Source of the DNA: a virus
Direction: 5' to 3' (one strand)
IMG/VR virus record: IMGVR_UViG_3300045988_095709
Coordinates: 33,509-97,508 of that record
Length of the DNA: 64,000 bases
Shown: positions 1 to 64,000 of the stretch, in pieces
Layout of the letters: each line of letters opens with the position of its first letter
How positions within the stretch are numbered: position 1 is the first letter of the stretch
The notes under the pieces: generated by a model
The model's database searches: none
The model's input: only the letters and a program-made list of their open reading frames with translations
What the model was told of the DNA's origin: nothing
Made by a program: the position numbers and the translations under genes

Positions 1-22
1 TTAAAATTTATTATTTCACAAA

Positions 23-64
23 GTGTATAGGGGATAGTTGAACGCTATTCCCTATACGCGTTTT
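23..64 (+). terminator. Stem-loop plus short T-run, probably the intrinsic terminator of the gene ending just upstream of the window
   Basis: GTGTATAGGGGATAG (23-37) pairs with CTATTCCCTATACGC (45-59) around a 7-nt loop, giving 15 bp including two G.U pairs. It is followed by G-TTTT (60-64) and lies in the non-coding gap before the first gene. Confidence 0.5.
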
Positions 65-118
65 AACTCATGTCAAGTATTAACTTCATATTTGGCTGTT
101 TTTCAAAAATATAAATTT

Positions 119-3100
119 ATGATAAATTCAAATTGTGCTTTAGATTGCATGAATGTCGCTACTGATATTAAAATAGCGGGTATGATGGGATAGTTAGTAC
201 AGCACGAATCTGACAATGACATTCATGTGACAAAAGAAGAAAAAGAAAAATTAAAAAGTATTACAAACGATTCTGAAGATAATTCTGATCTTACAGAAAT
301 AAAATTAACTTTGAACAATAAAGCCGATAAAGACGAAATACCGACAAAGTTGTCATAGTTAGAAAACGATACTAATTTTATTTCTTCTATTCCAGATTTC
401 TATACTACTGAAGAAGAGGTAAAATTATTAATCGAAGGTTATCTTGAGGGTTACGACGGATCTGGTGGATCTGGAGGTGCTTCTGATGAAGATATAAAAA
501 GATTAGAACAACTTATAAAAGATCTTACTACACTCGTAAACAACAATACTACAGATATAGAGAGTATAAAAAAGACACTTGAAGAACATTCTGAAAGTAT
601 AACTAATATAGAACAGTTAATAGATACTCTCGAATAGTCTATAAGTAACATAAATCAACAGATAGAATAGATAAATGTTAAAATAGACAACATCGAAGGC
701 GGTGGATCTGGCGGATCTTATGTTCTTCCGATAGCTTCTGCGACATAGCTTGGAGGAATAAAAGTAGGATTGGGATTGAGTATTGATGGTTCAGGAGTGT
801 TATCTACTACCGGAGAAGGTGGTGGCGGAGGTTCTGATTTATCTTAGATATTAGAACAGATAAAAGGAATGTTCATATCTAAAACACAAGAAGACAGTAC
901 TGATTACTTATTGACACTAAATGACGGTCTTGTAGTAAAAAAGAACGATATTGACGATTTTTGTGTGTAGACAGATATTGTAAGAGATGCTGGATTCTTT
1001 AGTGGACTCTTCGGATCAGGTTATTCACTTTCTAGTGATTCGTCAGATAGTCTTAGTAATTTTAGTTCTGATGGTTCTTTATTGGAAATAGATAATCTTC
1101 TTGTTAGAAGAAAAGCTATGTTCCAGGAATTAGAGATAAGAAAAGTATCAGCAATAGGTGGAACTCTTGTTTTATCTAACGCTAGTGGTACTATAATAAA
1201 TACTACAGATAAGGGTGGTGGTATAATAAGATGTTATTTAAAAGCCGATGACGGTACTACTAGAACTTAGAATTTATTCCAACCTCAAGATTATGTAAGA
1301 TGTCAGACGTTTAATATACAAGCTGGAATATATAGTGATGTAAAAAATAAATCATACTGCCTTGCTGTATAGGATGTTGGTTCCGACGAAGCTTTGGGAT
1401 CAAACGAACCTATGAACTATATAGATGTTATATATCAATCTGGAGATAAGCCGGAGGCTGGAGATGTAATCGTACAGTACGGATGTCAGCCTGGAGGTGA
1501 CGAATCTAGAAAGAATCTTATAGAGTTATCAACATCTGACGTAGATGCACCTTGTATGAAGATGTACACAGGAGTAGAAGGAATGCATAGTTTAGAGGAT
1601 CATGTTCAGTCTATAATAAGTCCGGAACTTGTAGAATTCACCACAGATGTGTTTAGAATAAGAAGCGGCGGTAATTCATATCCTATAGCAATAGACAGAG
1701 GAAAGTATGATCAGTATACTACATACTACTATTATGATCGCGTAAGCTACGAAGGAAGTTTGTGGTTGTGTATTTATCAGGGAGAAGAAGGCGTTACTGG
1801 AGTAGAACCATCTTTTGAAAATTCAGAATATTGGGAACTTTAGGTGTCTAAAGGAGACAAAGGAGATCAAGGAGAATCTCAAGACGGAAATGATATTTAT
1901 TCTATGTCATTAGATCAAGATGTATTCTTATCGTTATACGATTCTGAAACTAGAAAATGGTCTCCAGATATAAGGACATCTTCTATAAATATAAACGTAT
2001 ATAAAAACAACGAGCTTGTAACTACAAAAGACGTACCTTATACTGCAAGTATAATAGAAACAAACGGTGATTGGACTCCTAGTGCAAGTGTTACTGAAGA
2101 TGCTTCGTCTTATTATATAACAGCATCTGATGTTAGATTGACAAATGGAACAGCAGATTGTACTGTATAGGTATCTATTACTGATACTAATGTAAAACTT
2201 AAGAGAAAATTCACACTCATAGTATCAGAAAAGCCTACGTACGATTATGACGAAAACGGATATACTGTGTTTATATCTCCTTCTAATTTAGAATTACCTG
2301 TAAAATATGAAACAGAAGATAAATAGATAACGGTATCTAACGATCCTACACATCCTATAAAAATAACAGTACCTGTTGTAAAATCAATAACTACGGATTT
2401 ATCTAAGAAGATAAACGTTATGATATTCAAAGGAAGTAAAGTTATAACAAATCCCTAGATAAATATAAAAAGTTCTGTAAATTTAGATTCGATGGATTAT
2501 GAAGGATGGTTTGGAGTTGGCCATTTATATAAAACCACATATACAGAAAACGATACTTATTAGATAAGTATATACGAAGTCCCAACTTCTACTGTATATT
2601 GGCTTCCTGAAAACTTTACAGACGGAGAAGCAGTAGCGTTCCCAGTAACAAGTATGAACATAAACATTGCTCCCCAATACGACGGAGTTCCTTCTACTGA
2701 CGTACCAGTAAATGTAAATCTGGACGGAAATGGTAGTATATGGGAAGTTACTGGAACTAGATTTACAAGTACTTTCACTGCTATAAATAATATGAATATT
2801 AACTATTCATCTATAGAATAGACTGCTGATCATATACAATCTGTAGTTGGACAATATCTTGTAGACGAAAACGGTGATTATACTGAAACGTTTACACAAG
2901 CAATGTAGACTGCTACTAGTGTAGAAATTGGAGCATATCAGGACGGTTTGGCTGCATGTGGTCTTATAGTGTCTTTGGAAAGAGGAGGAGATGGAAATTA
3001 TACTTCTACAGATGGTGTTGTAAAAGTATACGGAAACAAATTCCAAGTATACGATAGAGATTTGCGTAATATAATGTTTACAGTAGACGACTCTGGTTAT

Positions 3101-3847
3101 ACTACTGTTAGAAATCTTAAAGCAGAAAATGCATATGTTTCTGGAGAAGTTATAGCAACAAAGGGATCTGTAGGAGCATTCTCTATACAAGATGATAATC
3201 TTACATCTAGTAAAAACGGAACTGTAGAATTAACATCCAATGGATTAAAGATTGTATCTCCAACACAATCTAGTGGAGTTGAAGATAGTTATATAGCATT
3301 TAATACTGTAAACTAGAAATAGGGAGAAAGTACACTATATAATTCTGCAGCTTATATTCACAATCACGGAAAAGAATCAGGATAGAATTATGCAGCATTA
3401 TACGTAAGCTGCGACGGTTTTGGAAAAAAATATGGAATATTTAACGAATCTACGACAAATACTAACGGACTGGTAAACAATGGTGTACTTGTAAACAACC
3501 TATGTCCAGTAACAACCACAATGAATTTGGATGCGTATCCATTTAGTAAATTCATACATTACGGTTCTTCTACGTGTACATTGAACTTACCAACAAATCC
3601 TGCAGACGGAATGGATATAGAATTTATAGTAACAAATCCTGACGGAAAATTAAACATAAATACTACAAACTCTAATACAATATTATATATAAAAGACAAT
3701 ATTGCAGGAAGTGTAAACAACGTGAATTCGTATACTACAGGTGGTGCTGGTATATGGAGATTGATATTCCTAGGACAGACACAACAATTAGGACCTAGTA
3801 CTTAGGCGTGGTTTGCATTTAGAATTACAGATAATTACACAGCATAA
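119..3847 (+). CDS. Long tail fibre protein (1242 codons, TAG read as sense)
   Basis: This frame is open to TAA 3845-3847. I checked it codon by codon and only TAG interrupts it, first at 191-193. The first ATG is 119, with alternatives at 149 and 182. A heptad-rich coiled-coil segment (~480-700) is flanked by GGSGGSGG-type linkers. The fibre motif SYVLPIASAT-x-LGGIKVG (716-769) is shared with the fibres at 21261 and 23288. There is also a short G-X-Y run, GDKGDQGES (1853-1879). Confidence 0.75.
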
Positions 3848-3849
3848 TA

Positions 3850-4368
3850 ATGTTCGATATAAAAGGAAACAAAATAGTATTGAGTACTGATGATCTTGCG
3901 ATACCTCCTTTTAAAGAATTTTACAATAACGCAAAAGATAAAGAACAAGCGAAAAAGGAAATAGAATATGTAATATGGAGATACAAATGGAATACTCCAT
4001 ACGAATCTTATCCAGAAAACGAAAGATCTCAAAGAGTATCGAAAGATTTATTTGGTACTACTACATACGAACCAGACGATAAAGTTAAAGAATTGATAAA
4101 AAGATTCAACGAGTTTCAGGAGACTCCTAGTACAAGATTACTAGGAGCTTCTAAAACCGCAGCTGAGGGAGTTATGTAGGCATTAAAAGAATATTCTACT
4201 GGTGAAGTTGATATAGATACTGCTATAAAGATAACTAGAATTCTGAAAGATGTAGGAGGTATAGTAAAATCATTAGACGTAGCTATGAAACAAGCCAAGG
4301 CAGAACAGTTAGAATCAGGAAGAGTAAAAGGTGGAGGAACTATCGGATTATACGAAGTTCCGAAATAA
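3850..4368 (+). CDS. Hypothetical protein; possibly the small terminase subunit, by position only
   Basis: ATG 3850 lies 2 nt after the fibre stop. There is one in-frame TAG (4177-4179) and the gene ends at TAA 4366-4368. It sits directly upstream of TerL. I recognised no diagnostic motif. Confidence 0.6.
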
Positions 4369-4378
4369 TATTTAAATT

Positions 4379-6442
4379 ATGGTAAACTTTAATTAGAAAT
4401 TTCATAATACAGATAAATTCAGACAAGCAGCTTTATATTTTATGGAGCACGGAACATATACTAGTGCGCCTCCTGGTACTACTGATTACGTAGCGTATTG
4501 GGATAGAGAAACAGAAAGATGTATTAATGGATTTACTGCAGAAGACGGGGAGTATATTACTGGATACCATTATTTTTATTTGAACTACTCCCCTATATAT
4601 ACAATAAAAGCTGAACAATATACAGATAGAGGAGGAAATAAAAGAACAAGACGTATTCGTTCTTTGTCGTTCCCTTCTTTTTGGGATTATGATGCGTACT
4701 ATTATTATACAATTGAAGCCGCCGAAGATGTTGGAAAACATTTAGCTGTACTCAAATGTAGAAAGAGAGGTTATAGTTTTAAAGGAGCTTCAATGTTAGT
4801 ACGTAATTATGAATTGATACCTGGATCAAAGAACTTCGCTGTAGCTTCTGAGCAGAAGTATTTGATCGGTGACGGATTACTTACTAAAGCGTGGGCTATC
4901 ATGGACTTTTGTGATAGAAACACGGCTTGGGCAAAACAGCGTCTAAAATCTACGAGTATGGAAAGAACATCCGGATTCAAAATAAAAGACGAATTCGGAA
5001 AAGAAACAGAAGATGGATACATGTCCAGTATAATAGGAATAACTCTTAAGAATGATGCAGAAAGAATAAGAGGTACTCGTGGAAAATTAATATTATGGGA
5101 AGAGGCTGGAAAATTTGCAGATATAAAAGAAGCATGGTCTATAGCAAGATCTTCTCTAGAATCGGATGATGGAGTGGCTTTCGGAACACAAATAGCATTT
5201 GGTACTGGTGGTACTGAAGGAGTTGACTTCGAAGGTTTGAAAGATATGTTTTTTCATCCGGATTCTTATAATATATATTCGTAGCCAAACATATGGGATG
5301 ATAACGCAGAAGAAACAAATTGTGGATTCTTCTGTCCGCAATGGTCTAATATGGAGGGTTTCGATGAAAAAGGAAATTAGATGTTTATGGATAAAGACGG
5401 AAACTCGTTGAGAGAACTATCCATAAAAGAATGTGTAAAACAAAGAAAAGAAGTACAAGACGGTAGAGGAGATCAATAGTTATTAGATAGATTTATAGCG
5501 GAAAGACCGCTAAAACCAGCAGAAGCTGTATTGGAACTTGGTGGAAATATATTCCCTAGAAAACAATTATTAGATCAACTTAATAGACTAAGAACAAATA
5601 TAAAACTATAGAATATGAAACATGTGGTTGATCTATCATGGGATGGAGACGGAAAAGTAAAAGCCACAGAGAAAAAATCTGGAGATATTACAACATATCC
5701 GCTAAAGTCTGGAGAAAAACCAGAAGGCTCTGTTGTAATATGGGAATATCCAATAATAAATCCACCATACGGATTATATATAGCAGGGTTAGACCCTTAC
5801 GATTAGAATGAATCTGGAACAAATTCTCTAGGATCTATAATAATATATAAAAGATTCAAAGCGGGAGAAGCTTGGACAGATACTATAGTTGCAGAATATT
5901 CCGGAAGACCCGGAACTGCAGATGAATATTACGAAAATGTTCGTAAGTTATTAATATTTTATAATGCGAGATGTTTGTATGAAAATGAAAAAATAGGAAT
6001 ATATCAACATTTCGTAAATAAACATTGTGATTATTTATTAGCCGATCAACCAGATAAAGTCATAGCTCAGATATTTAGAGATTCTAGAGTTAATAGAAAA
6101 AAAGGATGTCACATGACAAAACAGGTAAGATAGTTTGCCGAGGAAAAAATAAATGAATGGTTAAGAGAAGAATACGCTCCAGGACATCCTAATTTAGAAA
6201 GAATATATAGTGAACCGTTATTAGAAGAATTAATAATGACGAACGGAGAAAGAAACGTTGACCGAGTTATTGCTTTATGTATGGTAATGATATATAGAGA
6301 AGAATTATATCAATTAAAAGTATCTGAGGCTAAATAGTAGAATAAACAAGTCGAACTGTTCGATTTACCATTGTTTGGTACTTAGTGGTGGAATGACGAT
6401 AGTAAATCAGAAGACGACGGTATACCGATATTTCAATTTTAA
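4379..6442 (+). CDS. terL: Terminase large subunit
   Basis: One frame runs from ATG 4379 (alternative ATG 4442) to TAA 6440-6442 with 10 in-frame TAG, 9 of them downstream of 4442. Motifs seen are a P-loop-like KCRKRGYSFKGAS, a Walker-B-like KLILWEEAG, and an acidic nuclease-domain motif LYIAGLDPYD. The size is typical for TerL and the portal gene follows. Confidence 0.9.
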
Positions 6443-6444
6443 TT

Positions 6445-8940
6445 ATGATAGAAGATAATTTGTATAACTCCAGATTTCCATAGCAAAAATTACCATTATC
6501 TAAAAAGAACAAGAAATGGCAAACAGATTGCGTAAATTATATAATCGGAGAAGGAAATATAGTTTCTGGTGCACAATCAAAAACAGAATTTGGCGAATTA
6601 TAGACTTATTATAATCTTTACAATAGTATTTTCGACGAAAAAGATTTCAAGAAAATAACAAATCCGTTTAAAGTAGAAGATGGATTTCCTGCTACACCAC
6701 AAGATTTTAATATAATAAGACCTAAAATAGATTTGCTAATTGGAGAAGAAACAAAAAGACCATTCAACTTTACTGTTACTAGAACATCATAGGAATCAGC
6801 TTCAGAGTTGATGGATAAACAAAAATAGTTAGTGTTGCAGTATGCTATGTCTTTCTTTAATTCACAACTTGGTCCAGAAGAACAGCAATAGTTCCAAGAA
6901 CAAATAGCAAATGGAGAAGTAATGCCTCCTGAGCAAATTGCTAAGTATATGGACAAAGACTTTAAAGATGTTGTTGAAAACACAGCATATCATACTATAA
7001 TGTACTTAAGAAAAAAGTTATCTACGGATAACGAATTCATAAAAGGATGGAAAGACGCACTTATCGGTGGTAGAGAAATTTATTACGTAGGAGTATTAAA
7101 TTCTGAACCGTTTTTAGAGCGTGTAAATCCTATGTAGTTATCTTTCGACAAGAGTCCTGATCTAGAATACATAGAAGACGGATCTTGGTGTTGTAGGAAA
7201 ATGAGACTTCCTATAGCAGAAGTGTACGATAGATACTACGATAAATTAACAGAAAAAGATTTAAATAAATTAGAAGAAATGATGAATGCTGTACCTGCAA
7301 ACAATATTGGTGAGCATAATCCTGTTGACGACTTCAAAGGAATATAGTTTCATTTCTATGACAATCCTTTATATGATGAAAAAAATAGTCATTGTATAAA
7401 CGTATGGCATTGTTGTTGGAAGTCTTTTAAAAAGATATTCTATGTTACTACTGTTGACGAAACAGGACAGACTCAAATAGATATTGTAGACGAAACTTAT
7501 CAAAAGACTGGTACAGAAATAAGTGTTGAACCTGATTGGGTAATAGAAGTTTGGGAAGGATACAGAGCGTCTAACGATTTATATTTTGGAATATAGCCGT
7601 TAGAATATCAGCATATAAGTATAGATAATCCTAACAGTTAGAAATTACCTTATTGTGGCGCAATATATAGTAATACTAATAGTAAACCACGTTCATTGGT
7701 TAGCATATTAAAACCATTACAATATATGTATATTGTACTTTGGTACAGGTTAGAGTTAGCTTTAGCTAGAGATAAAGGAAAAGTCGTAAACATGGATATA
7801 ACATAGATACCTAAATCTATGAATATAACTCCCGATCGATGGCTTCATTATTTATCTAGTGTCGGTGTTAACTTCATAAATCCTTACGAAGAAGGTTGGA
7901 ATATAGCTGGTCGAGAAGGTGGAAAACCGGCAACTTATAATCAAATAACGGCATTGGATCTTACAATGAGTAATGTAATAGCTGAGTATATTCAACTCAT
8001 GGATAAGATAGAACAACTAGCCGGAACTATTTCAGGAATTACTGAACAAAGACAAGGAGCAATTTCTACTTCAGAATTAGTAGGAAATGTTGAACGAAGT
8101 GTTATACAATCTTCACATATAACTGAGCCTTTATTCTGGACTCACAATTAGGTAAAGAAACACGCGTTAACTATGCTTCTAAATACAGCAAAAGGTGTAT
8201 GGTAGGATTTAGGAAAAACAAAACTACAATACATATTTGACAACGGAGAAAGAGCTTTTATAAATATACCTGAAAAATTCTATTATGAAGATATAGATAT
8301 ATTTATGAGCGATACTTCAAAAGACGCAGAAAACATACAAAAACTACAAAGTCTTATACAGCCAGCTATGCAAAATGGTGCATCGTTGTTAGAGGCTGCA
8401 GAAGTTCTTACTAATGATAACTTTAATATAATCAAACAGAAACTTAAAGATATGCAAACTAGACAAGAACAGATGCAACAACAACAGCAGCAGGCAGAAA
8501 CTGAAAGAGCTGAAAAGATTCAACAAATGCAGAATCAAGCAAAAGAACAAGAACTTATGCTTAAAGAAGCAGAGATGGATCTGGAAAGATATAAGATCGA
8601 TTAGGATAATGCTACTAAAATAGCTGTAGCCGAAATTAGTACTTATAGAGGTAGTGAAGATAAGGATATAGATATGAATGGAATATCTGATCCTATAGAA
8701 ATAGCCAAAGATGCTACTGCTCAAATGAAAATACGTGAGGATCAGTATACTAAGAGATACGAAACCGAACAGAAGAAAGAAATAGAACAGTAGAAGATAA
8801 AATTAGCAAGAGAGCAAATGAATCACGAAACTGAGCTTTAGAAATTAAAAGATAAAGCAGCAATGGAACGTGAATAGTTAAAAGCAAGGACCGCATTAAA
8901 AAATAAAACAAATGCAGAAGCTGCTAAAAGTAAAAATTAA
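6445..8940 (+). CDS. Portal protein (831 codons)
   Basis: ATG 6445 lies 2 nt after the TerL stop. I read frame 1 line by line to TAA 8938-8940 and found 16 in-frame TAG and no TAA or TGA. The call rests on size, the position immediately after TerL, and a Q/E/K-rich coiled-coil C-terminus (8440-8930). Confidence 0.7.
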
Positions 8941-8965
8941 TTAATAATTTAAAAATTTTAGTATT

Positions 8966-9040
8966 ATGGCATGTGGAAACAAAAAGAGCTCATCTAAGAA
9001 GTCTTCTGGAAGCAAGACTAGCTCTGGAAAAAAGAAGTAA
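8966..9040 (+). CDS. 24-codon Lys/Ser-rich micro-ORF (MACGNKKSSSKKSSGSKTSSGKKK)
   Basis: It runs from ATG 8966 to TAA 9038-9040 in the 102-nt gap between the portal gene and the next gene. Six of its 8 Lys codons are AAG, the codon choice of the MCP-type high-expression genes and unlike the AAA-rich bulk of the block. Confidence 0.35.
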   Translation: MACGNKKSSSKKSSGSKTSSGKKK

Positions 9041-9042
9041 TT

Positions 9043-10485
9043 ATGAAAAAACCTAAAAGAAGGGGATATGTTCCTAGTAGAAATGTAAGGAATCATATCT
9101 ACAAATGGGAAGCTTCAGATATAAAAGCTCAAAATAAAAAATTTGGTGGAGACGCTATAAAAGCAAAAGCTGCAGAATTTAATGCTATGTTAGGAGATTA
9201 TGCTACTAGAATAGGATAGAATACTGCAGACGCTTTATTCTCTACTTATTATAATATTTCTCCTAATACATTTAAAGAACGAATACTCCCTTCTGTAATA
9301 GATTACGCTAAAAATTCTACTAAAGAGAATTATAATAAAGTACACGATATAATGATGAATCGTTATACGTGGGCTGATAAAAAATATCAACGTGGAATAA
9401 AAAAAAGAGCTGCAGCAGATGCGGCTTTATCGAAACCTATAATAGAAATAAACTACGATGACGTAGTTAATGACGCATTAGAACAACCTATAGATGTGTT
9501 AAGAGTTGAAACTCCTAAAATAATAAAACCTATAAAAATAAAAAGTACTCCTATAATACAATAGGAGCAAGAACAAGCTCCTATTTATTTATAGAAACCA
9601 GAAATATTACCTAATATAATAGACACTTGGAATAACGTACAAAAAGGAAATACATTATAGATTCCTCAATTTAAAGATGGTAAAGATTCTATAATTTTAG
9701 ATACTATAAATTATAATAAATATAAAGAAAGTTTACCTAAAAATTTAAGATCAGACAATATAGATTATAATTTATACGAAGCGTATAAAATAAATATGAA
9801 ACCAGAATTGTAGGAAGACGGAACATATCATTTAGGAAGTAGAAATCCGTATAATGGAAAAATATTGAAATCAACATTTCATCCTACTTTTAGTAAAGCT
9901 ATATACGAAGATATGAAGATGGGATATTATCCGCAATACAATAACGGAGATATATATACTCAAAAAATATTTTAGTATGAAGATGGTAAAGATTCTTTAT
10001 GGAATGAATATTCTAAATTTAACGACAGTGCTTTAAGTATACCAGTTAAGTTTTTAGATCCTACTGGAATATCTTCGTGGAAAGACGCATATGATGCGTG
10101 GACTAGTGAAAATTTAAACATTCCAGATGCTATATTTGAAACTGTAGGAGCAATACCTCTTATAGGAAAAATAGCAAAAATAGGAAAAGCTGCAAAATTA
10201 TTATCTAAAGATAAATAGTTATTTAAAACTCAAGATTATATATTAAGAGGTATAGGTACTTCTCATGATGTACAACAGCAGATAAAAAAGCACAATAACG
10301 GTAAAGATTCTGGAATACATATTAAAAAAGCAAATGTTGGTAAATTCACAAATGCTGCAAAACAACATGGAATGAGTGTTCAACAGTTTGCAAATAAGGT
10401 ACTAAAAGCGCCAAAAGGAAAGTATAGTTCAACACTTAGAAAAAGAGCAAATTTCGCAAGAAATGCTAAAAACTTTAATCATTAA
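9043..10485 (+). CDS. Hypothetical virion-module protein (480 codons)
   Basis: I read frame 1 line by line from ATG 9043 to TAA 10483-10485 and found 7 in-frame TAG. The motif (K/E/N)-(D)-G-K-D-S occurs three times (9673, 9979, 10297). The C-terminal tail is basic (...GKFTNAAKQHGMSVQQFANKVL...RKRANFARNAKNFNH). Confidence 0.7.
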
Positions 10486-10542
10486 TGCGTAAAAACATTT
10501 GTTTGTTTTTACAGGCACAAAAAACTAATTATAAATATAATT

Positions 10543-11694
10543 ATGGCAAGAAAAAAAGATAGTCTTTCTGTTTTCGAAGATACATTGAATAAATTAGGAT
10601 ATAGTAATCCTGAAATTAAAGAAAATGTAACAAGTCTAGACGACGTTTTAGACAACGAACAGGAAACAGATATAGATGATATAGATGATAATCCAGTAAA
10701 CAAAACTGAGGAAAATAAAGAAGTAGATCCTGAATTAAAAGAAGACAATACTGAAATACCAGAAGGTGTATTTCAAGGTAAAGATCAGGAAAATAAAGAC
10801 GGCGAAAAAAATGCTACAGAAGAACAGACAGAAGAAGAGGAAATAGAAGACATAACAGAAGAAGAATCTTCTCAGGTCGGAGCATTTTTTGACGCGTTCG
10901 CTGAGTCTTTAGGATGGGATGTTTCAGACGAAGAAAGACCTGATTCTATAGAAGGTCTTATAAGTTACATACAATAGATTGTAGAACAAAATTCAAAACC
11001 AGAATATGCTGACGAACGAATTCAGCATCTTGACGAATACGTCAAAAACGGTGGAAAGTTTGAAGACTTCTATAACAATATGTCTCAATCTATTTCGTAT
11101 GACGACTTAGACGTAGAGAACGAAACTGATCAGAAACTTGCAGTAAGAGACTACTTAAAGCTTCAAGGTTATACTGAAGAACAAATATCTAAAAAGATAC
11201 AAAGATACGAAGACGCTGATGTACTAGAAGACGAGGCTTCTGACGCAATAGAAAGACTGAAAGAAATAAAACAGTTGGAATTAGAAGAGACTCAGAGACA
11301 GCAGCAACAGTATGCAGAAAGACAAAGACAATCTGCAATACAATTCGTATCAGATCTGAATAATAAAATAAGCAATATAACATCTATAAGAGGTGTTTAG
11401 ATTCCAAAGCAGGACAGAAAACTTTTGTTTGATTATATTACAAAAGTAGATGCAAATGGAATGACACAGTATCAAAAAGATTTTAATAAGAATATGATAA
11501 ATAATCTTATAGAATCTGCTTATTTTACTATGAAGGGTGATCAATTAATAAATGAAGCTACAAAGACAGGTCAAACTAACGCAGTTAACAAACTAAGAAA
11601 AACATTAAAACATCAATTTAAAAATCATTCAACTTATAATACACAAGAAGAAAAACAACGTTCATTGATAGATTTAGCGTCAAAATGGATCTAA
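10543..11694 (+). CDS. Scaffolding-like protein (acidic, coiled-coil)
   Basis: It runs from ATG 10543 to TAA 11692-11694 with 2 in-frame TAG. The N-terminal half is very acidic (D/E runs at 10640-10900) and a predicted coiled coil follows (...LKEIKQLELEETQRQQQQYAERQRQ...). It lies immediately upstream of the capsid gene. Confidence 0.55.
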
Positions 11695-11722
11695 TGAACA
11701 TATTTAAAAAATCAATTAAAAT

Positions 11723-13243
11723 ATGAATACACTTTTAAACAATCTTCAACTTTATAGAGGACGTCGTTTCTCTGATCTGGTTGATGAAAACATGATTTCA
11801 AACGCACTATTAACAAAGCCTCATGAGGTTTCAGGTCTTCTTTCTCTTGTATTTGGTACAAAGGATGACGGAGTATCTACAGCTATTGACTTGATTACTG
11901 GAGGTCTTGGTAAAACAATGATTATCGAAAACCGCGAATATGAGTGGTCAGTAATGATCGACAGCGACCATGCGGTTAACATTCGTTATGCTAAGTATAA
12001 CGGAAAGGAGCTTACAGATTCAGATATCGATACAGTAACTCCTGGTATTAATGGTTCTCCTATTTATATAGGTCTCGAGGAGAAGTGGTTTGGACCTGGT
12101 GCAATTCTCTCATTCGACGATTATAATTTTCAGGTTCGTGTTAACGGAAAGCCCTATCAGGATGGAAGCACATGGGTATACGAGTGCTACGTTGCAGACG
12201 GATTTGCAAGCTCATATATTCCTGTTGAGTATCTTCTTCCTGGAAGACAGGTTAGCCGTATTGGTAGCGCATACGAAGAGTATAGCGACGAGGCAGATAT
12301 CATAAACTATCAGACACCGTTTAAGATGCGTAACAATCTTAACACACTCCGTCTGTCTTATGATATTACAGGTGACGCTTATTCTACAGTATTGGCTATC
12401 GCTCTGAAGGATCCTGAGACAGGTAAGACATCTTATCTGTGGGCAGATTACCAGTATTGGTTGGCTCTTCGTCAGTGGAAGAAGCGTGAGGAGACAATGC
12501 TTCTGTTCTCTCACTCTAACAGAAATGCTGACGGTACATACGCACTCAAGGGAACTAACGGACGTGTTGTTCCAATTAGCGCTGGTCTGTTTGAGCAGGT
12601 TTCTCCGGCAAATATTCGTTATTACACAACACTGACTGCAGAATTGCTCGAGGATTATCTGTTCGATCTCACATACAATCTTCTCGGAACACAGGAGCGC
12701 AAGTTTATGGCTCTTACTGGTGAGATGGGTATTCGTGAATTCGATCGCGTACTTCGCGAAAAGGCTGCTGGATTCCAGCTTATTGATACGAAATTTATTA
12801 CTGGCTCAGGTCAGGAATTGACACTCGGTGGTCAGTTTACAACATATAAGATGACAAACGGTATTGAGTTGACAGTTAAGCGTTGTGCTCTGTTCGACAA
12901 TATGGAACTGTTCCGTCAGCTCCATCCGATTTCTGGAAAACCGTTGATGTCATACACATTCTTGTTCGTAGATCTCGGACAGCGTGACGGACAGGCAAAC
13001 ATCGTTAAGGTTTGTCGTAAGGGTCGTGAGTTTGTACAGTGGGTTACTGGTGGTTCTGTAATTCCTAGCGGATATGCAAACAGCATCAATACTCTGCGTT
13101 CTAACTCTAGAGATGGTTATCAGGTTCACTTCCTCGGTGAATTCGGTATAATGCTTCGTAATCCTCTGTCTTGCGGTATTCTCTACTGCGATGCTGAAGA
13201 TACAGATATACGTAACGAGGGTAATGCTAACGTAACAGCGTAA
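11723..13243 (+). CDS. Major capsid protein (506 aa)
   Basis: This is an uninterrupted standard-code ORF with no TAG. It follows the scaffold-like gene and has a typical HK97-class MCP size. Its codon usage differs strongly from its neighbours: it favours AAG, CGT, CTT/CTC and GGT, 16 of its 17 Gln codons are CAG, and one sampled 60-nt line (12541-12600) has 31 G+C. A hairpin follows the stop. Confidence 0.7.
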   Translation: MNTLLNNLQLYRGRRFSDLVDENMISNALLTKPHEVSGLLSLVFGTKDDGVSTAIDLITGGLGKTMIIENREYEWSVMIDSDHAVNIRYAKYNGKELTDSDIDTVTPGINGSPIYIGLEEKWFGPGAILSFDDYNFQVRVNGKPYQDGSTWVYECYVADGFASSYIPVEYLLPGRQVSRIGSAYEEYSDEADIINYQTPFKMRNNLNTLRLSYDITGDAYSTVLAIALKDPETGKTSYLWADYQYWLALRQWKKREETMLLFSHSNRNADGTYALKGTNGRVVPISAGLFEQVSPANIRYYTTLTAELLEDYLFDLTYNLLGTQERKFMALTGEMGIREFDRVLREKAAGFQLIDTKFITGSGQELTLGGQFTTYKMTNGIELTVKRCALFDNMELFRQLHPISGKPLMSYTFLFVDLGQRDGQANIVKVCRKGREFVQWVTGGSVIPSGYANSINTLRSNSRDGYQVHFLGEFGIMLRNPLSCGILYCDAEDTDIRNEGNANVTA

Positions 13244-13269
13244 TATTTGTTTAAATGATAATGTTCGAC

Positions 13270-13286
13270 AGGGGCGTAAAGCCCCT
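13270..13286 (+). terminator. Hairpin after the capsid gene
   Basis: AGGGGC (13270-13275) pairs with GCCCCT (13281-13286) around a GTAAA loop, 27 nt after the MCP stop. There is no clear T-run. Confidence 0.4.
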
Positions 13287-13323
13287 ATGCCGACATTGCA
13301 ACATACTAATTTAAAAATAAATT

Positions 13324-14076
13324 ATGGTAGTTGAATTAAAGATTAAGAAGAAAAATCCCTGGGCTGGTTTGATAAAATATAAATCGTGTTTTGATTATAT
13401 AGCACCTTACTTTACCAGATCCGGGTCGATATATACAGGACTTACTCCTGAAGAAGAAAGAAGATTTGAAAAAGAGTTGGGGTATACAGAAGGAACATTA
13501 TCAAAAGAAAGTGACTTCTGGAAAACCTTTGTAGTAAAAGTTGGTGCCAGAGGTCTTTTGTTAGACGATCAGTATCCTAGATAGGAAATGATTATAAAGT
13601 TCTTAAGTAATCACAAGAGAGTAGCCACATCTTTAAACAAGTTGGATGCTGGAAAAGATTATCTTTTAATCAATAGACAGGCAGAAGCTATAGAGCAGAA
13701 TAGAATTAACAAACTTCGTAGAGATGCTATCAAAGAATTTGATAAGTTGTCTTTGGATCAGATGCGCAAATGTTTGCGTATTCTTGGTATCAAGTCTGAT
13801 AACTTATCTAACGAATTAGTAGAGTCTACTTTATTTAATATGGTAGATAAAAATCCTAAGTCGTTCTTTAACAAGTGGGTTAATAATAAACAGAAAGAAA
13901 CAGAATTCTTGCTCGAAGACGCTATTGCCAAAGGTATTATCAGAAAAGATAGAACTCAGTATTACTACGGATCTGAACTTATTGCTGATAGTCAGCAAGA
14001 TGCAATTTCTTATTTGGATGCTAAGAAAAATCAAGATTTGAAACTTTCGATAATGAATTAGATTTCAAATAAATAA
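13324..14076 (+). CDS. Hypothetical head-module protein (250 codons)
   Basis: It runs in frame 1 from ATG 13324 to TAA 14074-14076. The track ORFs 13324-13584 and 13588-14061 share this frame and are joined by TAG 13582-13584. A second TAG lies at 14059-14061. Confidence 0.7.
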
Positions 14077-14085
14077 TATTAAAAT

Positions 14086-14799
14086 ATGAAGCATAGTGAG
14101 ATTTATACAAAGTTTATGATATTGTACGACAAAGAAGAAACAATGTCGTCGTATCCTCCATTAACTGATTATGAAATCGCTACGCTGTTAAATAAAGCTT
14201 ATTTAGCATTAATTGCTTAGAAACTTACAGGAAACAATCCAAGACAGGTAGGTTTCGAAGCAGATATAAAAGCGATTGAAGATATAAGGCCGTTAATAAT
14301 TACGCAATCACTTACTTCAATCGAATCTTAGTAGGTTACCGCTAGTAATGAAATATAGTATAATACCCCTGACAACCCTAAGATGTTGTATTATATTCAA
14401 TCTAGTCTGTAGACAAACGACAATAAAGAATCTATAGACGATAAAAATCACAATATGATTCCTACGTTTTTGATTTCGCATGACGATTCAGAAAGATTTA
14501 AAAATTCAAATTACAATTTACCTTGGATAAAAAATCCAGTAGTGTATTTAGAAGGAGACGTTTTGCACGTATTATATGATTCTTACAAAATCAAAAACCC
14601 AGGAAATCTTATAATTACTTATATTAAAGAACCTATTAAGTTTGAAAAAGACGAAAATAATAATTCTGATAATCAGGTTTTTGAACTAAACGATAGTATG
14701 GCTGAAGAACTTATAAACTTAGCAATCATACTTTCGGCAGAAATAGTACAATCTCCTAGATTTACTAGTAAACTTCAAAGTAGACCATTAGAATCATGA
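14086..14799 (+). CDS. Hypothetical head-tail connector-region protein (237 codons)
   Basis: It runs in frame 1 from ATG 14086 to TGA 14797-14799 with 5 in-frame TAG. Its stop overlaps the next start (ATGA). Confidence 0.65.
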
Positions 14800-15542
14800 C
14801 AACAGAACAAACCAGATAGTTAGGTATAGAATTTGAAAGGAGATTACAACAAATATCTCCGGATTTTGAAATAACAAACAAATTAGATACCGATACTATA
14901 TATTCGTTTTTAAACGAGTATTAGTATAAATACATAAACGATTTATTTCTGTTGGAAGACCAAATAAATAATGGTTCAAAATCTGTAAACAAAATAAACG
15001 ATACTATTAAAAACTTAATAACACACAAGACAATATCTGTTCCAGATAGAAATCCAGATACAGATAAATATTGTGAAGTTTTTAAATTACCGAATGACTA
15101 TTATTTTTACATAAGATCTACTAGTATAATTGATAAACATTACAAAACTTCTCAAAAATTGGAGCATATGGTGTATGCCCCTAACGTTATGATAAAACAA
15201 TCAGAAGTAGCAAACGTTATCAATTCGTATTGTAATGATGGTGGTATCATAAGAAAACCATTAGTTGTATTAGAAAGTACGTAGAAAGGGTCTCCGTATA
15301 TAAAAGTGATACACGATAGATATACACATTTGGATGCTATCGATCTCGTTTATTGCAGATAGCCTTATAACTTTAACGTACTCAATTATGACGACGAAGA
15401 TAAGTCTGATGGTGCTACACATAGCTACTGTGAATTACCATATTCGTGTTTTAACGAATTGGTAGAAGGTGCTATACAATTATACATACAGTAGTATAAG
15501 TACGCGTTACAAAAATCAAATAAAACTGAATCGAAACAATGA
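14796..15542 (+). CDS. Hypothetical head-tail connector-region protein (248 codons)
   Basis: ATG 14796 overlaps the upstream TGA. The first TAG is at codon 8. The gene ends at TGA 15540-15542, which overlaps the next ATG 15539. Confidence 0.65.
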
Positions 15543-16234
15543 GATATATAGATATACTGGTTAATTACGAAAGAGAAATTAACAAATTAGATAGTACTAT
15601 AGATAAACCGTCTGTTGACGATTCTTTGTTTTGGTTAAATCAAGCAGTAGGAAAATTCATCAAACAACGCTTTAATGGTGATTTTATACATAAAACTTCT
15701 TACGAACAAACAGAAAAAAGAAGAGCAGATTTAATAAAACTATATAAAGAAAAAATATATAATAAACAAGATATAAAGTACGAAAACAAACAGCCTTTAT
15801 ATGATGAATATATTGTAGAATTTCCTGAAGATTTTTTATTTACTCTAAATGAAGACGTGATAATATCTGATAATAAAGGAAATAATACTATAGATACTTG
15901 TGTTTTTGAATGTACGCAAGATAGTTTTATGTATAGAATCAATAATAGTCTTACTGATTTTCATTATAGATTTCATAGAGCAAGACCTCTGAGAATCAGA
16001 AATACAGATGGTTGTAAATTATTAACAGACAAAAATTATAAAATATACTAGTATACGCTAGGATATTTAAAAAAACCAACAGAAATAACTCTTGAAAATC
16101 CTTTTATGGAATATGAGGATTTTGAAGATATAATAATGTCAGAAATAATAAAAATCGCCGCTCAGATGTATATAGAAAATACAAAAGACGAACGATATAA
16201 AACAATTTCTGAAGAAGTTAACACACAAGAATAA
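15539..16234 (+). CDS. Hypothetical head-tail connector-region protein (231 codons)
   Basis: It runs from ATG 15539 to TAA 16232-16234 with one TAG (16049-16051). It is the third gene of an ATGA-coupled trio. Confidence 0.65.
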
Positions 16235-16312
16235 TTTTAACGTGGAAAGCCCAGCTAGTTAGGTCTAGTATTAATATAAGAGGGTGAGTAGAAAAAATTA
16301 ATTTTAAAATAT

Positions 16313-17371
16313 ATGATAACATACGTAAACACAGTGCTTGTTGGAAAAGGAGCAAGCGCAATTGTAAGCACAGATACAGAACTCGTGCACGAAAGTAAAG
16401 ATCTTACCAACGCTGGTAAGTATGTAATAATGGATATCGATAACGGAAAGCTTTTGTCAGCAGATACTGCAAACACAGCAAATAGAATTAAGATCGGTAT
16501 CATTCGTCCTGAAAATACTGCTATTCATCTTTCTGATGGTACAGTTAAGTATCATGACGTAATCAAGTGGTCAAACATAATAAGCAAGGATTCTATCATT
16601 TCTATTAACAGCCTTAAGTATGGTGCTGAGAAGAATACTGAAGAGAAGGTTACTGTAGATTTTTCTAATGTAAACACTCAGGTTATGGCAGACTTCGCTA
16701 AGGGAGGAAAGAGAATCGTTCTTCGTATTACTTATAAGGATCTTCCTACTAGATATCGTAAGTGGACTGAGTCTTATGAGTATATTACAGCTCCTGAGGA
16801 TACTGCAGATACTATTGCAGAGAGTTTTGCTGCTCAGATTAACGGACAGTACAAGAGAGCTAGAGTTACAGCTTCTGCTGCTTCTGGAGTACTTACTCTT
16901 ACAGCAATGCCTTATACAGATGATGATTCTAACGATTCTATCAACTGGGCAGAGACTGTACGTTTCAGTGTAAACTGCTACTTTACAGATCCTACTGCTG
17001 CAGCATTTGCTTCTAAGAACAAGTATGCAATTCTCGGTCTTGAGATCGAAAAGACTCCTGGAAAGAGATATGCTGCTGACGCTAAGCTTGTACGTGATCG
17101 TGAAGCTAATGCTATGGGTTACGAAGGAATCCTTAACAAGGGATGCTGCACTTGGCCTATCATCAAGCCGGCAATGCAGGTAGATATTACTAAGAACTAC
17201 GATGCTATTACATTGGAGTTCGAAAGAATGTATCGTGCTGCAGACGATATTTTCCGTAAGACGAAGGAAAGTATTGAGATCTATGACGTTACTGGATCTT
17301 TGACAGACGTTGCTAAGGCTATTAAGAATTTCTCAGGAATGACTATAGCCGGAGACGATCTTACAGCGTAA
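16313..17371 (+). CDS. Abundant virion protein, candidate auxiliary capsid or decoration protein (352 aa)
   Basis: This ORF is uninterrupted and TAG-free. It has the same G/C-ending, AAG/ATC/CGT-rich codon style as the MCP. Its stop context, ACAGCGTAATATT, is identical to that of the MCP, and its own hairpin plus T-run follows. Confidence 0.55.
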   Translation: MITYVNTVLVGKGASAIVSTDTELVHESKDLTNAGKYVIMDIDNGKLLSADTANTANRIKIGIIRPENTAIHLSDGTVKYHDVIKWSNIISKDSIISINSLKYGAEKNTEEKVTVDFSNVNTQVMADFAKGGKRIVLRITYKDLPTRYRKWTESYEYITAPEDTADTIAESFAAQINGQYKRARVTASAASGVLTLTAMPYTDDDSNDSINWAETVRFSVNCYFTDPTAAAFASKNKYAILGLEIEKTPGKRYAADAKLVRDREANAMGYEGILNKGCCTWPIIKPAMQVDITKNYDAITLEFERMYRAADDIFRKTKESIEIYDVTGSLTDVAKAIKNFSGMTIAGDDLTA

Positions 17372-17401
17372 TATTAATTAATGTTTAATGTAGATGGGGT
17401 T

Positions 17402-17436
17402 GGGGTCTTTTGACCCCTATCCTATTTATTTTTTAA
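17402..17436 (+). terminator. Intrinsic terminator after 16313-17371
   Basis: GGGGTC (17402-17407) pairs with GACCCC (17412-17417) around a TTTT loop. A T-rich tract, CTATTTATTTTTT, follows. Confidence 0.55.
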
Positions 17437-17447
17437 TTACTATTGAT

Positions 17448-18683
17448 ATGAATATAAGAATTGGAAACGATATCAAATTAGAATTTACATTGAGGGGACC
17501 TGAAAATGTGGATTTTCTTAATGTTAAACAAATGCGCTGTTATTTGATAAATACATCTACAGATAATAAAAATTGCGCATGTGATATATTCAAAAGATTT
17601 CCAAGAGAACCATTCCCTCAATTCTATACCCCATCTAAATATACGTTACACGGTTGTGGAAGATTTGAGTATAATGTAAATCCTAGTTATACTAAATGTG
17701 GGTATGCATTATCTAGCGGATTTCACGACCCTCATTATTGGCCTTGTTATAACGGATTTGGCATAAATCCAGGTCACTTTATAGATTGTCATCACGGTCA
17801 TCATAATTATAAATCCCCTACATATCTAGCACACTCTGAACTATTAGAAGGAGAAAATAAAGCATGTGCATATTTTCCTGCGTGTGAATAGATAATGGCT
17901 GGTCCTTATAAATTCGTAGTGGTATTGGTATTATACCAAGACGGATGGGGAAAACATAATCTACATACGTATACTATAGATTACGGTACAGTATTTAATT
18001 TAGTATGTGACGATAGTGGTCAAGACGGAGATATAATTATAAATTTAGACGAAAATATAGAAGACAACAGTATTACCAGAATAGATATTGTAACCGATAC
18101 TTTATATTTAGAAGAAGGTTCTTCTTTGAGTATAGGGCAAAAAGATCTTATGGGAAATACATACGAAATAGATTTATATCTAAACAACGGTAGTAAGATA
18201 AAATATAACCCTTCGGATTCTAAATATATTTTAAATTTTGAATCTGACGACGAAATATTAACTGTTAATTCTAACGGCCAATTATAGGCTGGACAAGTAG
18301 ACGAAGAAAAAGTAGTAATCGTTACTATCACTAGTGACAATGATATTGTTTCTGAATTTACTGTTCATATTTAGAAAAAGCAATCTCAATATATAGGATT
18401 TGCAAATACGACAAATGCTCTTGAATTAGATTTCGAATCTGTAGATTCTGAAAGTAGAAAATTATTTACAGAAGTAGATAATATGGAAGGAGAGCATCAT
18501 GTTGAAAATTTCAATAGCGGTTATTATTTATGGATAATAAGTACTAAAGAAATAGCTAGTATTAGTTCTAGTTCGTTTAGTGTTCCTTTATCAGAACCGT
18601 AGAGATTAGATAATTATTATTGTTATTATTGTTTAAATTAGCTTATAAATACTGATTTTACTATAAATATAACATTAAAATAA
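17448..18683 (+). CDS. Cys/His-rich virion protein with an Ig-like (Big_2-like) middle segment (411 codons)
   Basis: I prefer ATG 17448 because the track start at 17394 lies inside the terminator hairpin. The frame continues through TAG 17889, 18285, 18370, 18600 and 18639 to TAA 18681-18683. The N-terminal ~145 residues contain 10 Cys and many His (…HFIDCHHGHHNYK…). Confidence 0.6.
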
Positions 18684-18689
18684 TAAATT

Positions 18690-20486
18690 ATGGAATTTAA
18701 TGATAATGATGTAAAAGTATTTGGTAAAATTGTATCTATAGCTTCGGAAGGTAAAATTGCAGACACACAATAGATATACGATAGTACATTTGAAAATGGA
18801 GACTTTCAATCTAATATAAATAAAAAATTATTAGATAAAATATAGGAAATAAGTCAAACTGTAACTAAGATTCAGGAAAACATAGAAAAGATATAGGAAG
18901 AAGGAATAAAAACAACAAAGAATTATTTTTATACTTCTATAAACAAAGACGAAACTGCTTCTAGTTCAGAAAGAAATAAAAGATCTGTACCTCGTGCATC
19001 TATGTAGGCGATAGTTAATCACATTGATAGTCTAGAAAGGAAATATCCAAGTTAGTATATTTTTACAGGAGATTATATTGTAAACGAACACGCTACTACA
19101 AATGATGAAAATTATATACATTATGATAAAATGTATATATATCACTTTGACAATATGTATAGAATGTATCTTAGTACTTAGGAAATAACTTTCGACAGAT
19201 TATCAGAAACAGGAAAAGCTAAAGTAAATCTCAAAGGTATATCTTTTGAATGTGATTCTTCAAATATATAGGAAGAAACTACAACTTGGGTAAAAGAGGT
19301 TTATTTAGACGCAATAAGTGTAAACGAACGTATATAGTCAGAAGACGGTGATATGATGTATAAAAATATATATCGAGTACTTACTGACGATGGTACGTAT
19401 AAAAAAATAGAAGATATACTAGGTGTAGATATTATAAATAACGGAGAAGGAAATAAATTTTTATCTGATAATGGACAATATATAGAAATAAATTCAGGTG
19501 AAATAGAACCCTAGATTTTTACACTTACAGTATAGGCAGATCCTTCTGATTCTATTATAAAATTAAACGATATAGAACAAAACACCATAAGTGTCGAAAA
19601 AGGTTCTAAAGTAAAAATAGAAGTTTCTAAAGAAGGATACATTACTTATTATTAGAGTATAACTGTTAACGAAAATAAAGATTTACAAATCAAACTCACA
19701 AAAGAAAGTGAGATAGTGATAGATAAAGAAGAACTGAATATGAATGTATATAAAGTATGGTTAAAATCGTCTAGTGGAGATCTAGATGAATCTGCAAACG
19801 CTATTATTAAAGAATATTTGGACGAAATAAATACAGGAAATATGGCATTATTGTATATCACTCCTGCGTTTCCTCAGTCTGAACCTGGAATAAAAGATTA
19901 TTCTTTAGTTAATTTGTAGTTTTCAAGTACTAGCGGTTTTACCGGATTTGGTTTTTATAAAGATATAGAAACAAGTGATAATGTTGGATATTTTAAATAG
20001 TTTTCTATTAAAATAACAACAAATTCTGAAACATAGAAATATAAAATATCATATTATGGAGAAATTTCAATGGACGCCACAATATTGAACGGATATTCTA
20101 CTGTAAACATACCCAAATAGTATATTTGTGGTATAAATAAAAATGAAGATTCGTATACATTTAGCGGATTCAATAAATCAGAACTTATAGAATATATGGA
20201 TTCTGCTAAAAATCAGGAGGATATAAATATGTACGGACAATCTTACATAACAGTTAGTAGAATATATAACGATGATAGTTGGGAAGTACCTTACGATATA
20301 TATCCAGATATAATAGATAAATCGAAAATAGGTAGTACTGGTACGGTATTGCACGGAGTATCTAAAAATGCAGATACAAACGGTCACAGATTGGAATTGG
20401 AAATAAGCGGATCTACAGATGGAGGAGATGGATATACTATAACAAAATGTCAATATGTAGATCAGAACGGTCAACCGTTAAGTTAA
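18690..20486 (+). CDS. Fibre-like or receptor-binding protein (598 codons)
   Basis: I checked frame 0 line by line from ATG 18690 to TAA 20484-20486 and only TAG interrupts it. The N-terminus MEFNDNDVKVFGKIVSIASEGK... is paralogous to that of 20530-20751. Confidence 0.65.
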
Positions 20487-20529
20487 TAATATGATATATT
20501 ATTACCAATACTTATAAATAATAATTATT

Positions 20530-20751
20530 ATGGAAATCAAAGAAAACGACGTAAAAGTATTTGGTAGAGTCGTATCTATAGCTATCGACAATAAAGTTGC
20601 TAGTTCCGAACAAGTTTATGACGACACATTTGAAGATGGAATGTTTCAGTCGGAAATAAATAAGAAATTAGTATAGAAAATAGACGAAATATCTATTTCT
20701 GGAGGTGTCGAATCTATTAGTAACGACGAAATAGATCAAATTTGTATATAA
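20530..20751 (+). CDS. Short paralogue of the 18690 N-terminal module (73 codons)
   Basis: The sequence MEIKENDVKVFGRVVSIAIDNKVASSEQVYDDTFEDGMFQSEINKKL aligns with the start of 18690-20486. It ends ...SNDEIDQICI, resembling the C-terminus ...SNGDIDAICVD of 20754-21833. Confidence 0.55.
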
Positions 20752-20801
20752 TTATGAATTTTTTAGATAAAACAGGTCTCCAATATTTTTGGGGAAAAAT
20801 A
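20750..20801 (+). repeat. Conserved fibre-gene junction, copy 1
   Basis: AATTATGAATTTTTTAGATAA (20750-20770) and TATTTTTGGGGAAAAATA (20784-20801) are identical to 21843-21863 and 21877-21894. Confidence 0.8.
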
Positions 20802-21833
20802 AAGACATAGATAAATAATAGTTTCGCAGCAAACGATGCGATGACTTTTAAGGGTACAATTGGTACTGGAGGTACAGTAACAGCACTTCCTGCTACACAT
20901 AAAGTTGGAGATACATACAAAGTATCTACGGCAGGAACATATGCTGGAGCTAAGTGTGAAATAGGAGACATGATAATCTGTGTAAAAGATGGATCTTCTG
21001 ATACAGCTTCTGATTGGACAATCGTTCAGTCTAACATTGACGGAGCTGTCACAGGTCCTACTAGTTCTACAGATGCTCATGTTGCAGTATTTAATGGAGC
21101 CACAGGAAAGATAATAAAAGACAGTGGTTTTACTATAGCAAAATCTGTACCATCTAATGCAGTATTTACTGATACTACATATTCTGTAGCTACTACATCT
21201 AAAGACGGATTAATGTCTGCAGAAGACAAGAAAAAATTAGAAGGAATAACCGGTAGTGGAGATTATGTACTTCCGGCAGCTACTTCTACTACACTCGGTG
21301 GAGTTAAGATAGGAAGTAATATTAGTAACTCTTCTGGTACGATCAGTATTACTAAACAGAATGTTACAGACGCGTTAGGATATACTCCATTGCAGACAGC
21401 TAGTGATACTAAAGTTACTTAGAATACTCCTGTTTCTACTTCTGGTGATTTTAATATGTTAATGGCAAAAACTGCAGGAAACGTAGCTAATGAAACAAGC
21501 GATGTAAACAAAGCAAGAGCTTTCACATATAACCCAGGAACACAGTGTGTAAAAGTATCTAGATCAGACGAAGGATAGAATACTGATACTGTAATTCTAT
21601 CTAGTTAGAACGATTACGAATTGAAATTATCTCCTGCTGGAATAATAATGAATACTGGAGATACTCCTAGATTGACTATCGATTCAGACGGAGGTACGTT
21701 CGATAGTGAATTTACAATAACTGCTGTAAAATTTGTTAAGTCTGGAGGAACATCTTCTCAGCTTTTGGTTGCAGACGGATCTGTTGCAACTGCGATATCT
21801 AACGGAGACATAGACGCTATTTGCGTAGATTAA
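20754..21833 (+). CDS. Tail fibre protein (359 codons)
   Basis: It runs from ATG 20754 to TAA 21831-21833 with 4 TAG. The N-terminus is MNFLDKTGLQYFWGKI. It carries the fibre motifs KDGLMSAEDKKKLEGI and DYVLPAATSTTLGGVKIG (21261-21314), plus ...GGTSSQLLVADGS... Confidence 0.8.
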
Positions 21834-21842
21834 AAATATTAC

Positions 21843-21894
21843 AATTATGAATTTTTTAGATAAGACCGGACTTTAGTATTTTTGGGGAAAAATA
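21843..21894 (+). repeat. Conserved fibre-gene junction, copy 2
   Basis: It contains the same 21-mer and 18-mer as copy 1, spanning the start codon and first 16 codons of the next fibre gene. Confidence 0.8.
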
Positions 21895-22959
21895 CAAACA
21901 TATGTTTTAAATCAACTAGAAGCCATTCCTTTAGCTGGAAAATTTAATAACGGATTAATGTACGCTGGAGATAAATAGTTGATAGATAAATATAAATCCA
22001 TGTGGTAGGATATGTACGGATCTGGTGAAGACGGAAATATGCCATTAAAAAGTATAAACATATCATAGAGTGGTGGAAAATTAGTAATATAGAGCGGGTC
22101 GTAGGATTATTCTACAAGTACAAGTAATATAAAAGAAACAAAAAACATACCGACAGCGACAACATCCGCAGACGGAGCTATGAGTTCTTCTGATAAATAG
22201 ACACTTGATAATTTAAATTCTAAATTATAGGATATAGATTTTAGTAAATATTTTAAAGAAGGAAATATATATACTACTGATGACGAAAGTGTATCTTTAG
22301 ATTTATAGTATCTTAGAGATGTAAAAATATGGTCTTATTCTGGAGGAGAGCAAAAAGCAGCTATATTGGGACATTTTCATTCTGATGTTCCCGGAAGTAA
22401 ATTTTCCGTAATATATTAGGACGATACAGCAAATTCCGGACATCCTTTGGTGATAGAAACAATTCCTTATTTTGGAATATTGCTAGGAATGTCTGAAGGA
22501 ACTAGTGTTGGTTATTATACAGCAACAAGAGGAACATATTCTACATACATAGGAAGAGGTAATGTTTCGGTATGCGATTCTTAGAGTTCTACAGGAATAT
22601 TAACAGGAAAAAGAGTACAACTCACTTCAAAAGGATATCGTCCTGTTGATAAATAGGGATCTGTAACAATAGACGACACGTGGGCTAAAAATAATATGAA
22701 CAATATAGCTACTTGTGATGCCACTATGGTTGACGCAAAAGTCATAGATATAGATTACGATCATAAAATAGCTACAGTTAGAATAACGATACAAGATACA
22801 GAGGGGTAGTTTTTTTACGTTAAGACTGGAGGAATCGTAATAGGAGGAACAGCATCTTCAGCGGTAAACGGAGAATATTATGCTAACGTTGTATTATAGG
22901 TTCCGTACGATAGTAGTGGAAAAGTTTCGTTATACGATAAATACGCAATAACTTGGTAA
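21847..22959 (+). CDS. Tail fibre protein, paralogous N-terminus (370 codons)
   Basis: I read frame 1 line by line from ATG 21847 to TAA 22957-22959. It has 14 in-frame TAG, so no standard-code ORF of 60 aa or more appears here in the track. The N-terminus is MNFLDKTGL(TAG)YFWGKI, and it has two (A/S)xDK-x-(L/T)(I/L)D motifs. Confidence 0.75.
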
Positions 22960-22960
22960 T

Positions 22961-25582
22961 ATGAAAAAATATAATACAAATTTATTTGGTTAGAAATTAA
23001 ATGTTTCTTAGGCTATTGACTCTAACGCAGAAGGAAAAGGTACTATTACTAGAAACATAGGAGAAAATGCTAATGGAACATTTAATGTTTCTAATACCGG
23101 ATCAGAAGATTCTAAAAAGACAATACATTCTATAGGAATTGGAACCAAAGATTCAGATAGAAGTAACGCATTAGAAATAATGCAGAATGGAGATGTATAT
23201 CTATACGGAGTCGGTGGATACGAAGGGGATAATGCTTCAGATTCTAAATCAGTACAATCTGTAATACAGGATTCACAATCTGGTGGAGATTATACTTTAC
23301 CGATAGCTTCTGCTGACACTCTTGGTGGAATTAAGGTTGGAGAAGGTCTTAATATAGACGGAGAAGGCGTTCTTAGTTCTACTAGTAGTGGAAGTGGTAG
23401 CGGTGTAGGTAAGGTTGATCCTAAATCAGATGGTACTGGAGAAATCTTTAACGATTATACAAACAACTCCGCTTCTGGAAAGTATTCTCATTCTGAGGGA
23501 TATGGAAATGTTGCAGAAGGAAATTATTCTCATGTTGAAGGAGTTGGTGCTGTCAAACTTACAATAAATCCGGAAAGCATAATGACAATGTGTGTTGTGA
23601 TGCAAACTCCGTAGATCAGCGAAGATAAGAAAACTGCTACAGGACAAATGATGAGATTCGACGGAAAACCTATAAACATAGAATCCGGAACTAAAATATA
23701 TACTGTAGAAATAGCTGAAGGCTTTTCTTTTTTGCAAACATTGACTGTAGTAGAATGCAATAATACTGATACTCTTGTAGTAGATACTCCTTTTGACGAT
23801 TCCGTTATAAATTCGAATTCAGGAGAAGGAATAGCTTTTATTACACAAGAAGTATATGATTTGTTGAATCCGGAAGATATAATTTTACCATTAAGATCGA
23901 AAGGAGAATGTTCTCATTCTGAAGGATATGGAAACGTAGCTTTCGGAAACTATTCACATGCAGAAGGACATGGTTATTCTTGTTCAGACATTGTACAAAT
24001 AACACAAATAAGTGAAGACGGTAAGAAGATTTATGGTGACTTTTCTAAATTAGGAGATTCGTCCATAACAGATAGTTCTTTAGTTAGAGATGTATCTTCT
24101 CCTGCGATAATAAAAGCAAATAATGGAAACCATATAAGAACTGTAAAGATACCAGGAGACGTTGGTGGTTACTAGGGATATATGGAATTAAACGAATCTA
24201 TAGGAACGATTGAAGAAGTAGGTTAGGAAATAGTCGTAATTATAGGTTTAAATTATTCTAAGGGATTAGGTTCTCATACCGAAGGTCGTATTACAGAGGC
24301 TTCTGGAGATTATTCTCATGCAGAAGGAATTTTTTCAACAGCTTCAGGAAAATCTTCTCATGCAGAAGGATCATTTAATGTTTCTTCAGGAGCGGATTCG
24401 CATTCTGAGGGAAAAGAAACAAAAGCTATTGGAATTGCTTCTCATGCAGAAGGATCAAATTGTGTATCAGAAGGATTATATTCTCATGCCGAAGGTGAAA
24501 TGGCAAACGCAAAAGGATCTAAATCTCACGCAGAAGGTACTAATACACAAGCAATAGGTGAATCTTCTCATGCTGAAGGAAACAGTACTATAGCGAACGG
24601 AAACGCTTCTCATGCTGAAGGATATCATACAAATACAAATAACGAATACGAGCATGCTTGTGGAAAATATAATTATTCCGATTCGTCTTCAGATTATGAT
24701 TCCTATAAGACTATATATTCTGTAGGAATAGGAACATCTGATAACGATAGAAAGAATGCGTTTGAAATTTCAAAAACAGGAAATGTATACGTAAAAGGTA
24801 TTGGTGGATATATCGGAAAAGAAAAAGAAGGAAAATAGACTCTATAGGATACAATAACAGATATAAAAAATAACGGATATTCTGTTACAAGCTTAAATGT
24901 AACAAACGAAAAAGAATATAATGTTTTATTATTAGAACCTTCTTCTGATAAAATAAACGGTACATCTTCGTTTAAATGTGTAGATCTATGTTTCAATCCA
25001 AATACGATAAATGATTGGAGGCACGGATTATTTCTGAAAGAAAGATCTACTGGTTATTATTCTAAAATAGGAAAAGATTCTGTAGAGATATACGGAAAAA
25101 TAGAAGACCAACCACACGTAATAAGTATTCGTAGAAGTAATACTGACATAGAACATAGTTCTAGCGAGTTAGGAAACACTGACGTTTTAATACAAAATGA
25201 AGGTTTAAAAATAGGTAAATACGTAACAGGAAGCGGATATGAACCGTCTTCAGACAATAGTAATTCTATTTTAAAGAAGAGTAGATTAGATATACAAAAC
25301 CTAACGACAGGTGGTTCTTCTAACACTTCAACTTACATTAGTTCTCAATTGTATGCAGACGATAATGGAAATGTCGATAAATCCGCAAAAATAGAAATAC
25401 AGGGAGAAACATCTAATATAGATCTTCACGGAACTACTGATTCTTATATAAAAATAAATAATAAATATGTTATTACAGGTGCAGAAGATGAAAAACGTAT
25501 AAAAATCTGGACCGGAACTCAAGATCAATACGATCAGATCGAAGTTAAGGACGAAAACACATTATATTTTATAACAGTATAA
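22961..25582 (+). CDS. Tail fibre or spike with YadA-head-like (Hep_Hag-type) repeats (873 codons)
   Basis: It runs from ATG 22961 to TAA 25580-25582. The track ORFs 23180, 23648, 24500 and 25349 all share this frame and are joined by TAG. It has 13 xSH(A/S/T/V)EG motifs, the fibre motif DYTLPIASADTLGGIKVG (23288-23341), and a duplicated module SIGIGTKDSDRSNALEIMQNGDVYLYGVGGYEG / SVGIGTSDNDRKNAFEISKTGNVYVKGIGGYIG. Confidence 0.8.
24269..24646 (+). repeat. Nine exact-period tandem coding repeats of 42 nt (14 aa)
   Basis: The x-S-H-x-E-G units start at 24269, 24311, 24353, 24395, 24437, 24479, 24521, 24563 and 24605. A 14-residue period is characteristic of YadA-like head beta-roll repeats. 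Confidence 0.85.
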
Positions 25583-25585
25583 TCT

Positions 25586-26434
25586 ATGAAAAATTTAAAA
25601 GTTAGTATAATAATGTCTGCATATAATTCTGAAAATACAATAGACACTGCAATACAATCTGTATTAGAACAAACTTATGATAATTATGAATTAATAATTG
25701 TAAACGATTGTTCTATAGATGGTACATTAGATAGAATAAAGAAATATAAATCTGATAAAATAATACTAATAAATCATGAATTTAATATGGGATGCGGATG
25801 TTCTAGAAAAACAGGAATAGAAAATTCAACAGGAGATTATATTTGTTTTTTAGACAGTGATGATTATTATGATGACAGATATGTGGAAACATTAATAAAC
25901 TATGCAATACAATATAATGCTGACAGTATACAATCTGGTAGAATAATAATAAAATATGGAGAACTTATAGAAAAAATTCCTGAATTTTATGATATATCTG
26001 GATCAGACAAATTGATAATAGAACCGTCTGAAAACTATAAGTTTTTAAATTCAGCCATGTTTAAAAAAGAATTATTCGACAAAGTTGAATATTCTGAAAA
26101 CAGATATAACGAAGACGGTCCGACGATTACCAAATTAAATATGATATGTAATCGTAGAATATTTATTCCGTATGCTGGATATTATTATAATAACGATAAT
26201 GCAAACAGTCTTACTAAAAATTCAGATAATATTAAAAATATAATATATCATTCTTTAGGAGTGTTTGATGTTATAGATTTTGCGAATAATAATAATATAA
26301 AATACGATTGGAATCAACTTATAATACATACGTTGAACAATTTAAAAAATATAGAATATACACAAGACGTAATTTAGAAATATAAAAATGAATTATTACG
26401 TTTGTATTTATATATTATAAAATTAAATATATAA
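25586..26434 (+). CDS. Family-2 (GT-A fold) glycosyltransferase
   Basis: The N-terminus VSIIMSAYNSENTIDTAIQSVLEQTYDNYELIIVNDCSIDGT and the DxD motif FLDSDDYY are classic GT2 signatures. There is no internal TAG. The standard-code ORF ends at TAG 26375-26377. If that TAG is decoded, 19 more codons follow to TAA 26432-26434. The gene is very AT-rich (12 G+C in its first 60 nt). Confidence 0.85.
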
Positions 26435-26435
26435 T

Positions 26436-26582
26436 ATGGGAATTATACTTGGACAATTACAAATTAAAGACATACGGTTGGGAACCAAATAGGTAATCAA
26501 AGTGTACAACGGAGAACAATAGATACATAGTAATACGTAGGAACAGTAGATATCAAAAGATCAGGTTGTAGATTTATAGTAA
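26436..26582 (+). CDS. Small hypothetical ORF (48 codons, 5 TAG)
   Basis: It runs from ATG 26436 to TAA 26580-26582 and encodes MGIILGQLQIKDIRLGTK(Q)VIKVYNGEQ(Q).... Coding status is uncertain. Confidence 0.3.
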
Positions 26583-26762
26583 AAGATAATTCTTAAATAT
26601 TCAAAAAATTTAATTTTTTATTGAAAAAAGTGACATTTTTTTGAAACCACTCATGTGGGGTTTATACGTTATATATAAGTAATTACATATATTTTTCGTG
26701 CGCACACGAGATTTTTATTTATAACTAACCTATTTTTAATTTATTTTTATTTATTTATTCTT
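26583..26762 (+). promoter_or_regulatory. Largest intergenic region of the block; probable promoter or regulatory region for 26763-27551
   Basis: This 180-nt AT-rich non-coding stretch contains a hairpin AAACCAC-TCAT-GTGGGGTTT (~26643-26663) and a GC-rich palindrome GTGCGCAC (26698-26705). I could not identify a clean Bacteroidetes-type -33/-7 promoter. Confidence 0.3.
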
Positions 26763-27551
26763 ATGGAAGATAAAATCACAGAAAAAGTTTATTGTTATGA
26801 CCATCCTAGCGCTTATAACAACAATAACGCTTGGGAGGCTATGGCTCTTATGAATGGTGGATCAAATTGGTAGAATAACCCATTCATTTATTTAGTATGG
26901 ATGATGTTTGCTAATCGTATGTGGGGAGGAGAAAGAGATTGTGCAGGAAATGCTCAGTATATGGCTCTTCAGAACCAGATTAGCGATAACCAGAATGCGA
27001 ATTTGGTAATGGACGGTATTAAGGGAACTACCGATGCCGTTCGTCAGTTAGCAGCTAATCTAAATTGCGATTTCAATACTTTGAATTCTGCAATTTGCGA
27101 CGTACGCTCTGGCATACAGCAAGTGGCTGGACAAATCGGTTTCAGCTCCGAAAGAGTAATCAATGCTGTGAATATGGGCGATTGCAATGTTATTCAGGCT
27201 ATCCAGAACTGCTGCTGCCAAACACAGCAGAGTATCTTAAAGATGGGATACGAGAATCAACTTGCAAATTGCAATCAGACGAATGTTCTCTCTAATGCTA
27301 TACAAGGTGTAAACGTAGGATTAGAGCGCGGTTTCTCTGCAGTTGCGTATGAGACCCAGAAACAGACGTGTGACTTGCTTAACGCCGGAAATTCTAATAC
27401 ACAAAGAATAATTGATGTATTGAATAACCATTGGAATAGTGAGTTGCAGCAGAAGTATGATGATGTAAGAACAGAACTTTCTCAGTACAGACAGAGTGCT
27501 TATCTGATCTCTCAATTGAAGCCCACTTCAACTACTACTGCGGCTGCGTAA
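26763..27551 (+). CDS. Cys/Gln/Asn-rich repeat protein of unknown function, probably highly expressed (262 codons)
   Basis: It runs from ATG 26763 (alternative ATG 26901) to TAA 27549-27551 with a single TAG at 26871-26873. Codon usage is the CAG/AAG/CGT-rich style of the MCP. A hydrophobic N-terminal segment (PFIYLVWMMFANRMW) is followed by about four helical Cys-containing repeats (NCDFNTLNSAICD / GDCNVIQAIQNCCC / ANCNQTNVLSNAI / QTCDLLNAGNSN). Confidence 0.7.
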
Positions 27552-27577
27552 TTTAAAATTTTAAAATACGTGCAATG

Positions 27578-27604
27578 AAGGGAGTGGAAACACTCCCTTT
27601 TTTG
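27578..27604 (+). terminator. Canonical intrinsic terminator
   Basis: AAGGGAGTG (27578-27586) pairs with CACTCCCTT (27591-27599) around a GAAA tetraloop, and the T-run continues to 27603. Confidence 0.8.
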
Positions 27605-27626
27605 TTATTATACAATTTGAAAGATT

Positions 27627-28142
27627 ATGACATTTAAAGATTTAAAAACAAATTATCCTGTGTACTTATTTGATAAGAACATAGTGAAGTTGTATGAAGG
27701 TAAAGTAACTAATATAAACGCTCCTCATATTGATATTAAAAATGCTGGAGCAGGTAGAGGAATGGTTGTAGATGTAACAGTACAGTATAATACAGAAAAT
27801 AATGGAAATTAGACGTGTACTTATACTTTTAAAGATTCTACCGAAATAGGATACATAAACAGTCTTGTTATATCTACCGATAAAGATTTAATATTGAAAG
27901 AGGTTGAAGCATTATGTAATCAGTCTAAATAGATATTACAATCTGTAGAAACAAATAAAAATATAGTAAATCGTTGTCAAGATATCTTATCAGAATATAA
28001 TCCCGCAATAAAAGAGAAAAAAGAATACGATGAAAGATTTTCAAATTTAGAAAATCAAGTAAAAGATATGAAAAGTATGATAGAAACATTAGTAAATAAA
28101 TTAAATAATACTTCTGAAAATGAGCAACGAACAGAAAAATAA
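27627..28142 (+). CDS. Hypothetical protein (171 codons)
   Basis: It runs from ATG 27627 to TAA 28140-28142 with 2 TAG. The C-terminus is coiled-coil-like. It overlaps the next gene by 23 nt. Confidence 0.6.
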
Positions 28143-28620
28143 AATAGATAAGATGTCGGCTTACATAAGCGAAGACATCAACGAAAAATAGATACAAAAA
28201 TCTATAATACAAAAATTAATAACCGAAGCAAACAAATACGATAGAGAGTTTGTAGATAGGATGTATGAATACTACGACGGAATGAAGTAGTATAATAATT
28301 ATTTAACAGAAGACGAAGCTTCTTAGATACTGAGTAATTTTGTAAATTACGATGGTACAAAAGGAGCTATGTTTAAAAATTCAATGTGGTTGTTTAACAG
28401 ACTTGCTGAATAGAATTTACATTGTGAATGCGCTCCTAATTATAACAAATGGGCATTATATGTTACTATGAATAAATTCGCTTCAGATCAGGGAAATGTT
28501 ATAAATAAGTGGATAGGAGAAGATAAAGATAAATTTATAATTGCTTGTTATGATTTATCTACTGCTCAACTCTCAGATGCAGACAGACCGCATTGGGTTA
28601 GATCTTATTTTAATTTATAA
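28120..28620 (+). CDS. Hypothetical protein (166 codons)
   Basis: I read frame 1 line by line from ATG 28120 to TAA 28618-28620 and found 4 TAG. Confidence 0.6.
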
Positions 28621-28621
28621 T

Positions 28622-29056
28622 ATGATATTTTAGGCAGATGATACATTAATATAGGCAATATGTAATTTTGAAGGTTTAAGAACCACAGCTTATAAATGTC
28701 CGGCTGGTGTTTATACTATAGGGTATGGACACACAAAAGGAGTAAAAAAAGGACAAAAAATAACTAAACAACAGTCTGTGGAATATTTATACTAGGATTT
28801 ATAGCCTATTGTGGACTACCTAAACAGTATAAATGTGTGTAGAACACAAGGTTAGTTTGATGCCCTTGCCGATTTCATATTTAATTTAGGTACTTCTGCA
28901 TTCAAAAGATCTACGTTATATAAATACATAAAAAATAGATATTCCGACGACGCTATATGTAATCAAATAATGAGGTGGGTATATGCCGGAGGAAAAAAAT
29001 TAAACGGTTTAATAAAACGTAGATAGTGGGAATGCGATATGTGGAAATCAAAATAA
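28622..29056 (+). CDS. Endolysin, GH24 (phage lysozyme / muramidase) family
   Basis: It runs from ATG 28622 to TAA 29054-29056. The translation ...FEGLRTTAYKCPAGVYTIGYGHT...(Q)FDALADFIFNLGTSAF...WVYAGGKKLNGLIKRR.. matches the GH24 signature (E-G ... TIGYGHT ... Q-F/Y-DAL ... G-L-x-x-RR). It has 6 in-frame TAG in 144 codons, including codons 4 and 11. Confidence 0.9.
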
Positions 29057-29060
29057 CACT

Positions 29061-29585
29061 ATGAACATATTAGCATCTATTGGAAATACATTTAATACGA
29101 TAAGCAACGGTACAGAAATAGGAAAATTAGCTGTTGCTGCATCGGCTATATTAGTCGCATATATATCTCCAATAGTTGGATTGTTAATCGCCTGTTTTGC
29201 ATGTTCTATCACAGACATGATTTATGGAATCAAAGTAGCAAAACGGCTAGGAAAGAAAATCACTAGTAAAAAGAACTGGAAAGGAACTCTTACTAAAATA
29301 AAAGACGAATTTACTTTAATACTATTGGCACACCTATTAGAGTATGTAATAGGATATGGTGATAATTTCATACTATCTGGAGGTATAGCTGTGATTATAT
29401 GTTTGACTGAAATACTTTCTATATTGGAAAATCTAAACACACTAAACCCAGAAGGACCGTGGAAACTGATAAGTAAATTCTTAAAGAAAAAGGGTTCTGA
29501 CATAATGGATATAGATGACAATATAATTTAGCAAAATGATGACGATAATAAATTGGTTAATAAACAACAAAAGAATCGCCATTGA
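29061..29585 (+). CDS. Holin (multi-TM; phage_holin_4-like SILENL motif)
   Basis: The 156-aa standard-code ORF 29061-29531 has three or more hydrophobic segments and TEILSILENLNTLNPEGP. It lies directly after the endolysin. Its first stop is TAG 29529-29531. If that is decoded, 18 charged codons (QQNDDDNKLVNKQQKNRH) are added up to TGA 29583-29585. Confidence 0.6.
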
Positions 29586-30183
29586 TGCCATTCTTTGCGC
29601 CTGTGCTGCGTTATTTCTCGGTTATGGTATAATTATGCATAATCAAAATAAAAAGCTCTCAGAAAGCCTAGAAATGGCTAATAATAACATAGAGGCCTAT
29701 TAGGGTGTTATTTCAGCATCCTAGTAGGCCAATAATGTTTTAAAGCTATAGATGGCTGATTTGAAACAATATAATGATGAAGCTATAAATAAATTAGATA
29801 GCGTAAGAGAAGAATATAAAATAAATGCTAAAGATTTAAACACCGCTGCAACTTAGACTCAAACTATAGACGTTAATAAGAGTAAGGGGGTAGGGGGTTA
29901 GATTGTTGTAGTAAATGATACTATATATAAAGATAGTATATAGTACAACGATCTTACTAAAGTATTTTATACTATAGGAAAAGATAGTGTAAATATAAGA
30001 TTAGATTTTAAAAATACTTAGTATTTATATATTTATAAAAAGAAAGAATATAAAAATAAGAAAAATTTTTTCCAACGCTTATTTACTTTAGATTTCAAAA
30101 AAGTAACTAGATATAAATATAGAATAATAAACACAAACAATTTGATTAAAGAAGATAGCGTTAGAGTAATAGAACAGAGTTGA
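29536..30183 (+). CDS. Spanin-like protein (N-terminal TM plus coiled coil), the third gene of the lysis cassette
   Basis: I read frame 1 line by line from ATG 29536 to TGA 30181-30183 and found 8 TAG. The TM segment AIDAILCACAALFLGYGIIM is followed by a helical region. The function is inferred from position and topology only. Confidence 0.4.
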
Positions 30184-30184
30184 T

Positions 30185-30859
30185 ATGAATATGTTTTCAC
30201 TTAAATCAATGATAGACGATATACTATTATTGGTACGCAATAATAATATTAGCGAAAGTGAAGACCTGTCGAGAGCATAGATTGCAACATGGGTACTTGC
30301 GTATAAATCGTACTTGATAAACAAAAAGAACGAAAAAAACGAAGACGACGGAGAAGATAAATCCGACGATAGTTTTTAGACTACAATAGGACCTGTAGAA
30401 CTAATCGAAGAAGAATCTCTCGATAATACGTGTCTTCACAGAAAAAGAACTAAAGAAAAAATACCAGAGTTATTAGGAGACAGTGACGCAAACATAATAA
30501 GTGTGTGTGATCAAGAAGGATGTGTCATACAAAAGATGAATGATAAACGTAGACATTATCATTATTTCAGAAAATACACATTCGGAGAAATGACATACTG
30601 GTATGAAAACGGGTACGTTTATGTACAAGGACTTACTGATTTAAACAGACTCAAATATATTTGGATTACAGGTAACTTTGTAGATACTACAGACGAAGAT
30701 GAAGATTCTATACAAATACCTGGATGGATGGTTCCAGATATTAAAAAATTAATATTTAACAATGAATTAGCGTTTATGTTAAGCCTACCTAGCGACGACG
30801 ATAATAATTCTACATTATCGGGAATAAAACCAAAGGGAGATTAGCAGAATGAAAAATAA
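30185..30859 (+). CDS. Hypothetical tail-module protein (224 codons)
   Basis: It runs from ATG 30185 to TAA 30857-30859 with 3 TAG, and overlaps the next gene by 11 nt. Confidence 0.6.
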
Positions 30860-31301
30860 TTCGTTTACTTATAGAGATTCTTATAAAGAATATACAAAAA
30901 CCAACGGTAAAAATATAGATTATTCTACTTATAAAAACATTTTATACGAATTTAGTAATGTTATACTTAATAATTTGTTATATAAATCAGAATGTATAAC
31001 GATGCCTTACGGATTTGGATATTTGTGTATAGTGAAATATAAACCTAAAACTTTAGATAAAAACAGATTGTCTATAGATTATAAATCTTCCAAAGAGTTT
31101 GGAAAGATAATATATCATCTTAATGAACATTCCGATGGATATAAATATAGATTATTCTGGTCTAAAATACCAAAAACATTTCCGGAAAGATATAAATATC
31201 AATTACAACTTGTAAGGAAAAATAAAAGACTGTTGGCAAAACTTATATTTAACAATCAAGATTATATAAACATAGATGATATACAAATATACAAAATGTG
31301 A
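30849..31301 (+). CDS. Hypothetical basic protein (150 aa, TAG-free)
   Basis: This uninterrupted ORF ends in TGA and is Lys/Tyr-rich. crAss-like tail modules often contain a small DNA-binding (IHF-like) protein, but I could not verify any motif. Confidence 0.55.
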   Translation: MKNNSFTYRDSYKEYTKTNGKNIDYSTYKNILYEFSNVILNNLLYKSECITMPYGFGYLCIVKYKPKTLDKNRLSIDYKSSKEFGKIIYHLNEHSDGYKYRLFWSKIPKTFPERYKYQLQLVRKNKRLLAKLIFNNQDYINIDDIQIYKM

Positions 31302-32208
31302 ATCTGTCATCGCTAAGATAATGGCTGATTCAGATATGCAAGAAAAAGATATAAGAATATCTGATATCAGGGAATGGATATTTGAAGCTGTTGAGAAAAT
31401 AGGCGCTCCTATGCAATATATATAGAAAGAATCCGGTTCAGACGGATTTCCGATATTAAAAGTATAGGATCATCAAGTTCCTATCCCAGAAGATCTACAG
31501 CATTTAAATGCTGTTGCATATTCTACAAATGAAGACGGACCGTGGGTTCCTGCTAGAACCGAAACAGGACAATTTAAAAGTAATCCTGTAAAATGCAGCG
31601 GACCAAAATTACCAATAGGTCCAATGTATGATTTAGATAATTTAGCAATAGATAGACCTGAAAATTGTATAGAATAGGAAGATCCGAAATAGCCAATGAG
31701 ATATAAACTTCCTACTACTCAAAGTTAGTTCTACGAGGTCAATCTTACTAAATACGCAGATAAAAATTTAGATGTTTTGAGAAAAGATGTTACGTTTTTT
31801 ACAAAACCCGGATGGATAGTATTGAATAGAAAAGACGGATATGTAAAATTATCTTATAAAGCAATAGCAGTAGATGAACGAGGATATCCATTAATACCCG
31901 ATTTAGCATCTTATCAGGAAGCAATATATTGGTACGTTATGATGAAATTATCATTTCCTAAATACTTATAGGGAAAATTAGGAGGAAGTATATCTGCTTC
32001 ACAGAAAGTATATTTTTATCTGCACCAACAATGGAATTTCTATAGGAATCAAGCATACGCAGAAGCTATGATGCCTACAGAAAGTGATATGAGAAGTATT
32101 AAAAACGAATGGAATAAATTAATTCCAGAATGGGATTCTGATGACACGTTCTTTAAAGGTGTTGGAAGAAGACAATTAAATTATAACGATTACTATTATG
32201 GGTACTGA
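31276..32208 (+). CDS. Hypothetical tail structural protein (310 codons; alternative start 31321)
   Basis: I read frame 1 line by line to TGA 32206-32208 and found 6 TAG downstream of 31321. It overlaps the next gene start by 11 nt. Confidence 0.6.
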
Positions 32209-35200
32209 AAATGCAATTAAAACACAAATAAATTCATTCATAAAAGGAATGGATACAGACACGTCATACGAGTTGGTAGATAGTAATAGTTATACATTTG
32301 CAGAAAACATAAGAGTTTTTTCTTTAAACGAAAGCGGAAAATCCTCGAATACCAATTCGTACGGACAAGTCAAATCTATGGAAGGTGTTGGTAATTCTGT
32401 AGATTGTAATTTGGATTCTTTCACTCATAATGATGAAAAAGTATTCAACAATCCAAAAGATATAAAAATAATATCAACAAATAATATAAGAAATTATGGT
32501 ATAATAATTATATCGTTTACTGAAAACGAAAATAAATGTTTTGCTGTAATAAGATTTGAAAATCCTGAAAATAACGGAGGAGATTATAATTTTACACTTG
32601 TGTGTAAAATAAATGAACCGTTGGGAGATCCTACAAAAGAATTAAATAAAGTAAGTACTGTCACTAGATACGAAAGTGATAAATATATAAAATTATATAT
32701 AGCTGACGGTTATCACAACATAATCGTCATAAATATAATGAATTCGTACGGAATACTTGATGATTTTTCATAGATAGAATCTATTAACAAGTCTATATTT
32801 GAATCTCCGATATTAAATGGATTTACAAGTGGAAATTTAAAAACAAGTCTGGTTCAATATTCTTATAGAATATACAATAAAAATGGAATATCTACTGATG
32901 TATCTGTTCCTACAAAATTAATACCGATAGTATTAAGACCAAATAACAAAGACGGAAAAAATATACAAGGTGACGATAAAGATAAAGATACAGGAACTGG
33001 TGTAAAATTAAAAATACATGTTCCGTAGGATGTTCGATTTATGAACAGAATAATTGTATATAGAATAAGTTATATAGAAAACGGACAGACGCCTTCTGTA
33101 GAAGTAATATATAACAATATTATAGATACAGAAGATGAATATATAGATATTGCAGATTACGGATAGGAACCTCTTTCTGAATTAACATTAGAAGAATATA
33201 ACAGTATAACAGGTATTCACATAATACCGAAAGTAATAGAATCTAAGAATGACTACATGTTTGCTGCAAACATAAAAGAAGAAGACTACAATCATTCTTT
33301 CGACGATTTTGATTCTAGATCTTATAGATTCAATCTTGCTGGCAATTCTTATCTATATGATTGTAATGATACTTCTAATGCAGAATACGTAATAAACAGT
33401 AGTAATCCTGATTGGGACAGCGTGTCAAAAGATGCTGATTGTTATAATTTGTACAATGACATGTCTTAGGAATTTGTGGATTATAGCGGAGAACTTGACG
33501 ATAAAAACTATTGTAGATTTGACACTAATGGATATTATGGAGGTAGCGGAAAATACATAAATTGGAGGTTTATAATAACCGAATTGGACGGAGATAGTTC
33601 AGAGTTCGTATCAGATAAAAATGACGGAACTGTTGGATGTTCTAGTAACATTATAAAGTTAGACAATACAAAACCTCTAGATTCTAATATCAAATGTTCT
33701 TACATAAAAGACACCGGTATAGATTATGATACTTAGAAAAATGTTGATTTTTCTAAAATGTATTCTTCTAATTGTTCAAATGGTTATAATTATTCAAATC
33801 CGGTAGTTTCTTATGCGTTAAAATCTTTAAAGAGAGACGAATTATATAGATACGGAATTGTACTGTACGGAAAAAACGGTAAAAAGTCTGCTGTAAAATG
33901 GATATGTGATATCAGAACACCAAATCAATCTACCAACGGATTTGAAACATTCTGTTCAAATAGGATGACTAGTTAGACTAACGGTATCGATCTGAAAGTT
34001 AGACCACTTGGTGTAGAATTTACAGTGGATATAAACAAATACAATGAAGGAAAATCTGCTGACGACTAGATAGAATATTATGAAATAGTAAGATGTAATA
34101 GAAACGATAACGATATTCATAATATAACACAAGGTGTTTTATCTAGACCTGTTCAAAGACAGTTTAATAAGAGTGCTACAAACGTAAACATAGTAGGACA
34201 ACCTTATGTACCGACAGGTACTATTACTACTGCAAACTATTGGGTAGGATAGAAATGGAGAGCTAGAAACGAATCTATATCTAATGAGGATTATGATGGA
34301 TACGAAGCGGATAATTATGAAAACAGATTTTTATACCAATTCATATCTCCTGAGATATTGTATCAAAAAGATTCTACATAGGATTTATTGTAGAAATCTA
34401 ATATATTTCTACATCCTGTAAATTATATATTCGGACAAAATAAAGATTTCGATTACGATAAATAGTTATATACAATATCAGTACCTACAGATCATTTTAA
34501 TGTAGGAATGAATATGTTAGAATCAAATACATACAAGTTCACATTTGCATCTACTGCATATTCTAACTTAAATAAACCATTAGGTGTATACACAGAAGAT
34601 GCAGACGGAGGATATCAAGTGTGTGTTGGAGAAAATACAGAATTACTTGGACAGATAGGATGTAAGAGTGTGTTTGATTACATAAAAACTACAATATCAC
34701 AATATTACGTAACCAATCCGTCTGAAACAACAATGAATAAAAATTTTGTTGCTACATGGTACGGAACAGGTACAGATTATTATAATAAAGACGACAACAA
34801 ACATTCATATCAAGTTTCAGATAGAAATTATAACAACGTATCCAAAGAAGTATTTTCATATTCTAAATTGTACGAACAAGGTTTGGATTTAGCGTTTAGA
34901 ATATATAATGAAGAATCTTATCACAATCGAGTAATAGGCAAACCGGATGAATATGAAAAATACAAACTAAACTATCAAAACGCAGACAGATATGAAATCG
35001 GTGATGTAAAAATGGCAGACGAAATAAAATGGGATGAATTTTTACAAATAACCGACGACGATAAGATACAATACAAATATACAGATTTCAGTACTTCAAT
35101 AGGAAGTTGTACTTTTTGTAACTTTTTCTGTGGTGGTATGTATGAAGAATAGACAATATTAGGTACTTCTGATTCTTCGAATAATATTGTAGGAAGCGGT

Positions 35201-37000
35201 TTGAATGATTTATCTAACGGAGGACTTTCTGACCAAATGTTTGGTCCTGGTGGAAGAACGATGTTGATATATTTAAAAGATACAGATAATATATTATACA
35301 AAACAATAGGTGCGATATCTATGAAATACTATTCTAAGAGAAAGAGTGGTAGTTTTTATGATATAATAAATAATTATTACGCGTTAAATAGGTATCAAGC
35401 AAATATCGGTACTATAATATCTAGATATGAAGATTTAATATCATCTTTAGATACAGACGTTATATATATGAATAGTATACTTGGAACATATATATGTAAC
35501 GTACAATAGGATACTGTTCCGTATAACGGTTACGATTATGTGTCTAGAACGTTAGATAGTTATTATAGTTATGGAAACTTATTCGAAGCTAATAATAATA
35601 GTCACGGTATATTTGACGGAGATTGTTTCATAATGCCTATGGAATATATATCTTTACATAAATATTATTTTCCAAAAATAAAATCTCCAACTACTACTAT
35701 GATAGCATATTCTATACCTGTAGAAACCAATATAAACTTAGCTTATACTTATGGTAACGAATATAGTAGAAACTATAAGGATAGCGGAATATCTAATCTA
35801 CAGATAGAACCTGCAAACGTAAATAATTATTACGCTTAGATAGATCCTTTGTATAATTATAATACTGTATATTCAAGTAACAATTATACTAAAGTATATT
35901 CTCACGAAAGTAATGTGAACGATGAGAATGTAAGCGAAATTGATTACAGATGTCATAATTCTAATGTAAAACTAAATAACGAAAATATAGATAGTTGGAC
36001 TAAGTTTCAACCTGCAGACTATATAGATGTCGATACGAGATACGGTCCTATTACTAATATGAGAAATTTTGAAAACAGATTGATGTTTTGGCAAGAAAAT
36101 GCTTTCGGACAATTAAGTGTGAAAGAACGATCTCAAATAATAGACAGTAACAATCAAAGTCTTATATTAGGAACCGGAGGAGTATTGGACAGATACGATT
36201 ATTACGATTAGACATCCGGAATGCATGAAGAACAATATTGTGATGCACAATCAGATAGTTAGTTATATTGGTATGACGATCACAACAAAGAATTGAAATC
36301 GTTTAATAGACAATCTGTAGTATAGCTGAACAAACAATATAAAACACAAAATGTAATGCACGATTTACATTCTGATATAGAAGAAGAGTAGACGTGTATG
36401 TTTTATGATAATTATTATAACGAATTAATATCAAAAGTATTATAGAATAACAATTCTATAATATATAGTGAATAGAATAGAATATTTACATCTGTATGTA
36501 CTATACCGTTTGACAATTATGTAAAATTCAAAAACGGTACGTTTGTTTTAAAAACAGGAGACGGAAATATAAAAGTAGCTCAATGGAATAAAAAATACAA
36601 TGAAAACGGAGAGTATAGTTGTAGAGATATAGATGGAAATATAATACACACATATATATAGTATGTAGTAAATGATCAGCCTTTATATACTAAGGTTTTT
36701 GATAACTAGGAATTAGTATCTGATAATTTAGATATACCTAAGGATTATTTTAAAAATGGTCATACATACGAATGGAAAACAGAATTAAATAATACAAAAA
36801 CAACAGATTTGTAGATTACAGATAGAGAAGGCAATTTTAGATATTCAATCCCTAGAGCTATTGATTCTGAAGGAAATATTAGTAAATTTGGAAATAGAAT
36901 CAGAGGAAAATATATGATTTGTAGTATATACAACGATAATACTGAGCACGATGCGTCTTTATCTTATATCTTAACTAAATATAGAATATCATGGGCTTAA
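32198..37000 (+). CDS. Large tail structural protein (1600 codons; tail hub or nozzle class by size and position)
   Basis: Eight track ORFs (32198, 33257, 33476, 33758, 34508, 35201, 35540, 35849) share one frame. I read every gap codon by codon and found only TAG. The gene ends at TAA 36998-37000. Confidence 0.75.
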
Positions 37001-38910
37001 AAGATAGAAAAAGAATATTAAATCGTTATCAGGCTGGAAAATCAATAACATTCCAGCCTAGAAGTATATACGATCCTATATATAACGGAGCCGGACCTAT
37101 GACTCCGTTCTTTGATTAGAATTCATTACTAAAAGAAACGAGTTAGGCTTTAACATCTAGTATACCTACTGTTACTAACATAAACAATAGTCCTATAACA
37201 AATACGAATAATAATACACAAACTAACAAATACGGAAATATTTTACAAAATATGAAAGGAGCGTTAGATACTACTATGAATTACGCTCCTCAATTGTTAC
37301 AGTTTGGAGGATAGATAGCAAACGCATTTGGCGGTGTAAAATCGTAGAATGAACTTTTAGGAGAAGCCGGATCTTCTACCGGTACTATTGATGGTATTTC
37401 TTACGAAAAACAAAATTCTGTAGACTCCGAAGGTAACATGAAACAATTAAAAGCAGAAAATACAAGTAATACATTAGGTTTGGCTGCATCTGGAGCGTCT
37501 ATTGGAAATTCTATAGGAGGTCCGATAGGAGCTGTCGCAGGAGGATTAATAGGAGGTATTGCTGGACTGTTTGGTGGAAGTTCTAGAGAAGAAAAATTAA
37601 AAAGAAGAATCAGAGAAGCTCAACAATATACAGGAAGATTGAATTAGTATAATAGATCTGGAGCATAGTCTGACGCATTATATAGAAATTATTATTTAAA
37701 TAACGATTCAAATTAGGACAAGATGATATACGCAAATAATGGAAAGGACAATAACGTATGGTCTCCGTACGGATATCATAAAGGTCCGACAAATAGTATG
37801 GTTGGAAAAGGAGAAAGTATATTGAATCTACAAGACGAAACAGCAACTTATGTATCTAAAGGAAAAAGAGGAGTAGATAACCAACCATCTTCTGTTAGAC
37901 AAGGCGACGATAATATAATATTAGGAAATGATATAGATTGGTCTAACGGAGTTAAATTTTCAGATTAGGCGGCACCTTATACAATGAAATTACAATACAT
38001 AAATAAGCTTAGAGATAAATCTGGAAGATATGATAAATTAAGTTCTCTCAGTCAAAAAACAAAAGATGTACAAAATAGAGAGATAGATAAATATAAACAA
38101 CCAATTATGGACAACCTAAGAAACATATCGAATAGACAGAAAATACAACACGAAATACAGAATAGATATGAAACGTACGGATACGATTCCGGAAAGAATT
38201 CTTATCTGTTTCCAGCTATAGCAGGAATAGGTGCTGCATTAAATCAGTATTCTACTTATAACAATCAACCGATACGTTACCACAATACATATCGTGAAAA
38301 TCCATATCAAGCTGAAGCTTTAGCAGGATTAGCTAGAAATAGATATAATATATATCCTGAATTGGATGCTATAAGAAGAATAAGTAGAATGGGACAATAT
38401 AGTATAAATAATTCTGGAGGATTAAGCGGAGCTTAGAGATATTTAGGAAGAATAGCAAACATTCTAGGAACGCAATAGAATATATCTAAGGTATACAATA
38501 CGGCACAAGAAGCAAATATGAACGCTAGACAAAATTATTATACTCAGTTGTTAAATGCTGGAGCTAAAGACCAGAGTAATAGAATGCAAGCTGCACAGCA
38601 CGATTGGGCTGATTACGTTGCTTCTCACGGTGCTAAATATAAGAATAGAGACATTGCGATATCTAACATGCTTAACCAGATTAATTCTGCTTATGCTAAC
38701 AAATTCAAATACGATACTTGGAAAGATACTGCTGATTTGTATAGACAAAGATTAAATGACGAACAGTTAGAAAAATTAGCACAATTAGAAGGTGCAAGAG
38801 GAGTTTCAACGAGAAATACAATGCCGACGTTTACTAAAACATATAGTTCTGAAACTTCACCGTTCGGTCTTGATTTAAGTTTTAAAAATCTTATTAAATT
38901 ATATAAATAA
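36991..38910 (+). CDS. Virion internal or ejection-type protein with a glycine-zipper membrane segment (639 codons)
   Basis: I read frame 1 line by line from ATG 36991 to TAA 38908-38910. The segment LGLAASGASIGNSIGGPIGAVAGGLIGGIAGLFGG lies at ~37474-37584. Confidence 0.65.
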
Positions 38911-38912
38911 TT

Positions 38913-40640
38913 ATGATATACGGAAGAGATGAAGCCGTTGTGTATCCGGTTGCCGATCTATACGATACCGGAATGATGAATGCATACATATCGGCTGTAA
39001 AAGATGAATACGAAAGAGGACTGAAAGCACAAGACGAATTCGTATCGAAATACGGAGATTTTATGAGTCCTTTTTCTAAAGATGTAGATACTTGGAACCA
39101 ACTCACAATGGACCGAGTAGAGAAAGCATATAACGATTTAGAGAAAATAGGAGTAGATCCGATAAGATCTCAAGAGGGCAGACAGTATTTATATAAAGTA
39201 ATAAGAAGTGTACCTAGAGAAACTCTTTCTAAATTGAAATAGTCTGCTAAAGCTGGAGAAGAATATCTTCAAAATAGATCTAAGTTACAATCGCAAGGAA
39301 GATGGAATCCGGAGTTTGAAAACTTTTTATTAGGTGGTAAGTCTTTTTAGGATTGGAGTACTGTAGATAGTGGAATGTGGGATAGAACTTCTCCTATGGA
39401 ATATAAAGATCTAAAAGAACTAACAAGTCCTTGGATGGCAGGTATAGACTCAGAATTCGATGAGGAATTGACAAAAAAGAAAAACGATGGATTTGATTAC
39501 TATACTACTTCTGAAAAGAAGATAAGAGGGGCAATAAACGATAACATCAACGAGTTCTTACTTAATGATTACGGAAAATTCTTCTACAACAAAGCTCTAA
39601 ACGACGCTAGATCTACAGCGTTGCCTGGAGAAACAGAAGACAGTATAAGATAGAGGGCTAATAAGTTATTAGAAGATTCCATATATAGTAGAAATAGCGT
39701 GCTTACTAGAAAGAAGAGAGAAGTTAATCCTTACTATATGGAAAGAATTAAATATAGTCACGATATAGCTCTTGAGAATTTAAGACACAAGCACGATATG
39801 GATAAACTTAAATGGAAAGCTAATAATTCTGGAACTCAAAAGAAACCAAATACTGTAAACTATAATCAGTCATTACTAGTAAGAGGAGCTTTGAGTTTGT
39901 CTGGTGGACAAAAAGCAGTAAATGCATATTATGGAAATCCGGATATGGGATTCAATTTTGCAACTACGCAAACAAAGAATTCGTTCTTAGGATGGAAGAA
40001 GAAAAATATGAAATTAGGAAGAACGTTTAACTTATCAGGAACAGCTTATAATAATTATAAGAATAGATTCTTAAATTATACAGGATAGATGACTGAAGAT
40101 AAGAAAATGCTTCCTGCAAGATTAGGAAGAAAATATAATACAGTAAGCTCGTTCAACAAGGGTAAAGTATTCTATCTATATCCAAGTGACCTAGACGATA
40201 TAGAAAGTACAGACGAGTTTGTAGTTAACAGTTTCGGAAACGTTAAACCTGTAAAATCAGGATACGTTAGAAAACTTAGAAACAGAATGGCTTACGATAA
40301 GTATCGTGATGACAAAGATGAATTAGTAGAAGATAAGAAATATGCTCCACACGTTTACGCACAACCTACAGGTAGAGTGTTTACTAAAGTTGGTACAAGC
40401 GGATAGATACAACAGTATAGTCAGATTAAGACTTACGATACCGACGGTAAATACATTGGAGAAGGTTATATGAAGATAAACGAAGGAGCTCCTTCTTATA
40501 ACGATCCTAGCGGAATGATGTCTATATATCCGGAAGGAACAAAGTGGACAAATAAACAGTCTGTAATGGATTATAACGTAGACGTAAAAACACTAGGAAG
40601 AAGACAAGTAACAAAAACACAATCCACAGGAGAAGATTGA
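38913..40640 (+). CDS. Hypothetical virion protein (575 codons)
   Basis: The track ORFs 38913, 39375, 39699 and 40089 share a frame, and the gaps contain only TAG. The gene ends at TGA 40638-40640, 1 nt before the giant ORF. Confidence 0.65.
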
Positions 40641-40641
40641 T

Positions 40642-43600
40642 ATGGATATAAAAAGAATGCAAGGCGTCGCTTCATAGATTGCAGTATAGAATGCAAATCA
40701 ATGGGAGTGGGACGTACTTAGACGAGAGCGTCTTAGAGAATTAAGCAAAAGAAGATAGTAGAATAATAATACGGGATCTTCTAATACTAAATAGAAGGAA
40801 CAACAGCAATAGAACGAGTAGGCTCAATAGTCGCAACAAGGCGGCTTTAAGCCTACTTATTCTGCTACATAGAGTTCTCAAAATAAAAACATAAATCTAC
40901 ATCCTTTCTTTCTGAATGACGACGATTCAAATACAGATCCTAATTAGTTTTTATAGCCTATAGAGGTTTAGAATATGGGCTGGAATACACAAACTAAGAA
41001 TTGGATAAACGAAGGATCTACTGGAAATCAACAAAGAAGAATAAATAACAGAAACGAAATATTAGCTAGATCTAAATATAATGTTGATTTATAGTTGCAA
41101 AGAAAGAGAAACATAGCAGAAAATAGTAGGAATGGAGATATGGATTTCTATTATGCTCCATACGAAGATGCTGTAAAAGAATACGAAAAAGAAAAGCAGT
41201 GGTATATAAATACAGATCCTAGAGTATTAGAAGCTAAAAGAAAATACGAATAGATAAAGTCAGGAGAACAGCCTGAAGGATATTTTGACAGAGCTTTGTA
41301 TGCGTTAGGTCAGATATCTACTCTCGATGTGCACGGTGTTGTTAACGGAATACAATCGATATTTGCTGGTAATAAAGCTAAAAAACAAGATTTACTAAAC
41401 GATGCGTACAACGTATGGATGTAGAGAAAAAATGAGACACAGATAGCTACATCTAATGGTAAACTACAAATAGCTGATTAGATATCTAACGTGTTAGACT
41501 CTTCTTCTATAGATAGATATGTAGATGTATGTAACCAATTAATAGCAGATACAGATAGAAGAAATAGTCTTATAGACAAATATACTAGTAGAACAGGATA
41601 GGGTATTACTAGAGAAGAGTCTTTGGAATTAGACATGTTGAAAAACAGAATAAATACACTTACTAAGGAAAAAGACGAATTTGAAAAAAACATAGAATCT
41701 GCAGGAACATACGAATCTAATACTTTGTTGGGAGCTGCAATATCTAATGCGCAAGAATATTTAACCAGTGGAGGAGGTTCTTTTAATTTTGATTTTGGAA
41801 CTGGACTTGGTGGATCTCTATTAGGATTTAGAGAGAACATAACCAAATTGTAGAAAGGATTGGCTACAAGAAATCCTCAGATGGTTGAAGAAGCAAGACA
41901 GAACCTTAAAAGAATAAGAGGTGCTTACGAGAATCAATCTTAGAAAATGAAAAATCTCTGGAGAAAAGATATCGAAAGAGATACTAAAGATTTGAATAGT
42001 TATACCAGCAAATATACAGTTAGTGATTACTTTTTAAATAAAGAACAAGAAGCAAATCAAATATTAAATCCGTTCAATCCTAAGAAGTTGTGGATGGCTC
42101 CTGGTCTTTTAGGAGCATCTTTGTCTGATACTAATAAAATGGCTGTTAGCACAGCTACTGGACTTCTTACTATGTTGCCGATAGGAAGAGCTGCACGAGT
42201 AGGATTACAAGCTGCAAACTATGTGTCGTAGGTAGCTCAGGGAGCAGACGAAAACTTTGCTAACGTAGATTAGGCATACAAAGAGATAGTAAGATCGTCT
42301 TTGACTGAACAAGGATAGTATAGAACGTTTTTATAGGACGGTAGAGAAGCTATCGGAAATCCTGCTGCTACTGACGAGGATATAATAAACGCTTATTTCA
42401 GAGGAGATTATATTCCCAAAGACATAAAAGTCAGAAAGACTTTAATGAATGCTACTACAGGTTCAATGAAGTAGTTCATGTAGGGACAGGGAGTTAATCT
42501 ATTAGACTCTTGGATAGACATGGCTATAGAAACTACACCTGTTGGTAAGTTTGCAAAACTGTCCAAAATAGAAGCTGTAAAGGGCGCAAAACAAGGTCTT
42601 GCGAACATTGGAGAATCGTTAGCTGGAACTAAAGCTGGTCAATTTGTAACAAGTGCTCTAAAGAATTCAAAAGGAAAAGCTACACAGCTTGTAGACAAGA
42701 TGGTAGAGTATGGAGTACGAAGAACAGCAAACGTTTCACAGATAGCCAAAGAGATGCCAAAAAGACTTCTACAGACTAGATATAATCTTGGAGTAGCAAA
42801 TAGAGCAGTAAAAGATATAGCTAAGAGATCTGTGATAGGAGCCTACTCTGAAGCAGTAGAAGAAGGTTTGCAGCAAGAACAGCAATACGAAAGAATGCAC
42901 AATCCTTCTGATTAGTACTATGATGTCTATAAATAGATTCCTAATACTATACTGGGAGGTCCTAGATTGTGGTATTCTTTATTGTTCAAAGATCCAGACA
43001 AGGCTTCGTAGGAAGAATAGGAAATATGGCAAAGCATGGCTGGTGGTATATTAGGATCTTTTGTACAAGGAGGTTCAATGAATATTGTTCGTACTGGAGT
43101 AGACGCTGTACAACAGATGAAGGATGGAGATATCATACTCAACAATATAATAGCTGATAAAATAAACGGTGACACTCAAATCGAAAAGGCAAAGTTGTAT
43201 TCTAAAAAACTAAGAACATAGAGGGGAAAACAAAACCTGATAGATGTATTAGATTAGTATTAGCAATATAATGATAAACTAAATCAATCATATAAAGAAG
43301 GTGGTGTAAAATAGGGAATACCAGAAGAGTGGATAGCTGAAGATAAAGCTATGGTGTAGGATATAGAAAACATTCGATATTCACAAAAAACACAACAGTT
43401 AGCTAATAGATTGGGAATCAAAAATAAAAAGTTCAATCTTATAGACAACGACGATTACGATCTACTTGTAGCGATGCTATATAGAAATCAACAGCAAATA
43501 AAAGAAGACAACGATTCTTTAAGTGAGGTTGTACGTAATCAAGAAAAACAAACTCCTATTACTTTTAACCAGTTCTTAGAAAATCAAGTAAGTGCTGGAA

Positions 43601-46600
43601 ATTTAGATTAGAATTTCTTATAGAGTTATATCGGAGAGCAAAACGGAATAACAAGTTTGGTAAATACTGAAAATTTATCAGAAGAAGAGTTAAACAATGT
43701 TTAGAAAAAATATCAAGAATTACAAAATAGATATAATAATTACATTTCTAACATAGATACGATAGCTAAGCTTGCTGCTAATATGAAAACTCTTCAAGAG
43801 ATAAAAGCTCTTGATAGACTTAACGGTAGACAGTCTTTTATACAAAAACGCGTAGAAAGAGAAGTCAATAAAATAAAACAAAATATAAATAAAATATACG
43901 AACAGCAAGGAAAGCAAGCTCATAAGATGGATACTCTTTCTGACGTAGAAGATTTTTATAAGAAAGCAGGTCTTCCTATAAGTGAGGATTATATAAATAA
44001 CATAAAAACTATAGATGAATACAAATTACAACGAGATTTATCTATAGAAAAAGCTTATAAATTTATAACAGATCCCAAATACGCTAAAAAACAACTGTCT
44101 CAATACAAAGAAACTAAAAAACAAGACGAGTATTTACAACAACAAGTTGAGTCTGACTACTATGATAAAGTTCTACACGATTATGCCGTACAAGACGCTG
44201 AAATAAACGACAGTAATAATATATATGTCGGAGAAGATGGAAAAACTTATGCGGTAAGACTGAATGTAGCAAAAGACGAAAATGGAGAAGACGTTGAGTA
44301 TTATTCTAAACATCTATATGATCCAAAAACTGACGTAATGGACAGAAGTGAACTTCCTTTCGATAAAGAAGAATGGTTCGACGGAAGAGATCAGATAGAT
44401 GATATGACGCAAATAAAATCTCCTCAACTTAGAGAAAACGACGGATCTGAAGAACGTGTAGAAGAATTTTCTAAAAGACGAGATGTAAACGAATAGAAAC
44501 AAAAATATACTCAAGATCTATTAAACGATAAGAGTAGAAATGGTTATACAAGTAGAGCGAATCGTATAGAATCTTTTGTAGATGAAAATTATTCTCCGTA
44601 CAAAAGAGGAAAACAGTATTTCTTAAAGAACGGAGAAGAAGAATTAGAGATAACAAAGACGGAATATAATTACGCTAAATGGTATAAGAAAAACTATTAT
44701 ACAGAACAACAAGAGGAAACACAAGACGATGTTCAAACCGAATAGGAAAATATAGACGGACAGCGTGATAACGTTGAACCACAGGTTTAGAAAGAAGAGA
44801 AACCTTCTGGACCAGAAGAATCTCAGAACACTGAACAAGAACAACCGATAACAAATAAAGAAGTAGAACAACCTGCGAGCGAACCTGAACAGAATCAATA
44901 GGAACAACAAGATTAGGAAGAAGATCAGAAGGTTCCAGATATAAAAATGACAGACGCTCAGAAAAATGTTATATAGGATCTTTCTCAGTTTAAGGTAGAA
45001 GGTAATAAAAAAATAAGATACGATTTGCGTTCTCCTATGGATTATTTTATAGAAGACGAAGATGGAAATATACAAGCGTATCCTAGAGTACATAGTAAAC
45101 TTAAGAAGATGTTCGAATTAGACCATACTGTATATGACAATATGAATTCTATATTCGAAGAACTTGAGAAATACAGACTTGATTTTATCGATGCATTCAA
45201 ACATAGAAATGACAATCAAGATGCCGCAGATAAATATAAAAAGTCTAAAATTTCATACATAAATAAAATAAAACAGTTACAATAGGAATACAACGAGTCA
45301 TTATTGAAAACTGTAAAAAATAATGAAAACTTGTACGATTTCTATAATGTTATTTTGGATGGATATTATTCTAACGATAATATACTAATGAGCAAATCCA
45401 CTACCGATCATATATCTAAAATAGTAGGAAATAGGATTGGTGATAAGGTACAGTTACCTGCTACTTCTGTAATATCTGGTACAATAGTTGACGAAATATG
45501 TAGAAGATGTTTTAGTGGAGAAGATGTTAAAAACGAACCGAGATTCAAAATGGACGATTCTACATTCGAACAACTTAAACAAGACATAATAGATGTAAAG
45601 TCTGACTTCGAAAGCAAAGGTTGGATACTACTTCCGCAACAATATTGTTGGTATACTGAATTAGAAGGAATAGGAAGAATCGCAGGAGAAACAGATATGT
45701 TGGCTGTTGATACTGACGGTTCTGTATATCTTATCGACTTTAAAACAAGTAAGAGATCTTATAAATACGGAACTCAAGTTAAAATTAGTGGGGATAAGTT
45801 AATCACACAACCTTCTAATTACGTAGAAGCTATAGACTGGAGTTTTGCAAAATCTAACTTTTCAGCAAGAGACGAATATAGAACACAGTTTACTTTGTAC
45901 TCTATGATGATACAACAGTGTACTATGTAGAGGCAGAAAGTAAAAACAATAAATATATTAGGATTTACCGTAAAAGCTTCTGTTTCAGATAATGATCTTG
46001 TACAAATTAAATCAATAGAAAAACCTAATTTTATAGAGTTAGAAATACAGGATGATTTGAATACTTATTTGATTTTTGACGAAGATTCTTAGAACACAAT
46101 AAGAAAAGAAAAAGAAAATTATTTAATTCTCATAAATCATATAGAAAATCAGTTACAATCTGATAAAAACTATTTAAATCAGCATTTCGATGAAATAAAT
46201 AAGAGTTCAAACTTATATAGAGAGTTAGAACAACTTTCTACTAGAACTAAAGATATAAAATCTAGAATAAATAAAATAGATATAAACAAAGATCCTGTAT
46301 CTGAATTGAAAAACATTCACGATCAATATCTGTAGTTATCTACTGATTACAGTAATGCTGTACAAAAAGTATAGGATTACTTATCTTAGAAAGCTGAACA
46401 ATATCAACAAGAACAAACACCTACAGTATCTACACAAAGTATACCTGTAGATATACAGTGGGACTTTAAAGAAATAGAAAAATACGATCGTGTATGGTAT
46501 ATAAACGTATCTAGGCAGAACGAAAAGCTTAGACAATTCAGAAGGATTACTACAAATAAAGATTTTATCGAAAACACTACTTTCTATTTGGATACAAACA

Positions 46601-49600
46601 TTAAAACGTTGATGAATCATGATTACATGATAACGTTTGAAAAAATAGTATATCACACTAAGGATCAAAACGGAAACGACGTATAGTTTGTATTAGAAGG
46701 AGATGACGCTAGAAGTGTATCTATTTACTTTGCAAAATACGATTAGGACAGAAGACCGTACGGATACGGATAGAATCCTTTAGTAAAACAAATAAAGGAA
46801 GCGTTACAACAAAACGAAGAAAACATAAAAAACAAAAACTTCCAATTAGTTTTGACAGGATTATCCAGAACAAATGGAGTCATAATAAGTCTTAAAGAAA
46901 ACAAAAATGTAAAAGACACGTTCGATTTTACAGAAGAATAGATAGAACACCTGTTAGAAAATGGTACAGACCGAGTAGGTGTTACTGATAAAATGGGTGT
47001 TGTAAAAACTATAGATAAAGCAAACAAAACTATATACGGAGACGGTATATATGCAAACTCAGGAGAACGTAGATTATCTCCTGGACAAGTAGTACTGATA
47101 CACGATTTAAAATATAACGAGGATAAAGGTAACGGCAACCATAAAATACCAATCGTACTCTTACCGAAAAAGATAACAAATGCCGATGCTGATCTTATTA
47201 TAAACCTACTGAAAGACACAAGTAAGTAGGAATTGGCTGTTACAAATTCTGGTATTGTTGGACCTATAACAAAATATTAGTTGTTATCTACACTCGTAAG
47301 ATTCGGTCGTGGTGCACAAAATACAGGAAACGATTTCGTATTTAGATACAAAGAAATAGACGGTGTTGCACAAAGAGACATTGTAGAACTACAAATCAGA
47401 GATGAAGAAGGTCAATTAATTACTACAGAATATGACTTGAATAATCCTGTATCTGTAGGTCAATTAAAACGACGTTTAGTAGAAGATGTATACTTATATA
47501 CAAATAATATATCTGTATTAAACAAGGCTACAAATAAGGCAAGAAACACAGATAAAAACAACATATTCTCACAGTTACAAGAATTCTTCGAAAACAATCC
47601 TAATATAAACTAGATAAGTTATGGAGAGAGTATGGTGTTCAATCGTGCAGACGTAGATCCTGACGGAGATGGTTCGTACAAAGGAATAACAGGATTACAC
47701 TGGATGATAAGACACGGTTGGCTTACTACTAACTACGGTGGTGTTACAGATTCTATTTTCTCGGCTACAGGAGTTTAGGGAATAATACCGAACAAACAGT
47801 AGTAGAATATAGAACAACATCCTGAACCAGAAAAAGTAGAAAATATAGACGTATAGCCAGAATAGAATGTCGGCGGAAACATAGGATACGAGAAAGAAGA
47901 TGTTGAAGATGTTAGTATAGACGACGTTAACGAACTTCTTGGTGGAGACTTTGTGGCAGACAACGAAGGTCTTTTCCATAAGCAAAAAGGAAAAGCTAAT
48001 GTAAAGATAGAAGAGAATGTAGCAAGAAGAACTATAAAACGAATTGTTGGAGACTCTATACCTTTACAGATGATAGACGATATTATATCGGTAATGTATG
48101 ATGGAGATGTTGTCGGTATGTGTACTGCAGCTAGTATATATATTTCTAGACAAGCTGAAGCCGGTACTGATTACCACGAGTCTTTCCATGCTGTTGTCGA
48201 ACTTCTTATGGATAAAAATAAGCGTGAGAGTTTGTATAAATTTACTAAGAATAAATTTAACATGCAAAACGCTACAGACGAAGAAGTTGCGGAAGCTTTA
48301 GCAGATTTATTCTTCTTATATAGTAAAGATGCTATACATTTTGAGGGAAGAATTGGAAGACTGTTCTCTTATGTAAAAGACTGGATAAATGCATTTAAAG
48401 TTACAAAAAGTTTAAGGCTTGCTAATTTGTTTGTGAATGCAGATTTTGGAAAATTCGCAAATAAAACTATAAGCAAAGAACAGGTTAACGATTTTAAAAA
48501 TAGATTCCCAAAAGGTCTTAACTTGAAAATAAAAGGTAAGAACGGAAATGGTGTAGAATTTAAACACATATACACATCTACTCAATTAGACGACGCAATT
48601 AATTATTTAGTATATCTGATAATAAAGAATGAAGGTATAAGTAGTATTGGTTCTAATCTAGACAAGTTAGATATTTCTAAGGAGCATCTTACTAATACGA
48701 AACTTGACGAAAACAACAAACCGATTTCTAATTTCGGAAAAACTTATAGAATAGTAACAATGAGCGGTAAGTCTGAATAGGAATTGGATGATTTAGTAAA
48801 AGAAGGAAAGATAACGCCTCTCGTTAAAAACAACGTGTTAATAATGAGAGAAATATTTAACAATTACGAAGACATCAAACCTATGATACTCGCAAAGTTG
48901 AAGAGCATGGGTGTTAACTCTAGACTAGACTAGGAATAGACAGAAAGAGAAAACAAAGAGGGAGACGATGTTAGTCAAATATCACGAGATGTAGATTCTC
49001 ACGCAGACGAATTCTACACACATTCGATGTCTGACGATTTATCTTCTAATATGATATTCTTCTTAAGTACTAGACCTGCATTAAGATATGCTACATAGGA
49101 GGATGTTGATAATGGAATTGTACAATCTTTGTATAAGAAAGATAGAAACGGAAACGAACAGAGAGTTTTAGTATCTTCTTCTAAAAATTCTATGGGAATG
49201 ACTACTTTCCTAGATTACAAACAAGTACACTAGTTATTATTATCAAATCTTCATGATGTGAAAGACGTTGAAGATTTATATAACAAACTTAAAAAACTAG
49301 GAAAGAACGATTATCTTTATGAAAATATAGCAAGAAGTTTATATCAATTTAGATTCCAATCTTATAAGAGATATACCAACAGAAAAGACGGAATGGATAA
49401 CGTACCTATGGTAATGTATAAAGGAAAATTATTAGATCCTAAACATTATATTTCTAATAAAAACAAATTATCATAGGAAGATCTGTATCCTAAGTTTGTA
49501 AGATGGTCTCATGATGTACTCGACAAGAACGGAAAAATAATATTCAAAGCCGGAGATGTGATACAGGGTGCAAGTATTGTGATGAATTACGATATGGAAA

Positions 49601-52600
49601 ATCTTACTACATAGTTGTTCCAATCTATAAAATCTCAAAAGTTAGATTATAACTTCTTGTATATAAGATCTGTAGTTGACGATAACGGAAAAGTTATAAA
49701 CGGAAATTATTTATATTCTTACCATCCTACCAACTACGATAGATCGCAGCAACAATATCCAATACAATGGTTTGATAACTTACGTTCTTCTTTCAGCGGA
49801 TTATTTACTAAGTCTGGAGATCTTAATAAGAATTTTACAAACTTTAAAGACTCTAAAAAATATCTTTCTGAATTGTATAACGCGTTAACGTTGGCGAAAG
49901 CTAATAACGGAAAGATTACAATAAACAAAGTAAATTACGACTTGACAAAAGGATCTGACTTAAGCGTTGTTATATCGTAGTTTGTAAAAAGTATGAGAAA
50001 CATAGGCGTAGATATAGATACCAATATGGTTCAATATTTACTACAACAGATGAACCCTGATGAACCTATGTTATACTTGGCATTCGTAGATTTAATAACT
50101 AAGGGAGGAAATAATAGTGTATACAGTATATTATAGCTTATAAAAGATAACGGTATTCTAGACTTAATGCAAAATAGGCTAGAGGCTGGAGACATATCTT
50201 TCTTTACAAAAGATCAACCTAAAAACAATAGAATACACGATAGTATAAATACCGGATCGTATGTTTATACTAAGAGTGGCTTCTTAACGTTATTGGCAAT
50301 GTGGCAAGGAAAATTTAGAACATCTACTACAGAACTTATGACAATAGGTCCTGAAAACACAAAGATGTATACTTTTGCTCAAAACCATACAGCTTCGGAT
50401 ACTATATACGATCTTAATAATTCTTATGACGAAAACGGAAATCTTGTAAAAGGATGTACACTTGAAGAGTTAAGTTAGGTGGATTATGTATTAGCTAGAG
50501 ATCAGCAAGGTAATAGAATAGGATCTATTATAGGAAAAACTCTTATGAATAAATATTGGAATCCTAATCATAATAAATTACAACTGAGAACTTCTGCTGG
50601 AACTAAATCTTCTACTTATTCTGACGAAGGATCTAAGTATTCTAAGACTACTTCTAGAGAAGACTATATGGCTAAAGTACAGATGTTGTTATAGGGAGAT
50701 ATAATATTCCCGGCATTGTCTGATAAATCTACATATTTCTCTATAAGCGGAATAAAACTTCCAGGACTTAATTTCGATAACAGTTCTTCATCGATAGGAA
50801 GTCTTCCGGTATTTAACTCAAACACTGGAACAATGATGTTTATACACAATGTGATGGAGAATTCTGATGATAAGATAAGAAGTATTGAGGATAATCCGAA
50901 AAGCGGATATAGATATAACGACGTTCTTGATTAGTTTATAGAATATTTTACTTGTGAAAATATAAATGTAAACAAAACTATAAACGACTTAGGATTGTAG
51001 GAATAGAACGCAACAAATACTCCGATATCAGAAAATCAGAAAATTACAAACTATCACAAAGGAAGTATAAATGGTGCAAGATATTTGAGTTTGATGGGAA
51101 TATACGCATTAGAAGATATGGAAATAAAGATAAACGGAAAAACTAAATCTTATAAAAAGGGAGATTATATACCGTTTAACTTTAAAGCAAATACTCCTAG
51201 TGAAGGTATACTTGAAGGAAGAAATCTTGCTCAGTCTCTTTTCTTTGACCAACCTATAGAAAAACAAAGAGTGATAGTAGCTGAAATATTAAGAAGAAGA
51301 CTTGATGATACGTTGAACGACTTGTTAGAAATGGGAATAATAAGCAAAAACGACAATGCTTCTAAAGCAAAAGGTATTGTTACTCATGATTATTATTCTT
51401 ATAAAAATAATTATTTTGACGTAGATAAGATAAACAGATTAGCTAGGTGTTATTCTAACATAGAAGGAATACAAACTTTCGGAAATTCTGCATTAGAGTC
51501 TTTAGGTGTAGTAGCGATGGCGTACGATATAATGTGTAAGAGTATGATGTCTATGGAAGAAACAAGACGTTTCTTTACGGGAATGCCTCAGTTCTTTAAA
51601 ACAAAATATTCTTCAGAAGGAAATTTAGTAGATTATGGAACAGACGAAACTAAACGTTACGGAGGTGAAGGTTCTACTGGTTCTAATAACCGTGAAGACA
51701 TGGCTAATATACCAGAAGAGTATACTTGTGCAGAGCTAAAAGATTGGGAAATTTCGTCTGCTATAAGCGAATCTTTGGAACAGGCTTTCAAAGAAGGAGA
51801 ATATAGAGAGTCGTTATCTGTATACTATAGCGAAAATCCATCGTTAGGTAAACCTTCCGACGCTTATAATATGTCTATAGAAGACGTAGAAAAAGAATTA
51901 GAAAAAACAGGAATGTTAGAAATGATTGACATGAAGATAAAAAAAGAATCTAATTCTTATAAAAGCGAAATAAACGTTACAGACGGTACTGCTTACATAA
52001 CAGATACTATGGCAGAAAATCTGTTAAGAATGCGAGGAGCGTTTAATAACGAAATAGCAGAAGCGTTTGAAAGACTGAGAGGCGATAAAGGATACCTAAA
52101 TAGTGCACAAGATTATAAACTTATACACGAAGCACTTATAAGTACATAGAAATATTCTGCTTTCGGATACAGAATGCAAAACGGAATACCGGTACACTTC
52201 TACGATAAGTTCGCATTGTTCCCAATGTTCAAAGGAATATCTTTCGGATTTAGTAGAGATCTTTATGATAAGATGCGTAAAGAGGGTGTAGATATGGTAA
52301 TGTTTAATTCTGCTGTAAAATCTGGATCTTAGGGTGCGTAGAAGTTCTCTCCTGATATGACAAAAGAAGATTTATAGAAGTTTACATTTAAAAACAATAT
52401 CTATAAACAAAAGTATAAGTACATAAGAAGGCAGTTGAATACAGATCCTAGAACTGATGAAGTAATGGCTGCAGGAACACAGGCTATGAAGGTTTCTCTC
52501 AGTGTACTTAGAGATTGGCAAACATATTCTATACAAAATCCTGACGGAACGGAACAAACTTTGAATAAAAACGAAGTATTGAGTGCTATAATGGACAGGA

Positions 52601-55600
52601 TGAACAGAATGGCTGAAATAGGAAGTCAGTAGATAAAAGAAGAATTCTTTACCAACGGAAAGCTAGATTACGCAAAATTAAAAGATTTCATAGTAAGAGA
52701 ACTTTCTAGTAGAAATGCCGATAAGAATATACTTGAAGCTGTCAATTTGGATTATCTTACTGACGAGAACGGAAATATAATTCCGGAAAGCGTACATTTT
52801 GTTACTGACATAAACGTAGTTTCTAATATGGCATGGATAGAAAGTATATTGATATCACATATAAATAAAAAAGTAATAGATATTAATTTTAAAGGAAATG
52901 CTTTCTATCAGAGATCCGTGTTTGGTCTTGATAGCCCTACTGTATTAAACGACGATTAGGTAAAATACGAAATGAATGGTGGTAAACCTCTGCAGATGAT
53001 AAATGAAGAGGGAAGTATGGACGCAGTAATAAGTATAGACTACTTTATGGATATTATACCTAAGAAATATAGATATAATTTCAAAAAAGCAAAACAATGG
53101 TTGATTGACAACGATATTATATCTGGTATAAAAACAGGAACAAAAGAGTGGAATAATGCTAAAGCTAGTGTGTTATCATACCGTATTCCTACTCAGGCGG
53201 CATCTTCTATTCACGCGTTAAGATTTGTAGACGTATTACCAATCGTTAGAGATACTATAATACTACCTAGAGAGTTTACTAAGATTACTGGTTCTGACTT
53301 CGATATTGATAAATTGTATTTATCGTCTTTCTATTATAATGTAAACAAAGAAACCGGAAAGTCATCTTTGATAATGGACGACGAATATGAAAATACAGCA
53401 AATCAACTTCTTTCTATATATCTTTCTTTGATTAAAGATGCTGGAAAACAAGTTACAGACGGAAAAATATCTAAGTCTAGATACATGCATATATTGAACA
53501 GATCTATTGATAACGATACAGAGTTGATAACCAATGTTCTTTCTGATATAGAATCTGGAAAAACTAAAAAGACCGTAGAGCCATATCAATTTGAAAATCT
53601 AACCAATCAAGTAAAGATAAAACAATCATTTGCTACAGGTAAACTCGGAATAGGACCGTTTGCGTTGAATAACAACAATCAGGTACTTACTATGTTGTAC
53701 AACGTTTCTTTCAAAGATTTTGGAGACAACGATAAAAGTTTATTAACTTATATCGGAATGAACAGGTTAGATAGGATTACAGATATAAACGGAAACCATA
53801 TATTATCGTGGATATCTGCGATGATAAACGCACACGTGGACGTTGCGAAGGATCCGTATATATTAAGATTAAATGTAAATAAATTTACATATAATCTAGT
53901 AAATCTACTTATACGTTGTGGTCTAGGAGATAGAGCTTTATATTTCATCAACAACCCTATAATAAAAGATTTAGCTAGAATAAGTGAAGAAACGCAAGGA
54001 AGAATAGTTGATGAACCGGAAATAAGCGTAAGAAAAAGGTTTGAAAACGCTTAGGAACAGTATATACGTGACTGTAAGTTTAGAGATGAGTCTTTTTCTA
54101 AGTTGTATATGAAAGCTAAGGACGAAGAAAAAAGAGCTGCTGAAAAGAAAGATTTTGATAAAATCGCAGAAATAATGGGAATGGATAGAGACGGTCTTCC
54201 AATAAATAGTATTAAAATATTTAAAGACGGTCAGTATTATACTGTTGATGGTACATATATAATGAGAGACATTTTAAAAAATAAAGACGTACTCATAGAT
54301 GAAAACAAACCGTTAAGTATGGATAATCTTAGAGACGACGATCAGTTTTATTACGTGTTGGAAGGTGATAGAAGAGTTACTCCAAAAGAAGTTTAGATGT
54401 ATATATTCTTAGCTATGCAAAATTTAAACATAAATGCAGCGGCTCTTTCTGCAGTAGTACAGGCTACTAAAGTAGACACTAAAAAGCACGGTAAAACTGT
54501 AAGAGAACAATCAGAATATAATGCTAAATACGAATAGTTATTAAGAGGTGGTATATCTAACATGTTTGAAAATTTGGATAACATGTTGACAAAATCTTAT
54601 ATAAACGTTAAAACTAATCTCGGAATAGGTATTCCTAAGAAAATTCTTTAGGAGTTTTCTATAACAGCTACAGACAATTTTAGATACGTAGTGGATTCTA
54701 TATGCTCTATGTACTTAAACAACTAGACTTCTAAAACTAAAACATCGATACAGAATGCTGTTCTCGCATACGTTAAACAGATTGCTATGAATAAAGCTAT
54801 GGAAGATAACGGAATAACTAGCGAAAAGTGGATGGAGATGATACAAGGAAGAAAAACGTTAGCACAGAGAATAACAAACCTTCAGAACATATTGATTTCG
54901 GATGTAGATGGTAAATATAAATCTTTAGCTACTAACGGAACAATAATAAATCCATTACTTGCTAATTTGCGAAGAATTCCATATCAACCACAATACGGAC
55001 AGGTTCACTACGATCTTATAGGGTTAGAAAACAAAGGAGCTGACGATAGTGAATTGAGTAATAACTATATTGATGCATGGTAGCAACTTTTAGATTATGA
55101 TGATCCTCAATATCCAAAAGAGTCTGAAGCTATAAGGAAGCTAGCTAGCGATCTTGCTGTTTATGCGTTTGTGACATCTTCTGATACTAAAGGAACAAAT
55201 AAATTTTTCAAATATGTTCCTGTTTCTTGGAGAAATGATTTTGGGTATTCAGAGTATATAAGATAGGCTTTTTAGTACTTTAAAGACGGAAACGTAAAAG
55301 TACAAGAAGATGCTGAAGATGGATTTTTAACTATAGATCCGTACGAATTAATAATGAATAACTATATGGATCCTAATATTCTACCTACACATAAGATGAA
55401 TAAGTTTATGGGATCTTCTTATCAGTATAGTGAAACGGATTTCTAGGGAAAGATTATAACAAGTAATATATACACAATGATTGCAGGTCTTGTTAACGAT
55501 AGACCTACAATGTATAAATCTGAATACATTACACAATATCCTCCTTTTGTCAGAATACAAAGACCAAATACCAATAGATTTTCTGCAGATTAGTATTTGT

Positions 55601-56760
55601 TGTATAGACTTGCTGCTTACGGTACTAAAACGTTATCTGACGGTAAACAGGTATCTTATCCTGTATATATACTTTTAAATCCTAAAGGTCAGAGAGTTAA
55701 AATAGGTGCTCAAAATTATGATTTCTATTCTGTAGGAAGAGACGATAATTATCAGCACGATTTCTTAAAAGGTGAAACTCCAAACTTCTTAGAAAAAGTA
55801 AAATGGATATAGAAAAACATAGAAAAAATACAGGAGTTGAGAGCAGCTAAAACAGCAACAGTAGGAGACGTGAGATAGTTGTTCGACATACCGGCAGGAG
55901 ATAGTTATTCTATACAAACGTTCGGAAATATATAGAGAACAGTATATCAAAATGAAAAATACGGAAATATAGGAGAAGCTGAAATACAACACGACTAGTT
56001 ACAATTAGAGCTCGGACCATATGGTGAATGGGAAATAAAAGGCGATAATACTTCTAAATTTGATACAAACAAAGCATTAGATACATACACATTGCATTCT
56101 GGTGGAGCAAAAGGTTCAGACTCTTACTGGGGAACAGCAGGAGAGAAATACGGCTTATTGTACGACGATAAACACCAAAGACACTATTATCACCAAGAAA
56201 AAACTCCTGTAGGAAATGTAGAAATATCTAATTAGGATTACGAAGAAGGAAGATACAAGGCAGCATAGGCTGCTTCAGCAAGATGGGGATATAACTTGAA
56301 AACAATGAAAGATAATAGATTGATTAGAAATTGGGCTCAGGTTAAATATTCAGATGCAATATTTGCAATAGGAACTCTTGTTAAACCCGGACAACCGATA
56401 GATCCAAACAACAATAAAGAAACAAGAATTGCTAAGAAAGTAATAGTTTCTGGAGGTACCGGATATGCTGTAGAGATGGCTATACAAGCTGGTAAACCTG
56501 TATACGTATTCGATTAGAGGAGAAACAGATGGTATAAGAACATAGACGGAAAATGGTCTAAATCAGATATTCCTGTACTTACTAAAAATTTCGCAGGTAT
56601 CGGAACTAGAGAGTTATAGGATAACGGAAAATAGGCTATAGAAGACGTATATAAAAAGACTATAGAATAGATGTAGAAGAACTCTACTAATTAGGATATC
56701 GATATCAATATAGAAGATTTCAGTAATCTAAACGAATAGAGACATGAACAATGTGATTAA
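40642..56760 (+). CDS. Giant multidomain virion protein (5372 codons) containing an RNA-polymerase-type DxDxD motif
   Basis: I read frame 1 codon by codon across every gap between 25 same-frame track ORFs, from ATG 40642 to TAA 56758-56760. TAG was the only stop. The last upstream in-frame stop is TAA 40609-40611. Embedded signatures are annotated separately below. Confidence 0.8.
45304..45930 (+). other. PD-(D/E)XK (RecB/Cas4-type) nuclease domain inside the giant protein
   Basis: The sequence ...GETDMLAVDTDGSVYLIDFKTSK... (D-F-K at 45736-45744) is followed by ...RTQFTLYSMM..., which fits the QxxxY motif typical of RecB-family nucleases. Confidence 0.55.
48100..48310 (+). other. Candidate zincin metallopeptidase motif inside the giant protein
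   Basis: HESFH (48175-48189) fits HExxH. It is followed 35 residues later by EALAD, which fits the ExxxD third-ligand motif of gluzincins. Confidence 0.4.
52972..54054 (+). other. Putative catalytic region of a crAss-type virion RNA polymerase
   Basis: The motif ..TKITGSDFDIDKLY.. places DFDID at 53296-53310. This DxDxD metal-binding motif is analogous to NADFDGD of multisubunit RNAP beta-prime, and lies within a very large virion-module protein as in crAss-like phages. Confidence 0.55.
56092..56514 (+). other. SLOG / DprA / DUF2493-like Rossmannoid domain at the C-terminus of the giant protein
   Basis: The signatures are LHSGGAKGSDSYWG ... NRLIRNWAQVKYSDAIFAIG ... VSGGTGYAVEMAIQAGKPVYVFD. 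These fit the GGAxGxD and GGTxxxxxxA..GKPV pattern. Confidence 0.45.
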
Positions 56761-56772
56761 AATTATTAAATT

Positions 56773-59700
56773 ATGGTATGTATAATAGAGAGTAAATATT
56801 AGAAAGAAATAGAAGATCTTACTGGTATAATTGGAGACAGGGAGACTGCTATATCACTATTATGCGCAAATAACGGGTTCACCTTAGACAAAACACCCTA
56901 GGGTGAACCGTCAGATTTGTATCAATAGTTATTAGGACAGTTCTCAAACGACGAAGCAGGAAGAAGACGTGCTATTATATACAAAGCTAGAACGTTCGGA
57001 AGTTCTTTCGTTAATAAGTATGGAAAATGGTTTGAATAGGACGCATAGTCGTAGAATAACAATTTTGACTCTAACGGTGAACCTGTTTTAAGTATAGTAC
57101 TTGGTGATAAAAATTTGTTTCAAAATAGTACGGAGTAGGATTTTTCACAACTTAAGAGAGAGTATGTCAGTCGTTTAGTAAACGAACTTCTTTTTGAAAA
57201 CCCAAACGCTAGTCAAATAGAAATACTAAACAAAGAAATAGAAGCACAGCAAGAGTGGGCTAATCAATAGGCTAATCAGTTGGACGAAGATGTTGAAATG
57301 TCCAGAATAGACGCAGAAGATACAAAAAGACTATTGAAAAACGAGAACATATTGATTGGGAAGGCTAGTAAATCTGTAATATAGATGTTTAGAAAAGCAA
57401 AAGAAAGAGCTAAAAAACTTAGAGAAAATCTAAACATAAAAAGTCTAAATCTGAAAGATGACTTATCAAACAAAATAGACGAGACAGCCAACCAGATAAT
57501 ATCTGCAACTATAAGTAAGGAAAAGGCTTATAAATCTAAAAACTTCTCTTCTTCTACTTCTTATGGAGATATAAACTAGTAGATATAGAACTAGGAAAAT
57601 TCTAGAAAAATACGTGGATATAGAAAAAGTATAATAGAAGCACAAAATAGTAAAAATGCAAAGAAAGAATTAGATGCAAAACTTGAAATGTTCTTGTATT
57701 TTATAGAAAATGCATCTGACGAAATAAATAAAATATTATCAATGCTTCTTAATGCTGAGGCTAATGAGTATAAAAAGATATATTATAAAGTAGATAGCGT
57801 TGGAAATATAATATACAACGATGAAAACAATAAATATTACACCGAACAAAACGAAAAAGAAGGTGTACAATACGGTACGTTTGATTTTAACGACCTTCAG
57901 TATATAAACACTGATGTTATTGGATTTTACGACGGTGTACTACATAATATATTATTGATATTAGACTAGCTTGACGAAAATGATCCGAAAGTTAAATTGC
58001 TTAAAGACTCCATAAGAATTTCAGATGTATGCAATAATATATTTTCAGCTAAAAGAAAGTATCAGATAGCTCTAGAAAATAAAGTAATGGATATGGTCAG
58101 AGAAGGTCTTGACGAAATTCCAGAAGAAAGACTAGACTCTGAAATGAAAGCAAGATTGATAGTAAGAACTAAAAAATGGCTTAGAAATCAGTACGATTTT
58201 GGTGATGTTACTGTATTCGAAAGAGTTATAGGAATAGGAAGTAGATCTAAAAGTTCACTGATAAGACTTATTCAGGAAGTAATAAACTAGATAGAAAACG
58301 AAATACGTATAGAAACAAGTAAGAAAGGTTTTAAATTAAATGATCTATACAGAAAAGCGTTAAATAAAAACAAAAAATATATGCTTCCCGGTATGAGTTT
58401 GCAGTAGTTACTGATGGGTAAAGACAGAAACGGTTTACCAAACGGAGATTTCGTAAGACCTATAAATTACAGACAGTATCAACAAGATTTAGAGAACATT
58501 TAGGCTGAATTACTATTTGGAAAAGATGGTATTAGAGACCGAATTGCAAATCTAAAAGACGATAGTGGTAATTATATATTCAGATATCCAGATACGAACA
58601 CTTACGAAATAGAATTTGATGAACACGGAGAACCAATATTACCAAATCATCCAAAACTAGAACAAGCATATAAGAATTACTATAAGAAACTGGAGTCTTG
58701 GAAATGCGATCATTCTGAAAGACCGTATACTAAAAAATATTATATTGAAAGGTTGGATCATTTGTCTATATCTACTATACAAATGATGAATAAGTTGTAT
58801 AGTGGAAGAAACGAGATAATACAAGCTGCTACAGTAGACGGATAGTTCAGACCTGATAAACTTTCTGATTTCTAGTTAGACGAGCTGAATAGATACAATC
58901 AAGAAATACAACAGTTGTCCAGTCCTTTTTATATTGACGGAACAGAAAAAGATCCTTACACTCCAGAAGGAATTGCAGCTAGAGAGATAAGTAGTTGGCA
59001 AAATACAATATCTGACCACATAAAATATAAGACTAGTATTGAAAAGTACAATCAAGCATTATCTTTTGCGAAAGATAAGAAAAAATTTGCTAGATTGTTC
59101 AGTAAGTGGATAATAAATCCTAAATTATACGAATGGTTGGATGATGATTTTCAGATGAATAATTCGTACGTCAAATCTCTTAAAAAGACCATTAATAAAC
59201 TTATGGCTCCGTACAAAACAGATAAAATCGGAGAAGTCAAATGGGATATGCTTTTTGATTTTGAAACTGGAAAAATCAAAAATGAGAAATGGTTTGAAAG
59301 TATGATTGAAGTTTCTAAAAGATATAGTGAAGAAATATCTTTATAGTATAAAGATTATTCTAACGAAGATGATAACGGTGGTACAAAATATAATGAACTA
59401 ATAGACGAGGTGTATGTACCAAAACCAGGATTTCAGTACGATTTTTCATATACTTATGAAAACTCTATGCTTAAATACATGAAAGATGCGTATTAGAATT
59501 ACTTGGTAGAAAACAAAGGTTATAGTACACAACAGGCTAGTTCTATCGCTGCGAATACATTTTCGTATACTTATATGACAGCAAAGGGTAAACTTATAAG
59601 TAAACCTATTTCAATATTTATGATGCGCGTTCCTAAAGAAAAGAAACAATTTAAAGGTATAGATGGAAATTATTACAAATCTTTTATAAGAACGCCTTCT

Positions 59701-62073
59701 TCTATGTTTTCAGAGATAGATTTAGAAAACTCTTCTAGTGATTATATAAATAAAAATTACGATAGACAGTCAGATTAGACTTTACAACCAAAAGAGTCTA
59801 TATATAGAGATGAAAACTATTATAAATATATAGAAGGAAAGAAAGAGATGAAAGAATTGTACGATGAATTAATTAGTACAATGGAACAATCTTTTTAGAA
59901 CTATCCTTTTGTGAAGAAATATGATTATAGATTGCCACAGAGAGGAGAAACAAGAAATTCATCTATACTTTCTAGAAATCTATTGACAAGATTGGGTGTA
60001 AACGTAGGAGAAGTTTTAGATAGAACTCTGTCTGTAAACGAAAACGATTTGGATATAAATTTCCAAGAATAGGTATTACGACCAGATGGAACACCTATTA
60101 AAAATATACCAATAAGGTGGATAAGAAGACTTAGTAAACCTGAGTATATATCTTCAGATATAATAGGTTCTGTTACTTTAATGTATGGAATGTCTGTAAA
60201 CTATAAATTAAAAAATCAAAAAGTTTCTCAAGTAGAGTCTATTTTAAACTATATAAGAAGTAACGATCCTAGTAGTTCTTCAAAATAGGCAGAAGCTATA
60301 CAAGGAATGATAGATAGACAATTCTATGAAGAACAGACATCTGGACTGAAAGTAAATCCGACGCCAGAATAGTGGAAACATGCTGATTGGTTTAGAAGAT
60401 ATTTCTGGAGTGCTAAATCATGGTTGAAAAAAGTAGGACAAATAAGAGGTATCGCATAGTTAGGTATGTTGGCATTCAACTTAGGTTCTGGTATAGTTTC
60501 GTCTTTAGACGCTACTACTAGTATGGTTATAGACGTTCTTACTGGAAAATATATAAACTATAAAGACTTATCTTATGCATTCAGCCAGTTAATGTTTGAT
60601 TTACCTAAAGCTATAAACAGCTTAGGTAAAATAAAAACCGATAGTGATATATGCGCTCAGATGTAGTATTTTGGACTAGCAAAAGGAAACGCTCAGACGT
60701 TTAGAAACACCGATTATAGTAAACTGAGAAGATTTTTATCTGACGGATTACTTATGAAACAATTTGCAATAGGCGATTATACAATCAACGCTTTAAATAT
60801 GACATCTGTACTATATAATTATAGATTGTATGTAGATTAGGATGGAAAACGTCAACTATTAAATAAACCTGACTTCATAAGAAAGGCTATAAACGACGGA
60901 ATGACATATAAACAAGCCAAAAGTGCTTATAATTCCGCAAAGATAGCAAAACGTTTCCTTAAACGTGGAAAAGACGGCATGATTACTGTAGATAAAGAGT
61001 TTGAAAAGGATATGTACAGAATAGGACAGTAGATAAGAAGTAGATCGTCAATATACAACGGTGTTATAAATGATGCTGAACGTACATATTTCCAATCTAA
61101 TGTGTGGTTGTCTTTGATATCAATGCTTCGTAATTTCTTTATAGTAGGTATTTGGGAAAGATTTTAGACTTATCGAGATTTTCAAATGAGTGTCGAATAG
61201 ACTTTTGATCCTGAAACAGGAGAGATACTAAACGAATACGGAGGAGAAAATTTAAATCCTCAACAAGCTGCCAATATAAAGAAAGAATAGAGATATTATG
61301 CAGGAGGGTACAACTTCGATACCGGACAGATAGAAAACGGAACAACATTATCGTTCTTTAGATACTTATCTAAACTATATCCTTATCTTAAGTATTCAAC
61401 AGACGTAATATTCTCAGGAATGAGTAAGTACGATCCACAAAGAGAGTAGTACTTAAAAAATAACAATCTAAACGCGTAGGAAATATACGGAGCTTAGAAA
61501 ATAACTATGGAATTTACAGCAGCGATGTTATTTATATTAGCCAGTGCAAGTATATATAGAATAGCTAAAACAAAAGATCCAGATGACGATGATGCTTATT
61601 TGTGGTATCTTATCAACTATGTTATGGTTCGTCTCCCTATCGAAAGATTTACGTGGATGTCGTTAGATACAGTGAATGACCTTATAAATTCTATCACAGC
61701 AGCTTCTTCTGATTTAAAACGAAAAGGACATTTGATAGATATGGTTATGGAAGCGTTAGGATTAAGTAAGCACAAACTCACTGACGAAATGCCTTCAAAC
61801 AGTCAATATGCAGGTCAACAGCGATGGTTTTATCATCTTTGCAACATCGGTTCTAGTTTTGGTTTGCATAACTACTATGTTAATATGCCTAAAGCGTTAG
61901 GTGGAGGAGGAGCTAAACCTTTGATGCGTAAAGCATATTTCTATTATGATAAATTACCATTTGGTAATTATATTTACGATAGAGGTAAAAAGACAGACAA
62001 AGTAGATAAAAGAAAAAAGAATGTCGGAGTTTCTGTTATTAGCGATGACAGTAATGACGGATTTGATAGATGA
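56773..62073 (+). CDS. Second giant virion protein (1766 codons), function unknown
   Basis: I read frame 1 codon by codon from ATG 56773 to TGA 62071-62073 and only TAG interrupts it, first at codon 10. The C-terminal third has hydrophobic segments (60466-60560, 61507-61575). Confidence 0.75.
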
Positions 62074-62133
62074 CAAAAATATAACAATAGTATTTTGGTC
62101 GTATTTTAGCGGGACGCGAATATTATAAAAAAC

Positions 62134-62182
62134 AAAGGAGACTATAATTCCGATTTTTTCGGAACTATAATCTCCTTTTTTT
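62134..62182. terminator. Bidirectional intrinsic terminator at the convergence of the plus and minus transcription units
   Basis: AAAGGAGACTATAATTCCG (62134-62152) pairs with CGGAACTATAATCTCCTTT (60160-62178 region, 62160-62178), giving 19 bp with 2 mismatches. A T-run lies downstream on the plus strand and an A-run upstream, which is a T-run on the minus strand. It overlaps the last codons of the minus-strand gene 62142-62660. Confidence 0.7.
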
Positions 62183-62660
62183 GTAATCTATGCGAATCGC
62201 TTATCGTGTATTGAAAATCTATTTCAGGCACGGATTCAACTTCAAAATTATATTTGTTTTCAGAAGGATTCAATACGTATTTAGTAAAATTAATATCCGA
62301 TGTTCCCCAGAATTTTAATATAATTTCTGGTTTATAAATCATCGGATACACACTTTTTATCATGCGTTTTACTAAATGATCGACAGTTTGAATCGCATAG
62401 ATTGTATAGGATTTTCCATTTATCATGTATACTTTTGAACTTCTTAGATTTTTAAGCTTTAAGAATTTAAAGTATCTTTCCTGACTATCTATTGTTTTTA
62501 TAGAATTATCGTACATTAAAAAGATACAATCAAAAATAGCCGGTCTGTTGATATCGTAATTATACGCATTAACAAAACCGGCTGAATAGCTAAAATCCTT
62601 TTGTGAAATTGCAGTACTACTAAATAATAAAGGAATTATAGCTTTTATTTTAACAGACAT
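62142..62660 (-). CDS. Hypothetical protein (172 aa), standard code, TAG stop
   Basis: The ORF is uninterrupted and its stop codon is TAG (complement of 62142-62144). The N-terminus is hydrophobic and signal-like (MSVKIKAIIPLLFSSTAISQ). Confidence 0.7.
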   Translation of the reverse strand: MSVKIKAIIPLLFSSTAISQKDFSYSAGFVNAYNYDINRPAIFDCIFLMYDNSIKTIDSQERYFKFLKLKNLRSSKVYMINGKSYTIYAIQTVDHLVKRMIKSVYPMIYKPEIILKFWGTSDINFTKYVLNPSENKYNFEVESVPEIDFQYTISDSHRLQKKEIIVPKKSEL

Positions 62661-62667
62661 ATTGATT

Positions 62668-63699
62668 CTAAGATTCTAATGTTTCAAACCCGTTATTGTT
62701 ATAATATTCTAAATGATGATCCCACTTATTATTAGCATAATGCCAACAAATTTGTGATAACGAGTCATTTACTGTTTTTTCTCTACTTTGTATTTGTTCT
62801 TTAGTGATTTTAAATACACGTATTTCTGGTAATACGGATGTACTTATGCAAATAATATTACAGTCGAATTTCCATTCTTCTGCGTTTTCACCAAGAATGT
62901 TTTCTAAAAACCATTTTGTAGCTTTTATGTAAAAACAAATTTGTCTGAAATAATCGTATTCTTTAACACTATCTTCAAAATGACCTATTTTATTAGTAGT
63001 TTTCAAATCAGAAATTGTACAAATTTTATTTTTAAAATTAAAATTTATACTGTCAAGTAACGATTTACAGTTTATTACTCCGTATTCTGTTTTAAACTCC
63101 CAATCGATTCGGAATTCATGATATGTTACTCCTTCTGTAGGATATAATATCTTATTTGCAGCTTTATGCTGTTTTACTAAATATTCTAAAAGTAATAGAT
63201 TCGTTTTAGAATTTTTAGTTATGAGTTCTACTTTAGGATATTTGGTCTTAATATCTATGTAATTCTTTAGCTTATTGGCTATTTCCTTTGCTTTAGACAG
63301 TATCAAATCGTTCGAGCTTCCAGTTGTCTTATACGATGATTTATAAGCGCTTAGAAGCGATTTATCAGGCATTATTTCTACGCTATTAATTAGCATACTA
63401 CAAAACTTTTCCTGATTTACTGATTGCGGTTTTTCACCGTTGAACACCATATAATTCTTATCAAACTCTTCTGGTTGTAATAAAAACATATGTATCATTG
63501 TTCCTTTTGATAAATACTCAGTAGATATAGTATCGAAAGTTCTATCATTTAATTTTTTATATAAATACGCAGGACCATTTTTCAAAAAATAACCAACATC
63601 ACTATTACTTATCTTGCAACTAGAATAATATTCTGTTTCAGTATTAAGATTAGTAATGTATTGATTTATCTTTTCTATTTGTAATTCTTCGTTATTCAT
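62668..63699 (-). CDS. PD-(D/E)XK exonuclease (RecB/Cas4/YqaJ-like), replication/recombination module
   Basis: This uninterrupted 343-aa ORF contains ...CTISDLKTTNK... (D-x-K core) followed by ...YFRQICFYIKA (QxxxY). Its stop codon is TAG (complement of 62668-62670). Confidence 0.65.
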   Translation of the reverse strand: MNNEELQIEKINQYITNLNTETEYYSSCKISNSDVGYFLKNGPAYLYKKLNDRTFDTISTEYLSKGTMIHMFLLQPEEFDKNYMVFNGEKPQSVNQEKFCSMLINSVEIMPDKSLLSAYKSSYKTTGSSNDLILSKAKEIANKLKNYIDIKTKYPKVELITKNSKTNLLLLEYLVKQHKAANKILYPTEGVTYHEFRIDWEFKTEYGVINCKSLLDSINFNFKNKICTISDLKTTNKIGHFEDSVKEYDYFRQICFYIKATKWFLENILGENAEEWKFDCNIICISTSVLPEIRVFKITKEQIQSREKTVNDSLSQICWHYANNKWDHHLEYYNNNGFETLES

Positions 63700-63707
63700 A
63701 TAAAAAA

Positions 63708-64000
63708 TTAATTCTGAATTTCAATATTCAAATCGTTTAGAAGATCTAACTCCTTAGAATCTGGATATAACTGTACTTCGTATAAAAAGTTAATAATATT
63801 ATCAAAACTTTTAACTTTGAATTTGTTAATTAAATCCAAACATCTTATTTGTTTCTTTTCATCGTCCTTTATTATTTCGTTTATGAGATTTGATATACTA
63901 TTGTTATCCAATCCTTCAAACTTCTTATAATATCGAATACGAGAACAACGATCTATCAGATTTTCATTAGCAAAATTTTCATCGTTACAAGTAAATAATA
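63708..64000 (-). CDS. Hypothetical protein, 5' end outside the window
   Basis: The frame stays open upstream of the track's TTG start (63911) to the window edge. The stop is TAA (complement of 63708-63710). Confidence 0.55.
   Translation of the reverse strand, partial: LFTCNDENFANENLIDRCSRIRYYKKFEGLDNNSISNLINEIIKDDEKKQIRCLDLINKFKVKSFDNIINFLYEVQLYPDSKELDLLNDLNIEIQN

What the first reader, a model, noticed from the sequence alone, without database searches (positions are those of the whole stretch)
119..62073. In-frame TAG is a sense codon, most likely Gln, throughout the 62-kb plus-strand late block
Under the standard code the plus strand breaks into dozens of short ORFs. Every break is TAG and the reading frame never changes. 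I read frame 1 codon by codon from ATG 40642 to TAA 56758-56760 and from ATG 56773 to TGA 62071-62073 and met only TAG. TerL has 10 in-frame TAG, the portal 16, and the fibre 21847-22959 has 14 in 370 codons. With read-through, all 35 plus-strand genes end in TAA or TGA with tight junctions such as ATGA overlaps.

Four observations point to Gln:
- The paralogous fibre N-termini MNFLDKTGL-Q-YFWGKI use CAA at 20781-20783 but TAG at 21874-21876.
- The paralogues ..SSEQVYDDTFE.. and ..DTQ(TAG)IYDSTFE.. use CAA at 20611-20613 and TAG at 18771-18773.
- In the GH24 endolysin, TAG 28853-28855 occupies the Gln of the family motif Q-(F/Y)-D-A-L.
- TAGs are interleaved with CAA and CAG in Gln-rich tracts (40756-40839, 44890-44928).

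TAG-to-Gln recoding has been reported for some crAss-like and other gut phages, so the phenomenon is not new. It still determines every annotation here.
Basis: partly seen in the sequence, partly recalled or inferred. Interest (0 to 1): 0.85.

Follow-up and report, generated by a model that had tools for sequence, protein, structure and literature searches.

The report
TAG read as glutamine, crAss-like phage
This window is the late-gene block of a gut crAss-like phage that reads the stop codon TAG as glutamine; that is a known habit of this phage family, but the tRNA gene that should do the reading is itself split by a roughly 1-kb intron-like insert.

Summary
With TAG read through, the plus strand from 119 to 62073 resolves into 33 long ORFs, or 34 with a 48-codon one. 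They span 20,397 codons with 326 in-frame TAG and no in-frame TAA or TGA, and all end in TAA or TGA.

Glutamine is supported by four neutral tests:
- homologue alignments,
- strain polymorphism,
- two paralogue pairs,
- the GH24 motif.

The window is a Crassvirales (Suoliviridae, Oafivirinae-like) late block. TAG-to-Gln recoding of late genes is already published for this family and validated by proteomics, so this is a new member of a known kind.

One refinement: TAG is not reassigned genome-wide. Two of the three complete early genes at 62142-63911 (minus strand) end in TAG, one exactly at a homologue's stop.

One addition: the tRNA(CUA) gene of this genome lies 0.8-1.8 kb upstream of the window and escapes tRNA finders. 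A 972-nt insert carrying an HNH endonuclease ORF splits it inside the anticodon. The insert has a covariation-supported, group-I-like core. I found the same arrangement in 25 other viral contigs and one complete genome. Splicing is untested.

The parts
1..118 (+). Leader of the late block. The window begins 21 nt after a tRNA-Gly. The split tRNA(CUA) gene of the same genome lies outside the window, at window-relative -1823..-1789 (exon 1) and -816..-779 (exon 2).
   Evidence: L007 (ENA ERZ28599333 scaffold_17) is 100% identical to window 1-16442, and window position 1 equals L007 5623. tRNA positions come.
119..62073 (+). TAG-recoded late (structural, lysis and virion-transcription) gene block: 33-34 ORFs, 326 in-frame TAG, no in-frame TAA or TGA.
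119..3847 (+). 1,242-aa fibre-like protein, 20 TAG.
   Evidence: The public gene call has the same length.
4379..6442 (+). Large terminase, 10 TAG.
   Evidence: 68% aa identity to cr124_1 TerL; annotation.
6445..8940 (+). Portal, 16 TAG.
   Evidence: 74% aa identity to cr124_1 portal.
11723..13243 (+). Major capsid protein, 0 TAG against 17 CAA/CAG (TAG avoided, p = 0.002).
   Evidence: PF23898 Crass_capsid.
16313..17371 (+). 352-aa virion protein with 0 TAG.
18690..20486 (+). Head-fibre protein (PF25641), 15 TAG. Its N-terminus is paralogous to 20530-20751, with TAG 18771 opposite CAA 20611.
20754..21833 (+). Fibre paralogue A (PF11133), with CAA at 20781.
21847..22959 (+). Fibre paralogue B, with TAG at 21874. 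It has 14 TAG against 5 CAA/CAG, the most TAG-rich gene (p = 1.6e-4).
25586..26434 (+). GT2 glycosyltransferase, 1 TAG.
   Evidence: PF00535, E = 2.5e-34.
28550..29056 (+). GH24 lysozyme (true start probably 28622), 6 TAG. TAG 28853 falls on the family's invariant Gln.
   Evidence: PF00959, E = 8e-38; PDB alignments.
29061..29585 (+). Holin, 1 TAG.
   Evidence: PF05105.
29536..30183 (+). Lysis-regulator-like membrane protein, 8 TAG against 5 CAA/CAG.
   Evidence: tblastn match to the crAss001 gp27 region and to cr124_1.
32198..37000 (+). 1,600-aa virion structural protein, 23 TAG.
   Evidence: Matches cr124_1 gp13 'virion structural protein' and phi14:2 gp082.
40642..56760 (+). 5,372-aa giant virion protein, 104 TAG. 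It includes segments similar to crAss001 gp47 and gp50, which are annotated as putative RNA polymerase.
56773..62073 (+). 1,766-aa protein, 36 TAG, the last gene of the block.
62134..62178 (.). 20-bp hairpin terminator between the convergent late and early blocks.
62142..62660 (-). Early-block gene, 172 aa, no internal TAG. It ends in TAG, used as a stop.
62668..63699 (-). PD-(D/E)XK-like exonuclease, 343 aa. It ends in TAG exactly where the cr124_1 orthologue ends in TGA.
   Evidence: PF12684.
63708..63911 (-). Early-block gene, 67 aa, ending in TAA.

Best explanation
The window is the late-gene block of a crAss-like phage (Crassvirales, Suoliviridae, near Oafivirinae). In this block UAG is translated as glutamine.

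Shown here:
- Every plus-strand gene from 119 to 62073 is open only if TAG is read through.
- TAG behaves as a third Gln codon, making up 31% of TAG+CAA+CAG.
- The early genes at the window's end still use TAG as a stop.
- The same genome carries a tRNA gene with a CUA anticodon at the head of the late block, about 1.8 kb upstream of the first TAG-containing gene. The genes just before it, and the dUTPase gene after it, are TAG-free.

Inferred, not shown:
- Early genes are translated with the host's standard code. Once the phage tRNA(CUA) accumulates and is charged, probably by host GlnRS, the TAG-laden structural, lysis and virion-packaged proteins can be completed. The code switch would then act as a timer, as in the published model.
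- In this genome the tRNA gene is interrupted between U35 and A36 by a 972-nt element that encodes a TAG-free HNH endonuclease and has a group-I-like RNA core. That element must be removed, most likely by self-splicing, before the suppressor can work.
For: Frames:
- 326 in-frame TAG and 0 in-frame TAA or TGA in 20,397 codons.
- Independent assemblies carry the same genes, and public gene calls have identical read-through lengths.

Gln identity:
- Log-likelihood is +106.5 for Gln and -112.7 for Lys over 161 TAG columns.
- CAA is the commonest aligned codon (94), and it is two mutations away from TAG. Trp (TGG), one transition away, is never seen.
- Reciprocal enrichment is 86 per 1000 for Gln against at most 16 per 1000 for any other residue.
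- Among 97-99% identical strains, CAG changes to TAG 19 times and to CAA 18 times.
- The GH24 invariant Q aligns with TAG in 4 of 4 solved structures.
- Both paralogue pairs are confirmed.

Block-wise use:
- The exonuclease's TAG stop aligns with the relative's TGA stop.
- In cr124_1 the early genes have no internal TAG, or TAG only within the last few codons.

tRNA:
- tRNA(CUA) is present in cr124_1, cr114_1 and cr56_1, one from each of three Suoliviridae subfamilies. In cr114_1 and cr56_1 it sits immediately upstream of TerL; in cr124_1 it sits about 7.5 kb upstream of TerL.
- An intact copy exists in a 97%-identical strain, L009 4797-4869.
- Both halves are 100% conserved in the window's own genome.

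Literature:
- TAG-to-Gln in delta-group crAss-like phages, mostly in late genes (PMC7886860).
- Proteomic proof in two crAss-like phages (PMC9523058).
- The timing model (bioRxiv 10.1101/2021.08.26.457843).
Against: - There are no peptide data for this genome.
- The four distant, standard-code genomes (100 cells) do not discriminate Gln from Thr, Arg or Lys.
- The relatives used are phylogenetically related, so cell counts overstate independent events.
- The suppressor gene in this genome is interrupted, and splicing is unproven: Rfam's group I model does not match it, no P1/internal guide pairing was found, and 7 of 20 variants of the element end in A rather than G.
- tRNA sequence similarity does not identify the isotype.
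- About 28 kb of this genome was not seen, so another tRNA(CUA), or a factor that counters release factor 1, cannot be excluded or confirmed.
- 104 TAG in one ORF demands very efficient decoding, and how competition from RF1 is avoided is unknown.
Confidence: 0.93

Rival explanations
1. TAG is decoded, but as an amino acid other than Gln (for example Lys, Glu, Tyr, Trp or pyrrolysine).
For: ARAGORN labels every CUA tRNA 'tRNA-Pyl', but from the anticodon alone. Lys is the second commonest aligned residue. In two of the nine Suoliviridae loci compared, cr56_1 and cr109_1, Lys scores marginally above Gln.
Against: Gln beats Lys by 219 nats overall. Trp is never aligned, and Tyr and Leu are rare. 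Among close strains TAG exchanges with CAG at the rate of a synonymous change. The invariant Q of GH24 aligns with TAG. Proteomics in related phages found Gln (PMC9523058). No pyl genes were seen in the window or in the annotated relative cr124_1.
Confidence: 0.03
2. TAG is an ordinary stop. The block would then be a field of short ORFs or pseudogenes, or an assembly artefact.
For: Under the standard code the strand does break into 61 ORFs of at least 100 aa. Two GenBank records of relatives are annotated that way: Dulem virus 42 with 222 features and Bohxovirus PV686213 with 168 hypothetical proteins.
Against: There is no in-frame TAA or TGA in 20,397 codons, against 3,062 in the off frames. 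Full-length homology to TerL, portal and tail proteins runs across the TAGs. The same sequence is recovered in many independent assemblies.
Confidence: 0.01
3. TAG is read as Gln, but not by the phage's own split tRNA. The 972-nt insert would have inactivated that gene, and decoding would rely on a host suppressor, near-cognate reading by host tRNA-Gln, or another factor encoded in the unseen 28 kb.
For: - Rfam's group I model gives no hit.
- No P1 pairing was found.
- 7 of 20 variants lack the terminal G.
- Published surveys report many recoded phages without a detectable suppressor: only 40% of TAG-recoded genomes had one (bioRxiv 10.1101/2021.08.26.457843; PMC7886860).
Against: - Both tRNA halves remain 100% identical to the intact allele of a 97% relative.
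- In about 20 diverged contigs, joining the halves in silico restores an ARAGORN-valid tRNA(CUA) although the tRNA bodies differ. The halves are therefore under selection.
- The insert's 3' core is 99.4% base-paired, with 13 compensatory pairs.
- The complete Bohxovirus genome has no other CUA tRNA.
Confidence: 0.15

Closest known systems
TAG-to-Gln ('code 15') late-gene recoding in crAss-like phages of the delta group / Suoliviridae. Example: cr124_1 NC_055899. Sources: Yutin et al. 2021 (PMC7886860); Borges et al. (bioRxiv 10.1101/2021.08.26.457843); Peters et al. 2022 (PMC9523058).
   Same: Same order and family, and the same gene order (TerL, portal, MCP, and so on through to the giant virion proteins). 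In-frame TAG is confined largely to late genes, while early genes use the standard code. A tRNA(CUA) sits at the head of the late block. The MCP is TAG-free in both this window and cr124_1.
   Different: Only about 73% nt identity over TerL to MCP to the nearest reference record. Here the tRNA(CUA) gene is split by a 972-nt insert, whereas in cr124_1, cr114_1 and cr56_1 it is continuous.
Group I introns in bacterial and organellar tRNA genes, such as the cyanobacterial and plastid tRNA-Leu(UAA) intron and the proteobacterial tRNA-Ile and tRNA-Arg introns. This comparison rests on my own knowledge and was not tested against those sequences.
   Same: Insertion in the anticodon loop directly after a U. 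A P3-P8 core with a P3/P7 pseudoknot. A P7 with a bulged A and G-C pair, and J8/7 to P7' motifs (CAGACUAAA … AAUAGUCGG) that resemble the classical core. A homing-endonuclease ORF is present.
   Different: The host gene is a phage amber-suppressor tRNA. The ORF fills almost the whole intron and overlaps the ribozyme core. No P1 was identified. The terminal nucleotide is A in a third of variants. Rfam RF00028 does not match.
HNH-ORF-bearing group I introns in the structural genes of related Suoliviridae (the MCP genes of cr131_1 and Dulem virus 42).
   Same: Same phage family. An HNH ORF whose 3' end overlaps the ribozyme core.
   Different: Those introns give sub-threshold RF00028 hits (27-32 bits), which the tRNA insert does not. 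There is no detectable sequence similarity between the cores or between the HNH proteins.

Membership tests
Phage with TAG-to-Gln (code 15) late-gene recoding | Conserved late genes are intact only if TAG is read through; no other in-frame stops | tested here: met
   326 TAG and 0 TAA or TGA in 20,397 codons.
Phage with TAG-to-Gln (code 15) late-gene recoding | TAG columns align with Gln in homologues | tested here: met
   Log-likelihood is +106.5 for Gln against -112.7 for Lys. Supported by strain polymorphism and the GH24 motif. Distant families alone are inconclusive.
Phage with TAG-to-Gln (code 15) late-gene recoding | Phage-encoded suppressor tRNA with a CUA anticodon | tested here: inconclusive
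   There is none in the window. The same genome has one 0.8-1.8 kb upstream, but it is split by a 972-nt insert. An intact allele exists in a 97% relative. Splicing is untested.
Phage with TAG-to-Gln (code 15) late-gene recoding | Early and replication genes use the standard code, with TAG as a stop | tested here: met
   Two of three early genes in the window end in TAG, one at the orthologous stop. Eight of the nine called genes within 5.6 kb upstream have no internal TAG. The exception is L007 114-629, with 7 TAG.
Phage with TAG-to-Gln (code 15) late-gene recoding | Peptides spanning TAG with Gln | not testable with these tools
   Demonstrated only for other crAss-like phages (PMC9523058).
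Crassvirales / Suoliviridae | Crass-type MCP, TerL and portal, with the conserved late-gene order | tested here: met
   PF23898 Crass_capsid, PF25710 and PF25641. MCP is 82-89% identical to Oafivirinae members. The block is collinear with cr124_1.
Group I self-splicing intron (the insert in the tRNA gene, outside the window) | 5' exon ends in U; intron ends in G | tested here: inconclusive
   U35 precedes the insert in all variants. The last nucleotide is G in this genome and in 12 of 20 variants, and A in 7.
Group I self-splicing intron (the insert in the tRNA gene, outside the window) | Conserved P3-P8 core with a P3/P7 pseudoknot and a G-binding P7 | tested here: met
   40 pairs, 99.4% of cells paired, 13 pairs with compensatory changes, 0 of 500 shuffles reach this, and slid controls are 31-47% paired. 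I drew the structure by hand from these same sequences, which favours it in the slid control.
Group I self-splicing intron (the insert in the tRNA gene, outside the window) | P1 helix between the 5' exon and an internal guide sequence | tested here: not met
   No conserved complementary segment was found.
Group I self-splicing intron (the insert in the tRNA gene, outside the window) | Match to Rfam RF00028 | tested here: not met
   No hit at E <= 1 over 2.7 kb or at E <= 10 over 287 nt. The model does find the MCP introns of relatives at 27-32 bits.
Group I self-splicing intron (the insert in the tRNA gene, outside the window) | GTP-dependent self-splicing | not testable with these tools
   Needs in vitro transcription or RNA-seq.
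HNH homing endonuclease (the ORF inside the insert) | HNH motif; intact ORF across variants | tested here: met
   PF01844 at 23.5 bits, above the 21.4-bit cut-off. The ORF is 298-304 aa, has 0 TAG and ends in TGA in all 14 variants examined.

The most novel reading that the evidence does not exclude
A family of amber-suppressor tRNA(CUA) genes in TAG-recoding gut phages is interrupted inside the anticodon (U35|A36) by a roughly 1-kb, HNH-encoding, group-I-like intron. These genes are invisible to tRNA finders. This would explain part of the long-noted 'missing suppressor tRNA' in recoded phages. It would also make the phage's switch of genetic code depend on an RNA-splicing step.
Probability: 0.5. 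Interest if true: 0.7.

Novelty: new member of a known kind. Interest (0 to 1): 0.4.

Why it matters
For annotation, the effect is decisive. Under the standard code, two GenBank relatives are deposited as 168 and 222 mostly tiny, largely hypothetical genes, whereas read-through gives 33-34 recognisable late genes here.

Biologically, the recoding itself adds nothing new. TAG-to-Gln in late genes of delta-group crAss-like phages is published and backed by proteomics.

What could matter is the split suppressor gene. Surveys detect a suppressor tRNA in only about 40% of TAG-recoded phages, and they invoke host suppressors or 'non-canonical' tRNAs to explain the rest. An intron-split tRNA(CUA), found here in 4 of the 5 close strains examined, in 25 IMG/VR contigs, and as the only CUA tRNA in a complete Bohxovirus genome, is a concrete and testable explanation.

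Tried and rejected
- Locating the source contig by exact DNA match in IMG/VR found nothing.
- Look-ups of the early genes by exact protein failed. As a result, about 28 kb of the genome stayed unseen.
- Homologues from the protein database were not used for the residue test. The 120 listed are all at least 70% identical, and they were evidently called with TAG read through, which would make the test circular. I used DNA of annotated genomes instead.
- Isotype assignment of the tRNA by BLAST against phage tRNAs gave mixed Gln, Arg, Trp and Lys neighbours.
- Rfam searches for a group I intron in the insert were negative.
- Searches for an internal guide sequence (P1) were negative.
- The insert's core and its HNH protein show no similarity to the MCP introns or to the free-standing homing endonucleases next to the tRNA(CUA) in cr114_1, cr56_1 and cr109_1.
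- Literature searches for an intron in a phage suppressor tRNA found nothing in the held library.

Full report
**1. The observation**

With TAA and TGA as the only stops, the plus strand becomes almost fully coding. ORFs of at least 100 aa cover 21,101 of about 21,333 possible codons, against 10,362 under the standard code; making TGA the sense codon instead gives 10,951.

- Thirty-three ORFs of 73 to 5,372 aa tile 119-62073. Junctions are tight, including two ATGA overlaps.
- Together they hold 20,397 codons with 326 in-frame TAG and no in-frame TAA or TGA. They end in TAA 25 times and TGA 8 times. The two off frames of the same genes carry 2,037 TAA and 1,025 TGA.
- I count 33 genes, plus one 48-codon ORF with 5 TAG at 26436-26582.

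**2. What the window is**

It is the late block of a crAss-like phage.

- The MCP carries Pfam Crass_capsid, and neighbouring genes carry crAss ring and head-fibre families.
- TerL to MCP is about 73% identical in DNA to cr124_1, which is classified in Suoliviridae, Oafivirinae. The proteins are collinear with cr124_1 from TerL to the giant virion proteins.
- The 5,372-aa ORF contains segments similar to crAss001 gp47 and gp50, which are annotated as putative RNA polymerase.
- A GH24 lysozyme, a holin and a GT2 glycosyltransferase were confirmed.
- After a 20-bp hairpin terminator at 62134-62178, the window ends in the convergent early block on the minus strand.

**3. Which amino acid TAG encodes**

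To avoid circularity I did not use database proteins. The public gene calls for this lineage already read through TAG. Instead I translated the 33 genes with TAG as X and aligned them by tblastn to DNA of 12 annotated crAss-like genomes (13 loci).

Across 161 distinct TAG columns and 805 cells:

| Aligned residue | Cells |
|---|---|
| Q | 135 (CAA 94, CAG 41) |
| K | 91 |
| TAG in the relative | 87 |
| E | 56 |
| N | 45 |
| W | 0 |

- Scoring each candidate residue with substitution tables taken from the same alignments gives Gln +106.5 nats, Lys -112.7 and Glu -173.7.
- CAA is two mutations away from TAG, and TGG is one transition away. Mutational proximity therefore does not explain the pattern.
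- In the reverse direction, TAG codons of the relatives align with window Gln at 86 per 1000, against at most 16 per 1000 for any other residue.
- Among strains 97-99% identical to the window, CAG codons differ as TAG 19 times and as CAA 18 times. TAG never differs as TGG, TAA or TAT.
- TAG 28853 aligns with the Q of TQNQFDAL in all four best solved GH24 lysozymes.

Limits: the relatives are not independent of one another. The four distant standard-code genomes alone (100 cells) do not discriminate, because TAG sits mainly at variable positions.

**4. TAG is not reassigned everywhere**

- Two of the three complete minus-strand genes at the window's end terminate in TAG.
- For the PD-(D/E)XK-like exonuclease (62668-63699), that TAG aligns exactly with the TGA stop of the cr124_1 orthologue.
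- In cr124_1, early genes have no internal TAG, or TAG only in the last few codons of read-through annotations.
- Within the late block, TAG makes up 31% of TAG+CAA+CAG. It is avoided in the MCP (0 of 17), in 10543-11694 (2 of 32) and in 26763-27551 (1 of 25). It is enriched in fibre 21847-22959 (14 of 19).

All of this matches the published picture of late-gene recoding (PMC7886860; bioRxiv 10.1101/2021.08.26.457843; PMC9523058).

**5. The decoder**

The window has no tRNA. Relatives from three Suoliviridae subfamilies carry a tRNA(CUA) upstream of the late genes. RefSeq annotates it as tRNA-Gln.

- A public scaffold, L007, is 100% identical to window 1-16442 and extends 5.6 kb upstream. ARAGORN finds only tRNA-Met and tRNA-Gly there.
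- A 97% relative, L009, has an intact tRNA(CUA) in the equivalent position.
- Aligning the two shows that in the window's genome the tRNA gene is split exactly between U35 and A36 by 972 nt. Both halves are 100% conserved.
- The insert encodes a 298-aa HNH endonuclease (PF01844) with no TAG and a TGA stop.

**6. Nature of the insert**

*How widespread it is*
- Four of the five close strains examined carry it.
- A scan of IMG/VR for a 23-nt core motif found 25 contigs. In each, a tRNA 3' half follows the motif.
- Joining the flanks in silico restores an ARAGORN-valid tRNA(CUA) in about 20 of them, although the tRNA bodies differ.
- The ORF is intact, TAG-free and ends in TGA in all 14 variants examined.

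*RNA structure*
- The last 140 nt or so fold into a hand-drawn group-I-like core (P2 to P8, with a P3/P7 pseudoknot). Its P7 and J8/7 look like the classical group I core to me; this rests on memory.
- On 20 distinct sequences the 40 pairs are 99.4% paired, and 13 pairs show compensatory changes. None of 500 shuffles reaches this, and slid controls are 31-47% paired.

*Evidence against a canonical group I intron*
- Rfam RF00028 gives no hit, although it does detect the MCP introns of relatives at 27-32 bits.
- No P1/internal guide pairing was found.
- The last nucleotide is G in this genome and in 12 of 20 variants, but A in 7.

*A complete genome*
- The complete Bohxovirus genome PV686213 has only such a split copy, of the A-ending type, and no other CUA tRNA.

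*Literature*
- I found no report of an intron in a phage suppressor tRNA in the held library.
- Several papers note recoded crAss-like phages without a detectable suppressor (PMC7886860; bioRxiv 10.64898/2026.08.21.746148).

**7. Verdict**

The finding is correct and its interpretation is supported. The phenomenon is already known, so the window is a new member of a known kind.

The added value is twofold. First, TAG plays a dual role within the window itself: sense in the late block, stop in the early genes. Second, just outside the window lies an intron-split suppressor tRNA gene, which deserves an experimental test.

Noticed in passing
L007 3799-4843 (same genome as the window; window-relative -1823 to -779): The tRNA(CUA) gene is split between U35 and A36 by a 972-nt insert. 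The insert has a 298-aa TAG-free HNH ORF and a covariation-supported group-I-like core. tRNA finders miss the gene. The same family occurs in 25 IMG/VR contigs.
   Followed up: yes
Alignment A1; L016, L042, L044, L045, L048, L049, L051; PV686213 65192-66242: In 7 of 20 variants the insert ends in A instead of the G expected of a group I intron, while the P7 G-binding pair is invariant. The complete Bohxovirus genome has only such an A-ending copy and no other CUA tRNA. This is unexplained.
   Followed up: partly
L007 114-629 (-); cr124_1 (L001) 44749-45219 (-): A small gene on the opposite (early-side) strand carries 7 in-frame TAG in 171 codons in L007, and 6 in 156 codons in cr124_1. Recoding is therefore not strictly confined to the plus-strand late block.
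   Followed up: no
window 11723-13243, 10543-11694, 26763-27551 versus 21847-22959: TAG use is uneven. It is avoided in the MCP (0 of 17 Gln codons) and in two other genes, and it makes up 74% of Gln codons in one fibre paralogue. In the MCP, Gln is nearly all CAG (16 of 17).
   Followed up: partly
PP511876.1 (L035); PV686213.1 (L063, L064): Two GenBank relatives are annotated with the standard code and so appear as 222 and 168 mostly tiny genes, largely 'hypothetical'. Terminase, portal and capsid are each cut into several pieces.
   Followed up: no
P0033-P0076 (TerL homologues of 1,041-1,060 aa): Close relatives' TerL proteins are about 360 aa longer and carry LAGLIDADG and intein-splicing Pfam domains. 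Inteins therefore interrupt TerL in sister lineages but not here.
   Followed up: no
L034 12331-13198; L035 7947-8801 and 9342-10157: The MCP genes of cr131_1 and Dulem virus 42 are interrupted by one and two endonuclease-bearing introns respectively (an annotated HNH endonuclease in cr131_1). These give sub-threshold Rfam group I hits (27-32 bits), and the ribozyme core overlaps the ORF's 3' end. The window's MCP is uninterrupted.
   Followed up: partly
L010 3400-4451; L011 46443-47337; L036 3315-4050: In cr114_1, cr56_1 and cr109_1 an intact tRNA(CUA) is followed within about 25 nt by a free-standing homing-endonuclease gene. These three endonucleases are homologous to one another but not to the intron's HNH protein. 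These tRNAs have a UGGGG…CCCCA acceptor stem, as in E. coli tRNA-Gln.
   Followed up: partly
window 9043-10485 versus L004, L006, L008, L009: The gene between portal and 10543 is a strain-variable cassette. It is 480 aa here, and is replaced by proteins of 555 to 974 aa (one with a weak HD-domain hit) or by two genes in 97-99% identical strains.
   Followed up: no
L001 34357-34713 (cr124_1): The relative encodes a tmRNA, which is striking in a phage that reassigns a stop codon. I could not check whether the window's genome has one.
   Followed up: no
window 26436-26582: An unlisted 48-codon ORF with 5 in-frame TAG fills part of the only large intergenic gap of the late block (26435-26762).
   Followed up: no
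window 62134-62178: A perfect 20-bp hairpin with flanking T and A runs lies between the convergent late and early blocks. It is probably a bidirectional terminator.
   Followed up: partly

What the first reader, a model, noticed from the sequence alone, without database searches (positions are those of the whole stretch)
11723..17371. TAG-free islands with a second codon dialect (CAG, AAG, CGT, G/C-ending) inside the recoded block
Three genes use a codon style strikingly different from their neighbours: the MCP (11723-13243, 506 codons, 0 TAG), the 352-codon protein (16313-17371, 0 TAG) and the Cys-rich protein (26763-27551, 1 TAG). The micro-ORF 8966-9040 shares the style. In the MCP, 16 of 17 Gln codons are CAG, Lys is mostly AAG and Arg is CGT. 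One sampled 60-nt line has 31 G+C (12541-12600) against 15 in a neighbouring gene (15781-15840). Each larger island is followed by its own hairpin. The MCP and 16313 gene also share an identical stop context, ACAGCGTAATATT. The most abundant proteins therefore seem tuned to host-preferred codons and avoid dependence on TAG suppression. This implies that suppression is limiting or costly.
Basis: seen in the sequence. Interest (0 to 1): 0.75.

Follow-up and report, generated by a model that had tools for sequence, protein, structure and literature searches.

The report
Host-tuned codons in capsid shell genes
In this gut crAss-like phage that reads TAG as glutamine, the two proteins that build the capsid shell (plus one unknown protein) are written in the codons favoured by highly expressed genes of its likely Bacteroidales host and almost never use TAG, a clear but expected case of selection for efficient translation of the most abundant proteins.

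Summary
The window is a TAG-to-Gln recoded crAss-like phage (Suoliviridae/Oafivirinae). Three genes are extreme outliers in synonymous codon use: the major capsid protein (MCP, 11723-13243), the 352-codon protein (16313-17371) and the Cys-rich protein (26763-27551). G-test p values are 4e-70, 3e-31 and 7e-9.

The shift is codon-specific, not simply G/C-ending. AAG, CAG, GAG, CGT, ATT/ATC, CTN and GGT replace AAA, CAA, TAG, AGA, ATA, TTA and GGA.

It matches tuf and ribosomal-protein genes of Bacteroidales, best a Prevotella genome. Codon adaptation index (CAI) is 0.59, 0.59 and 0.46, against 0.32±0.03 for the other 30 genes. The excess survives control for amino-acid sequence and GC3.

The 352-codon protein is the auxiliary capsid protein (ΦcrAss001 gp36 fold), present 1:1 with MCP. 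The dialect, the downstream hairpins and a TAA-T stop recur in 56-81 orthologs, so horizontal acquisition is rejected.

Extra avoidance of TAG beyond CAA is significant only for MCP. It is not conserved in the Cys-rich gene.

A 5372-codon ORF carries 104 TAGs, so suppression cannot be grossly inefficient.

This is translational selection on abundant virion proteins, a known principle, and a TAG-free MCP has already been noted in a 2026 preprint. The micro-ORF and the shared 13-mer are not conserved.

The parts
11723..13243 (+). Major capsid protein gene (ΦcrAss001 gp32 family), written in the host-adapted codon dialect with 0 TAG.
   Evidence: PDB 7qof_A E 2e-36 and phrog_11589 E 5e-127. Codon counts. 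G = 452, p = 4e-70. CAI 0.595. 81 orthologs pooled: CAA 92, CAG 1203, TAG 6.
13256..13300 (+). Hairpin after the MCP stop codon. The core is GGGGC-GTAAA-GCCCC at 13271-13285, with no clear T-run. Likely a terminator or 3' mRNA stabiliser.
   Evidence: Sequence. MFE is -17.6 kcal/mol for the 80 nt after the stop. In 80 orthologs the mean is -22.5, against -7 to -17 for other gene families (MWU p = 9e-37).
16313..17371 (+). Auxiliary capsid protein gene (ΦcrAss001 gp36-like), written in the host-adapted dialect with 0 TAG.
   Evidence: AF2 model pLDDT 77.5. Foldseek 7qof_a E 2.3e-11, TM 0.56-0.59. Profile hit to 'Auxiliary capsid protein gp36', E 0.0019. Synteny with gp31-gp36. G = 249, p = 3e-31. 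CAI 0.592.
17396..17435 (+). GC-rich hairpin (17396-17417) followed by a T-rich run: an intrinsic-terminator-like site after the auxiliary capsid gene.
   Evidence: MFE -28.2, the strongest in the window. In 56 orthologs the mean is -23.0 (MWU p = 1e-24).
26763..27551 (+). Cys-, Asn- and Gln-rich, predicted all-helical protein of unknown function (phrog_16490). It has an intermediate host-adapted dialect and 1 TAG (codon 37).
   Evidence: G = 116, p = 7e-9; CAI 0.456; z = 4.3. The AF2 model is poor (pLDDT 48). PDB hits are only coiled-coil-like. Homologues across crAss-like phages carry only weak name-level annotations.
27577..27610 (+). Classic intrinsic-terminator-like hairpin plus T-run after the Cys-rich gene.
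   Evidence: 10-bp stem, then TTTTGTTATT. MFE -22.4.
26694..26711 (+). Terminator-like hairpin inside the 328-nt gap upstream of the Cys-rich gene. It isolates that gene as its own transcription unit.
   Evidence: gap seen.
13324..14076 (+). 250-aa gene in the position of ΦcrAss001 gp33, with a weaker version of the same dialect.
   Evidence: Window: Q 2/7/2 (CAA/CAG/TAG), K 19/11 (AAA/AAG). 76 orthologs pooled: TAG 0.08, AAG 0.63, CGY 0.64. CAI 0.373, z = 4.1 after the GC3 control.
20754..21833 (+). Head-fibre protein gene (Pfam Phage_head_fibr), fourth-highest host CAI. Its excess is explained by amino-acid content and GC3, so it is not part of the dialect proper.
   Evidence: Pfam E 4e-11. 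CAI 0.401. z = 0.2 after the GC3 control.
8966..9040 (+). Micro-ORF claimed to share the style. Not supported as a conserved gene.
   Evidence: 24 codons, G-test p = 0.02 uncorrected. No blastn or tblastn counterpart in 85 related loci. Relatives have no gap after the portal gene.

Best explanation
The islands are genes under strong translational selection.

The phage genome is AT-rich (32% GC). Most of its late genes drift to AAA, CAA, TAG, AGA, ATA and TTA. The two proteins that form the T=9 capsid shell are needed in roughly 500 copies each per virion. These are MCP and the gp36-type auxiliary capsid protein. Their genes have been driven to the codons read by the most abundant tRNAs of the Bacteroidales host: AAG, CAG, GAG, CGU, AUY, CUN, AAC, UUC, UGC and GGU.

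UAG must be read by a phage suppressor tRNA(CUA) in competition with release factor 1. It therefore behaves as the least favoured glutamine codon and is purged along with CAA. In MCP it is purged somewhat more strongly.

The same genes carry other marks of high-output cassettes:
- their own intergenic spacers;
- a stable 3' hairpin (terminator or mRNA stabiliser);
- the strong UAA-U stop signal;
- in MCP, an AT-rich first dozen codons.

The Cys-rich gene shows a weaker form of the same signature, so it is predicted to be highly expressed too.

Shown here: the codon statistics, the match to host highly expressed genes, protein identities, conservation and hairpins. Inferred: actual expression levels, the selective cause, and the role of RF1 competition.
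For: - The three genes are the top synonymous-usage outliers.
- The shift is codon-specific, not compositional.
- RSCU of MCP plus the auxiliary capsid gene correlates with tuf+rplKAJL of Prevotella (r = 0.78), Phocaeicola (0.74) and Bacteroidaceae (0.63). The other phage genes give r = 0 to 0.37.
- CAI z-scores are 9.0, 8.9 and 4.5. They remain 17, 9.4 and 4.3 after fixing amino acids and GC3 class.
- Published optimal codons for Bacteroides and Parabacteroides include CAG, AAG, TGC, AAC, ATC, TTC and AGC. Most other low-GC bacteria prefer CAA and AAA (Hershberg & Petrov 2009 supplement).
- The 352-codon protein is gp36-like. gp32 and gp36 are equimolar shell components (PMC10172136).
- There is a graded series across ortholog families: MCP, then the auxiliary protein, then the gp33-like gene, then the gp31-like gene and portal, then the rest.
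- The dialect is conserved in 81 and 57 orthologs. For the auxiliary protein this holds at ~48% amino-acid identity.
- Downstream hairpins are conserved. TAA followed by T occurs in 88-97% of these genes against 57% overall.
- The relative cr130_1 encodes tRNAs Sup-CUA, Gln-UUG and Leu-UAA. These read exactly the codons the shell genes avoid.
- Bias of phage head and tail genes towards host-preferred codons is established (Lucks et al. 2008, PMC2266997).
Against: - There are no expression or proteomic data for this phage.
- The host is not identified. The reference sets are single genomes picked through an EF-Tu search, so 'best match Prevotella' is only indicative.
- The function and abundance of the Cys-rich protein are unknown.
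- The head-fibre gene, also a capsid component, shows no GC3-independent adaptation.
- ΦcrAss001 MCP and gp36 avoid ATA and prefer AAG, but they use AGA and CAA. The dialect is therefore lineage- and tRNA-pool-specific rather than universal.
- Pooled ortholog counts are not phylogenetically independent.
Confidence: 0.8

Rival explanations
1. Regulatory code-independence. The shell genes are kept TAG-free so that they can be translated before, or without, the phage's switch to the TAG=Gln code. The codon dialect would be secondary.
For: - 59 of 63 MCP orthologs in recoded relatives have no TAG.
- TAG is depleted about 9-fold more than CAA in MCP, and 6 against 26 by alignment columns.
- The recoding-as-timer model exists in the literature (Borges et al. 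preprint).
Against: - The other proteins needed for procapsid assembly carry TAGs. Portal has 16 and the gp31-like gene has 2 in the window. TAG-free MCP alone would therefore not give early assembly.
- The auxiliary capsid gene avoids TAG no more than CAA.
- The dialect affects about 12 amino acids, not just Gln.
- It persists in relatives with little TAG use.
Confidence: 0.08
2. mRNA-level selection rather than tRNA matching. The higher G+C gives more stable or less RNase-sensitive transcripts for abundant messages. The codon match to the host is incidental.
For: - G+C is raised at all three codon positions in the islands.
- Each island has a conserved stable 3' hairpin.
Against: - A large part of the shift is between A/T-ending synonyms: AGA to CGT, ATA to ATT, TTA to CTT, GGA to GGT.
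- GAC, TAC, CAC, GCC, ACC and GTC do not rise.
- Host CAI stays 17 and 9 SD above a null that preserves each site's GC3 class.
Confidence: 0.07
3. The islands are horizontally acquired or mosaic segments from a higher-GC phage or host.
For: Local G+C is 0.40-0.43 against 0.32 for the window. Phage genomes are mosaic in general.
Against: - The gp31-to-gp36 gene order is conserved as far as ΦcrAss001.
- The dialect is present in all 81 and 57 orthologs examined.
- MCP is the best-conserved protein, at 82-90% identity.
- The auxiliary protein keeps the dialect at ~48% identity.
- The shift is codon-specific and stops at ORF boundaries.
- There are no mobile-element features.
Confidence: 0.02

Closest known systems
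Host-preferred codon bias of phage head and tail genes (Lucks, Nelson, Kudla & Plotkin 2008, PMC2266997)
   Same: Structural genes stand out from the rest of the phage genome in host CAI, beyond what GC3 explains.
   Different: [quoted passage not shown] Here the host is a Bacteroidales member and the genome is TAG-recoded. The signal is concentrated in the two shell genes rather than in all structural genes; terminase, portal and tail genes are ordinary.
TAG-free MCP noted in an amber-reassigned Crassvirales genome (bioRxiv 10.64898/2026.08.21.746148)
   Same: It reports that the MCP gene shows no alternative codon use inside a recoded genome, and invokes host translational bias on capsid genes.
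   Different: That is a single-genome remark in a different family. It does not quantify the dialect, test against host genes, include the auxiliary capsid protein, or compare TAG with CAA across orthologs.
Gene-family enrichment or depletion of recoded stops (Borges et al., bioRxiv 10.1101/2021.08.26.457843)
   Same: The same class of phages is studied. Spanin and lysozyme/amidase families prefer TAG. The window's spanin-like gene 29536-30183 has 8 TAG of 13 Gln and its endolysin has 6 of 13. The authors state that selection enriches or depletes stops per family.
   Different: Their emphasis is on TAG-preferring lysis genes as a timer. Depletion was tested for integrases of other clades, and capsid genes are not discussed in the preprint text (0 occurrences of 'capsid').
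ΦcrAss001 gp32/gp36 capsid shell (Bayfield et al. 2023, PMC10172136)
   Same: The proteins are homologous, the gene order is the same, and the pair is equimolar.
   Different: ΦcrAss001 uses the standard code and carries at least 23 tRNAs. Its MCP and gp36 avoid ATA and favour AAG, but they use AGA exclusively and mostly CAA.

Membership tests
Translationally selected, host-codon-adapted highly expressed phage genes | Synonymous codon usage differs significantly from the rest of the genome. | tested here: met
   G-test p = 4e-70, 3e-31 and 7e-9.
Translationally selected, host-codon-adapted highly expressed phage genes | The deviation points towards the codon usage of the host's highly expressed genes. 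| tested here: met
   RSCU r up to 0.78 and CAI z up to 9 against Bacteroidales tuf+rplKAJL. The host itself is not identified, so reference genomes stand in for it.
Translationally selected, host-codon-adapted highly expressed phage genes | The signal is not explained by amino-acid content or GC3. | tested here: met
   Randomisation that keeps amino acids and site-wise GC3 class gives z = 17.1, 9.4 and 4.3.
Translationally selected, host-codon-adapted highly expressed phage genes | The gene products are the most abundant. | tested here: inconclusive
   Met by homology for MCP and the auxiliary capsid protein (9 + 9 per asymmetric unit in ΦcrAss001). Unknown for the Cys-rich protein. Nothing was measured for this phage.
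Translationally selected, host-codon-adapted highly expressed phage genes | The bias is maintained by selection across relatives. | tested here: met
   81 MCP and 57 auxiliary-protein orthologs share it, the latter at ~48% amino-acid identity.
Translationally selected, host-codon-adapted highly expressed phage genes | High translation measured directly. | not testable with these tools
   No transcriptome, ribosome profiling or proteome is available for this phage.
crAss-like major capsid protein (gp32 / phrog_11589) | Sequence homology over the full length. | tested here: met
   7qof_A E 2.3e-36 over residues 67-481. phrog_11589 E 5e-127 over residues 1-489.
crAss-like auxiliary capsid protein (gp36) | The gp36 fold (PH-like plus FD domains) and a position downstream of the MCP gene. 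| tested here: met
   Foldseek 7qof_a E 2.3e-11, prob 1.00, TM 0.56-0.59. Profile E 0.0019 to gp36 residues 230-321. Synteny. Model pLDDT is only 77.5 and sequence identity 16%.
TAG-to-Gln (code 15) recoded phage | Coding density collapses under the standard code and is restored when TAG is read as sense. | tested here: met
   24-26 kb coded under the standard code against 61-63 kb with TAG as sense.
TAG-to-Gln (code 15) recoded phage | A phage-encoded suppressor tRNA(CUA). | tested here: inconclusive
   None in the 64-kb window. Present in the relatives cr130_1 and cr124_1 upstream of the late block, which would lie outside the window.
Horizontally acquired compositional island | A uniform compositional shift, phylogenetic discordance, or absence from relatives. 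| tested here: not met
   The shift is codon-specific, the dialect is present in all orthologs, and synteny is conserved.

The most novel reading that the evidence does not exclude
In the major capsid gene, TAG is under extra purifying selection beyond that on ordinary non-optimal codons. Two reasons are possible. RF1-terminated, truncated shell subunits could poison capsid assembly. Alternatively, the shell gene may need to be readable in both codes. If so, the gradient of TAG use across gene families (MCP 0.5%, auxiliary capsid 4%, portal 16%, bulk ~32%, spanin 55%) would be a comparative-genomic read-out of the in vivo cost of suppression.
Probability: 0.15. Interest if true: 0.5.

Novelty: new member of a known kind. 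Interest (0 to 1): 0.3.

Why it matters
- It gives a clean, quantified example showing that a reassigned stop codon behaves like any other synonymous codon under translational selection. It is least used where expression is highest and most used in lysis genes.
- It bounds how costly suppression can be. A 104-TAG ORF must still be completed.
- It explains why MCP, and here also the auxiliary capsid gene, stay intact under standard-code gene calling in recoded phages.
- It suggests that the codon dialect of the two shell genes alone carries a host signal that the bulk genome lacks. Here that signal is Prevotella/Bacteroidaceae-like.
- It flags the uncharacterised Cys-rich protein family as probably highly expressed.

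Tried and rejected
- Sequence search of the 352-codon protein against PDB found nothing useful. PHROGs gave only spurious weak hits. Its identity came from structure prediction plus Foldseek and a profile search.
- The Cys-rich protein could not be identified. The AF2 model was too poor to search (pLDDT 48). The profile hit only coronavirus-spike HR1-type coiled coils. Pfam gave nothing above threshold. Annotated phage records carry only weak name-level labels.
An exact 38-mer from the window start found nothing in metagenome contigs.
- The Bohxovirus record (L005) looks fragmented under every code. It was used only qualitatively.
- Correlations of ortholog identities between genes are weak, because the identities span a narrow range. 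They do not decide for or against gene exchange.
- The shared 13-mer stop context and the micro-ORF were checked in relatives and are not conserved.
- PHROG annotation of neighbouring genes was mostly uninformative.

Full report
**What the window is.** With TAG read as sense, 33-38 plus-strand ORFs cover 61-63 kb of the 64 kb. Under the standard code only 24-26 kb is covered. G+C is 32%. The nearest annotated relatives are crAss-like phages of Suoliviridae/Oafivirinae (cr130_1, cr124_1, cr272_1, cr7_1, Dulem virus 42), at about 70% nucleotide identity across the capsid region. The window holds no tRNA gene. The relatives cr130_1 and cr124_1 carry a tRNA with anticodon CUA upstream of the late block, at a position that would fall just outside the window.

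**Checking the observation.**
- Codon counts:

| Gene | CAA/CAG/TAG | AAA/AAG | Arg codons |
|---|---|---|---|
| MCP | 1/16/0 | 3/18 | CGT 20, CGC 4, AGA 4 |
| 352-codon gene | 0/4/0 | 2/26 | CGT 8, AGA 7 |
| Cys-rich gene | 7/17/1 | 3/4 | CGT 2, CGC 2, AGA 5 |

- The two sampled 60-nt lines have 31 and 15 G+C. ACAGCGTAATATT occurs only at the two stop codons.
- In the remaining genes AAA far exceeds AAG and AGA far exceeds CGT. Gln is split CAA 47%, TAG 32%, CAG 21%.
- A G-test of each gene's synonymous usage against the rest makes the three genes the top outliers among genes over 100 codons. G per codon is 0.90, 0.71 and 0.45, with p = 4e-70, 3e-31 and 7e-9.
- With a background TAG share of 0.32, TAG-freeness is significant for MCP (P about 0.0014) and the Cys-rich gene (P about 8e-4). 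It is not significant for the 352-codon gene alone, which has only 4 Gln codons.
- The stated span 11723-17371 is two separate islands, with four ordinary or intermediate genes between them.

**What the dialect is.**
- It is not a plain G/C shift. AAG, CAG, GAG, CGT, ATT/ATC, CTT/CTC/CTG, AAC, TTC, TGC, AGC and GGT go up. AAA, CAA, TAG, AGA, ATA, TTA and GGA go down.
- GAC/GAT, TAC/TAT, CAC/CAT, GCC, ACC and GTC are unchanged.
- Several of the largest changes are between A/T-ending synonyms. A compositional or horizontal-transfer origin would not produce that.

**Host test.**
The best hit was 92% identical, in Phocaeicola.
- I took tuf plus rplK, rplA, rplJ and rplL as highly expressed reference sets.
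- RSCU of MCP plus the 352-codon gene correlates at r = 0.78 with a Prevotella set, 0.74 with Phocaeicola and 0.63 with a Bacteroidaceae MAG. The other phage genes give r = 0.00, 0.37 and 0.02.
- The match extends to details. Leu is CTT > CTC > CTG ≈ TTG. CCT, GCT, GTT and CGT are preferred. Tyr stays TAT in both phage and host sets.
- CAI against the Prevotella set is 0.595, 0.592 and 0.456 for the three islands. The other 30 genes average 0.319±0.031 (z = 9.0, 8.9, 4.5).
- A randomisation that keeps each gene's amino-acid sequence and the G/C-or-A/T class of every third position leaves z = 17.1, 9.4 and 4.3. Portal, terminase and the head-fibre gene sit at about 0.
- The Hershberg & Petrov (2009) table lists CAG, AAG, TGC, AAC, ATC, TTC and AGC as optimal in Bacteroides and Parabacteroides. 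Most other low-GC bacteria prefer CAA and AAA.
- The host of this phage is not identified, so 'Prevotella-like' is only indicative.

**What the proteins are.**
- MCP is a clear gp32 homologue.
- The 352-codon protein had no sequence-level PDB hit. An AlphaFold model built on 22 homologues (pLDDT 77.5) matches chain a of the ΦcrAss001 capsid (E 2.3e-11, TM 0.56-0.59). A profile of the family hits the same chain, named 'Auxiliary capsid protein gp36' (E 0.0019). The gene order gp31-MCP-gp33-...-gp36 is shared with ΦcrAss001.
- In ΦcrAss001 the T=9 asymmetric unit holds nine gp32 and nine gp36 (PMC10172136). The two strongest islands therefore encode the two equimolar, most abundant virion proteins.
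- The Cys-rich protein could not be identified. It is predicted to be all-helical with low confidence. It gives only coiled-coil-type similarities. It belongs to a family spread through crAss-like phages that has only nominal annotations.

**Conservation.**

Eighty IMG/VR loci with MCP orthologs at 82-90% identity, plus five GenBank relatives, were gene-called with TAG as sense and assigned to window genes by BLASTP. Pooled counts:

| Gene family | Orthologs | CAA/CAG/TAG or TAG share | AAG | CGY | ATA |
|---|---|---|---|---|---|
| MCP | 81 | 92/1203/6 | 0.85 | 0.94 | 0.03 |
| Auxiliary capsid | 57 | 42/445/20 | 0.81 | 0.90 | 0.07 |
| gp33-like | 76 | TAG 0.08 | 0.63 | 0.64 | 0.16 |
| gp31-like | 76 | TAG 0.07 | 0.42 | 0.46 | 0.25 |
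| Portal | 52 | TAG 0.16 | 0.54 | 0.43 | 0.42 |
| Terminase and most others | - | TAG 0.2-0.37 | - | - | - |
| Spanin-like | 28 | TAG 0.55 | 0.45 | 0.29 | 0.67 |

- This is a graded series, not a binary split.
- The auxiliary protein averages only 48% amino-acid identity to the window's copy, yet keeps the dialect. The dialect is therefore continually maintained rather than inherited as a frozen block.
- The dialect also persists in relatives that use little TAG.

**Is TAG specially avoided?**
- In 63 clearly recoded relatives, MCP has CAA 80, CAG 924 and TAG 4, and 59 MCPs have no TAG.
- Among non-CAG Gln codons the TAG share is 0.05 in MCP, 0.33 in the auxiliary gene and 0.42 in background.
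- Counting alignment columns instead of cells reduces phylogenetic inflation. MCP then has 26 columns with CAA and 6 with TAG. Terminase has 79 and 69, and portal 161 and 112 (Fisher p = 0.005 and 0.02). The auxiliary gene has 27 and 13, which is not significant.
- The Cys-rich ortholog of cr124_1 has 7 TAGs.
- Extra TAG avoidance is therefore modest and is demonstrable only for MCP.
- ORF 40642-56760 has 104 in-frame TAGs. Ten percent full-length product requires at least 97.8% read-through per TAG.
- Suppression therefore cannot be grossly limiting. A small per-codon cost multiplied by very high expression is enough to explain the pattern.

**Accessory features.**
- The 80 nt after the stop codon fold to -17.6, -28.2 and -22.4 kcal/mol for the three islands. 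The folds after the auxiliary and Cys-rich genes are the two most stable in the window; the MCP fold (-17.6) ranks fourth, behind the stretch after 29536-30183 (-18.1).
- Across relatives the means are -22.5 (MCP, n = 80) and -23.0 (auxiliary, n = 56), against -7 to -17 for other families (p = 9e-37 and 1e-24).
- The sites after the auxiliary and Cys-rich genes fit an intrinsic-terminator pattern.
- The identical 13-mer is not conserved in orthologs. TAA followed by T is: 88-97% for MCP, auxiliary and gp33-like genes, against 57% of all ORFs.
- In MCP, the only CAA, one of two TTA and one of four AGA lie in the first 12 codons (p = 0.007). This is consistent with an AT-rich, low-structure 5' end.
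- The micro-ORF has no counterpart in any related locus.

**Comparison across lineages.**
- ΦcrAss001 uses the standard code and has at least 23 tRNAs, including Arg-UCU, Gln-UUG and Ile-UAU. It also sets MCP and gp36 apart: ATA is 0 of 22 and 0 of 25, and AAG is preferred. But it uses AGA exclusively and mostly CAA.
- cr130_1 carries only Sup-CUA, Gln-UUG and Leu-UAA. These read TAG, CAA and TTA, the codons that the shell genes avoid.
- This fits a picture in which bulk late genes lean on phage-supplied tRNAs, while the shell genes use the host's abundant tRNAs. That step is inference.

**Prior knowledge and verdict.**
- Bias of phage head and tail genes towards host-preferred codons is established (Lucks et al. 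2008).
- Yutin et al. 2021 noted a Zeta-group MCP without reassigned stops.
- Borges et al. described family-specific enrichment and depletion of recoded stops, with spanin and lysozyme families enriched. The window's spanin-like gene and endolysin fit this.
- A 2026 preprint states that the MCP of an amber-recoded crassvirus shows no alternative codon use, and invokes host translational bias.
- The finding is therefore a well-documented new instance of a known principle. This analysis adds several details:
  - the auxiliary capsid protein shares the signature;
  - the graded series across gene families;
  - the GC3-independent match to Bacteroidales highly expressed genes;
  - the conserved 3' hairpins and TAA-T stops;
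  - the bound on suppression efficiency.

Noticed in passing
window 40642-56760: A single 5372-codon ORF with 104 in-frame TAG codons, the counterpart of the giant gp79 of cr130_1. Its completion requires very efficient TAG read-through.
   Followed up: partly
window 20754-21833 and 21847-22959; also 18690-20486 and 20530-20751: Two pairs of adjacent genes share nearly identical N-termini (MNFLDKTGLQYFWGKI... and ME..NDVKVFG...) but have different C-terminal parts. The first of the MNFLDK pair has a Pfam head-fibre domain. The second uses TAG for 14 of 19 Gln codons, far above the 32% background.
   Followed up: partly
window 28550-29056 and 29536-30183: The endolysin (phrog_7) and a spanin-like gene with an N-terminal transmembrane segment are TAG-rich, at 6 of 13 and 8 of 13 Gln codons. 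Spanin-like orthologs pool to 55% TAG. This matches the TAG-preferring lysis families of Borges et al.
   Followed up: partly
window 27-57: A perfect GC-containing hairpin (TATAGGGGATAG ... CTATTCCCTATA) sits in the non-coding stretch at the very start of the window, before the first ORF.
   Followed up: no
window 9560-9585: A terminator-like hairpin plus T-run lies inside the ORF called at 9043-10485. That ORF has the lowest GC3 in the region (0.15) and no PHROG match, so it may be mis-called or composite.
   Followed up: no
window 11695-11722 and 16235-16312: The leaders of MCP and the auxiliary capsid gene end in similar A-rich strings (AAAAAATCAATTAAAAT-ATG and AAAAAATTAATTTTAAAATAT-ATG) without a Shine-Dalgarno motif. 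This would be expected for Bacteroidota-type initiation.
   Followed up: no
window 17388-17446: The ORF after the auxiliary capsid gene was called mechanically from 17388. The terminator hairpin (17396-17417) lies inside that extension, so the real start is probably the ATG near 17446.
   Followed up: no
L003 7563-10835 (Dulem virus 42) and several cr* genomes: MCP genes of many relatives are split by HNH, GIY-YIG or LAGLIDADG endonuclease inserts (group I introns). The window's MCP is uninterrupted.
   Followed up: no
L167 22001-22391 (cr130_1): A tmRNA-like gene with tag peptide DNYNVVDYTHVA is predicted in the early region of this recoded relative.
   Followed up: no

What the first reader, a model, noticed from the sequence alone, without database searches (positions are those of the whole stretch)
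18690..22959. Modular fibre cluster with duplicated gene junctions that could mediate cassette swapping
There are two pairs of paralogous N-terminal modules: ME(F/I)..NDVKVFG..VSIA at 18690 and 20530, and MNFLDKTGLQYFWGKI at 20754 and 21847. The junction preceding each MNFLDK gene is repeated at both protein and DNA level. The upstream gene ends ...SN(D/G)(E/D)ID(Q/A)IC(I/V) in both cases. Identical 21-nt and 18-nt stretches span the start codon (20750-20770 matches 21843-21863, and 20784-20801 matches 21877-21894). The 73-codon gene 20530-20751 looks like an N-module fused directly to that C-terminal junction motif, as if the intervening body had been deleted by recombination between junctions. 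Such conserved joints flanking divergent receptor-binding bodies are what host-range cassette exchange would leave behind.
Basis: seen in the sequence. Interest (0 to 1): 0.65.

Follow-up and report, generated by a model that had tools for sequence, protein, structure and literature searches.

The report
Plug-and-socket fibre genes in a crAss-like phage
A gut crAss-like phage builds its fibres from separate proteins that carry conserved "plug" and "socket" ends, apparently so that each protein docks onto the one encoded before it, and close relatives have repeatedly reshuffled the pieces at or near these ends; this is a new example of a known way in which phages vary their fibres.

Summary
Both N-terminal paralog pairs, the shared C-terminal motif and the exact 21-nt and 18-nt repeats are at the stated coordinates. 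The genes only read through if TAG is translated as Gln, which holds for the whole window.

The phage is an uncultured Suoliviridae-like crassvirus. The cluster lies between the auxiliary capsid gene and the lysis genes.

- For it: ten genomes with a ~98% identical backbone carry a strongly mosaic cluster. g598 is present or absent between the two N2 repeats, with different crossover points. A 190-nt patch covering junction 2 has a different ancestry from both flanking bodies. L002 and L003 share the joint between unrelated bodies.
- Against it: the within-genome junction identity is protein-level constraint (16 codons, pN=0, pS≈0.75). Breakpoints also fall inside bodies.
- g73 is not a deletion remnant. 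It is a conserved adaptor, 73–75 aa in 46 homologs, and the same architecture recurs in 9 of 11 distant mini-protein clusters.

Best explanation (inferred): N2 anchors a protein to the virion, and the C-terminal motif of one protein docks the N-terminal N1 peptide of the next-encoded protein. A C-motif gene is followed by an N1 gene far more often than chance (p≈1e-21), and one natural in-frame fusion deletes exactly the joint. Whether these are head or tail fibres is unresolved.

The parts
17388..18683 (+). g431: conserved structural protein that always precedes the cluster. The likely start is the MNIRIGNDIK methionine at 17448. It is a string of Ig/cadherin-like beta-sandwich domains with a Cys/His-rich insert.
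   Evidence: Homologs occur in 69 of 80 family-level loci. AF2 mean pLDDT is 78.7 and mostly above 85 for aa 140-429. Foldseek matches protocadherins, S-layer proteins and phage BIG2/tail-fibre proteins, with no crAss001 tail-hub chain among the listed matches. A family profile does not hit crAss001 gp38.
18690..20486 (+). g598: accessory fibre protein made of the N2 anchor (aa 1-~54) plus a large body that includes a gp29-like Ig domain (aa 278-327). Present only in the window lineage and L095.
   Evidence: Pfam PF25641, 2.5e-9. Absent from 8 of the 10 panel genomes. 95% identical to the L095 copy.
18690..18851 (+). N2 module, copy 1. It lies within the backbone block that aligns at about 98% to the 5' end of the relatives' single g73.
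   Evidence: blastn block 11001-18851 at 97.6-98.7%. The upstream 60 nt match the relatives' g73 upstream at 53-60/60.
20530..20751 (+). g73: conserved adaptor mini-protein = N2 anchor (20530-20691) + short linker + C-motif SISNDEIDQICI (20713-20748).
   Evidence: 46 homologs, all 73-75 aa. Alignment A1 has 37 invariant columns. Full-length homologs occur in L002/L003/L004. 9 of 11 distant mini-N2 clusters end in a C-motif.
20713..20804 (+). Junction 1: C-motif of g73, TAA stop, 2-nt spacer, N1 module of g359 (17 codons).
20754..21833 (+). g359 (gene 2): N1 plug, shaft with a phi29 gp8.5 / crAss001 gp21-like segment (aa 146-201), a C-terminal third that exists as two alleles (about 21400-21770), and the C-motif AISNGDIDAICVD (21792-21830).
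   Evidence: Pfam PF11133, 4e-11. PDB 7qof gp21 and 3qc7. Two allele classes, 92-99% vs 19-56% identity.
21809..21999 (+). Recombinant patch covering junction 2: the end of the g359 C-motif, the 13-nt spacer, N1, and the first ~51 codons of g370. It is L094-type inside L085-type flanks.
   Evidence: 41 consecutive L094-type informative sites (runs of 10, 5, 4 and 22), flanked by 122 L085-type sites on the left and more than 130 on the right.
21847..22959 (+). g370 (gene 3): N1 plug identical to that of g359 over 16 aa, a variable body, a conserved C-terminus (EYYANVVLQVPYDSSGKVSLYDKYAITW), and no C-motif. It would be the terminal segment.
   Evidence: Homologs of 264-501 aa occur in the panel.
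22961..25582 (+). g873 (gene 4): a third anchor type (N3, ~85 aa, 22961-23215), a repetitive body (42-nt G..SHAEG repeats, 24263-24622), and a Phage_tail_C tip (about 25505-25582). The body is present, absent or resized among relatives.
   Evidence: Pfam PF24243, 4e-10. Repeats D1/D2. Gene 4 is 132, 133, 343, 873 or 1002 aa, or absent.
25586..26434 (+). Family-2 glycosyltransferase. An accessory gene found only in the two genomes with the longest gene 4 (873 and 1002 aa).
   Evidence: Pfam PF00535, 2e-34. Present only in the window/L082 and L091.

Best explanation
The region is the hypervariable fibre module of an uncultured Suoliviridae-like crassvirus that reads TAG as Gln. Its proteins are built from interchangeable parts with standardised ends. 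N2 (about 50 aa) and N3 (about 85 aa) are N-terminal anchors that attach a protein to the virion. N1 (MNFLDKTGLQYFWGKIK, 16-17 aa) is an N-terminal plug. The C-motif (I-[ST]-x-x-[ED]-I-[DQ]-x-[IL]-[CF], at the extreme C-terminus) is the matching socket. Proposed assembly, inferred and not shown: g73 is a minimal adaptor (N2 + C-motif) that converts an N2 site into an N1 docking site. g359 plugs into g73 and offers a second socket. g370 plugs in and terminates the chain. g598 and g873 are independent fibres on their own anchors. Because g359 and g370 have identical N1 plugs, either could occupy either socket, so mixed or branched fibres are possible. Because the ends are standardised, recombinants whose breakpoints fall at or near module edges remain functional. 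Related genomes therefore show gain and loss of bodies between repeated modules (g598 between the two N2 copies), conversion tracts between N2 copies, exchange of bodies behind a shared joint (L002/L003), and exchange of the joint itself (window 21809-21999). Shown: the modules, their conservation, the gene-order rule and the mosaicism. Inferred: physical C-motif/N1 docking, the assembly order, and a receptor-binding role.
For: Context: MCP (PDB 7qof gp32, 2e-36), portal, AUX (gp36-like), R1 and muzzle, Ring 3/4, Ring 1, Ring 2 and MUZ Pfam hits in relatives, and nearest named relatives in Suoliviridae. Recoding. Protein-level constraint on the joints: N1 pN=0 with pS=0.75; C-motif pS=0.70. 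Gene-order rule: across 82 sources, a C-motif gene is followed by an N1 gene in 13 of 18 regex calls against 5 of 938 for other gene pairs, Fisher p=9e-22. Most exceptions are regex misses or N1-like variants. Further instances appear in L001, L005 and L006 and L098, giving about six lineages. Adaptor: g73 length is invariant in 46 homologs, and 9 of 11 independent 65-92 aa N2 proteins end in a C-motif. N2 is always at residue 1 of proteins of 48-1169 aa, in 95 clusters out of 1.84 billion representatives. Natural fusion: the L021 391-aa protein equals L018 N2-protein aa 1-~135 plus the next N1-protein from aa ~24, deleting exactly the upstream C-terminal domain, the stop and N1, so a covalent link can replace the joint. 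Mosaicism. Precedent: crAss001 gp22 docks by residues 1-26 and carries additional fibre proteins (PMC10172136). The K1-5 adapter gp37 and the conserved N-terminal peptides of Klebsiella phage RBPs are a further precedent (PMC6872550).
Against: There is no direct evidence of a C-motif/N1 contact. No multimer prediction was possible, and the g73 monomer model is poor (pLDDT 52.8). Some N1 genes are not preceded by a C-motif gene (L001 12217, L005 13926). The L097 adaptor is followed directly by lysis genes, with no N1 gene within 12 kb. The adjacency statistic is inflated by shared ancestry, since only about six lineages contribute. The identical N1 plugs on g359 and g370 give no way to specify order. 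The virion attachment site of N2 is unknown: g431 is not detectably a tail hub, and domain hits are split between head-fibre and tail-fibre families.
Confidence: 0.6

Rival explanations
1. One reading: the duplicated junctions are primarily DNA-level recombination substrates. Homologous crossovers at the conserved joints swap whole receptor-binding bodies, and that is why the joints are conserved.
For: The g598 presence/absence polymorphism is bounded by the two N2 direct repeats, with different switch points in different genomes. A conversion tract occurs in the L095 g598 N2 copy. L002/L003 identity ends 17 codons into N1, and a 96%-identical 128-nt junction island sits between unrelated bodies.
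Against: The two N1 copies in the window are saturated at synonymous sites (pS 0.75, pN 0), and the C-motif DNA is poorly conserved, so the joints are maintained by selection on the protein. Breakpoints also lie inside bodies (about 21400 and about 22264). In the window the joint itself is the exchanged unit. The 9 contigs that carry an identical AUX protein have mostly the same neighbouring proteins.
Confidence: 0.25
2. Structural anchor only. N1 is a common anchor by which each fibre binds independently to the same virion site. The C-motif is an unrelated C-terminal element, for example a trimerisation or folding cap. The adjacency only reflects tandem duplication history.
For: N1 genes exist without a preceding C-motif gene. 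g359 and g370 share an identical N1. The L097 adaptor has no adjacent N1 gene. Conserved N-terminal anchors are the rule in phage fibres (PMC6872550).
Against: This model leaves the 65-92 aa N2 + C-motif proteins without a function, although they are conserved and recur in 9 of 11 distant clusters. It does not explain why C-motif genes are almost always followed by N1 genes in about six lineages. It also does not explain why the L021 fusion removes both elements together.
Confidence: 0.12
3. Translational fusion. The junctions are recoding sites (frameshift or stop read-through) that yield g73-g359-g370 fusion proteins, so the conserved junction is an RNA signal.
For: The spacers are very short (-4 to +20 nt), and 13 of the 17 junctions tabulated have the downstream ATG in the +2 frame.
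Against: Spacer lengths and frames vary, and all three offsets occur. In the g359 frame a stop lies 11 codons upstream of its ATG, so a shift would destroy the conserved C-motif. The conservation follows an amino-acid pattern, with synonymous changes tolerated. The -4 (ATGA) and 2-nt spacers are ordinary translational coupling.
Confidence: 0.03

Closest known systems
Adapter-plus-conserved-peptide RBP systems of K1-5/K1E/SP6 (adapter gp37 carrying two tailspikes) and the anchor-branch systems of G7C and the Klebsiella KP32, KP34, Menlow and PhiK64-1 groups (Latka et al. 2019, PMC6872550)
   Same: A small or primary protein with a conserved N-terminal anchor carries further fibres or spikes, which dock through a short conserved N-terminal peptide (7-29 aa there, 16-17 aa here). 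The genes are adjacent. The bodies are highly divergent and horizontally exchanged. The architecture is plug-and-play.
   Different: No T4gp10-like branching domain was detected (Pfam only). The inferred socket is a ~12-residue motif at the extreme C-terminus. The arrangement is serial, because a plug-bearing protein can carry its own socket, rather than branched from one hub. The phage is a crassvirus with no sequence relationship to those proteins, and the interaction is untested.
PhiCrAss001 fibre apparatus (Bayfield et al. 2023, PMC10172136): tail fibre gp22 docks in the THA2-THB hub by residues 1-26 and carries additional fibre proteins; head fibres gp21 (trimer) and gp29 (dimer) bind hexon pockets
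   Same: The virus order is the same. Fibres are multi-protein, with attachment through short N-terminal segments. g359 shares the gp21/phi29 gp8.5-type segment, and g598 shares the gp29 Ig-like domain.
   Different: The similarity is confined to distal domains. The N-terminal attachment parts (N1, N2, N3) match none of gp21, gp22 or gp29. Gene order also differs: here the fibre and lysis module lies between AUX/g431 and Ring 2. No THA or THB homolog was identified.
Mosaic tail-fibre loci of tailed phages in general (T-even gp37/gp38, lambdoid stf, P2/Mu-type fibres)
   Same: Backbones are conserved, with abrupt identity breakpoints inside the fibre genes. N-termini are conserved and distal parts vary. 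Bodies are gained and lost by recombination between repeated segments.
   Different: Here several genes keep both termini constant while the middle varies (gene 3 and gene 4). A dedicated C-terminal motif is coupled to the next gene's N-terminus. No invertase, shufflon or DGR was seen in the cluster.
T4 long tail fibre (gp34-gp35-gp36-gp37)
   Same: A fibre assembled end to end from products of consecutive genes, with gene order matching assembly order.
   Different: The T4 joints are unique, non-interchangeable interfaces. Here the same plug and socket sequences are reused at successive joints.

Membership tests
Adapter / anchor-branch RBP systems (K1-5 gp37 type; Klebsiella phage anchor + conserved peptide) | A primary protein or adapter with an N-terminal anchor domain conserved among related phages | tested here: met
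   N2 always starts at residue 1, in 95 representative clusters with protein lengths of 48-1169 aa. In the loci examined, the N2 gene is the first gene after the g431 homolog.
Adapter / anchor-branch RBP systems (K1-5 gp37 type; Klebsiella phage anchor + conserved peptide) | Secondary fibres carry a short conserved N-terminal peptide | tested here: met
   N1 is identical over 16 aa in g359 and g370 with pN=0. It is conserved at the start of gene 2 and gene 3 in all 10 panel genomes and in the L001-L006, L018, L021 and L098 lineages.
Adapter / anchor-branch RBP systems (K1-5 gp37 type; Klebsiella phage anchor + conserved peptide) | A T4gp10-like branching domain serves as the docking site | tested here: inconclusive
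   Pfam gave no such hit on g73, g359 or g598 at E<0.1. No HHpred-grade or structural test was possible, because the g73 model is unreliable. g73 has only about 20 residues after N2, which is too short for such a domain.
Adapter / anchor-branch RBP systems (K1-5 gp37 type; Klebsiella phage anchor + conserved peptide) | Physical interaction between the adapter and the peptide-bearing fibre | not testable with these tools
   Only indirect evidence is available: gene adjacency, the natural fusion and co-transfer of the C-motif with N1.
crAss001-type head fibres (gp21 HFT, gp29 HFD) | An N-terminal capsid-pocket-binding segment homologous to gp21 residues 1-38 or gp29 residues 1-58 | tested here: not met
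   The BLASTP and phmmer matches cover only gp21 residues 24-68 and gp29 residues 54-108, and they map to internal parts of g359 (aa 152-195) and g598 (aa 274-328). The N-termini do not match.
crAss001-type tail fibre docking (gp22 in the THA/THB hub) | Presence of THA/THB hub homologs and a gp22-like N-terminus | tested here: not met
   The g431 profile does not hit gp38. The g431 fold is an Ig-like string with no crAss001 hub chain among the Foldseek matches listed. No window protein matches the N-terminus of gp22 or any part of gp38 or gp39.
Mosaic (horizontally exchanged) phage fibre cassettes | Close relatives with a conserved backbone show abrupt changes of identity and of nearest neighbour within the fibre genes | tested here: met
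   The backbone is 97.6-98.7% identical, against 19-100% by segment within the cluster, and the nearest neighbour switches L095 -> L085 -> L094 -> L085. See also L002 vs L003.
Site-specific host-range switches (Gin/Cin invertible segments, shufflons, DGRs) | Inverted repeats flanking alternative C-terminal segments, plus an invertase or reverse transcriptase | tested here: not met
   All the significant repeats are direct. The inverted repeats in 17000-26000 are at most 28 nt long and only 73-94% complementary, consistent with chance. All genes are on one strand. No recombinase or RT domain was found in the cluster or its neighbours. The rest of the window was not scanned for these.

The most novel reading that the evidence does not exclude
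The ~12-residue C-terminal motif and the 16-17-residue N1 peptide form a self-contained, portable, non-covalent connector that is reused at successive joints. Gene order then encodes assembly order, and fibres of variable length or composition can be daisy-chained from standard parts, starting from a dedicated 73-aa adaptor. No such reusable end-to-end connector code has been described structurally for any phage fibre. If real, it would let the fibre architecture of uncultured crassviruses be read directly from sequence, and it could be used for engineering.
Probability: 0.35. Interest if true: 0.7.

Novelty: new variant of a known kind. Interest (0 to 1): 0.5.

Why it matters
Crassviruses are the most abundant phages of the human gut. 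Most are uncultured, and their fibre apparatus is the least resolved part of the only structural atlas (PhiCrAss001). A sequence-readable rule for which fibre protein attaches to which would allow fibre architecture to be predicted from metagenomes. It would also mark the segments that are free to vary, which are the candidate host- or mucus-binding parts. The panel of near-identical genomes with different cassette content is a ready-made natural experiment for linking fibre composition to host strain. The standardised ends could also serve as handles for engineering.

Tried and rejected
(1) g431 = tail hub THA and g73 = THB, proposed from synteny with crAss001 (AUX-THA-THB-R2). Rejected. There is no profile hit. 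The g431 AF2 model is an Ig-like domain string with no hub match. Some relatives (L014) have no N2 gene at all.
(2) g73 as a recent deletion product. Rejected.
(3) Translational fusion or frameshift across the junctions. Rejected.
(4) In-frame natural C-motif+N1 fusions inside long proteins. None were found in the 80 loci. The one fusion found (L021) deletes the joint and does not retain it.
(5) AF2 of the g73 monomer. pLDDT was 52.8, so it was not used for fold search.
(6) IMG/VR relatives anchored on AUX were only family-level, at most 59% aa identity. Genus-level relatives had to be reached through g73 homologs and exact-protein contig look-ups.
(7) A back-translated N1 pattern scan of IMG/VR found only three contigs: the L002 and L003 contigs and one other.
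(8) tblastn of g73 against annotated phage genomes gave no match. No cultured phage with this system was identified.
(9) My first regex motif scan was too strict and missed most cases. I replaced it with homology searches and a looser regex.
The 98%-identical P0048 was used in its place.


Full report
WHAT THE WINDOW IS. The window has 32% G+C. Under the standard code it is broken into short ORFs. If TAG is read as sense, stop-to-stop ORFs of at least 100 aa cover about 100% of every 4-kb bin, against about 50% otherwise. Nearly all genes are on the + strand. Inside the finding itself, TAG aligns with CAA (Gln) at paralogous positions: 21874-21876 vs 20781-20783, and codon 28 of g598 vs codon 28 of g73. 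I therefore take TAG to encode Gln. No tRNA gene lies in the window.

The phage is a crassvirus. The 506-aa protein at 11723-13243 matches the PhiCrAss001 major capsid protein (PDB 7qof, 2e-36). Portal, AUX (gp36-like), Ring 1 (gp43-like) and muzzle (gp44-like) are found by BLASTP. 15539-16234 is a CrAss_Ring_3_4 protein. Relatives carry precomputed Ring 1, Ring 2 and MUZ Pfam hits. The nearest named genomes are Suoliviridae, subfamily Oafivirinae (cr272_1 and others).

The gene order is portal, MCP, rings, AUX (16313-17371), g431, then the cluster under study, then a GT2 glycosyltransferase, lysis genes, Ring 2, Ring 1 and the muzzle.

THE OBSERVATION. It is correct in every detail; coordinates and statistics are given in the observation check. 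The cluster genes are:

- g598, 18690-20486
- g73, 20530-20751
- g359, 20754-21833
- g370, 21847-22959
- g873, 22961-25582

I call the ME..NDVKVFG..VSIA module N2. I call MNFLDKTGLQYFWGKI N1. I call the ...ISN.[ED]ID.IC. ending the C-motif.

WHY THE JUNCTION COPIES ARE ALIKE. In the 16 identical N1 codons there are no amino-acid changes, but 6 synonymous nucleotide differences fall on about 8 synonymous sites (pS about 0.75). For the 12 C-motif codons pS is 0.70 and pN is 0.31. For 52 N2 codons pS is 0.35 and pN is 0.28. The exact 21-mer and 18-mer lie on Met, Asn, Phe, Asp, Tyr, Trp and Lys codons, which have little or no degeneracy in an AT-rich genome. The in-genome identity is therefore old and maintained by selection on the peptide. 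It is not recent gene conversion.

g73 IS A CONSERVED GENE. A database search returned 46 homologs at 81-100% identity, all 73-75 aa, many on 90-97 kb contigs, with 37 invariant columns in the alignment. Family-level relatives have full-length homologs of 66-74 aa directly after the g431 homolog in L002, L003 and L004, and one of 85 aa in L005.

An exhaustive profile search of 1.84 billion representatives found N2 in 95 clusters. It always starts at residue 1, on proteins of 48-1169 aa. Of eleven independent mini-proteins of 65-92 aa, nine end in a C-motif, for example ...SEIDNLF...TDIDQIFV...DEIDLIVGQ and ...EQIKALFV. So "N2 + linker + C-motif" is a recurrent protein architecture, which I read as an adaptor. 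It is not a deletion scar.

THE GENE-ORDER RULE. I compared adjacent gene pairs across the window, the 80 AUX-anchored loci and L082. A gene ending in a C-motif is followed by an N1-type gene in 13 of 18 regex calls, against 5 of 938 for other pairs (Fisher p=9e-22). Two of the five "C but not N1" cases are N1-like variants in L004, and three are false positives of the loose regex. Three of the five "N1 but not C" cases are C-motifs that the regex missed. More instances appear in L001, L005 and L006 and L098. Only about six lineages contribute, so the p-value overstates independence.

One exception stands. The L097 adaptor is followed directly by lysis genes. Also, some N1 genes have no C-motif gene upstream.

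Spacers run from -4 to +20 nt with all three frame offsets. A stop precedes the g359 ATG in its own frame, so translational fusion is excluded.

A NATURAL FUSION. The L021 391-aa protein equals residues 1-~135 of the L018 N2 protein joined to residue ~24 onward of the next N1 protein. The 423-nt deletion removes the upstream C-terminal domain with its C-like ending, the stop codon and the N1 module. A covalent bond can thus replace the joint, as expected if the joint is a non-covalent link between consecutive gene products.

MOSAICISM IN CLOSE RELATIVES. Nine contigs encode an AUX protein identical to the window's. One was shown and is 100% identical to the window over 16 kb. The other eight were collapsed as having mostly the same neighbouring proteins.

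Through the g73 homologs I retrieved nine further genomes. For the four compared by blastn over the flanking genes, backbone identity to the window is 97.6-98.7%. Their clusters differ as follows:

| Element | Variation across the 10-genome panel |
|---|---|
| g598 | present only in the window lineage and L095 |
| g73 | always present, 73-75 aa |
| gene 2 (g359-like) | 330-359 aa |
| gene 3 (g370-like) | 264-501 aa |
| gene 4 (g873-like) | absent, or 132, 133, 343, 873 or 1002 aa, between a constant ~85-aa N-terminus and a Phage_tail_C tip |
| glycosyltransferase | only in the window and L091 |

Sliding-window identity shows that the window's nearest neighbour changes by segment:

- The 5' part of g73 is closest to L095.
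- Junction 1 and the 5' part of gene 2 are closest to L085, L093, L083 and L087.
- The gene-2 C-terminal third exists as two alleles (92-99% vs 19-56% identity).
- Junction 2 plus the first ~50 codons of gene 3 are closest to L094 (92-96%, against 69-86% for L085 and L091).
- The gene-3 body is again closest to L085 and L091 (97-99%).

Informative sites place the junction-2 patch at 21809-21999. It has 41 consecutive L094-type sites between runs of 122 and more than 130 L085-type sites. So the C-motif, spacer, N1 and about 51 codons moved as one unit.

THE g598 POLYMORPHISM. In genomes without g598, the 60 nt upstream of g73 match the window's g598 upstream region (53-60 of 60 in the four checked), not the window's g73 upstream region (22-23 of 60). 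The backbone alignment runs into their g73 up to codon ~54.

A site-by-site comparison shows that the single N2 copy is g598-type at its 5' end and g73-type thereafter. The switch falls near nt 20-40 in seven genomes. L085 has a second g598-type block at about nt 55-113. The L095 g598 N2 copy carries a g73-type tract. The 1.84-kb g598 body is therefore gained or lost by recombination between the two N2 repeats, and the repeats also exchange conversion tracts. The polarity of the event (insertion or deletion) is unresolved.

At family level, L002 and L003 are about 95% identical up to 17 codons into their first N1 gene. They then diverge, but share a 96%-identical 128-nt island (C-motif, stop, N1) between unrelated bodies. 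One body is found behind N1 in L002 and behind an N2-like head in L003.

WHAT THE PROTEINS ARE. g598 has a gp29-like Ig domain (PF25641). g359 has the phi29 gp8.5 / crAss001 gp21-type segment (PF11133). g873 has a Phage_tail_C tip. These matches cover distal or internal domains only. None of the N-terminal modules resembles gp21, gp22 or gp29.

g431, which always precedes the cluster, folds as a string of Ig/cadherin-like beta-sandwich domains with a disordered Cys/His-rich insert. It matches adhesins and phage BIG2 or tail-fibre proteins, and no crAss001 hub protein. Whether these fibres sit on the head or the tail remains open. No annotated phage genome has a g73 homolog.

MECHANISM AND VERDICT. 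The best-supported reading is a plug-and-socket fibre kit. N2 and N3 anchor proteins to the virion. The C-motif of one protein docks the N1 peptide of the next-encoded protein. g73 is the minimal adaptor, and g73-g359-g370 form a chain. Standardised ends make recombinants viable, which produces the observed mosaic.

The modules, their conservation, the gene-order rule and the recombination events are shown. The docking itself is inferred. Exchange is real and often bounded by the modules. However, the joints are conserved for protein function, they can themselves be exchanged, and g73 is ancestral, not derived.

The closest known systems are the K1-5/SP6 adapter gp37 with conserved N-terminal docking peptides, and the Klebsiella phage anchor-branch systems (PMC6872550). 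The multi-protein fibres of PhiCrAss001 are also close (PMC10172136). This case differs in using a C-terminal motif as the presumed socket, in reusing the same pair serially, and in lacking a detectable T4gp10-like domain. I rate it a new variant of a known kind, of moderate interest.

Noticed in passing
whole window (examples: 18771-18773, 21874-21876): TAG is reassigned to a sense codon, aligning with CAA (Gln) in paralogs, throughout the 64 kb. No tRNA gene (suppressor or otherwise) lies in the window. 69 of the 80 family-level loci show the same recoding signature.
   Followed up: partly
window 11723-13243 and 16313-17371, compared with 21847-22959 and 40642-56760: TAG codon use is very uneven. 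The major capsid protein and the auxiliary capsid protein have none. g370 has 14 in 370 codons, and the 5372-aa giant ORF has 104.
   Followed up: no
window 22961-25582 (repeats at 23477-23548, 23903-23974 and 24263-24622): g873 contains 42-nt (14-aa) tandem repeats of the form G..SHAEG. In genomes with a ~98% identical backbone the same gene is 132, 133, 343, 873 or 1002 aa, or absent, always between the same ~85-aa N-terminus and Phage_tail_C tip. This includes 132-133-aa mini-genes in L085 and L093.
   Followed up: partly
window 25586-26434: A family-2 glycosyltransferase sits inside the virion/fibre module. In the panel it is present only in the two genomes with the longest gene 4 (the window and L091).
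   Followed up: no
L021 12080-13255 vs L018 12083-13682: A natural in-frame fusion of an N2 protein (aa 1-~135) to the body of the following N1 protein (from aa ~24). A 423-nt deletion removes exactly the C-terminal domain, the stop and the N1 plug.
   Followed up: yes
L097 6001-6225: A 74-aa N2 + C-motif adaptor is followed directly by DUF5675, holin and Ring 2 genes, with no N1-type gene in the 12-kb locus. This is an exception to the C-motif -> N1 adjacency rule.
   Followed up: partly
window 17388-18683: g431 has a ~80-residue Cys/His-rich insert (CAC, HGCG, KCGY, WPCY, DCHHGHH, ACAYFPAC) that AF2 leaves disordered, set inside an otherwise confident Ig-like domain string. This suggests a possible disulfide or metal-binding site. 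The longest ORF starts at 17388, but homologs start at the MNIRIGNDIK methionine (17448).
   Followed up: partly
L095 8161-8330: The N2 module of the g598 copy in L095 carries a tract of g73-type nucleotides (about nt 21-90). This indicates gene conversion between the two N2 paralogs within a genome.
   Followed up: partly
window 40642-56760: A single 5372-aa ORF lies in the position occupied in PhiCrAss001 by the genes annotated as putative RNA-polymerase subunits. It was not examined.
   Followed up: no
L003 17012-18220 and L002/L003 downstream of the fibre genes: Between two 95%-identical genomes the region after the fibre genes also differs in content: 194 aa + 768 aa in L002 against 402 aa + 268 aa in L003. 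The variable zone therefore extends beyond the N1/C-motif genes.
   Followed up: no

What the first reader, a model, noticed from the sequence alone, without database searches (positions are those of the whole stretch)
25586..26434. GT2 glycosyltransferase moron at the end of the fibre cluster, TAG-free and unusually AT-rich
This clear family-2 glycosyltransferase (…IVNDCSIDGT…, DSDD) sits directly after the last fibre gene. It has no internal TAG, so it is translatable before any code switch. It looks markedly more AT-rich than the adjacent fibre gene: 12 G+C in its first 60 nt against 26 in the sampled line 23281-23340. It could glycosylate the fibres or capsid. Alternatively it could remodel host capsular or LPS glycans, which are the likely receptors, for superinfection exclusion. 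Its first stop is TAG 26375-26377, so a 19-residue extension is possible after the switch.
Basis: partly seen in the sequence, partly recalled or inferred. Interest (0 to 1): 0.65.

Follow-up and report, generated by a model that had tools for sequence, protein, structure and literature searches.

The report
Late glycosyltransferase in crAss-like fibre cassette
A gut crAss-like phage carries an intact sugar-adding enzyme as the last gene of its tail-fibre cassette; it belongs to an optional, unstudied enzyme family of this phage order, made late in infection, and its target (fibres or host surface sugars) is unknown.

Summary
ORF 25586-26434 is a family-2 glycosyltransferase (Pfam PF00535, E 2e-34) with an intact DSDD motif. 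It starts 3 nt after a fibre gene and is the most AT-rich gene-sized stretch of the window (GC 0.230, GC3 0.145).

The interpretation needs correction in three ways.
- The window is a TAG=Gln recoded crAss-like phage (Suoliviridae/Oafivirinae-like). The gene reads through TAG 26375, and the 19 residues beyond it form a family-conserved C-terminal helix. The product is therefore 282 aa and needs the late code.
- Orthologues in related phages carry 2-8 in-frame TAGs, and four of them encode the family-invariant Gln with TAG. This is a late gene, not a pre-switch one.
- It is not a fresh bacterial import. It belongs to a GT2 family of roughly 275-295 aa that, wherever context was examined, sat in late or structural blocks of crAss-like contigs, at four or more positions.

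The family is patchy. Only 1 of the 8 nearest GenBank relatives has it, and the best bacterial hits are about 27-36% identical.

The closest solved structures are CgT (adhesin O-glycan elongation) and then TarS and TarP. The target is unknown. I favour virion or fibre glycosylation (about 0.4) over host-glycan remodelling (about 0.3). Verdict: a new member of a known kind, of moderate interest.

The parts
25586..26434 (+). GT2 glycosyltransferase CDS. It is 282 aa when TAG264 is read as Gln, and 263 aa if TAG stops translation.
   Evidence: Family alignment. AF2 model with pLDDT 93.9. About 15 synonymous and 8 non-synonymous codon differences against the 97%-identical relative L165, giving dN/dS of roughly 0.16.
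25703..25720 (+). NDCSID motif. D41, S43 and D45 are invariant in the family and form the nucleotide-sugar binding region of the GT-A fold.
   Evidence: Invariant columns.
25853..25864 (+). DSDD, residues 90-93: the DxD metal and diphosphate binding motif.
   Evidence: D90, D92 and D93 are invariant in 38 family members, and also when bacterial GT2s are added.
26111..26116 (+). E176-D177 ('ED' motif). D177 is invariant and is the candidate catalytic base.
   Evidence: Equivalence to the catalytic base of solved GT2s is inferred from the alignments, not tested.
26375..26377 (+). In-frame TAG at codon 264, read as Gln in this recoded genome.
   Evidence: One search shows the genome-wide TAG-sense signal. 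The TAG is kept in L165. TAG encodes the invariant Gln29 in the orthologues L002-L005.
26378..26434 (+). The last 18 codons (KYKNELLRLYLYIIKLNI) plus the TAA stop. This is the terminal helix of the C-terminal helical domain.
   Evidence: It aligns with the family consensus xYxxExxEL. AF2 predicts a helix at 267-281.
20754..25582 (+). Three fibre genes (20754-21833, 21847-22959, 22961-25582). Together with the GT2 they form one tightly packed cassette.
   Evidence: Matches to PF11133 and PF24243. Gaps inside the cassette are 13, 1 and 3 nt. The cassette is flanked by the two largest intergenic gaps among the plus-strand genes called, 267 and 328 nt.
26436..26582 (+). Remnant ORF of 48 codons with 5 TAGs. 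It is the 5' fragment of a 228-aa gene that is intact in the close relative L165. It marks a recombination junction just downstream of the GT2.
26694..26721 (+). Terminator-like hairpin (TTTCGTGCGCACACGAGA) followed by a T-run. This is the possible end of the fibre-GT2 transcription unit.
   Evidence: The fold z-score of the spacer is -2.7. This is a consensus match only.

Best explanation
Shown with high confidence (about 0.85):
- 25586-26434 encodes an intact, selectively maintained, soluble GT-A-fold family-2 glycosyltransferase of 282 aa. It has a DxD motif, so it is presumably an inverting, metal-dependent enzyme that uses a nucleotide-sugar donor.
- The GT-A core is followed by a small C-terminal helical domain.
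- Its frame runs through one TAG codon that this phage reads as Gln.
- It is the last gene of a four-gene fibre cassette in a TAG-recoded crAss-like phage (Suoliviridae/Oafivirinae-like). It is therefore made late, together with structural proteins.
- It belongs to a GT2 family that, in every context examined, sat in late or structural modules of crAss-like contigs. The family is optional (patchy), evolves fast and sits at several different positions in those modules.

Inferred (about 0.4): the enzyme acts in the cytoplasm during assembly. It transfers a sugar onto a virion component, most plausibly one of the fibre proteins it is co-inherited with, or onto a glycan already on that protein. 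This would decorate the adsorption apparatus of the progeny.

Also inferred: the 263-aa product made without TAG read-through lacks the terminal helix and would be poorly active. If so, full activity is confined to the late, recoded phase.
For: Enzyme identity and integrity:
- Pfam match and invariant D41, D45, R74, D90, D92, D93 and D177.
- AF2 model with pLDDT 93.9 and pTM 0.91.
- dN/dS of about 0.16 against L165.
- No 19-residue window is hydrophobic enough for a membrane helix (maximum Kyte-Doolittle mean 0.74).

Late expression:
- The genome-wide TAG-sense signal.
- A 3-nt gap to a fibre gene holding 7 TAGs, and no promoter-like motif upstream.
- Orthologues with 2-8 in-frame TAGs, including the invariant Gln29 in the SVLNqTY motif.
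- In cr130_1 the GT2 sits in the TAG-rich block, while the adjacent block of small genes and nucleotide-metabolism genes (dUTPase, ThyX) is almost TAG-free.

Structural-module residence, in all 12 contexts examined:
- After a fibre gene: window and L165.
- Before the 172-aa gene and the large terminase: cr130_1, L003-5, L169. L007 has a 926-aa fibre-like gene between the GT2 and the 172-aa gene.
- After the portal, with overlapping stop and start: L167.
- Between the portal and the major capsid gene: L166, L001, L168.

Fibre linkage:
- Upstream neighbours often carry the fibre N-terminal motif LDxxGLxxxWxKI.
- Between the window and L165, the GT2 and the distal 2.2 kb of the fibre gene are co-inherited at 95.7% nt identity, while the fibre's proximal part and the downstream genes are swapped.

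C-terminal helix:
- It is conserved in the family.
- The closest solved protein by sequence (E 9.5e-45) and by fold (TM 0.74 over the full length) is CgT, PDB 5HEA. CgT elongates the O-glycan of the fibrillar adhesin Fap1. Its three-helix C-terminal domain is required for oligomerisation and activity (PMC5063993).

Precedent from memory, not read here: phage-encoded virion glycosylation in mycobacteriophages (Freeman et al. 2023).
Against: - No direct evidence identifies the acceptor.
- Most characterised homologues (TarS, TarP, RmlT, TuaG, EpsE, WcaA, PglI) modify envelope glycopolymers or lipid-linked oligosaccharides.
- Only one GT2 domain is present in the window. CgT itself needs a glycan primed by other enzymes.
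- No conserved immediate partner gene was found across the family. A fibre related to the upstream one also occurs in cr131_1, which has no GT2 hit.
- I know of no report of virion glycosylation in a Bacteroidota phage, and the literature searches found none.
- The cost of losing only the last helix is extrapolated from a deletion of all three helices in CgT.
Confidence: 0.4

Rival explanations
1. Host-glycan remodelling. The enzyme adds a side-branch sugar to a lipid-linked capsule, LPS or O-glycan precursor of the Bacteroidales host. This alters the receptor surface of infected cells. The benefit would be superinfection exclusion during slow or persistent infection, or protection of progeny from adsorbing to infected cells and debris.
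For: - The nearest functionally known relatives act on envelope glycopolymers. TarP is itself prophage-encoded, aligns over nearly the full length (E 5.8e-27) and matches the fold (TM 0.70).
- The only near-full-length NCBIfam alignment is to PglI, a lipid-linked oligosaccharide glucosyltransferase. It is far below the cut-off.
- PHROGs and RefSeq label relatives as O-antigen conversion proteins.
- Capsule phase variation governs susceptibility to crAss-like phages (PMC8375218, abstract seen).
- The same idea was proposed for a GT encoded between the portal and capsid genes of 'Gratiaviridae' (PMC8008677).
- Linkage to the receptor-binding module fits a receptor-related role.
Against: - The gene is late and TAG-dependent, and in every context examined it sat in a late or structural block. 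That leaves little time for a modified glycan to reach the surface.
- No integrase or lysogeny context was seen.
- There is no flippase or GtrA/GtrC-like partner next to it and no membrane anchor.
- No close homologue was found in bacterial genomes, Bacteroidota included.
Confidence: 0.3
2. A recently acquired, autonomously expressed moron that is TAG-free, so that it can be translated early, before the switch to the TAG=Gln code.
For: - 263 TAG-free codons. By a per-codon Poisson estimate P = 0.014.
- The lowest GC3 in the window.
- A terminator-like hairpin downstream.
- Patchy distribution.
Against: - The conserved C-terminal helix lies beyond TAG264.
- The TAG scarcity is explained by the low number of Gln codons (P = 0.23).
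- The gene starts 3 nt after a TAG-rich fibre gene, without a promoter-like site. Sigma-70-like hits are no more frequent than in shuffled sequence, and no Bacteroides-type -7 motif lies within 250 nt upstream.
- Orthologues are TAG-dependent late genes.
- Low GC is shared by orthologues that are only 35-42% identical, so it is a long-standing feature.
Confidence: 0.08
3. DNA hypermodification. A GT-A enzyme glycosylates hydroxymethylated bases of phage DNA before packaging.
For: Phage GT-A enzymes that glycosylate 5hmC also have TarP as their best PDB match, and they share the generic R...DxD...ED motifs (bioRxiv 10.1101/2023.12.21.572611).
Against: - Those enzymes sit next to cytosine methyltransferase and 5mYOX genes, or ThyS-type genes. 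Here, and in all 12 contexts examined, the neighbours are fibre, portal, terminase or capsid genes.
- The similarity of the DNA enzymes to TarP is much weaker (E 1e-5 to 1e-6) than this protein's similarity to polysaccharide or protein-glycan GT2s.
Confidence: 0.05

Closest known systems
cr130_1 gp56 (YP_010113289.1; UniProt A0A7M1RVD0), annotated 'GtrB-like O-antigen conversion', Chuhaivirus simiae, Suoliviridae/Oafivirinae
   Same: Same protein family: 40-42% identity over the full length, and predicted-structure TM 0.88. Same kind of phage, which also reads TAG as Gln. It also lies in the variable fibre-containing block of the late region.
   Different: It sits at another position, directly upstream of the 172-aa gene and the large terminase, not after a fibre gene and before the lysis region. 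It has 2 in-frame TAGs, including the invariant Gln. Its 'GtrB' label is not supported, because the family has no membrane segments.
CgT, the C-terminal GT-A domain of dGT1 (GalT1) of Streptococcus parasanguinis, PDB 5HEA
   Same: Best solved match by sequence profile (E 9.5e-45) and by fold (TM 0.74-0.75 over about 288 columns). Same architecture: a GT-A core with a DxD motif plus a C-terminal helical domain. CgT works on the glycan of a fibrillar surface protein (PMC5063993).
   Different: Only about 24% identity in the structural alignment. CgT is fused to a DUF1792 glycosyltransferase and works in a multi-enzyme pathway on a serine-rich repeat adhesin of a Gram-positive bacterium. None of those partners is present here.
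TarP (prophage-encoded wall teichoic acid GlcNAc-transferase of S. aureus, PDB 6H1J) and TarS
   Same: A phage-borne GT2. The profile alignment is near full length (E 5.8e-27) and the fold matches (TM 0.70). There are tblastn hits to tarP prophages at 38% identity over residues 1-166.
   Different: TarP is a lysogenic-conversion gene of temperate phages and acts on ribitol-phosphate teichoic acid. Bacteroidales, the expected hosts, are Gram-negative and should lack that polymer (background knowledge). The gene here is a late gene of a phage with no sign of lysogeny in the window.
Glycosyltransferase between the portal and major capsid genes of 'Gratiaviridae' gut phages (Benler et al. 2021, PMC8008677)
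   Same: A GT embedded in the late structural region of gut Bacteroidetes phages. Its function is unknown, and capsule modification has been proposed.
   Different: A different phage family. That GT is accompanied by a HipA-like kinase and an AAA ATPase. Sequence relatedness to this family was not tested.
Virion-glycosylating glycosyltransferases of mycobacteriophages (Freeman et al. 2023; recalled from memory, paper not read here)
   Same: Phage-encoded GTs that glycosylate the phage's own capsid or tail proteins. This is the functional model for the favoured explanation.
   Different: Actinobacterial hosts and unrelated phages. Homology was not examined. In those phages the acceptor is established, here it is not.

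Membership tests
Glycosyltransferase family 2 (Pfam PF00535, GT-A fold) | Profile score above the curated threshold | tested here: met
   119.2 bits against a cut-off of 23.3, E 2.2e-34, covering residues 7-150.
Glycosyltransferase family 2 (Pfam PF00535, GT-A fold) | GT-A Rossmann-like fold | tested here: met
   AF2 model with pLDDT 93.9. Foldseek probability is 1.00 to the GT2 structures 5HEA, 5TZI and 6H1J.
Glycosyltransferase family 2 (Pfam PF00535, GT-A fold) | DxD metal-binding motif and upstream nucleotide-binding Asp | tested here: met
   D90-S-D92-D93 and D41/D45 are invariant in 38 family members, and also with bacterial outgroups added.
Glycosyltransferase family 2 (Pfam PF00535, GT-A fold) | Acidic catalytic base downstream of the DxD motif | tested here: inconclusive
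   E176-D177 are conserved and D177 is invariant in the family. Structural equivalence to the catalytic base of solved enzymes was not checked residue by residue.
GtrB-type bactoprenol glucosyltransferase (serotype conversion; the label used by PHROGs and RefSeq for relatives) | C-terminal transmembrane helices anchoring the GT2 domain | tested here: not met
   The highest 19-residue Kyte-Doolittle mean is 0.74. The C-terminus is a soluble helical bundle in the model. The PHROG matches cover only the N-terminal GT-A part, residues 5-169.
GtrB-type bactoprenol glucosyltransferase (serotype conversion; the label used by PHROGs and RefSeq for relatives) | GtrA flippase and GtrC partners in a three-gene cluster of a temperate phage | tested here: not met
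   The neighbours are fibre genes upstream, and a phrog_16490 protein, a coiled-coil protein, a DUF7841 protein and an endolysin downstream. No integrase was seen in the window, but it was not searched exhaustively.
Moron (autonomous promoter-gene-terminator unit inserted between conserved phage genes) | Own promoter upstream | tested here: not met
   There is a 3-nt gap to the fibre gene. Sigma-70-like hits are no more frequent than in shuffles (61 against 55 +/- 7). No TAnnTTTG motif lies in the 250 nt upstream. Promoters of crAss-like phages are poorly defined, so this test is weak.
Moron (autonomous promoter-gene-terminator unit inserted between conserved phage genes) | Deviant composition, and presence or absence between otherwise syntenic relatives | tested here: met
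   GC 0.230 against 0.318. The GT2 is absent from the equivalent slot of Dulem virus 42 and from 7 of the 8 closest GenBank relatives.
GT2 family seen here only on crAss-like contigs (defined here: P0001-P0039, cr130_1 gp56) | Full-length similarity (about 275-295 aa), including the C-terminal helical domain with the xYxxExxEL end | tested here: met
   34-47% identity (36-47% by BLASTP) over 82-100% of the length to 36 clusters (a 37th, P0001, is 97% identical). There is a gap in E-value and coverage before generic GT2s.
GT2 family seen here only on crAss-like contigs (defined here: P0001-P0039, cr130_1 gp56) | Encoded in late or structural modules of crAss-like phage genomes | tested here: met
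   12 of 12 examined contexts. Crass_capsid, portal, CrAss_Ring and crAss_MUZ Pfams are present on the contigs.
TarP/TarS-type teichoic acid glycosyltransferases | Polyol-phosphate teichoic acid as acceptor | not testable with these tools
   Only sequence and fold similarity could be shown. The expected Gram-negative host should lack the substrate (background knowledge).

The most novel reading that the evidence does not exclude
The GT2 family found here on crAss-like contigs is a late, TAG-dependent virion-glycosylation system. The enzyme would sugar-coat tail or head fibres of some crAss-like phages. This would be the first such system in phages of gut Bacteroidota, with possible effects on receptor recognition, mucus adherence or immune visibility. 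In this phage a single TAG ahead of the terminal helix would act as a translational gate that restricts the active enzyme to the recoded late phase.
Probability: 0.3. Interest if true: 0.7.

Novelty: new member of a known kind. Interest (0 to 1): 0.38.

Why it matters
crAss-like phages are among the most abundant viruses of the human gut. Their adsorption depends on variable host surface glycans, and their fibre modules are the fastest-changing part of the genome. An optional glycosyltransferase that travels with those modules and is made only late is a concrete, testable candidate for one of two roles. It could decorate the virion, or it could edit the receptor surface at the end of infection. 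The gene also gives a clean example of stop-codon recoding mattering for annotation. Read with the standard code, the enzyme looks 'TAG-free' and complete but lacks a conserved terminal helix. In sister phages the invariant catalytic-domain Gln is itself a TAG. As it stands this is an ordinary accessory GT2 with an unknown acceptor. The RefSeq and PHROG label 'GtrB-like O-antigen conversion' for this family is probably wrong.

Tried and rejected
- **Donor search in bacteria.** A scan of 185,579 species-representative genomes gave at best 34-36% identity over about 200 residues, in Lachnospiraceae and other Firmicutes, and 29% in Prevotella. No donor could be named. The scan used a single peptide pattern, so it is not exhaustive.
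- **NCBIfam.** No model came near its cut-off (best was TuaG, 88 bits against 400), so there is no equivalog assignment.
- **Whole-library HMM search**. The top of the list is swamped by multi-domain GT2 proteins. It only shows that roughly 30 or more single-domain, full-length 50%-identity clusters score above 300 bits. It gives no context.
- **Conserved partner gene next to the GT2.** Immediate neighbours differ between lineages. The upstream fibre type also occurs in cr131_1, which has no GT2 hit.
- **Alternative cargo in the same slot.** The gene upstream of the 26763 homologue in 80 IMG/VR loci never matched any window protein. This shows the slot is variable, but the ORF calling was crude (only TAA was treated as a stop).
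- **Rfam scan of 25000-28000.** Nothing found.
- **tRNA scan.** No tRNA, and hence no suppressor tRNA, lies in the window. It must lie in the part of the genome not covered.
- **Pfam on four upstream proteins** (119-3847, 3850-4368, 9043-10485, 16313-17371). No hits.
- **Literature.** No paper on glycosyltransferases encoded by crAss-like phages was found.
- **First structure job.** I used the 97%-identical P0001 as the target instead.
Full report
**1. What the window is**

Reading TAG as sense nearly triples the summed length of ORFs of at least 100 aa (7,789 aa to 22,700 aa). Reading TGA as sense does not have this effect. With TAG as Gln the plus strand becomes an almost gap-free series of genes:
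- large terminase (4379-6442) and portal (6445-8940);
- major capsid protein (11723-13243);
- a fibre cluster, then lysis genes (endolysin 28550-29056, holin homologue 29061-29585);
- ring and muzzle-type proteins, and a 5,372-aa ORF.

The capsid protein is 82-89% identical to Dulem virus 42, cr272_1, cr273_1, cr7_1, cr124_1, cr130_1, cr131_1 and a Bohxovirus. Those with an ICTV assignment are Crassvirales, Suoliviridae, Oafivirinae. The window is therefore a TAG-recoded crAss-like phage.

**2. The observation**

The coordinates and motifs are right:
- ATG at 25586, TAG at 26375-26377 and TAA at 26432-26434;
- IVNDCSIDGT at residues 38-47 and DSDD at residues 90-93;
- Pfam Glycos_transf_2 at 119 bits, E 2e-34.

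The upstream gene 22961-25582 ends 3 nt before the ATG. It carries a phage tail tip domain (PF24243). Genes 18690-20486 and 20754-21833 match head-fibre families.

The gene has GC 0.230 against a 32-gene mean of 0.318 (z = -2.0). It has the lowest GC3 of all genes (0.145). It is more AT-rich than any 849-nt stretch sampled across the window. The composition partly reflects an Ile/Asn/Tyr/Lys-rich protein.

**3. The TAG question**

Codons 1-263 hold no TAG, but the protein has only 7 Gln codons (6 CAA and the TAG). TAG makes up 31% of Gln codons elsewhere, and a binomial on 8 Gln codons gives P = 0.23 for one TAG or fewer. Several other genes, including the capsid gene, have none.

The 19 residues after the TAG are not an optional tail. 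In an alignment of 38 family members they match the conserved C-terminal consensus xYxxExxEL, and E269 is at least 90% conserved. In an AlphaFold2 model (pLDDT 93.9, pTM 0.91) they form helix 267-281. That helix closes a helical domain made of helices 215-235, 243-254 and 260-265. A relative 97% identical in protein (L165) keeps the same TAG and the same TAA. The real product is therefore 282 aa and needs TAG read as Gln.

Orthologues in other recoded relatives hold 2-8 in-frame TAGs. In cr130_1 and three IMG/VR relatives the family-invariant Gln of the SVLxQTY motif is itself TAG. In cr130_1 the GT2 lies in the TAG-rich block. The adjacent block of small genes and nucleotide-metabolism genes (dUTPase, ThyX) is almost TAG-free.

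The gene follows a fibre gene with 7 TAGs after a 3-nt gap, and no promoter-like site lies upstream. All of this points to late expression with the structural genes. The idea that it is translatable before the switch is not supported.

**4. Is it functional?**

- D41, D45, R74, D90, D92 and D93 are invariant even when bacterial GT2s are added. D177 of the ED motif is invariant within the family.
- Against L165 there are 15 synonymous and 8 non-synonymous codon changes, giving dN/dS of roughly 0.16.
- It is the only GT2 domain in the window.
- It has no membrane segment.

**5. Where its relatives are**

The protein search returned a distinct group of 275-295-aa proteins, P0001-P0039. P0001 is 97% identical and the rest are 36-47% identical, all over 82-100% of the length. 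None of them is named. There is then a drop in E-value and coverage to generic GT2s that match only the N-terminal 35-50%.

Every context I examined is a crAss-like contig, and the gene always sits in the late or structural region, at different places:
- directly after a fibre gene (window, L165);
- directly before the 172-aa gene and the large terminase (cr130_1 gp56, L003-L005, L169), with one more fibre-like gene in between in L007;
- overlapping the stop codon of the portal gene (L167);
- between the portal and capsid genes (L166, L001, L168).

Upstream neighbours are often fibre-like proteins. They share the N-terminal motif LDxxGLxxxWxKI with the window's fibres 20754 and 21847.

The family is patchy:
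- Of the 8 closest GenBank relatives, only cr130_1 has it.
- Dulem virus 42 shares the window's backbone order but goes from its last fibre gene to the 26763 homologue without a GT2.
- Of 80 IMG/VR loci holding a 26763 homologue, 7 have a family GT2 within 7 kb and none has it adjacent.

GT2 identity falls with core-gene identity but much faster. Window against cr130_1 is 71% for the terminase and 42% for the GT2. cr130_1 against L169 is 92% against 58%. This fits long residence with rapid divergence, plus relocation and loss. Lateral exchange among crAss-like phages is not excluded.

In bacterial genomes the best matches are 27-36% identical over about 200 residues and are taxonomically scattered. 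Low GC relative to the genome is also seen in the orthologues: 0.27-0.28 against 0.32, and 0.37 against 0.39. It is a standing property, typical of weakly expressed accessory genes, and does not indicate recent import.

**6. Local anatomy**

The three fibre genes and the GT2 (20754-26434) are packed with gaps of 13, 1 and 3 nt. They are bounded by the two largest intergenic gaps among the plus-strand genes I called, 267 and 328 nt. The downstream spacer contains a terminator-like hairpin at 26694-26711.

Comparison with L165 shows that the distal 2.2 kb of the fibre gene plus the GT2 are co-inherited at 95.7% nt identity. The proximal fibre repeats differ (873 against 1,219 aa). The genes between the GT2 and the endolysin are replaced. 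The window keeps only a 48-codon remnant (26436-26582) of the 228-aa gene that follows the GT2 in L165.

**7. What it resembles**

- By profile and by fold, the best solved match is CgT (5HEA). It is the GT-A domain of the streptococcal dGT1, and it adds GlcNAc to the O-glycan of the fibrillar adhesin Fap1. Its C-terminal three-helix domain is needed for oligomerisation and activity.
- Next come TarS, TarP (prophage-encoded), RmlT, heparosan and chondroitin synthases, and a Bacteroides fragilis GT2.
- Among predicted viral structures, the only close match is cr130_1 'GtrB' (TM 0.88).
- The GtrB label fails a membership test. The family has no transmembrane helices and no GtrA/GtrC partners.

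**8. Mechanism**

Shown: an intact, late, soluble GT2 with a helical C-terminal domain, linked to fibre modules and optional within its phage group.

Inferred: the acceptor.

- I favour glycosylation of a virion component, probably a fibre (about 0.4). The gene is confined to structural operons in every context examined. It is often translationally coupled to structural genes. It depends on the late code. It is co-inherited with the distal fibre segment. A virulent-type phage gains little from changing host glycans at the end of infection.
- The main rival is remodelling of a host envelope glycan precursor (about 0.3). The biochemistry of most characterised homologues supports it, as do TarP and Gtr as phage precedents.
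- DNA glycosylation (about 0.05) lacks the usual neighbouring genes.
- The suggestion that the TAG before the terminal helix gates activity rests on analogy with the CgT helix deletion and is untested.

**9. Verdict**

The finding is real but more ordinary than proposed: a new member of a known kind, a phage-encoded accessory GT2. Two corrections are useful:
- the gene is late and TAG-dependent, not pre-switch;
- it belongs to an unstudied, mislabelled GT2 family that I found only on crAss-like contigs, and it is not a fresh bacterial import.

I found no literature on glycosyltransferases encoded by crAss-like phages. Interest is moderate.

Noticed in passing
window 26436-26582; L165 5326-6012: A 48-codon ORF with 5 in-frame TAGs sits right after the GT2. 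It is the truncated and internally deleted 5' remnant of a 228-aa gene that is intact in the 97%-related phage L165.
   Followed up: yes
window 26595-28611 vs L165 5549-6320: Cassette swap between two otherwise 95-97% identical phages. The window has the Cys/Gln-rich phrog_16490 protein (26763-27551), a coiled-coil protein (27627-28142) and a DUF7841 protein (28120-28620). L165 has the 228-aa gene and a 101-aa hydrophobic protein that looks membrane-bound.
   Followed up: partly
window 22961-25582 vs L165 813-4472: The fibre gene is 873 aa here but 1,219 aa in L165. The difference is extra copies of an internal module: SH(A/S)EG repeats followed by an 'IHSIGIGT.D.DRKNA.E..NGD.Y' block. This suggests repeat expansion or contraction in the proximal half.
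   Followed up: partly
window 20754-20801 and 21847-21894; also 119-3847 (residues ~200-230) and 22961-25582 (residues ~110-140): The two fibre genes 20754 and 21847 start with the same 16 residues (MNFLDKTGLQYFWGKI). A second shared motif, Y(V/T)LP.A...LGG(I/V)K(V/I)G, recurs in three fibre-like proteins, including the 1,242-aa ORF at the window start. These are probably interchangeable anchor modules. The same N-terminal motif heads fibre-like genes next to the GT2 in relatives (L004, L007).
   Followed up: partly
L002-L005 (cr130_1 and IMG/VR relatives), GT2 codon 26: The Gln that is invariant in the whole GT2 family is encoded by TAG in these phages. This is direct, gene-internal proof that TAG is read as Gln there.
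   Followed up: yes
window 11723-13243, 16313-17371, 26763-27551, 30849-31301: The capsid gene, 16313-17371 and 30849-31301 are completely TAG-free. The capsid gene, 16313-17371 and 26763-27551 also have the highest GC and GC3 and prefer CAG for Gln, which looks like codon selection in highly expressed genes. 30849-31301 is TAG-free too, but is as AT-rich as the GT2 (GC 0.227).
   Followed up: partly
L081 (Dulem virus 42) 7563-10835; L084 (cr131_1) 17380-19759; L166, L168: The major capsid genes of several relatives are split by HNH, GIY-YIG or LAGLIDADG endonuclease ORFs (intron- or intein-like insertions), and so are the terminase genes of Dulem virus 42 and cr131_1. The window's capsid and terminase genes are uninterrupted.
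   Followed up: no
window backbone vs cr130_1, cr131_1, cr272_1 (L082-L084): Two genome architectures exist in this phage group. In cr130_1, cr131_1 and cr272_1 the variable genes sit upstream of the 172-aa gene and the terminase. These include homologues of 26763 and/or 27627 in cr130_1 and cr272_1, and a fibre homologue in cr131_1. In the window and Dulem virus 42 a corresponding block sits between the 17388 homologue and the lysis genes.
   Followed up: partly
L008-L015, L031, L042 (IMG/VR sample 3300045988, GC ~0.45): More distant members of the GT2 family (about 30% identity) lie on 33-65 kb contigs. Their coding capacity rises when TGA, not TAG, is read as sense. Three of these contigs, checked by name, also carry 26763 homologues. 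The family therefore spans phages with different recodings.
   Followed up: no
window 28550-29056: The endolysin ORF as called overlaps the previous gene by 71 nt. Comparison with L165 (endolysin starts MIFEVDN...) suggests the true start is the internal Met of ...YNMIFQADD, near 28622.
   Followed up: no
window 1-64000: No tRNA gene, and hence no TAG suppressor tRNA, lies in the 64-kb window. cr130_1 has a tRNA-Gln annotated next to its dUTPase region, so the suppressor is presumably in the part of the genome not covered.
   Followed up: partly

What the first reader, a model, noticed from the sequence alone, without database searches (positions are those of the whole stretch)
26583..27604. 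Self-contained expression cassette for an unknown Cys-rich repeat protein just upstream of the lysis genes
The largest intergenic gap in the block (180 nt, with a GTGCGCAC palindrome and a hairpin) precedes this gene. The cleanest terminator in the window (9-bp stem, GAAA loop, T-run, 27578-27604) follows it. The product has a hydrophobic N-terminal segment and then about four degenerate helical repeats, each carrying Cys (including a CCC triplet). It is rich in Gln and Asn, has a Thr/Ala tail, and uses the high-expression codon dialect. I cannot assign it to any family. Its abundance signature suggests either a major virion decoration or fibre component, or a membrane-associated factor linked to lysis or superinfection exclusion.
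Basis: partly seen in the sequence, partly recalled or inferred. Interest (0 to 1): 0.7.

Follow-up and report, generated by a model that had tools for sequence, protein, structure and literature searches.

The report
Abundant coiled-coil fibre protein of gut phages
This gene in a crAss-like gut phage encodes a highly expressed, cysteine-stapled, roughly 22-nm helical rod from a very large but uncharacterised phage protein family, most likely an accessory fibre on the virus particle, not a lysis or membrane protein.

Summary
The window is a crAss-like phage that reads TAG as Gln. The gene is 26763-27551 (262 aa, one in-frame TAG). Standard-code ORF calling truncates it to 216 aa.

It has the largest intergenic gap of the + strand block upstream, and the best terminator in the 64 kb downstream. 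It shares a GC3-rich, CAG-preferring, TAG-avoiding codon style with only two other genes: the major capsid protein and the probable auxiliary capsid protein.

It does belong to a family: PHROG 16490, function unknown (4,180 clusters at 90% identity). Members occur in phages of Bacteroidales, in Clostridia-binned contigs and in archaeal viruses.

AlphaFold predicts one helix of about 150 residues. A CCC motif is nearly invariant, and C-terminal tails vary.

The hydrophobic N-terminal helix is too short to span a membrane.

X travels with two or three partner genes (Y, optional V, Z=DUF7841).

crAss001 lacks the module. In relatives it occupies the slot of head-fibre gene gp29, and no GenBank record has both.

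Best reading (about 0.4): an abundant, disulfide-stapled accessory virion fibre. A membrane or lysis role is the main rival (about 0.2). No experimental data exist.

The parts
26436..26582 (+). Small 48-codon ORF with 5 in-frame TAG codons (MGIILGQLQIKDIRLGTKQVIKVYNGEQQ...). Whether it is a real gene is uncertain.
   Evidence: Read from the sequence and translated. No PHROG hit.
26583..26762 (+). 180-nt AT-rich leader or intergenic region upstream of X. Largest gap in the + strand gene block. No recognisable promoter.
   Evidence: Gap table. The sigma-70-like scan found no more sites than shuffles. No k-mer is shared with the upstream regions of the other two highly expressed genes. No Rfam match.
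26694..26721 (+). Hairpin containing GTGCGCAC (7-bp stem, 4-nt loop) followed by TTTTTATTT. It is terminator-like and could end transcription from the upstream genes.
26763..27551 (+). Gene X: 262-aa member of PHROG 16490.
   Evidence: family profile score 352.9 bits; single copy in the window.
26871..26873 (+). In-frame TAG (codon 37), read as Gln. Standard-code ORF callers therefore truncate the protein to 216 aa starting at 26901.
   Evidence: A UAG-reading suppressor tRNA (anticodon CTA), annotated tRNA-Gln, is present in relative cr7_1. TAG to Gln was shown by proteomics in crAss-like phages (PMC9523058).
26880..26915 (+). Short hydrophobic helix (residues 40-51, PFIYLVWMMFAN) within the invariant NNPF.Y motif. 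Too short and too polar-flanked to be a canonical transmembrane span.
27072..27518 (+). Predicted single continuous alpha-helix (residues 104-252, about 22 nm). Hydrophobic periodicity about 3.67. Presumed parallel coiled-coil stalk.
   Evidence: AF2 with the diverse alignment: pLDDT 77-98 for residues 140-255. Periodicity analysis.
27210..27218 (+). TGC TGC TGC = Cys150-Cys151-Cys152, the most conserved feature of the family.
   Evidence: Invariant in 27 close homologs. Conserved in 89-98% of 65 diverse members.
27522..27548 (+). Thr/Ala-rich C-terminal tail (residues 254-262). In other members it is replaced by (Cys-Gly)n or by Tyr/Gly-rich tails ending in FWG.
27577..27606 (+). Intrinsic terminator: AAGGGAGTG-GAAA-CACTCCCTT followed by TTTTGTT.
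   Evidence: best in the 64-kb window. A comparable hairpin plus T-run follows X in 23 of 76 related loci, with unrelated hairpin sequences.
27627..28142 (+). Gene Y (171 aa; N-terminal beta domain plus C-terminal coiled coil; phrog_28898, function unknown). The constant partner of X.
   Evidence: within 3 genes of X in 69 of 79 unique loci; cluster profile 9.6e-59.
28120..28620 (+). Gene Z (166 aa; its cluster matches Pfam DUF7841). The second partner of X.
   Evidence: 7.6e-13 for the cluster representative; 61 of 79 loci; 4.4e-25.
28622..30183 (+). Context: lysis cassette. Endolysin 28622-29056, holin 29061-29585, Rz-like spanin 29536-30183.
   Evidence: phrog_7 8.7e-53; phrog_199 2.2e-9; phrog_739 8.1e-5.
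11723..13243 (+). Comparator: major capsid protein. It has the same codon style as X (GC3 0.37, CAG 94% of Gln codons, 0 TAG) and a GC-rich hairpin after its stop codon.
   Evidence: (phrog_11589 4.7e-127).
16313..17371 (+). Comparator: probable auxiliary capsid protein (crAss001 gp36-like). It has the same codon style (GC3 0.33, CAG 100%, 0 TAG) and a GC-rich hairpin after its stop codon.
   Evidence: E = 6e-4 to gp36; equivalent position downstream of the MCP.

Best explanation
Gene X is made late and in amounts comparable to the capsid proteins. It most likely forms an accessory fibre on the virion.

Each chain has four parts:
- a disordered Gly/Asn/Met-rich head carrying one short, very hydrophobic helix (residues 40-51);
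- three short helices;
- one uninterrupted helix of about 150 residues (about 22 nm);
- a short variable tail.

I infer that several chains pair in parallel. The hydrophobic periodicity is near 11/3, as in straight helical bundles. I also infer that the nearly invariant Cys-Cys-Cys forms inter-chain disulfides that lock the chains together. Three consecutive Cys guarantee that at least one faces a neighbouring chain whatever the register.

On this reading the N-terminal head docks the rod, directly or through the co-inherited partners: Y (beta domain plus coiled coil), the optional V (a small Cys-rich beta protein) and Z (DUF7841). The variable C-terminal tail is the exposed tip.

Functionally it would be an analogue, not a homologue, of the crAss001 head fibres gp21 and gp29. 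Those are dispensable, lineage-specific surface fibres thought to bind host or gut surfaces.

Shown here: the gene model with TAG read-through, family membership, the abundance signature, the terminator, the long-helix prediction, the conserved module, the accessory status and the host range.

Inferred, not shown: oligomeric state, disulfide stapling, location on the virion, and which end is attached.
For: (1) Expression class. Among 34 + strand genes, only X, the MCP and the gp36-like gene combine GC3 > 0.32, CAG-dominant Gln codons and near-zero TAG. The only + strand gaps of 60 nt or more flank these three genes. Each is followed by a GC-rich hairpin. X's terminator is the best in the window.

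(2) The bias is a family trait. X has the top GC3 in 37 of 76 loci and is in the top two in 52 of 76. Its GC3 tracks each genome's own level (0.25-0.91) but sits above it, so the bias is expression-linked and not a sign of foreign origin.

(3) Rod architecture. AF2 with 65 diverse sequences gives a single helix 104-252 at pLDDT 77-98 for residues 140-255. Periodicity is 3.67. CCC is conserved in 89-98% of members. C-terminal tails are hypervariable.

(4) The helix is not a membrane span. The summed translocon-scale score is +11.4 for X. Neighbouring holin and spanin TM helices score -1.6 to +1.4, and MCP/AUX score +6.8 to +7.8. The family median is +6.6 and only 6% of members score <= 1.

(5) Accessory status, and the same slot as a known head fibre. 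crAss001 lacks X, Y and Z by profile search. Its relative cr116_1 keeps holin gp28 and endolysin gp30 but lacks gp29 and carries the X module. In cr1_1 the X-V-Y genes lie between holin/LysB-like and endolysin, exactly where gp29 lies in crAss001. 35 GenBank records hold gp29 homologs and 39 hold X, and none holds both.

(6) Precedent from the crAss001 atlas (PMC10172136). Head fibres are abundant and lineage-specific. One is encoded inside the lysis cluster. Virion proteins are disulfide-bonded. The authors expect 'as yet uncharacterized proteins' to fill the role in groups lacking gp21 or gp29.

(7) Position. X always lies in the late or structural region: after tail fibres, next to lysis genes, or just upstream of the MCP.

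(8) Host range. The family occurs in viruses of diderm hosts and in viruses binned or assigned to monoderm and archaeal hosts. That fits a virion part better than an envelope-specific factor.
Against: There is no direct evidence that X is in virions. No cultured phage carrying X has a published proteome, and VLP metaproteome tables held no X-family strings.

There is no sequence or fold similarity to any known fibre or decoration protein.

The same N-terminal motifs (EKIYC.D, MMNGGMNNWMNNPF.YL.W) occur in X proteins from 34-54-kb integrase-bearing phages, about 100-kb crass-like phages and 130-180-kb phages. That is hard to reconcile with docking into one specific capsid lattice, unless the docking partner travels with the module.

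About 25% of family members have a hydrophobic segment that could span a membrane (score <= 3).

The gp29/X exclusivity is confounded by phylogeny and rests on few independent lineages.

GC3 elevation is not universal. In cr116_1, z = -0.01.
Confidence: 0.4

Rival explanations
1. X is a membrane-associated late protein. Its hydrophobic, Trp-flanked helix anchors it in, or lays it on, the cytoplasmic membrane. The long Cys-containing rod then acts with the neighbouring lysis genes (timing, envelope disruption) or blocks superinfection.
For: Recognised holin, endolysin or spanin genes lie within 6 genes of X in 28 of 51 loci that have at least 5 genes on each side.

The hydrophobic helix is the kind of segment usually found in membranes. 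In about a quarter of members it is long enough to span one.

The N-terminal motif type follows the host group (Bacteroidales, Clostridia-type, archaeal) and not the phage backbone. That would fit a host-membrane target.

Conserved Cys are typical of extracytoplasmic proteins.
Against: In this window, and in most members, the helix fails a translocon-scale test that the neighbouring holin and spanin helices pass.

Capsid-level codon adaptation is unusual for lysis regulators.

These phages already encode a holin, an endolysin and an Rz-like or unimolecular-spanin-like protein. Y and Z have no lipobox or signal peptide.

Occurrence in viruses binned or assigned to monoderm and archaeal hosts excludes a periplasm-spanning role as the general function.

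In crAss001 a bona fide head-fibre gene sits inside the lysis cluster, so adjacency to lysis genes is not diagnostic (PMC10172136).
Confidence: 0.22
2. X is a virion-borne, membrane-active device built like the S2 part of a class I viral fusion protein. A Gly-rich hydrophobic peptide is followed by a long heptad-type helix. It inserts into the host envelope during infection.
For: A profile of 65 family members hits coronavirus spike S2 as its top PDB matches (best E = 8e-5; all 60 listed rows are spikes). The match covers about 110 profile positions. From my own knowledge of spike numbering, these correspond to the hydrophobic Gly-rich segment just upstream of HR1 plus HR1 itself. This hit is the origin of the GenBank label 'spike protein/glycoprotein'.
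Against: The match is only about 24 bits, with Gln/Asn/Ala/Leu-rich composition on both sides.

X has no second heptad repeat and no C-terminal membrane anchor.

The host viruses are non-enveloped tailed phages.

Ejection or penetration proteins are normally low-copy, unlike X's expression class.

The fold search gives nothing.
Confidence: 0.08
3. X is an abundant non-virion assembly protein. It would be a scaffold-like or intermediate-filament-like helical polymer that organises particle assembly in the cell and is not retained in virions.
For: The protein is all-helical, elongated and abundant.

It has Gly-rich head and Gly/Tyr/Cys-rich tail domains flanking a helical rod.

The module lies directly upstream of the MCP in cr116_1 and in the 30-kb bajarodcaudo virus 2.
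Against: The gene upstream of the MCP (10543-11694) is positionally equivalent to crAss001 gp31. It is present in this window, and the gp31 homolog is present in cr116_1.

X is dispensable within one subfamily: crAss001 lacks it.

Hypervariable C-terminal tips and conserved Cys are not typical of internal scaffolds.
Confidence: 0.1

Closest known systems
crAss001 head fibres gp21 (trimer) and gp29 (dimer) (Bayfield et al. 2023, PMC10172136)
   Same: Both are abundant, late, lineage-specific accessory genes of crassviruses. The gp29 gene lies between holin and endolysin, and in cr1_1 the X module sits between the holin/LysB-like genes and the endolysin. No GenBank record holds both gp29 and X. 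Crassvirus virion proteins are disulfide-bonded.
   Different: There is no sequence similarity. gp21 and gp29 are 97-122 aa with beta-rich distal domains. X is 262 aa, all-helical, with a hydrophobic N-terminal helix. Virion location is proven for gp21 and gp29 and untested for X.
Trimeric coiled-coil phage fibres such as T4 fibritin (wac), and the phi29 head fibre gp8.5 (from general knowledge)
   Same: They are non-essential fibres with a long oligomeric shaft, an N-terminal attachment region and a distinct C-terminal tip.
   Different: No detectable homology. X has a Cys-Cys-Cys staple and a Gly/Asn-rich hydrophobic head that those fibres lack. X's expression signature suggests a much higher copy number than fibritin.
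Coronavirus spike S2: hydrophobic segment plus HR1 (class I fusion proteins)
   Same: This is the best and only PDB sequence match of the family profile (E = 8e-5 to 1e-3). It spans a hydrophobic Gly-rich segment followed by a Gln/Asn-rich heptad-type helix.
   Different: The score is low (about 24 bits) and the composition is biased. X has no HR2, no C-terminal anchor, no receptor-binding subunit and no viral envelope. The resemblance is probably convergent.
Lambda Rz-type i-spanins
   Same: Both are late genes near a holin and endolysin. Both have an N-terminal hydrophobic segment followed by a coiled coil containing Cys that, in Rz, form inter-chain disulfides (general knowledge). A rod of about 22 nm would be roughly periplasm-spanning.
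   Different: The X helix fails the TM test. There is no o-spanin partner. A separate Rz-like gene exists in the window. The family extends to viruses binned or assigned to monoderm and archaeal hosts. X's expression level is capsid-like.
PHROG 16490 / GenBank 'outer capsid protein/viral fiber' and 'spike protein/glycoprotein' of crAss-like phages
   Same: X is a clear member (E = 1.7e-22). It is 51-54% identical to the cr7_1 and cr124_1 proteins.
   Different: Those labels are remote-similarity names, not tested functions. The PHROG is listed as 'unknown function'.

Membership tests
PHROG 16490 (uncharacterised phage protein family) | Significant match to the family profile over most of its length | tested here: met
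   E = 1.7e-22, residues 33-251. A distant Clostridia-type member also matches at 1.2e-25. The archaeal virus vir215 protein is annotated phrog_16490.
PHROG 16490 (uncharacterised phage protein family) | Shared architecture: Gly/Asn-rich head, short hydrophobic helix, Gly-rich linker, helical domain with CCC, variable tail | tested here: met
Crassvirus head fibres (crAss001 gp21 / gp29) | Sequence homology to gp21 or gp29 | tested here: not met
   No similarity for X or its partners.
Crassvirus head fibres (crAss001 gp21 / gp29) | Presence in purified virions, bound at hexon centres | not testable with these tools
   Needs virion proteomics or cryo-EM. No published data for any phage carrying X.
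Crassvirus head fibres (crAss001 gp21 / gp29) | Abundant late expression; lineage-specific and dispensable; gene in or near the lysis cluster | tested here: met
   expression proxy; absent from crAss001; same slot as gp29; no record has both.
Class I viral fusion proteins (coronavirus S2-like) | Hydrophobic fusion-type peptide immediately N-terminal to a long heptad repeat | tested here: inconclusive
   The arrangement is present and the profile aligns to the spike segment, but only at E = 8e-5 (about 24 bits) with biased composition.
Class I viral fusion proteins (coronavirus S2-like) | Second heptad repeat and C-terminal transmembrane anchor in a viral envelope | tested here: not met
   There is no hydrophobic C-terminal segment. 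The tail is Thr/Ala-rich. The hosts are non-enveloped tailed phages.
i-spanin (Rz-like) | N-terminal transmembrane domain | tested here: not met
   Summed hydrophobicity +11.4, against +1.4 for the window's own Rz-like protein and -1.6 for a unimolecular-spanin-like neighbour.
i-spanin (Rz-like) | Cognate outer-membrane lipoprotein (o-spanin) encoded within or next to it; restricted to phages of diderm hosts | tested here: not met
   Y and Z lack a lipobox. The family occurs on Clostridia-binned and archaeal-virus contigs.
Holins (including single-TMD class III, T4 T-like) | At least one bona fide transmembrane domain; match to a holin family | tested here: not met
   No Pfam or PHROG holin match. 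TM test failed. A separate holin is present.
Any Pfam / NCBIfam family | Score above the curated cut-off | tested here: not met
   Only sub-threshold chance hits: DUF4094 at 16 bits against a cut-off of 24.5, and LeoA at 14.8 bits against 325.

The most novel reading that the evidence does not exclude
A single protein family is shared by tailed viruses of Bacteroidales, Clostridia and methanogenic archaea. It would form abundant, disulfide-stapled fibres whose Gly-rich hydrophobic N-terminal peptide plus long heptad/hendecad helix act on host membranes in the manner of a class I fusion protein's S2 subunit. That would make it a membrane-inserting 'harpoon' on non-enveloped tailed phages. The variable C-terminal tail would be the end attached to the different virions, and the conserved N-terminus would be matched to the host group.
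Probability: 0.08. Interest if true: 0.85.

Novelty: new variant of a known kind. Interest (0 to 1): 0.6.

Why it matters
[quoted passage not shown] Yet one of their most highly expressed late proteins has no known function. The family has 4,180 clusters at 90% identity and 618 at 50%.

If it is a surface fibre, it is a strong candidate for the 'missing' head fibres of crassvirus groups that lack gp21 or gp29. It could then mediate adhesion to host capsule or gut mucus. Its hypervariable tips would be a new axis of phage diversity.

Its modular spread is also notable. It moves with Y, V and Z between phages of 30-180 kb, across three genetic codes, and apparently across bacterial and archaeal hosts. 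That is unusual for a structural component.

There is a practical point too. Standard-code gene callers truncate the protein at the in-frame TAG and remove its hydrophobic head.

Testable systems exist: the cultured Bacteroides phage C3_41T2LP and prophages in sequenced Segatella copri isolates.

Tried and rejected
- AF2 with a shallow alignment (43 sequences, mostly about 60% identical) gave pLDDT 43 and was discarded.
- Foldseek of the better model against PDB and BFVD gave only noise, as expected for a single long helix.
- Pfam, NCBIfam and a single-sequence PDB search gave only sub-threshold hits.
- PADLOC was not run.
- No solved homologs were found for Y, Z or V. Their PHROGs are all 'unknown function'.
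- The idea that six conserved Cys form three fixed intramolecular disulfides was dropped. Only CCC is family-wide; C102, C112 and C203 are present in 48-62% of members.
- The positive-inside rule around the hydrophobic helix was indecisive: 0.45 K+R in the 15 residues before it against 0.95 after.
- The i-spanin idea was rejected. There is no TM helix and no o-spanin partner, a separate Rz-like gene exists, and some hosts are not diderm.
- The scaffold idea was down-weighted.
- The promoter search failed. The sigma-70-type scan equalled its shuffles, and no k-mer is shared among the three highly expressed genes' upstream regions.
- Rfam found nothing in the leader.
- Literature searches for C3_41T2LP and DUF7841 returned nothing.
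- The VLP metaproteome supplements of PMC9523058 contain no X-family strings. X has few Lys/Arg, so tryptic detection would be poor in any case.
- The search for related loci with the very diverse alignment A4 failed for lack of a conserved stretch, so A3 was used instead.
Full report
WHAT THE WINDOW IS

The window is 32% GC. Under the standard code its longest ORF is 507 aa. If TAG is read as sense, the + strand resolves into a continuous gene block, including a 5,382-codon frame with 104 in-frame TAGs. The closest annotated relatives are crAss-like phages of the family Suoliviridae, cr7_1 and cr124_1. cr7_1 carries a tRNA with anticodon CTA, annotated tRNA-Gln. TAG to Gln has been shown by proteomics in crAss-like phages (PMC9523058). 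The window itself contains no tRNA.

THE GENE

With TAG read as Gln, the gene runs 26763-27551 (262 aa) with one TAG at codon 37. The standard-code ORF list shows only 26901-27551. That loses the N-terminal 46 residues and half of the hydrophobic helix. Homologs begin with the same MEDKITEKVYCYD, which supports the 26763 start.

- The 180-nt gap (26583-26762) is the largest on the + strand block.
- The GTGCGCAC palindrome is a 7-bp hairpin followed by a T-run, and is itself terminator-like.
- The downstream terminator has 9 perfect bp, a GAAA loop and a T-run. It is the best perfect-stem terminator in the whole 64 kb.
- Composition and Cys content are as described: Asn 13%, Gln 9.5%, ten Cys including CCC.
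- Internal repeats exist but are weak (p about 0.013).
- Lysis genes follow after two intervening genes: endolysin (phrog_7, 8.7e-53), holin (phrog_199) and Rz-like spanin (phrog_739).

THE CODON CLAIM

This is the strongest result. Of 34 + strand genes, only three combine high GC3, CAG-dominated Gln codons and near-absence of TAG:

- MCP, 11723-13243: GC3 0.37, CAG 94% of Gln codons, 0 TAG. It matches phrog_11589 at 4.7e-127.
- Gene 16313-17371: GC3 0.33, CAG 100%, 0 TAG. It matches the crAss001 auxiliary capsid protein gp36 weakly (E = 6e-4) and lies at the equivalent position.
- X: GC3 0.40, CAG 68%, 1 TAG.

The other genes of at least 100 codons have GC3 of 0.15-0.30. The only + strand gaps of 60 nt or more flank exactly these three genes. 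Each is followed by a GC-rich hairpin, which is notable in a 32% GC genome.

Across 76 unique related loci, X has the highest GC3 of all genes of at least 100 aa in 37 loci and is in the top two in 52. Its GC3 scales with each genome's own GC3, from 0.25 to 0.91. This argues for expression-linked bias and against foreign origin. A strong hairpin plus T-run follows X in 23 of 76 loci, with unrelated hairpin sequences.

No promoter could be identified. A dedicated transcription unit is therefore only half shown.

FAMILY

X hits PHROG 16490, function unknown, at 1.7e-22. It has no Pfam or NCBIfam family. The family is very large: 4,180 clusters at 90% identity and 618 at 50%. All members are about 240-350 aa, with no domain fusions.

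GenBank relatives are labelled 'outer capsid protein/viral fiber' or 'spike protein/glycoprotein'. The second label is explained by a weak match of the family profile to coronavirus spike S2 (best E = 8e-5, about 24 bits). From my knowledge of spike numbering, the match covers the hydrophobic Gly-rich segment upstream of HR1 plus HR1. I regard this as a resemblance in design, probably convergent.

ARCHITECTURE

Family-wide, the chain has:

- a Gly/Asn/Met-rich head;
- a short, very hydrophobic, often Trp-flanked helix (median uncharged run of 12 residues);
- a Gly/Phe/Asn-rich linker;
- a helical domain of about 190 residues with a CCC motif conserved in 89-98% of diverse members; other Cys are conserved in 31-62%;
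- a variable tail, which is Thr/Ala-rich (as here), (Cys-Gly)n, or Tyr/Gly-rich ending in FWG.

AF2 with 65 diverse sequences gives mean pLDDT 71. It predicts one uninterrupted helix from residue 104 to 252, at pLDDT 77-98 for residues 140-255. At 0.15 nm per residue that is about 22 nm. Hydrophobic periodicity over this helix peaks at 3.67, not 3.5, as in straight parallel bundles.

IS THE HYDROPHOBIC HELIX A MEMBRANE ANCHOR?

I summed the Hessa 2005 biological hydrophobicity scale (values from memory) over 19-residue windows:

- Genuine TM helices of the neighbouring holins and spanins score -1.6 to +1.4.
- The soluble MCP and AUX proteins score +6.8 to +7.8.
- X scores +11.4.
- The family median is +6.6. 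Only 6% of members score <= 1 and 25% score <= 3.

So in most members, including this one, the helix is not a canonical membrane span.

GENE NEIGHBOURHOOD

I clustered neighbours in 80 IMG/VR loci plus GenBank loci.

- X is followed by Y in 69 of 79 unique loci. Y is about 160 aa, with a beta domain plus coiled coil (phrog_28898).
- Z occurs in 61 of 79. Z matches Pfam DUF7841 at 7.6e-13.
- A Cys-rich beta protein of about 135 aa (V) lies between X and Y in 13 loci.
- A small HTH protein often precedes X (28 loci).

The window's Y (27627-28142) and Z (28120-28620) match these clusters at 9.6e-59 and 4.4e-25.

The module sits on contigs of about 30-54 kb (several with integrases), about 100 kb (crass-like) and 130-180 kb, under three genetic codes.

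Recognised lysis genes lie within six genes of X in 28 of 51 loci that have enough flank. Elsewhere the module lies just upstream of the MCP (cr116_1 and bajarodcaudo virus 2) or after tail and DGR genes.

HOST RANGE

Prophages occur in complete Segatella copri chromosomes and in many Bacteroidales MAGs. Distant members with the same architecture occur on about 40-kb contigs binned to Clostridia and Oscillospiraceae, in Methanomethylophilaceae MAGs, and in GenBank virus vir215, whose host is assigned as Methanomassiliicoccales. MAG binning is fallible. However, the Clostridia-type and archaeal-type subfamilies are distinct and internally consistent.

RELATION TO THE SOLVED CRASSVIRUS

crAss001 has no X, Y or Z in its first 50 kb, which holds all structural and lysis genes. 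This was tested by profile search at E <= 10 for X and E <= 1 for Y, Z and V.

Its relative cr116_1 keeps the holin (60% identity to gp28), the endolysin (45% to gp30) and gp31 (47%). It lacks gp29 and has the X module inserted. In cr1_1 the order is holin, LysB-like, 247 aa, X, V, Y, 169 aa, endolysin. That is the slot gp29 occupies in crAss001 (gp27, gp28 holin, gp29, gp30 endolysin).

According to the cryo-EM atlas (PMC10172136), gp29 is a dimeric head fibre and gp21 a trimeric one. Both bind hexon-centre pockets through their N-termini. The capsid's other abundant proteins are MCP gp32 and AUX gp36. Virion proteins are disulfide-bonded. Groups lacking gp21 or gp29 may have uncharacterised analogues.

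In GenBank, 35 records hold gp29 homologs and 39 hold X, with no overlap. This is suggestive but confounded by phylogeny.

INTERPRETATION

The data best fit an abundant, late, accessory structural fibre. It would be a parallel helical rod stapled through CCC, with a variable exposed tip, acting with co-inherited partners. It would be functionally analogous to crassvirus head fibres. I put this at about 0.4.

The main weaknesses are:

- no direct virion evidence;
- no homology to known fibres;
- the same N-terminal motifs occur in X proteins from very different phage backbones, which argues against a lattice-specific socket unless Y, V or Z provide the docking.

The main rival, at about 0.22, is a membrane-associated late factor linked to lysis or exclusion. 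Lysis adjacency and the hydrophobic helix support it. The TM test, the expression class, the host range and the gp29 precedent weaken it.

A fusion-protein-like membrane-active fibre (about 0.08) and a non-virion scaffold or filament (about 0.1) remain possible.

VERDICT

The membrane option is weakened. The claim of no family is corrected: X belongs to a catalogued family of unknown function. This is not a new member of a characterised family. It is a well-defined, widespread and uncharacterised one, and I file it as a probable new variant of phage surface fibre. Interest is moderate to high, because the function is open, the family is very large and highly expressed in dominant gut phages, and tractable test systems exist.

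Noticed in passing
window 1-62073, + strand (for example 40642-56760): The whole + strand block uses TAG as a sense codon. One 5,372-aa gene has 104 TAGs (a virion RNA-polymerase-sized protein), followed by a 1,766-aa gene with 36 TAGs. There is no suppressor tRNA, or any tRNA, in the 64-kb window.
   Followed up: partly
window 25586-26434: A GT2 glycosyltransferase (GtrB-like O-antigen conversion PHROGs, 2.8e-16) with very low GC (23%) sits between the tail-fibre genes and X in a crass-like phage. Under TAG read-through it extends 19 codons past the standard-code stop at 26377.
   Followed up: partly
window 26436-26582: A 48-codon ORF has 5 in-frame TAGs in 48 codons. Its N-terminus is of the 'I.LG....I..V..G' type. 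No family hit, so it is unclear whether it is a gene.
   Followed up: partly
window 29694-29730: A 16-pair hairpin (GGCCTATTAGGGTG...CATCCTAGTAGGCC) lies inside the Rz-like spanin gene. It spans two of that gene's in-frame TAG codons, at the point where the standard-code ORF ends. It could affect read-through or translation of the lysis gene.
   Followed up: no
window 13244-13323 and 17372-17420: GC-rich hairpins (GGGGC-GTAAA-GCCCC and GGGGTC-TTTT-GACCCC) follow the MCP and the gp36-like gene. Together with X's terminator, they mark the three highly expressed genes. They may be terminators or mRNA-stabilising 3' structures.
   Followed up: partly
window 62074-62649: A 576-nt non-coding gap lies at the switch from the + strand late block to - strand genes (62106-63998). 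It may be a divergent promoter or origin region.
   Followed up: no
L060 10915-11436 and 30 other loci (cluster 4): A protein of about 173 aa has an N-terminal lipobox (LILGC) and a C-terminal transmembrane helix, the layout of a unimolecular spanin. It sits next to the holin and endolysin in many Bacteroidales phages. It has no PHROG or Pfam hit.
   Followed up: partly
L017 and L056 (one 162-kb contig); L027 and L068 (one 31-kb contig): Two copies of the X gene occur on the same contig. In addition, several distant (Clostridia-type) members carry two CCC motifs within one protein.
   Followed up: no
L001 4514-5473; L158 2818-3840; L156 4927-5961: A reverse transcriptase (probably of a diversity-generating retroelement targeting the tail protein) lies just upstream of X in cr7_1, cr53_1 and the archaeal virus vir215.
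   Followed up: no
L146 4559-4936 (phrog_3754) next to X in Clostridia-type phages: A 125-aa protein has Cys and His motifs reminiscent of a small cysteine peptidase (GDCVVRA...GTHAVCV). Gly55, directly after the hydrophobic helix, is conserved in at least 90% of X family members (Gly-Gly in the window protein), so proteolytic processing of X is conceivable.
   Followed up: no
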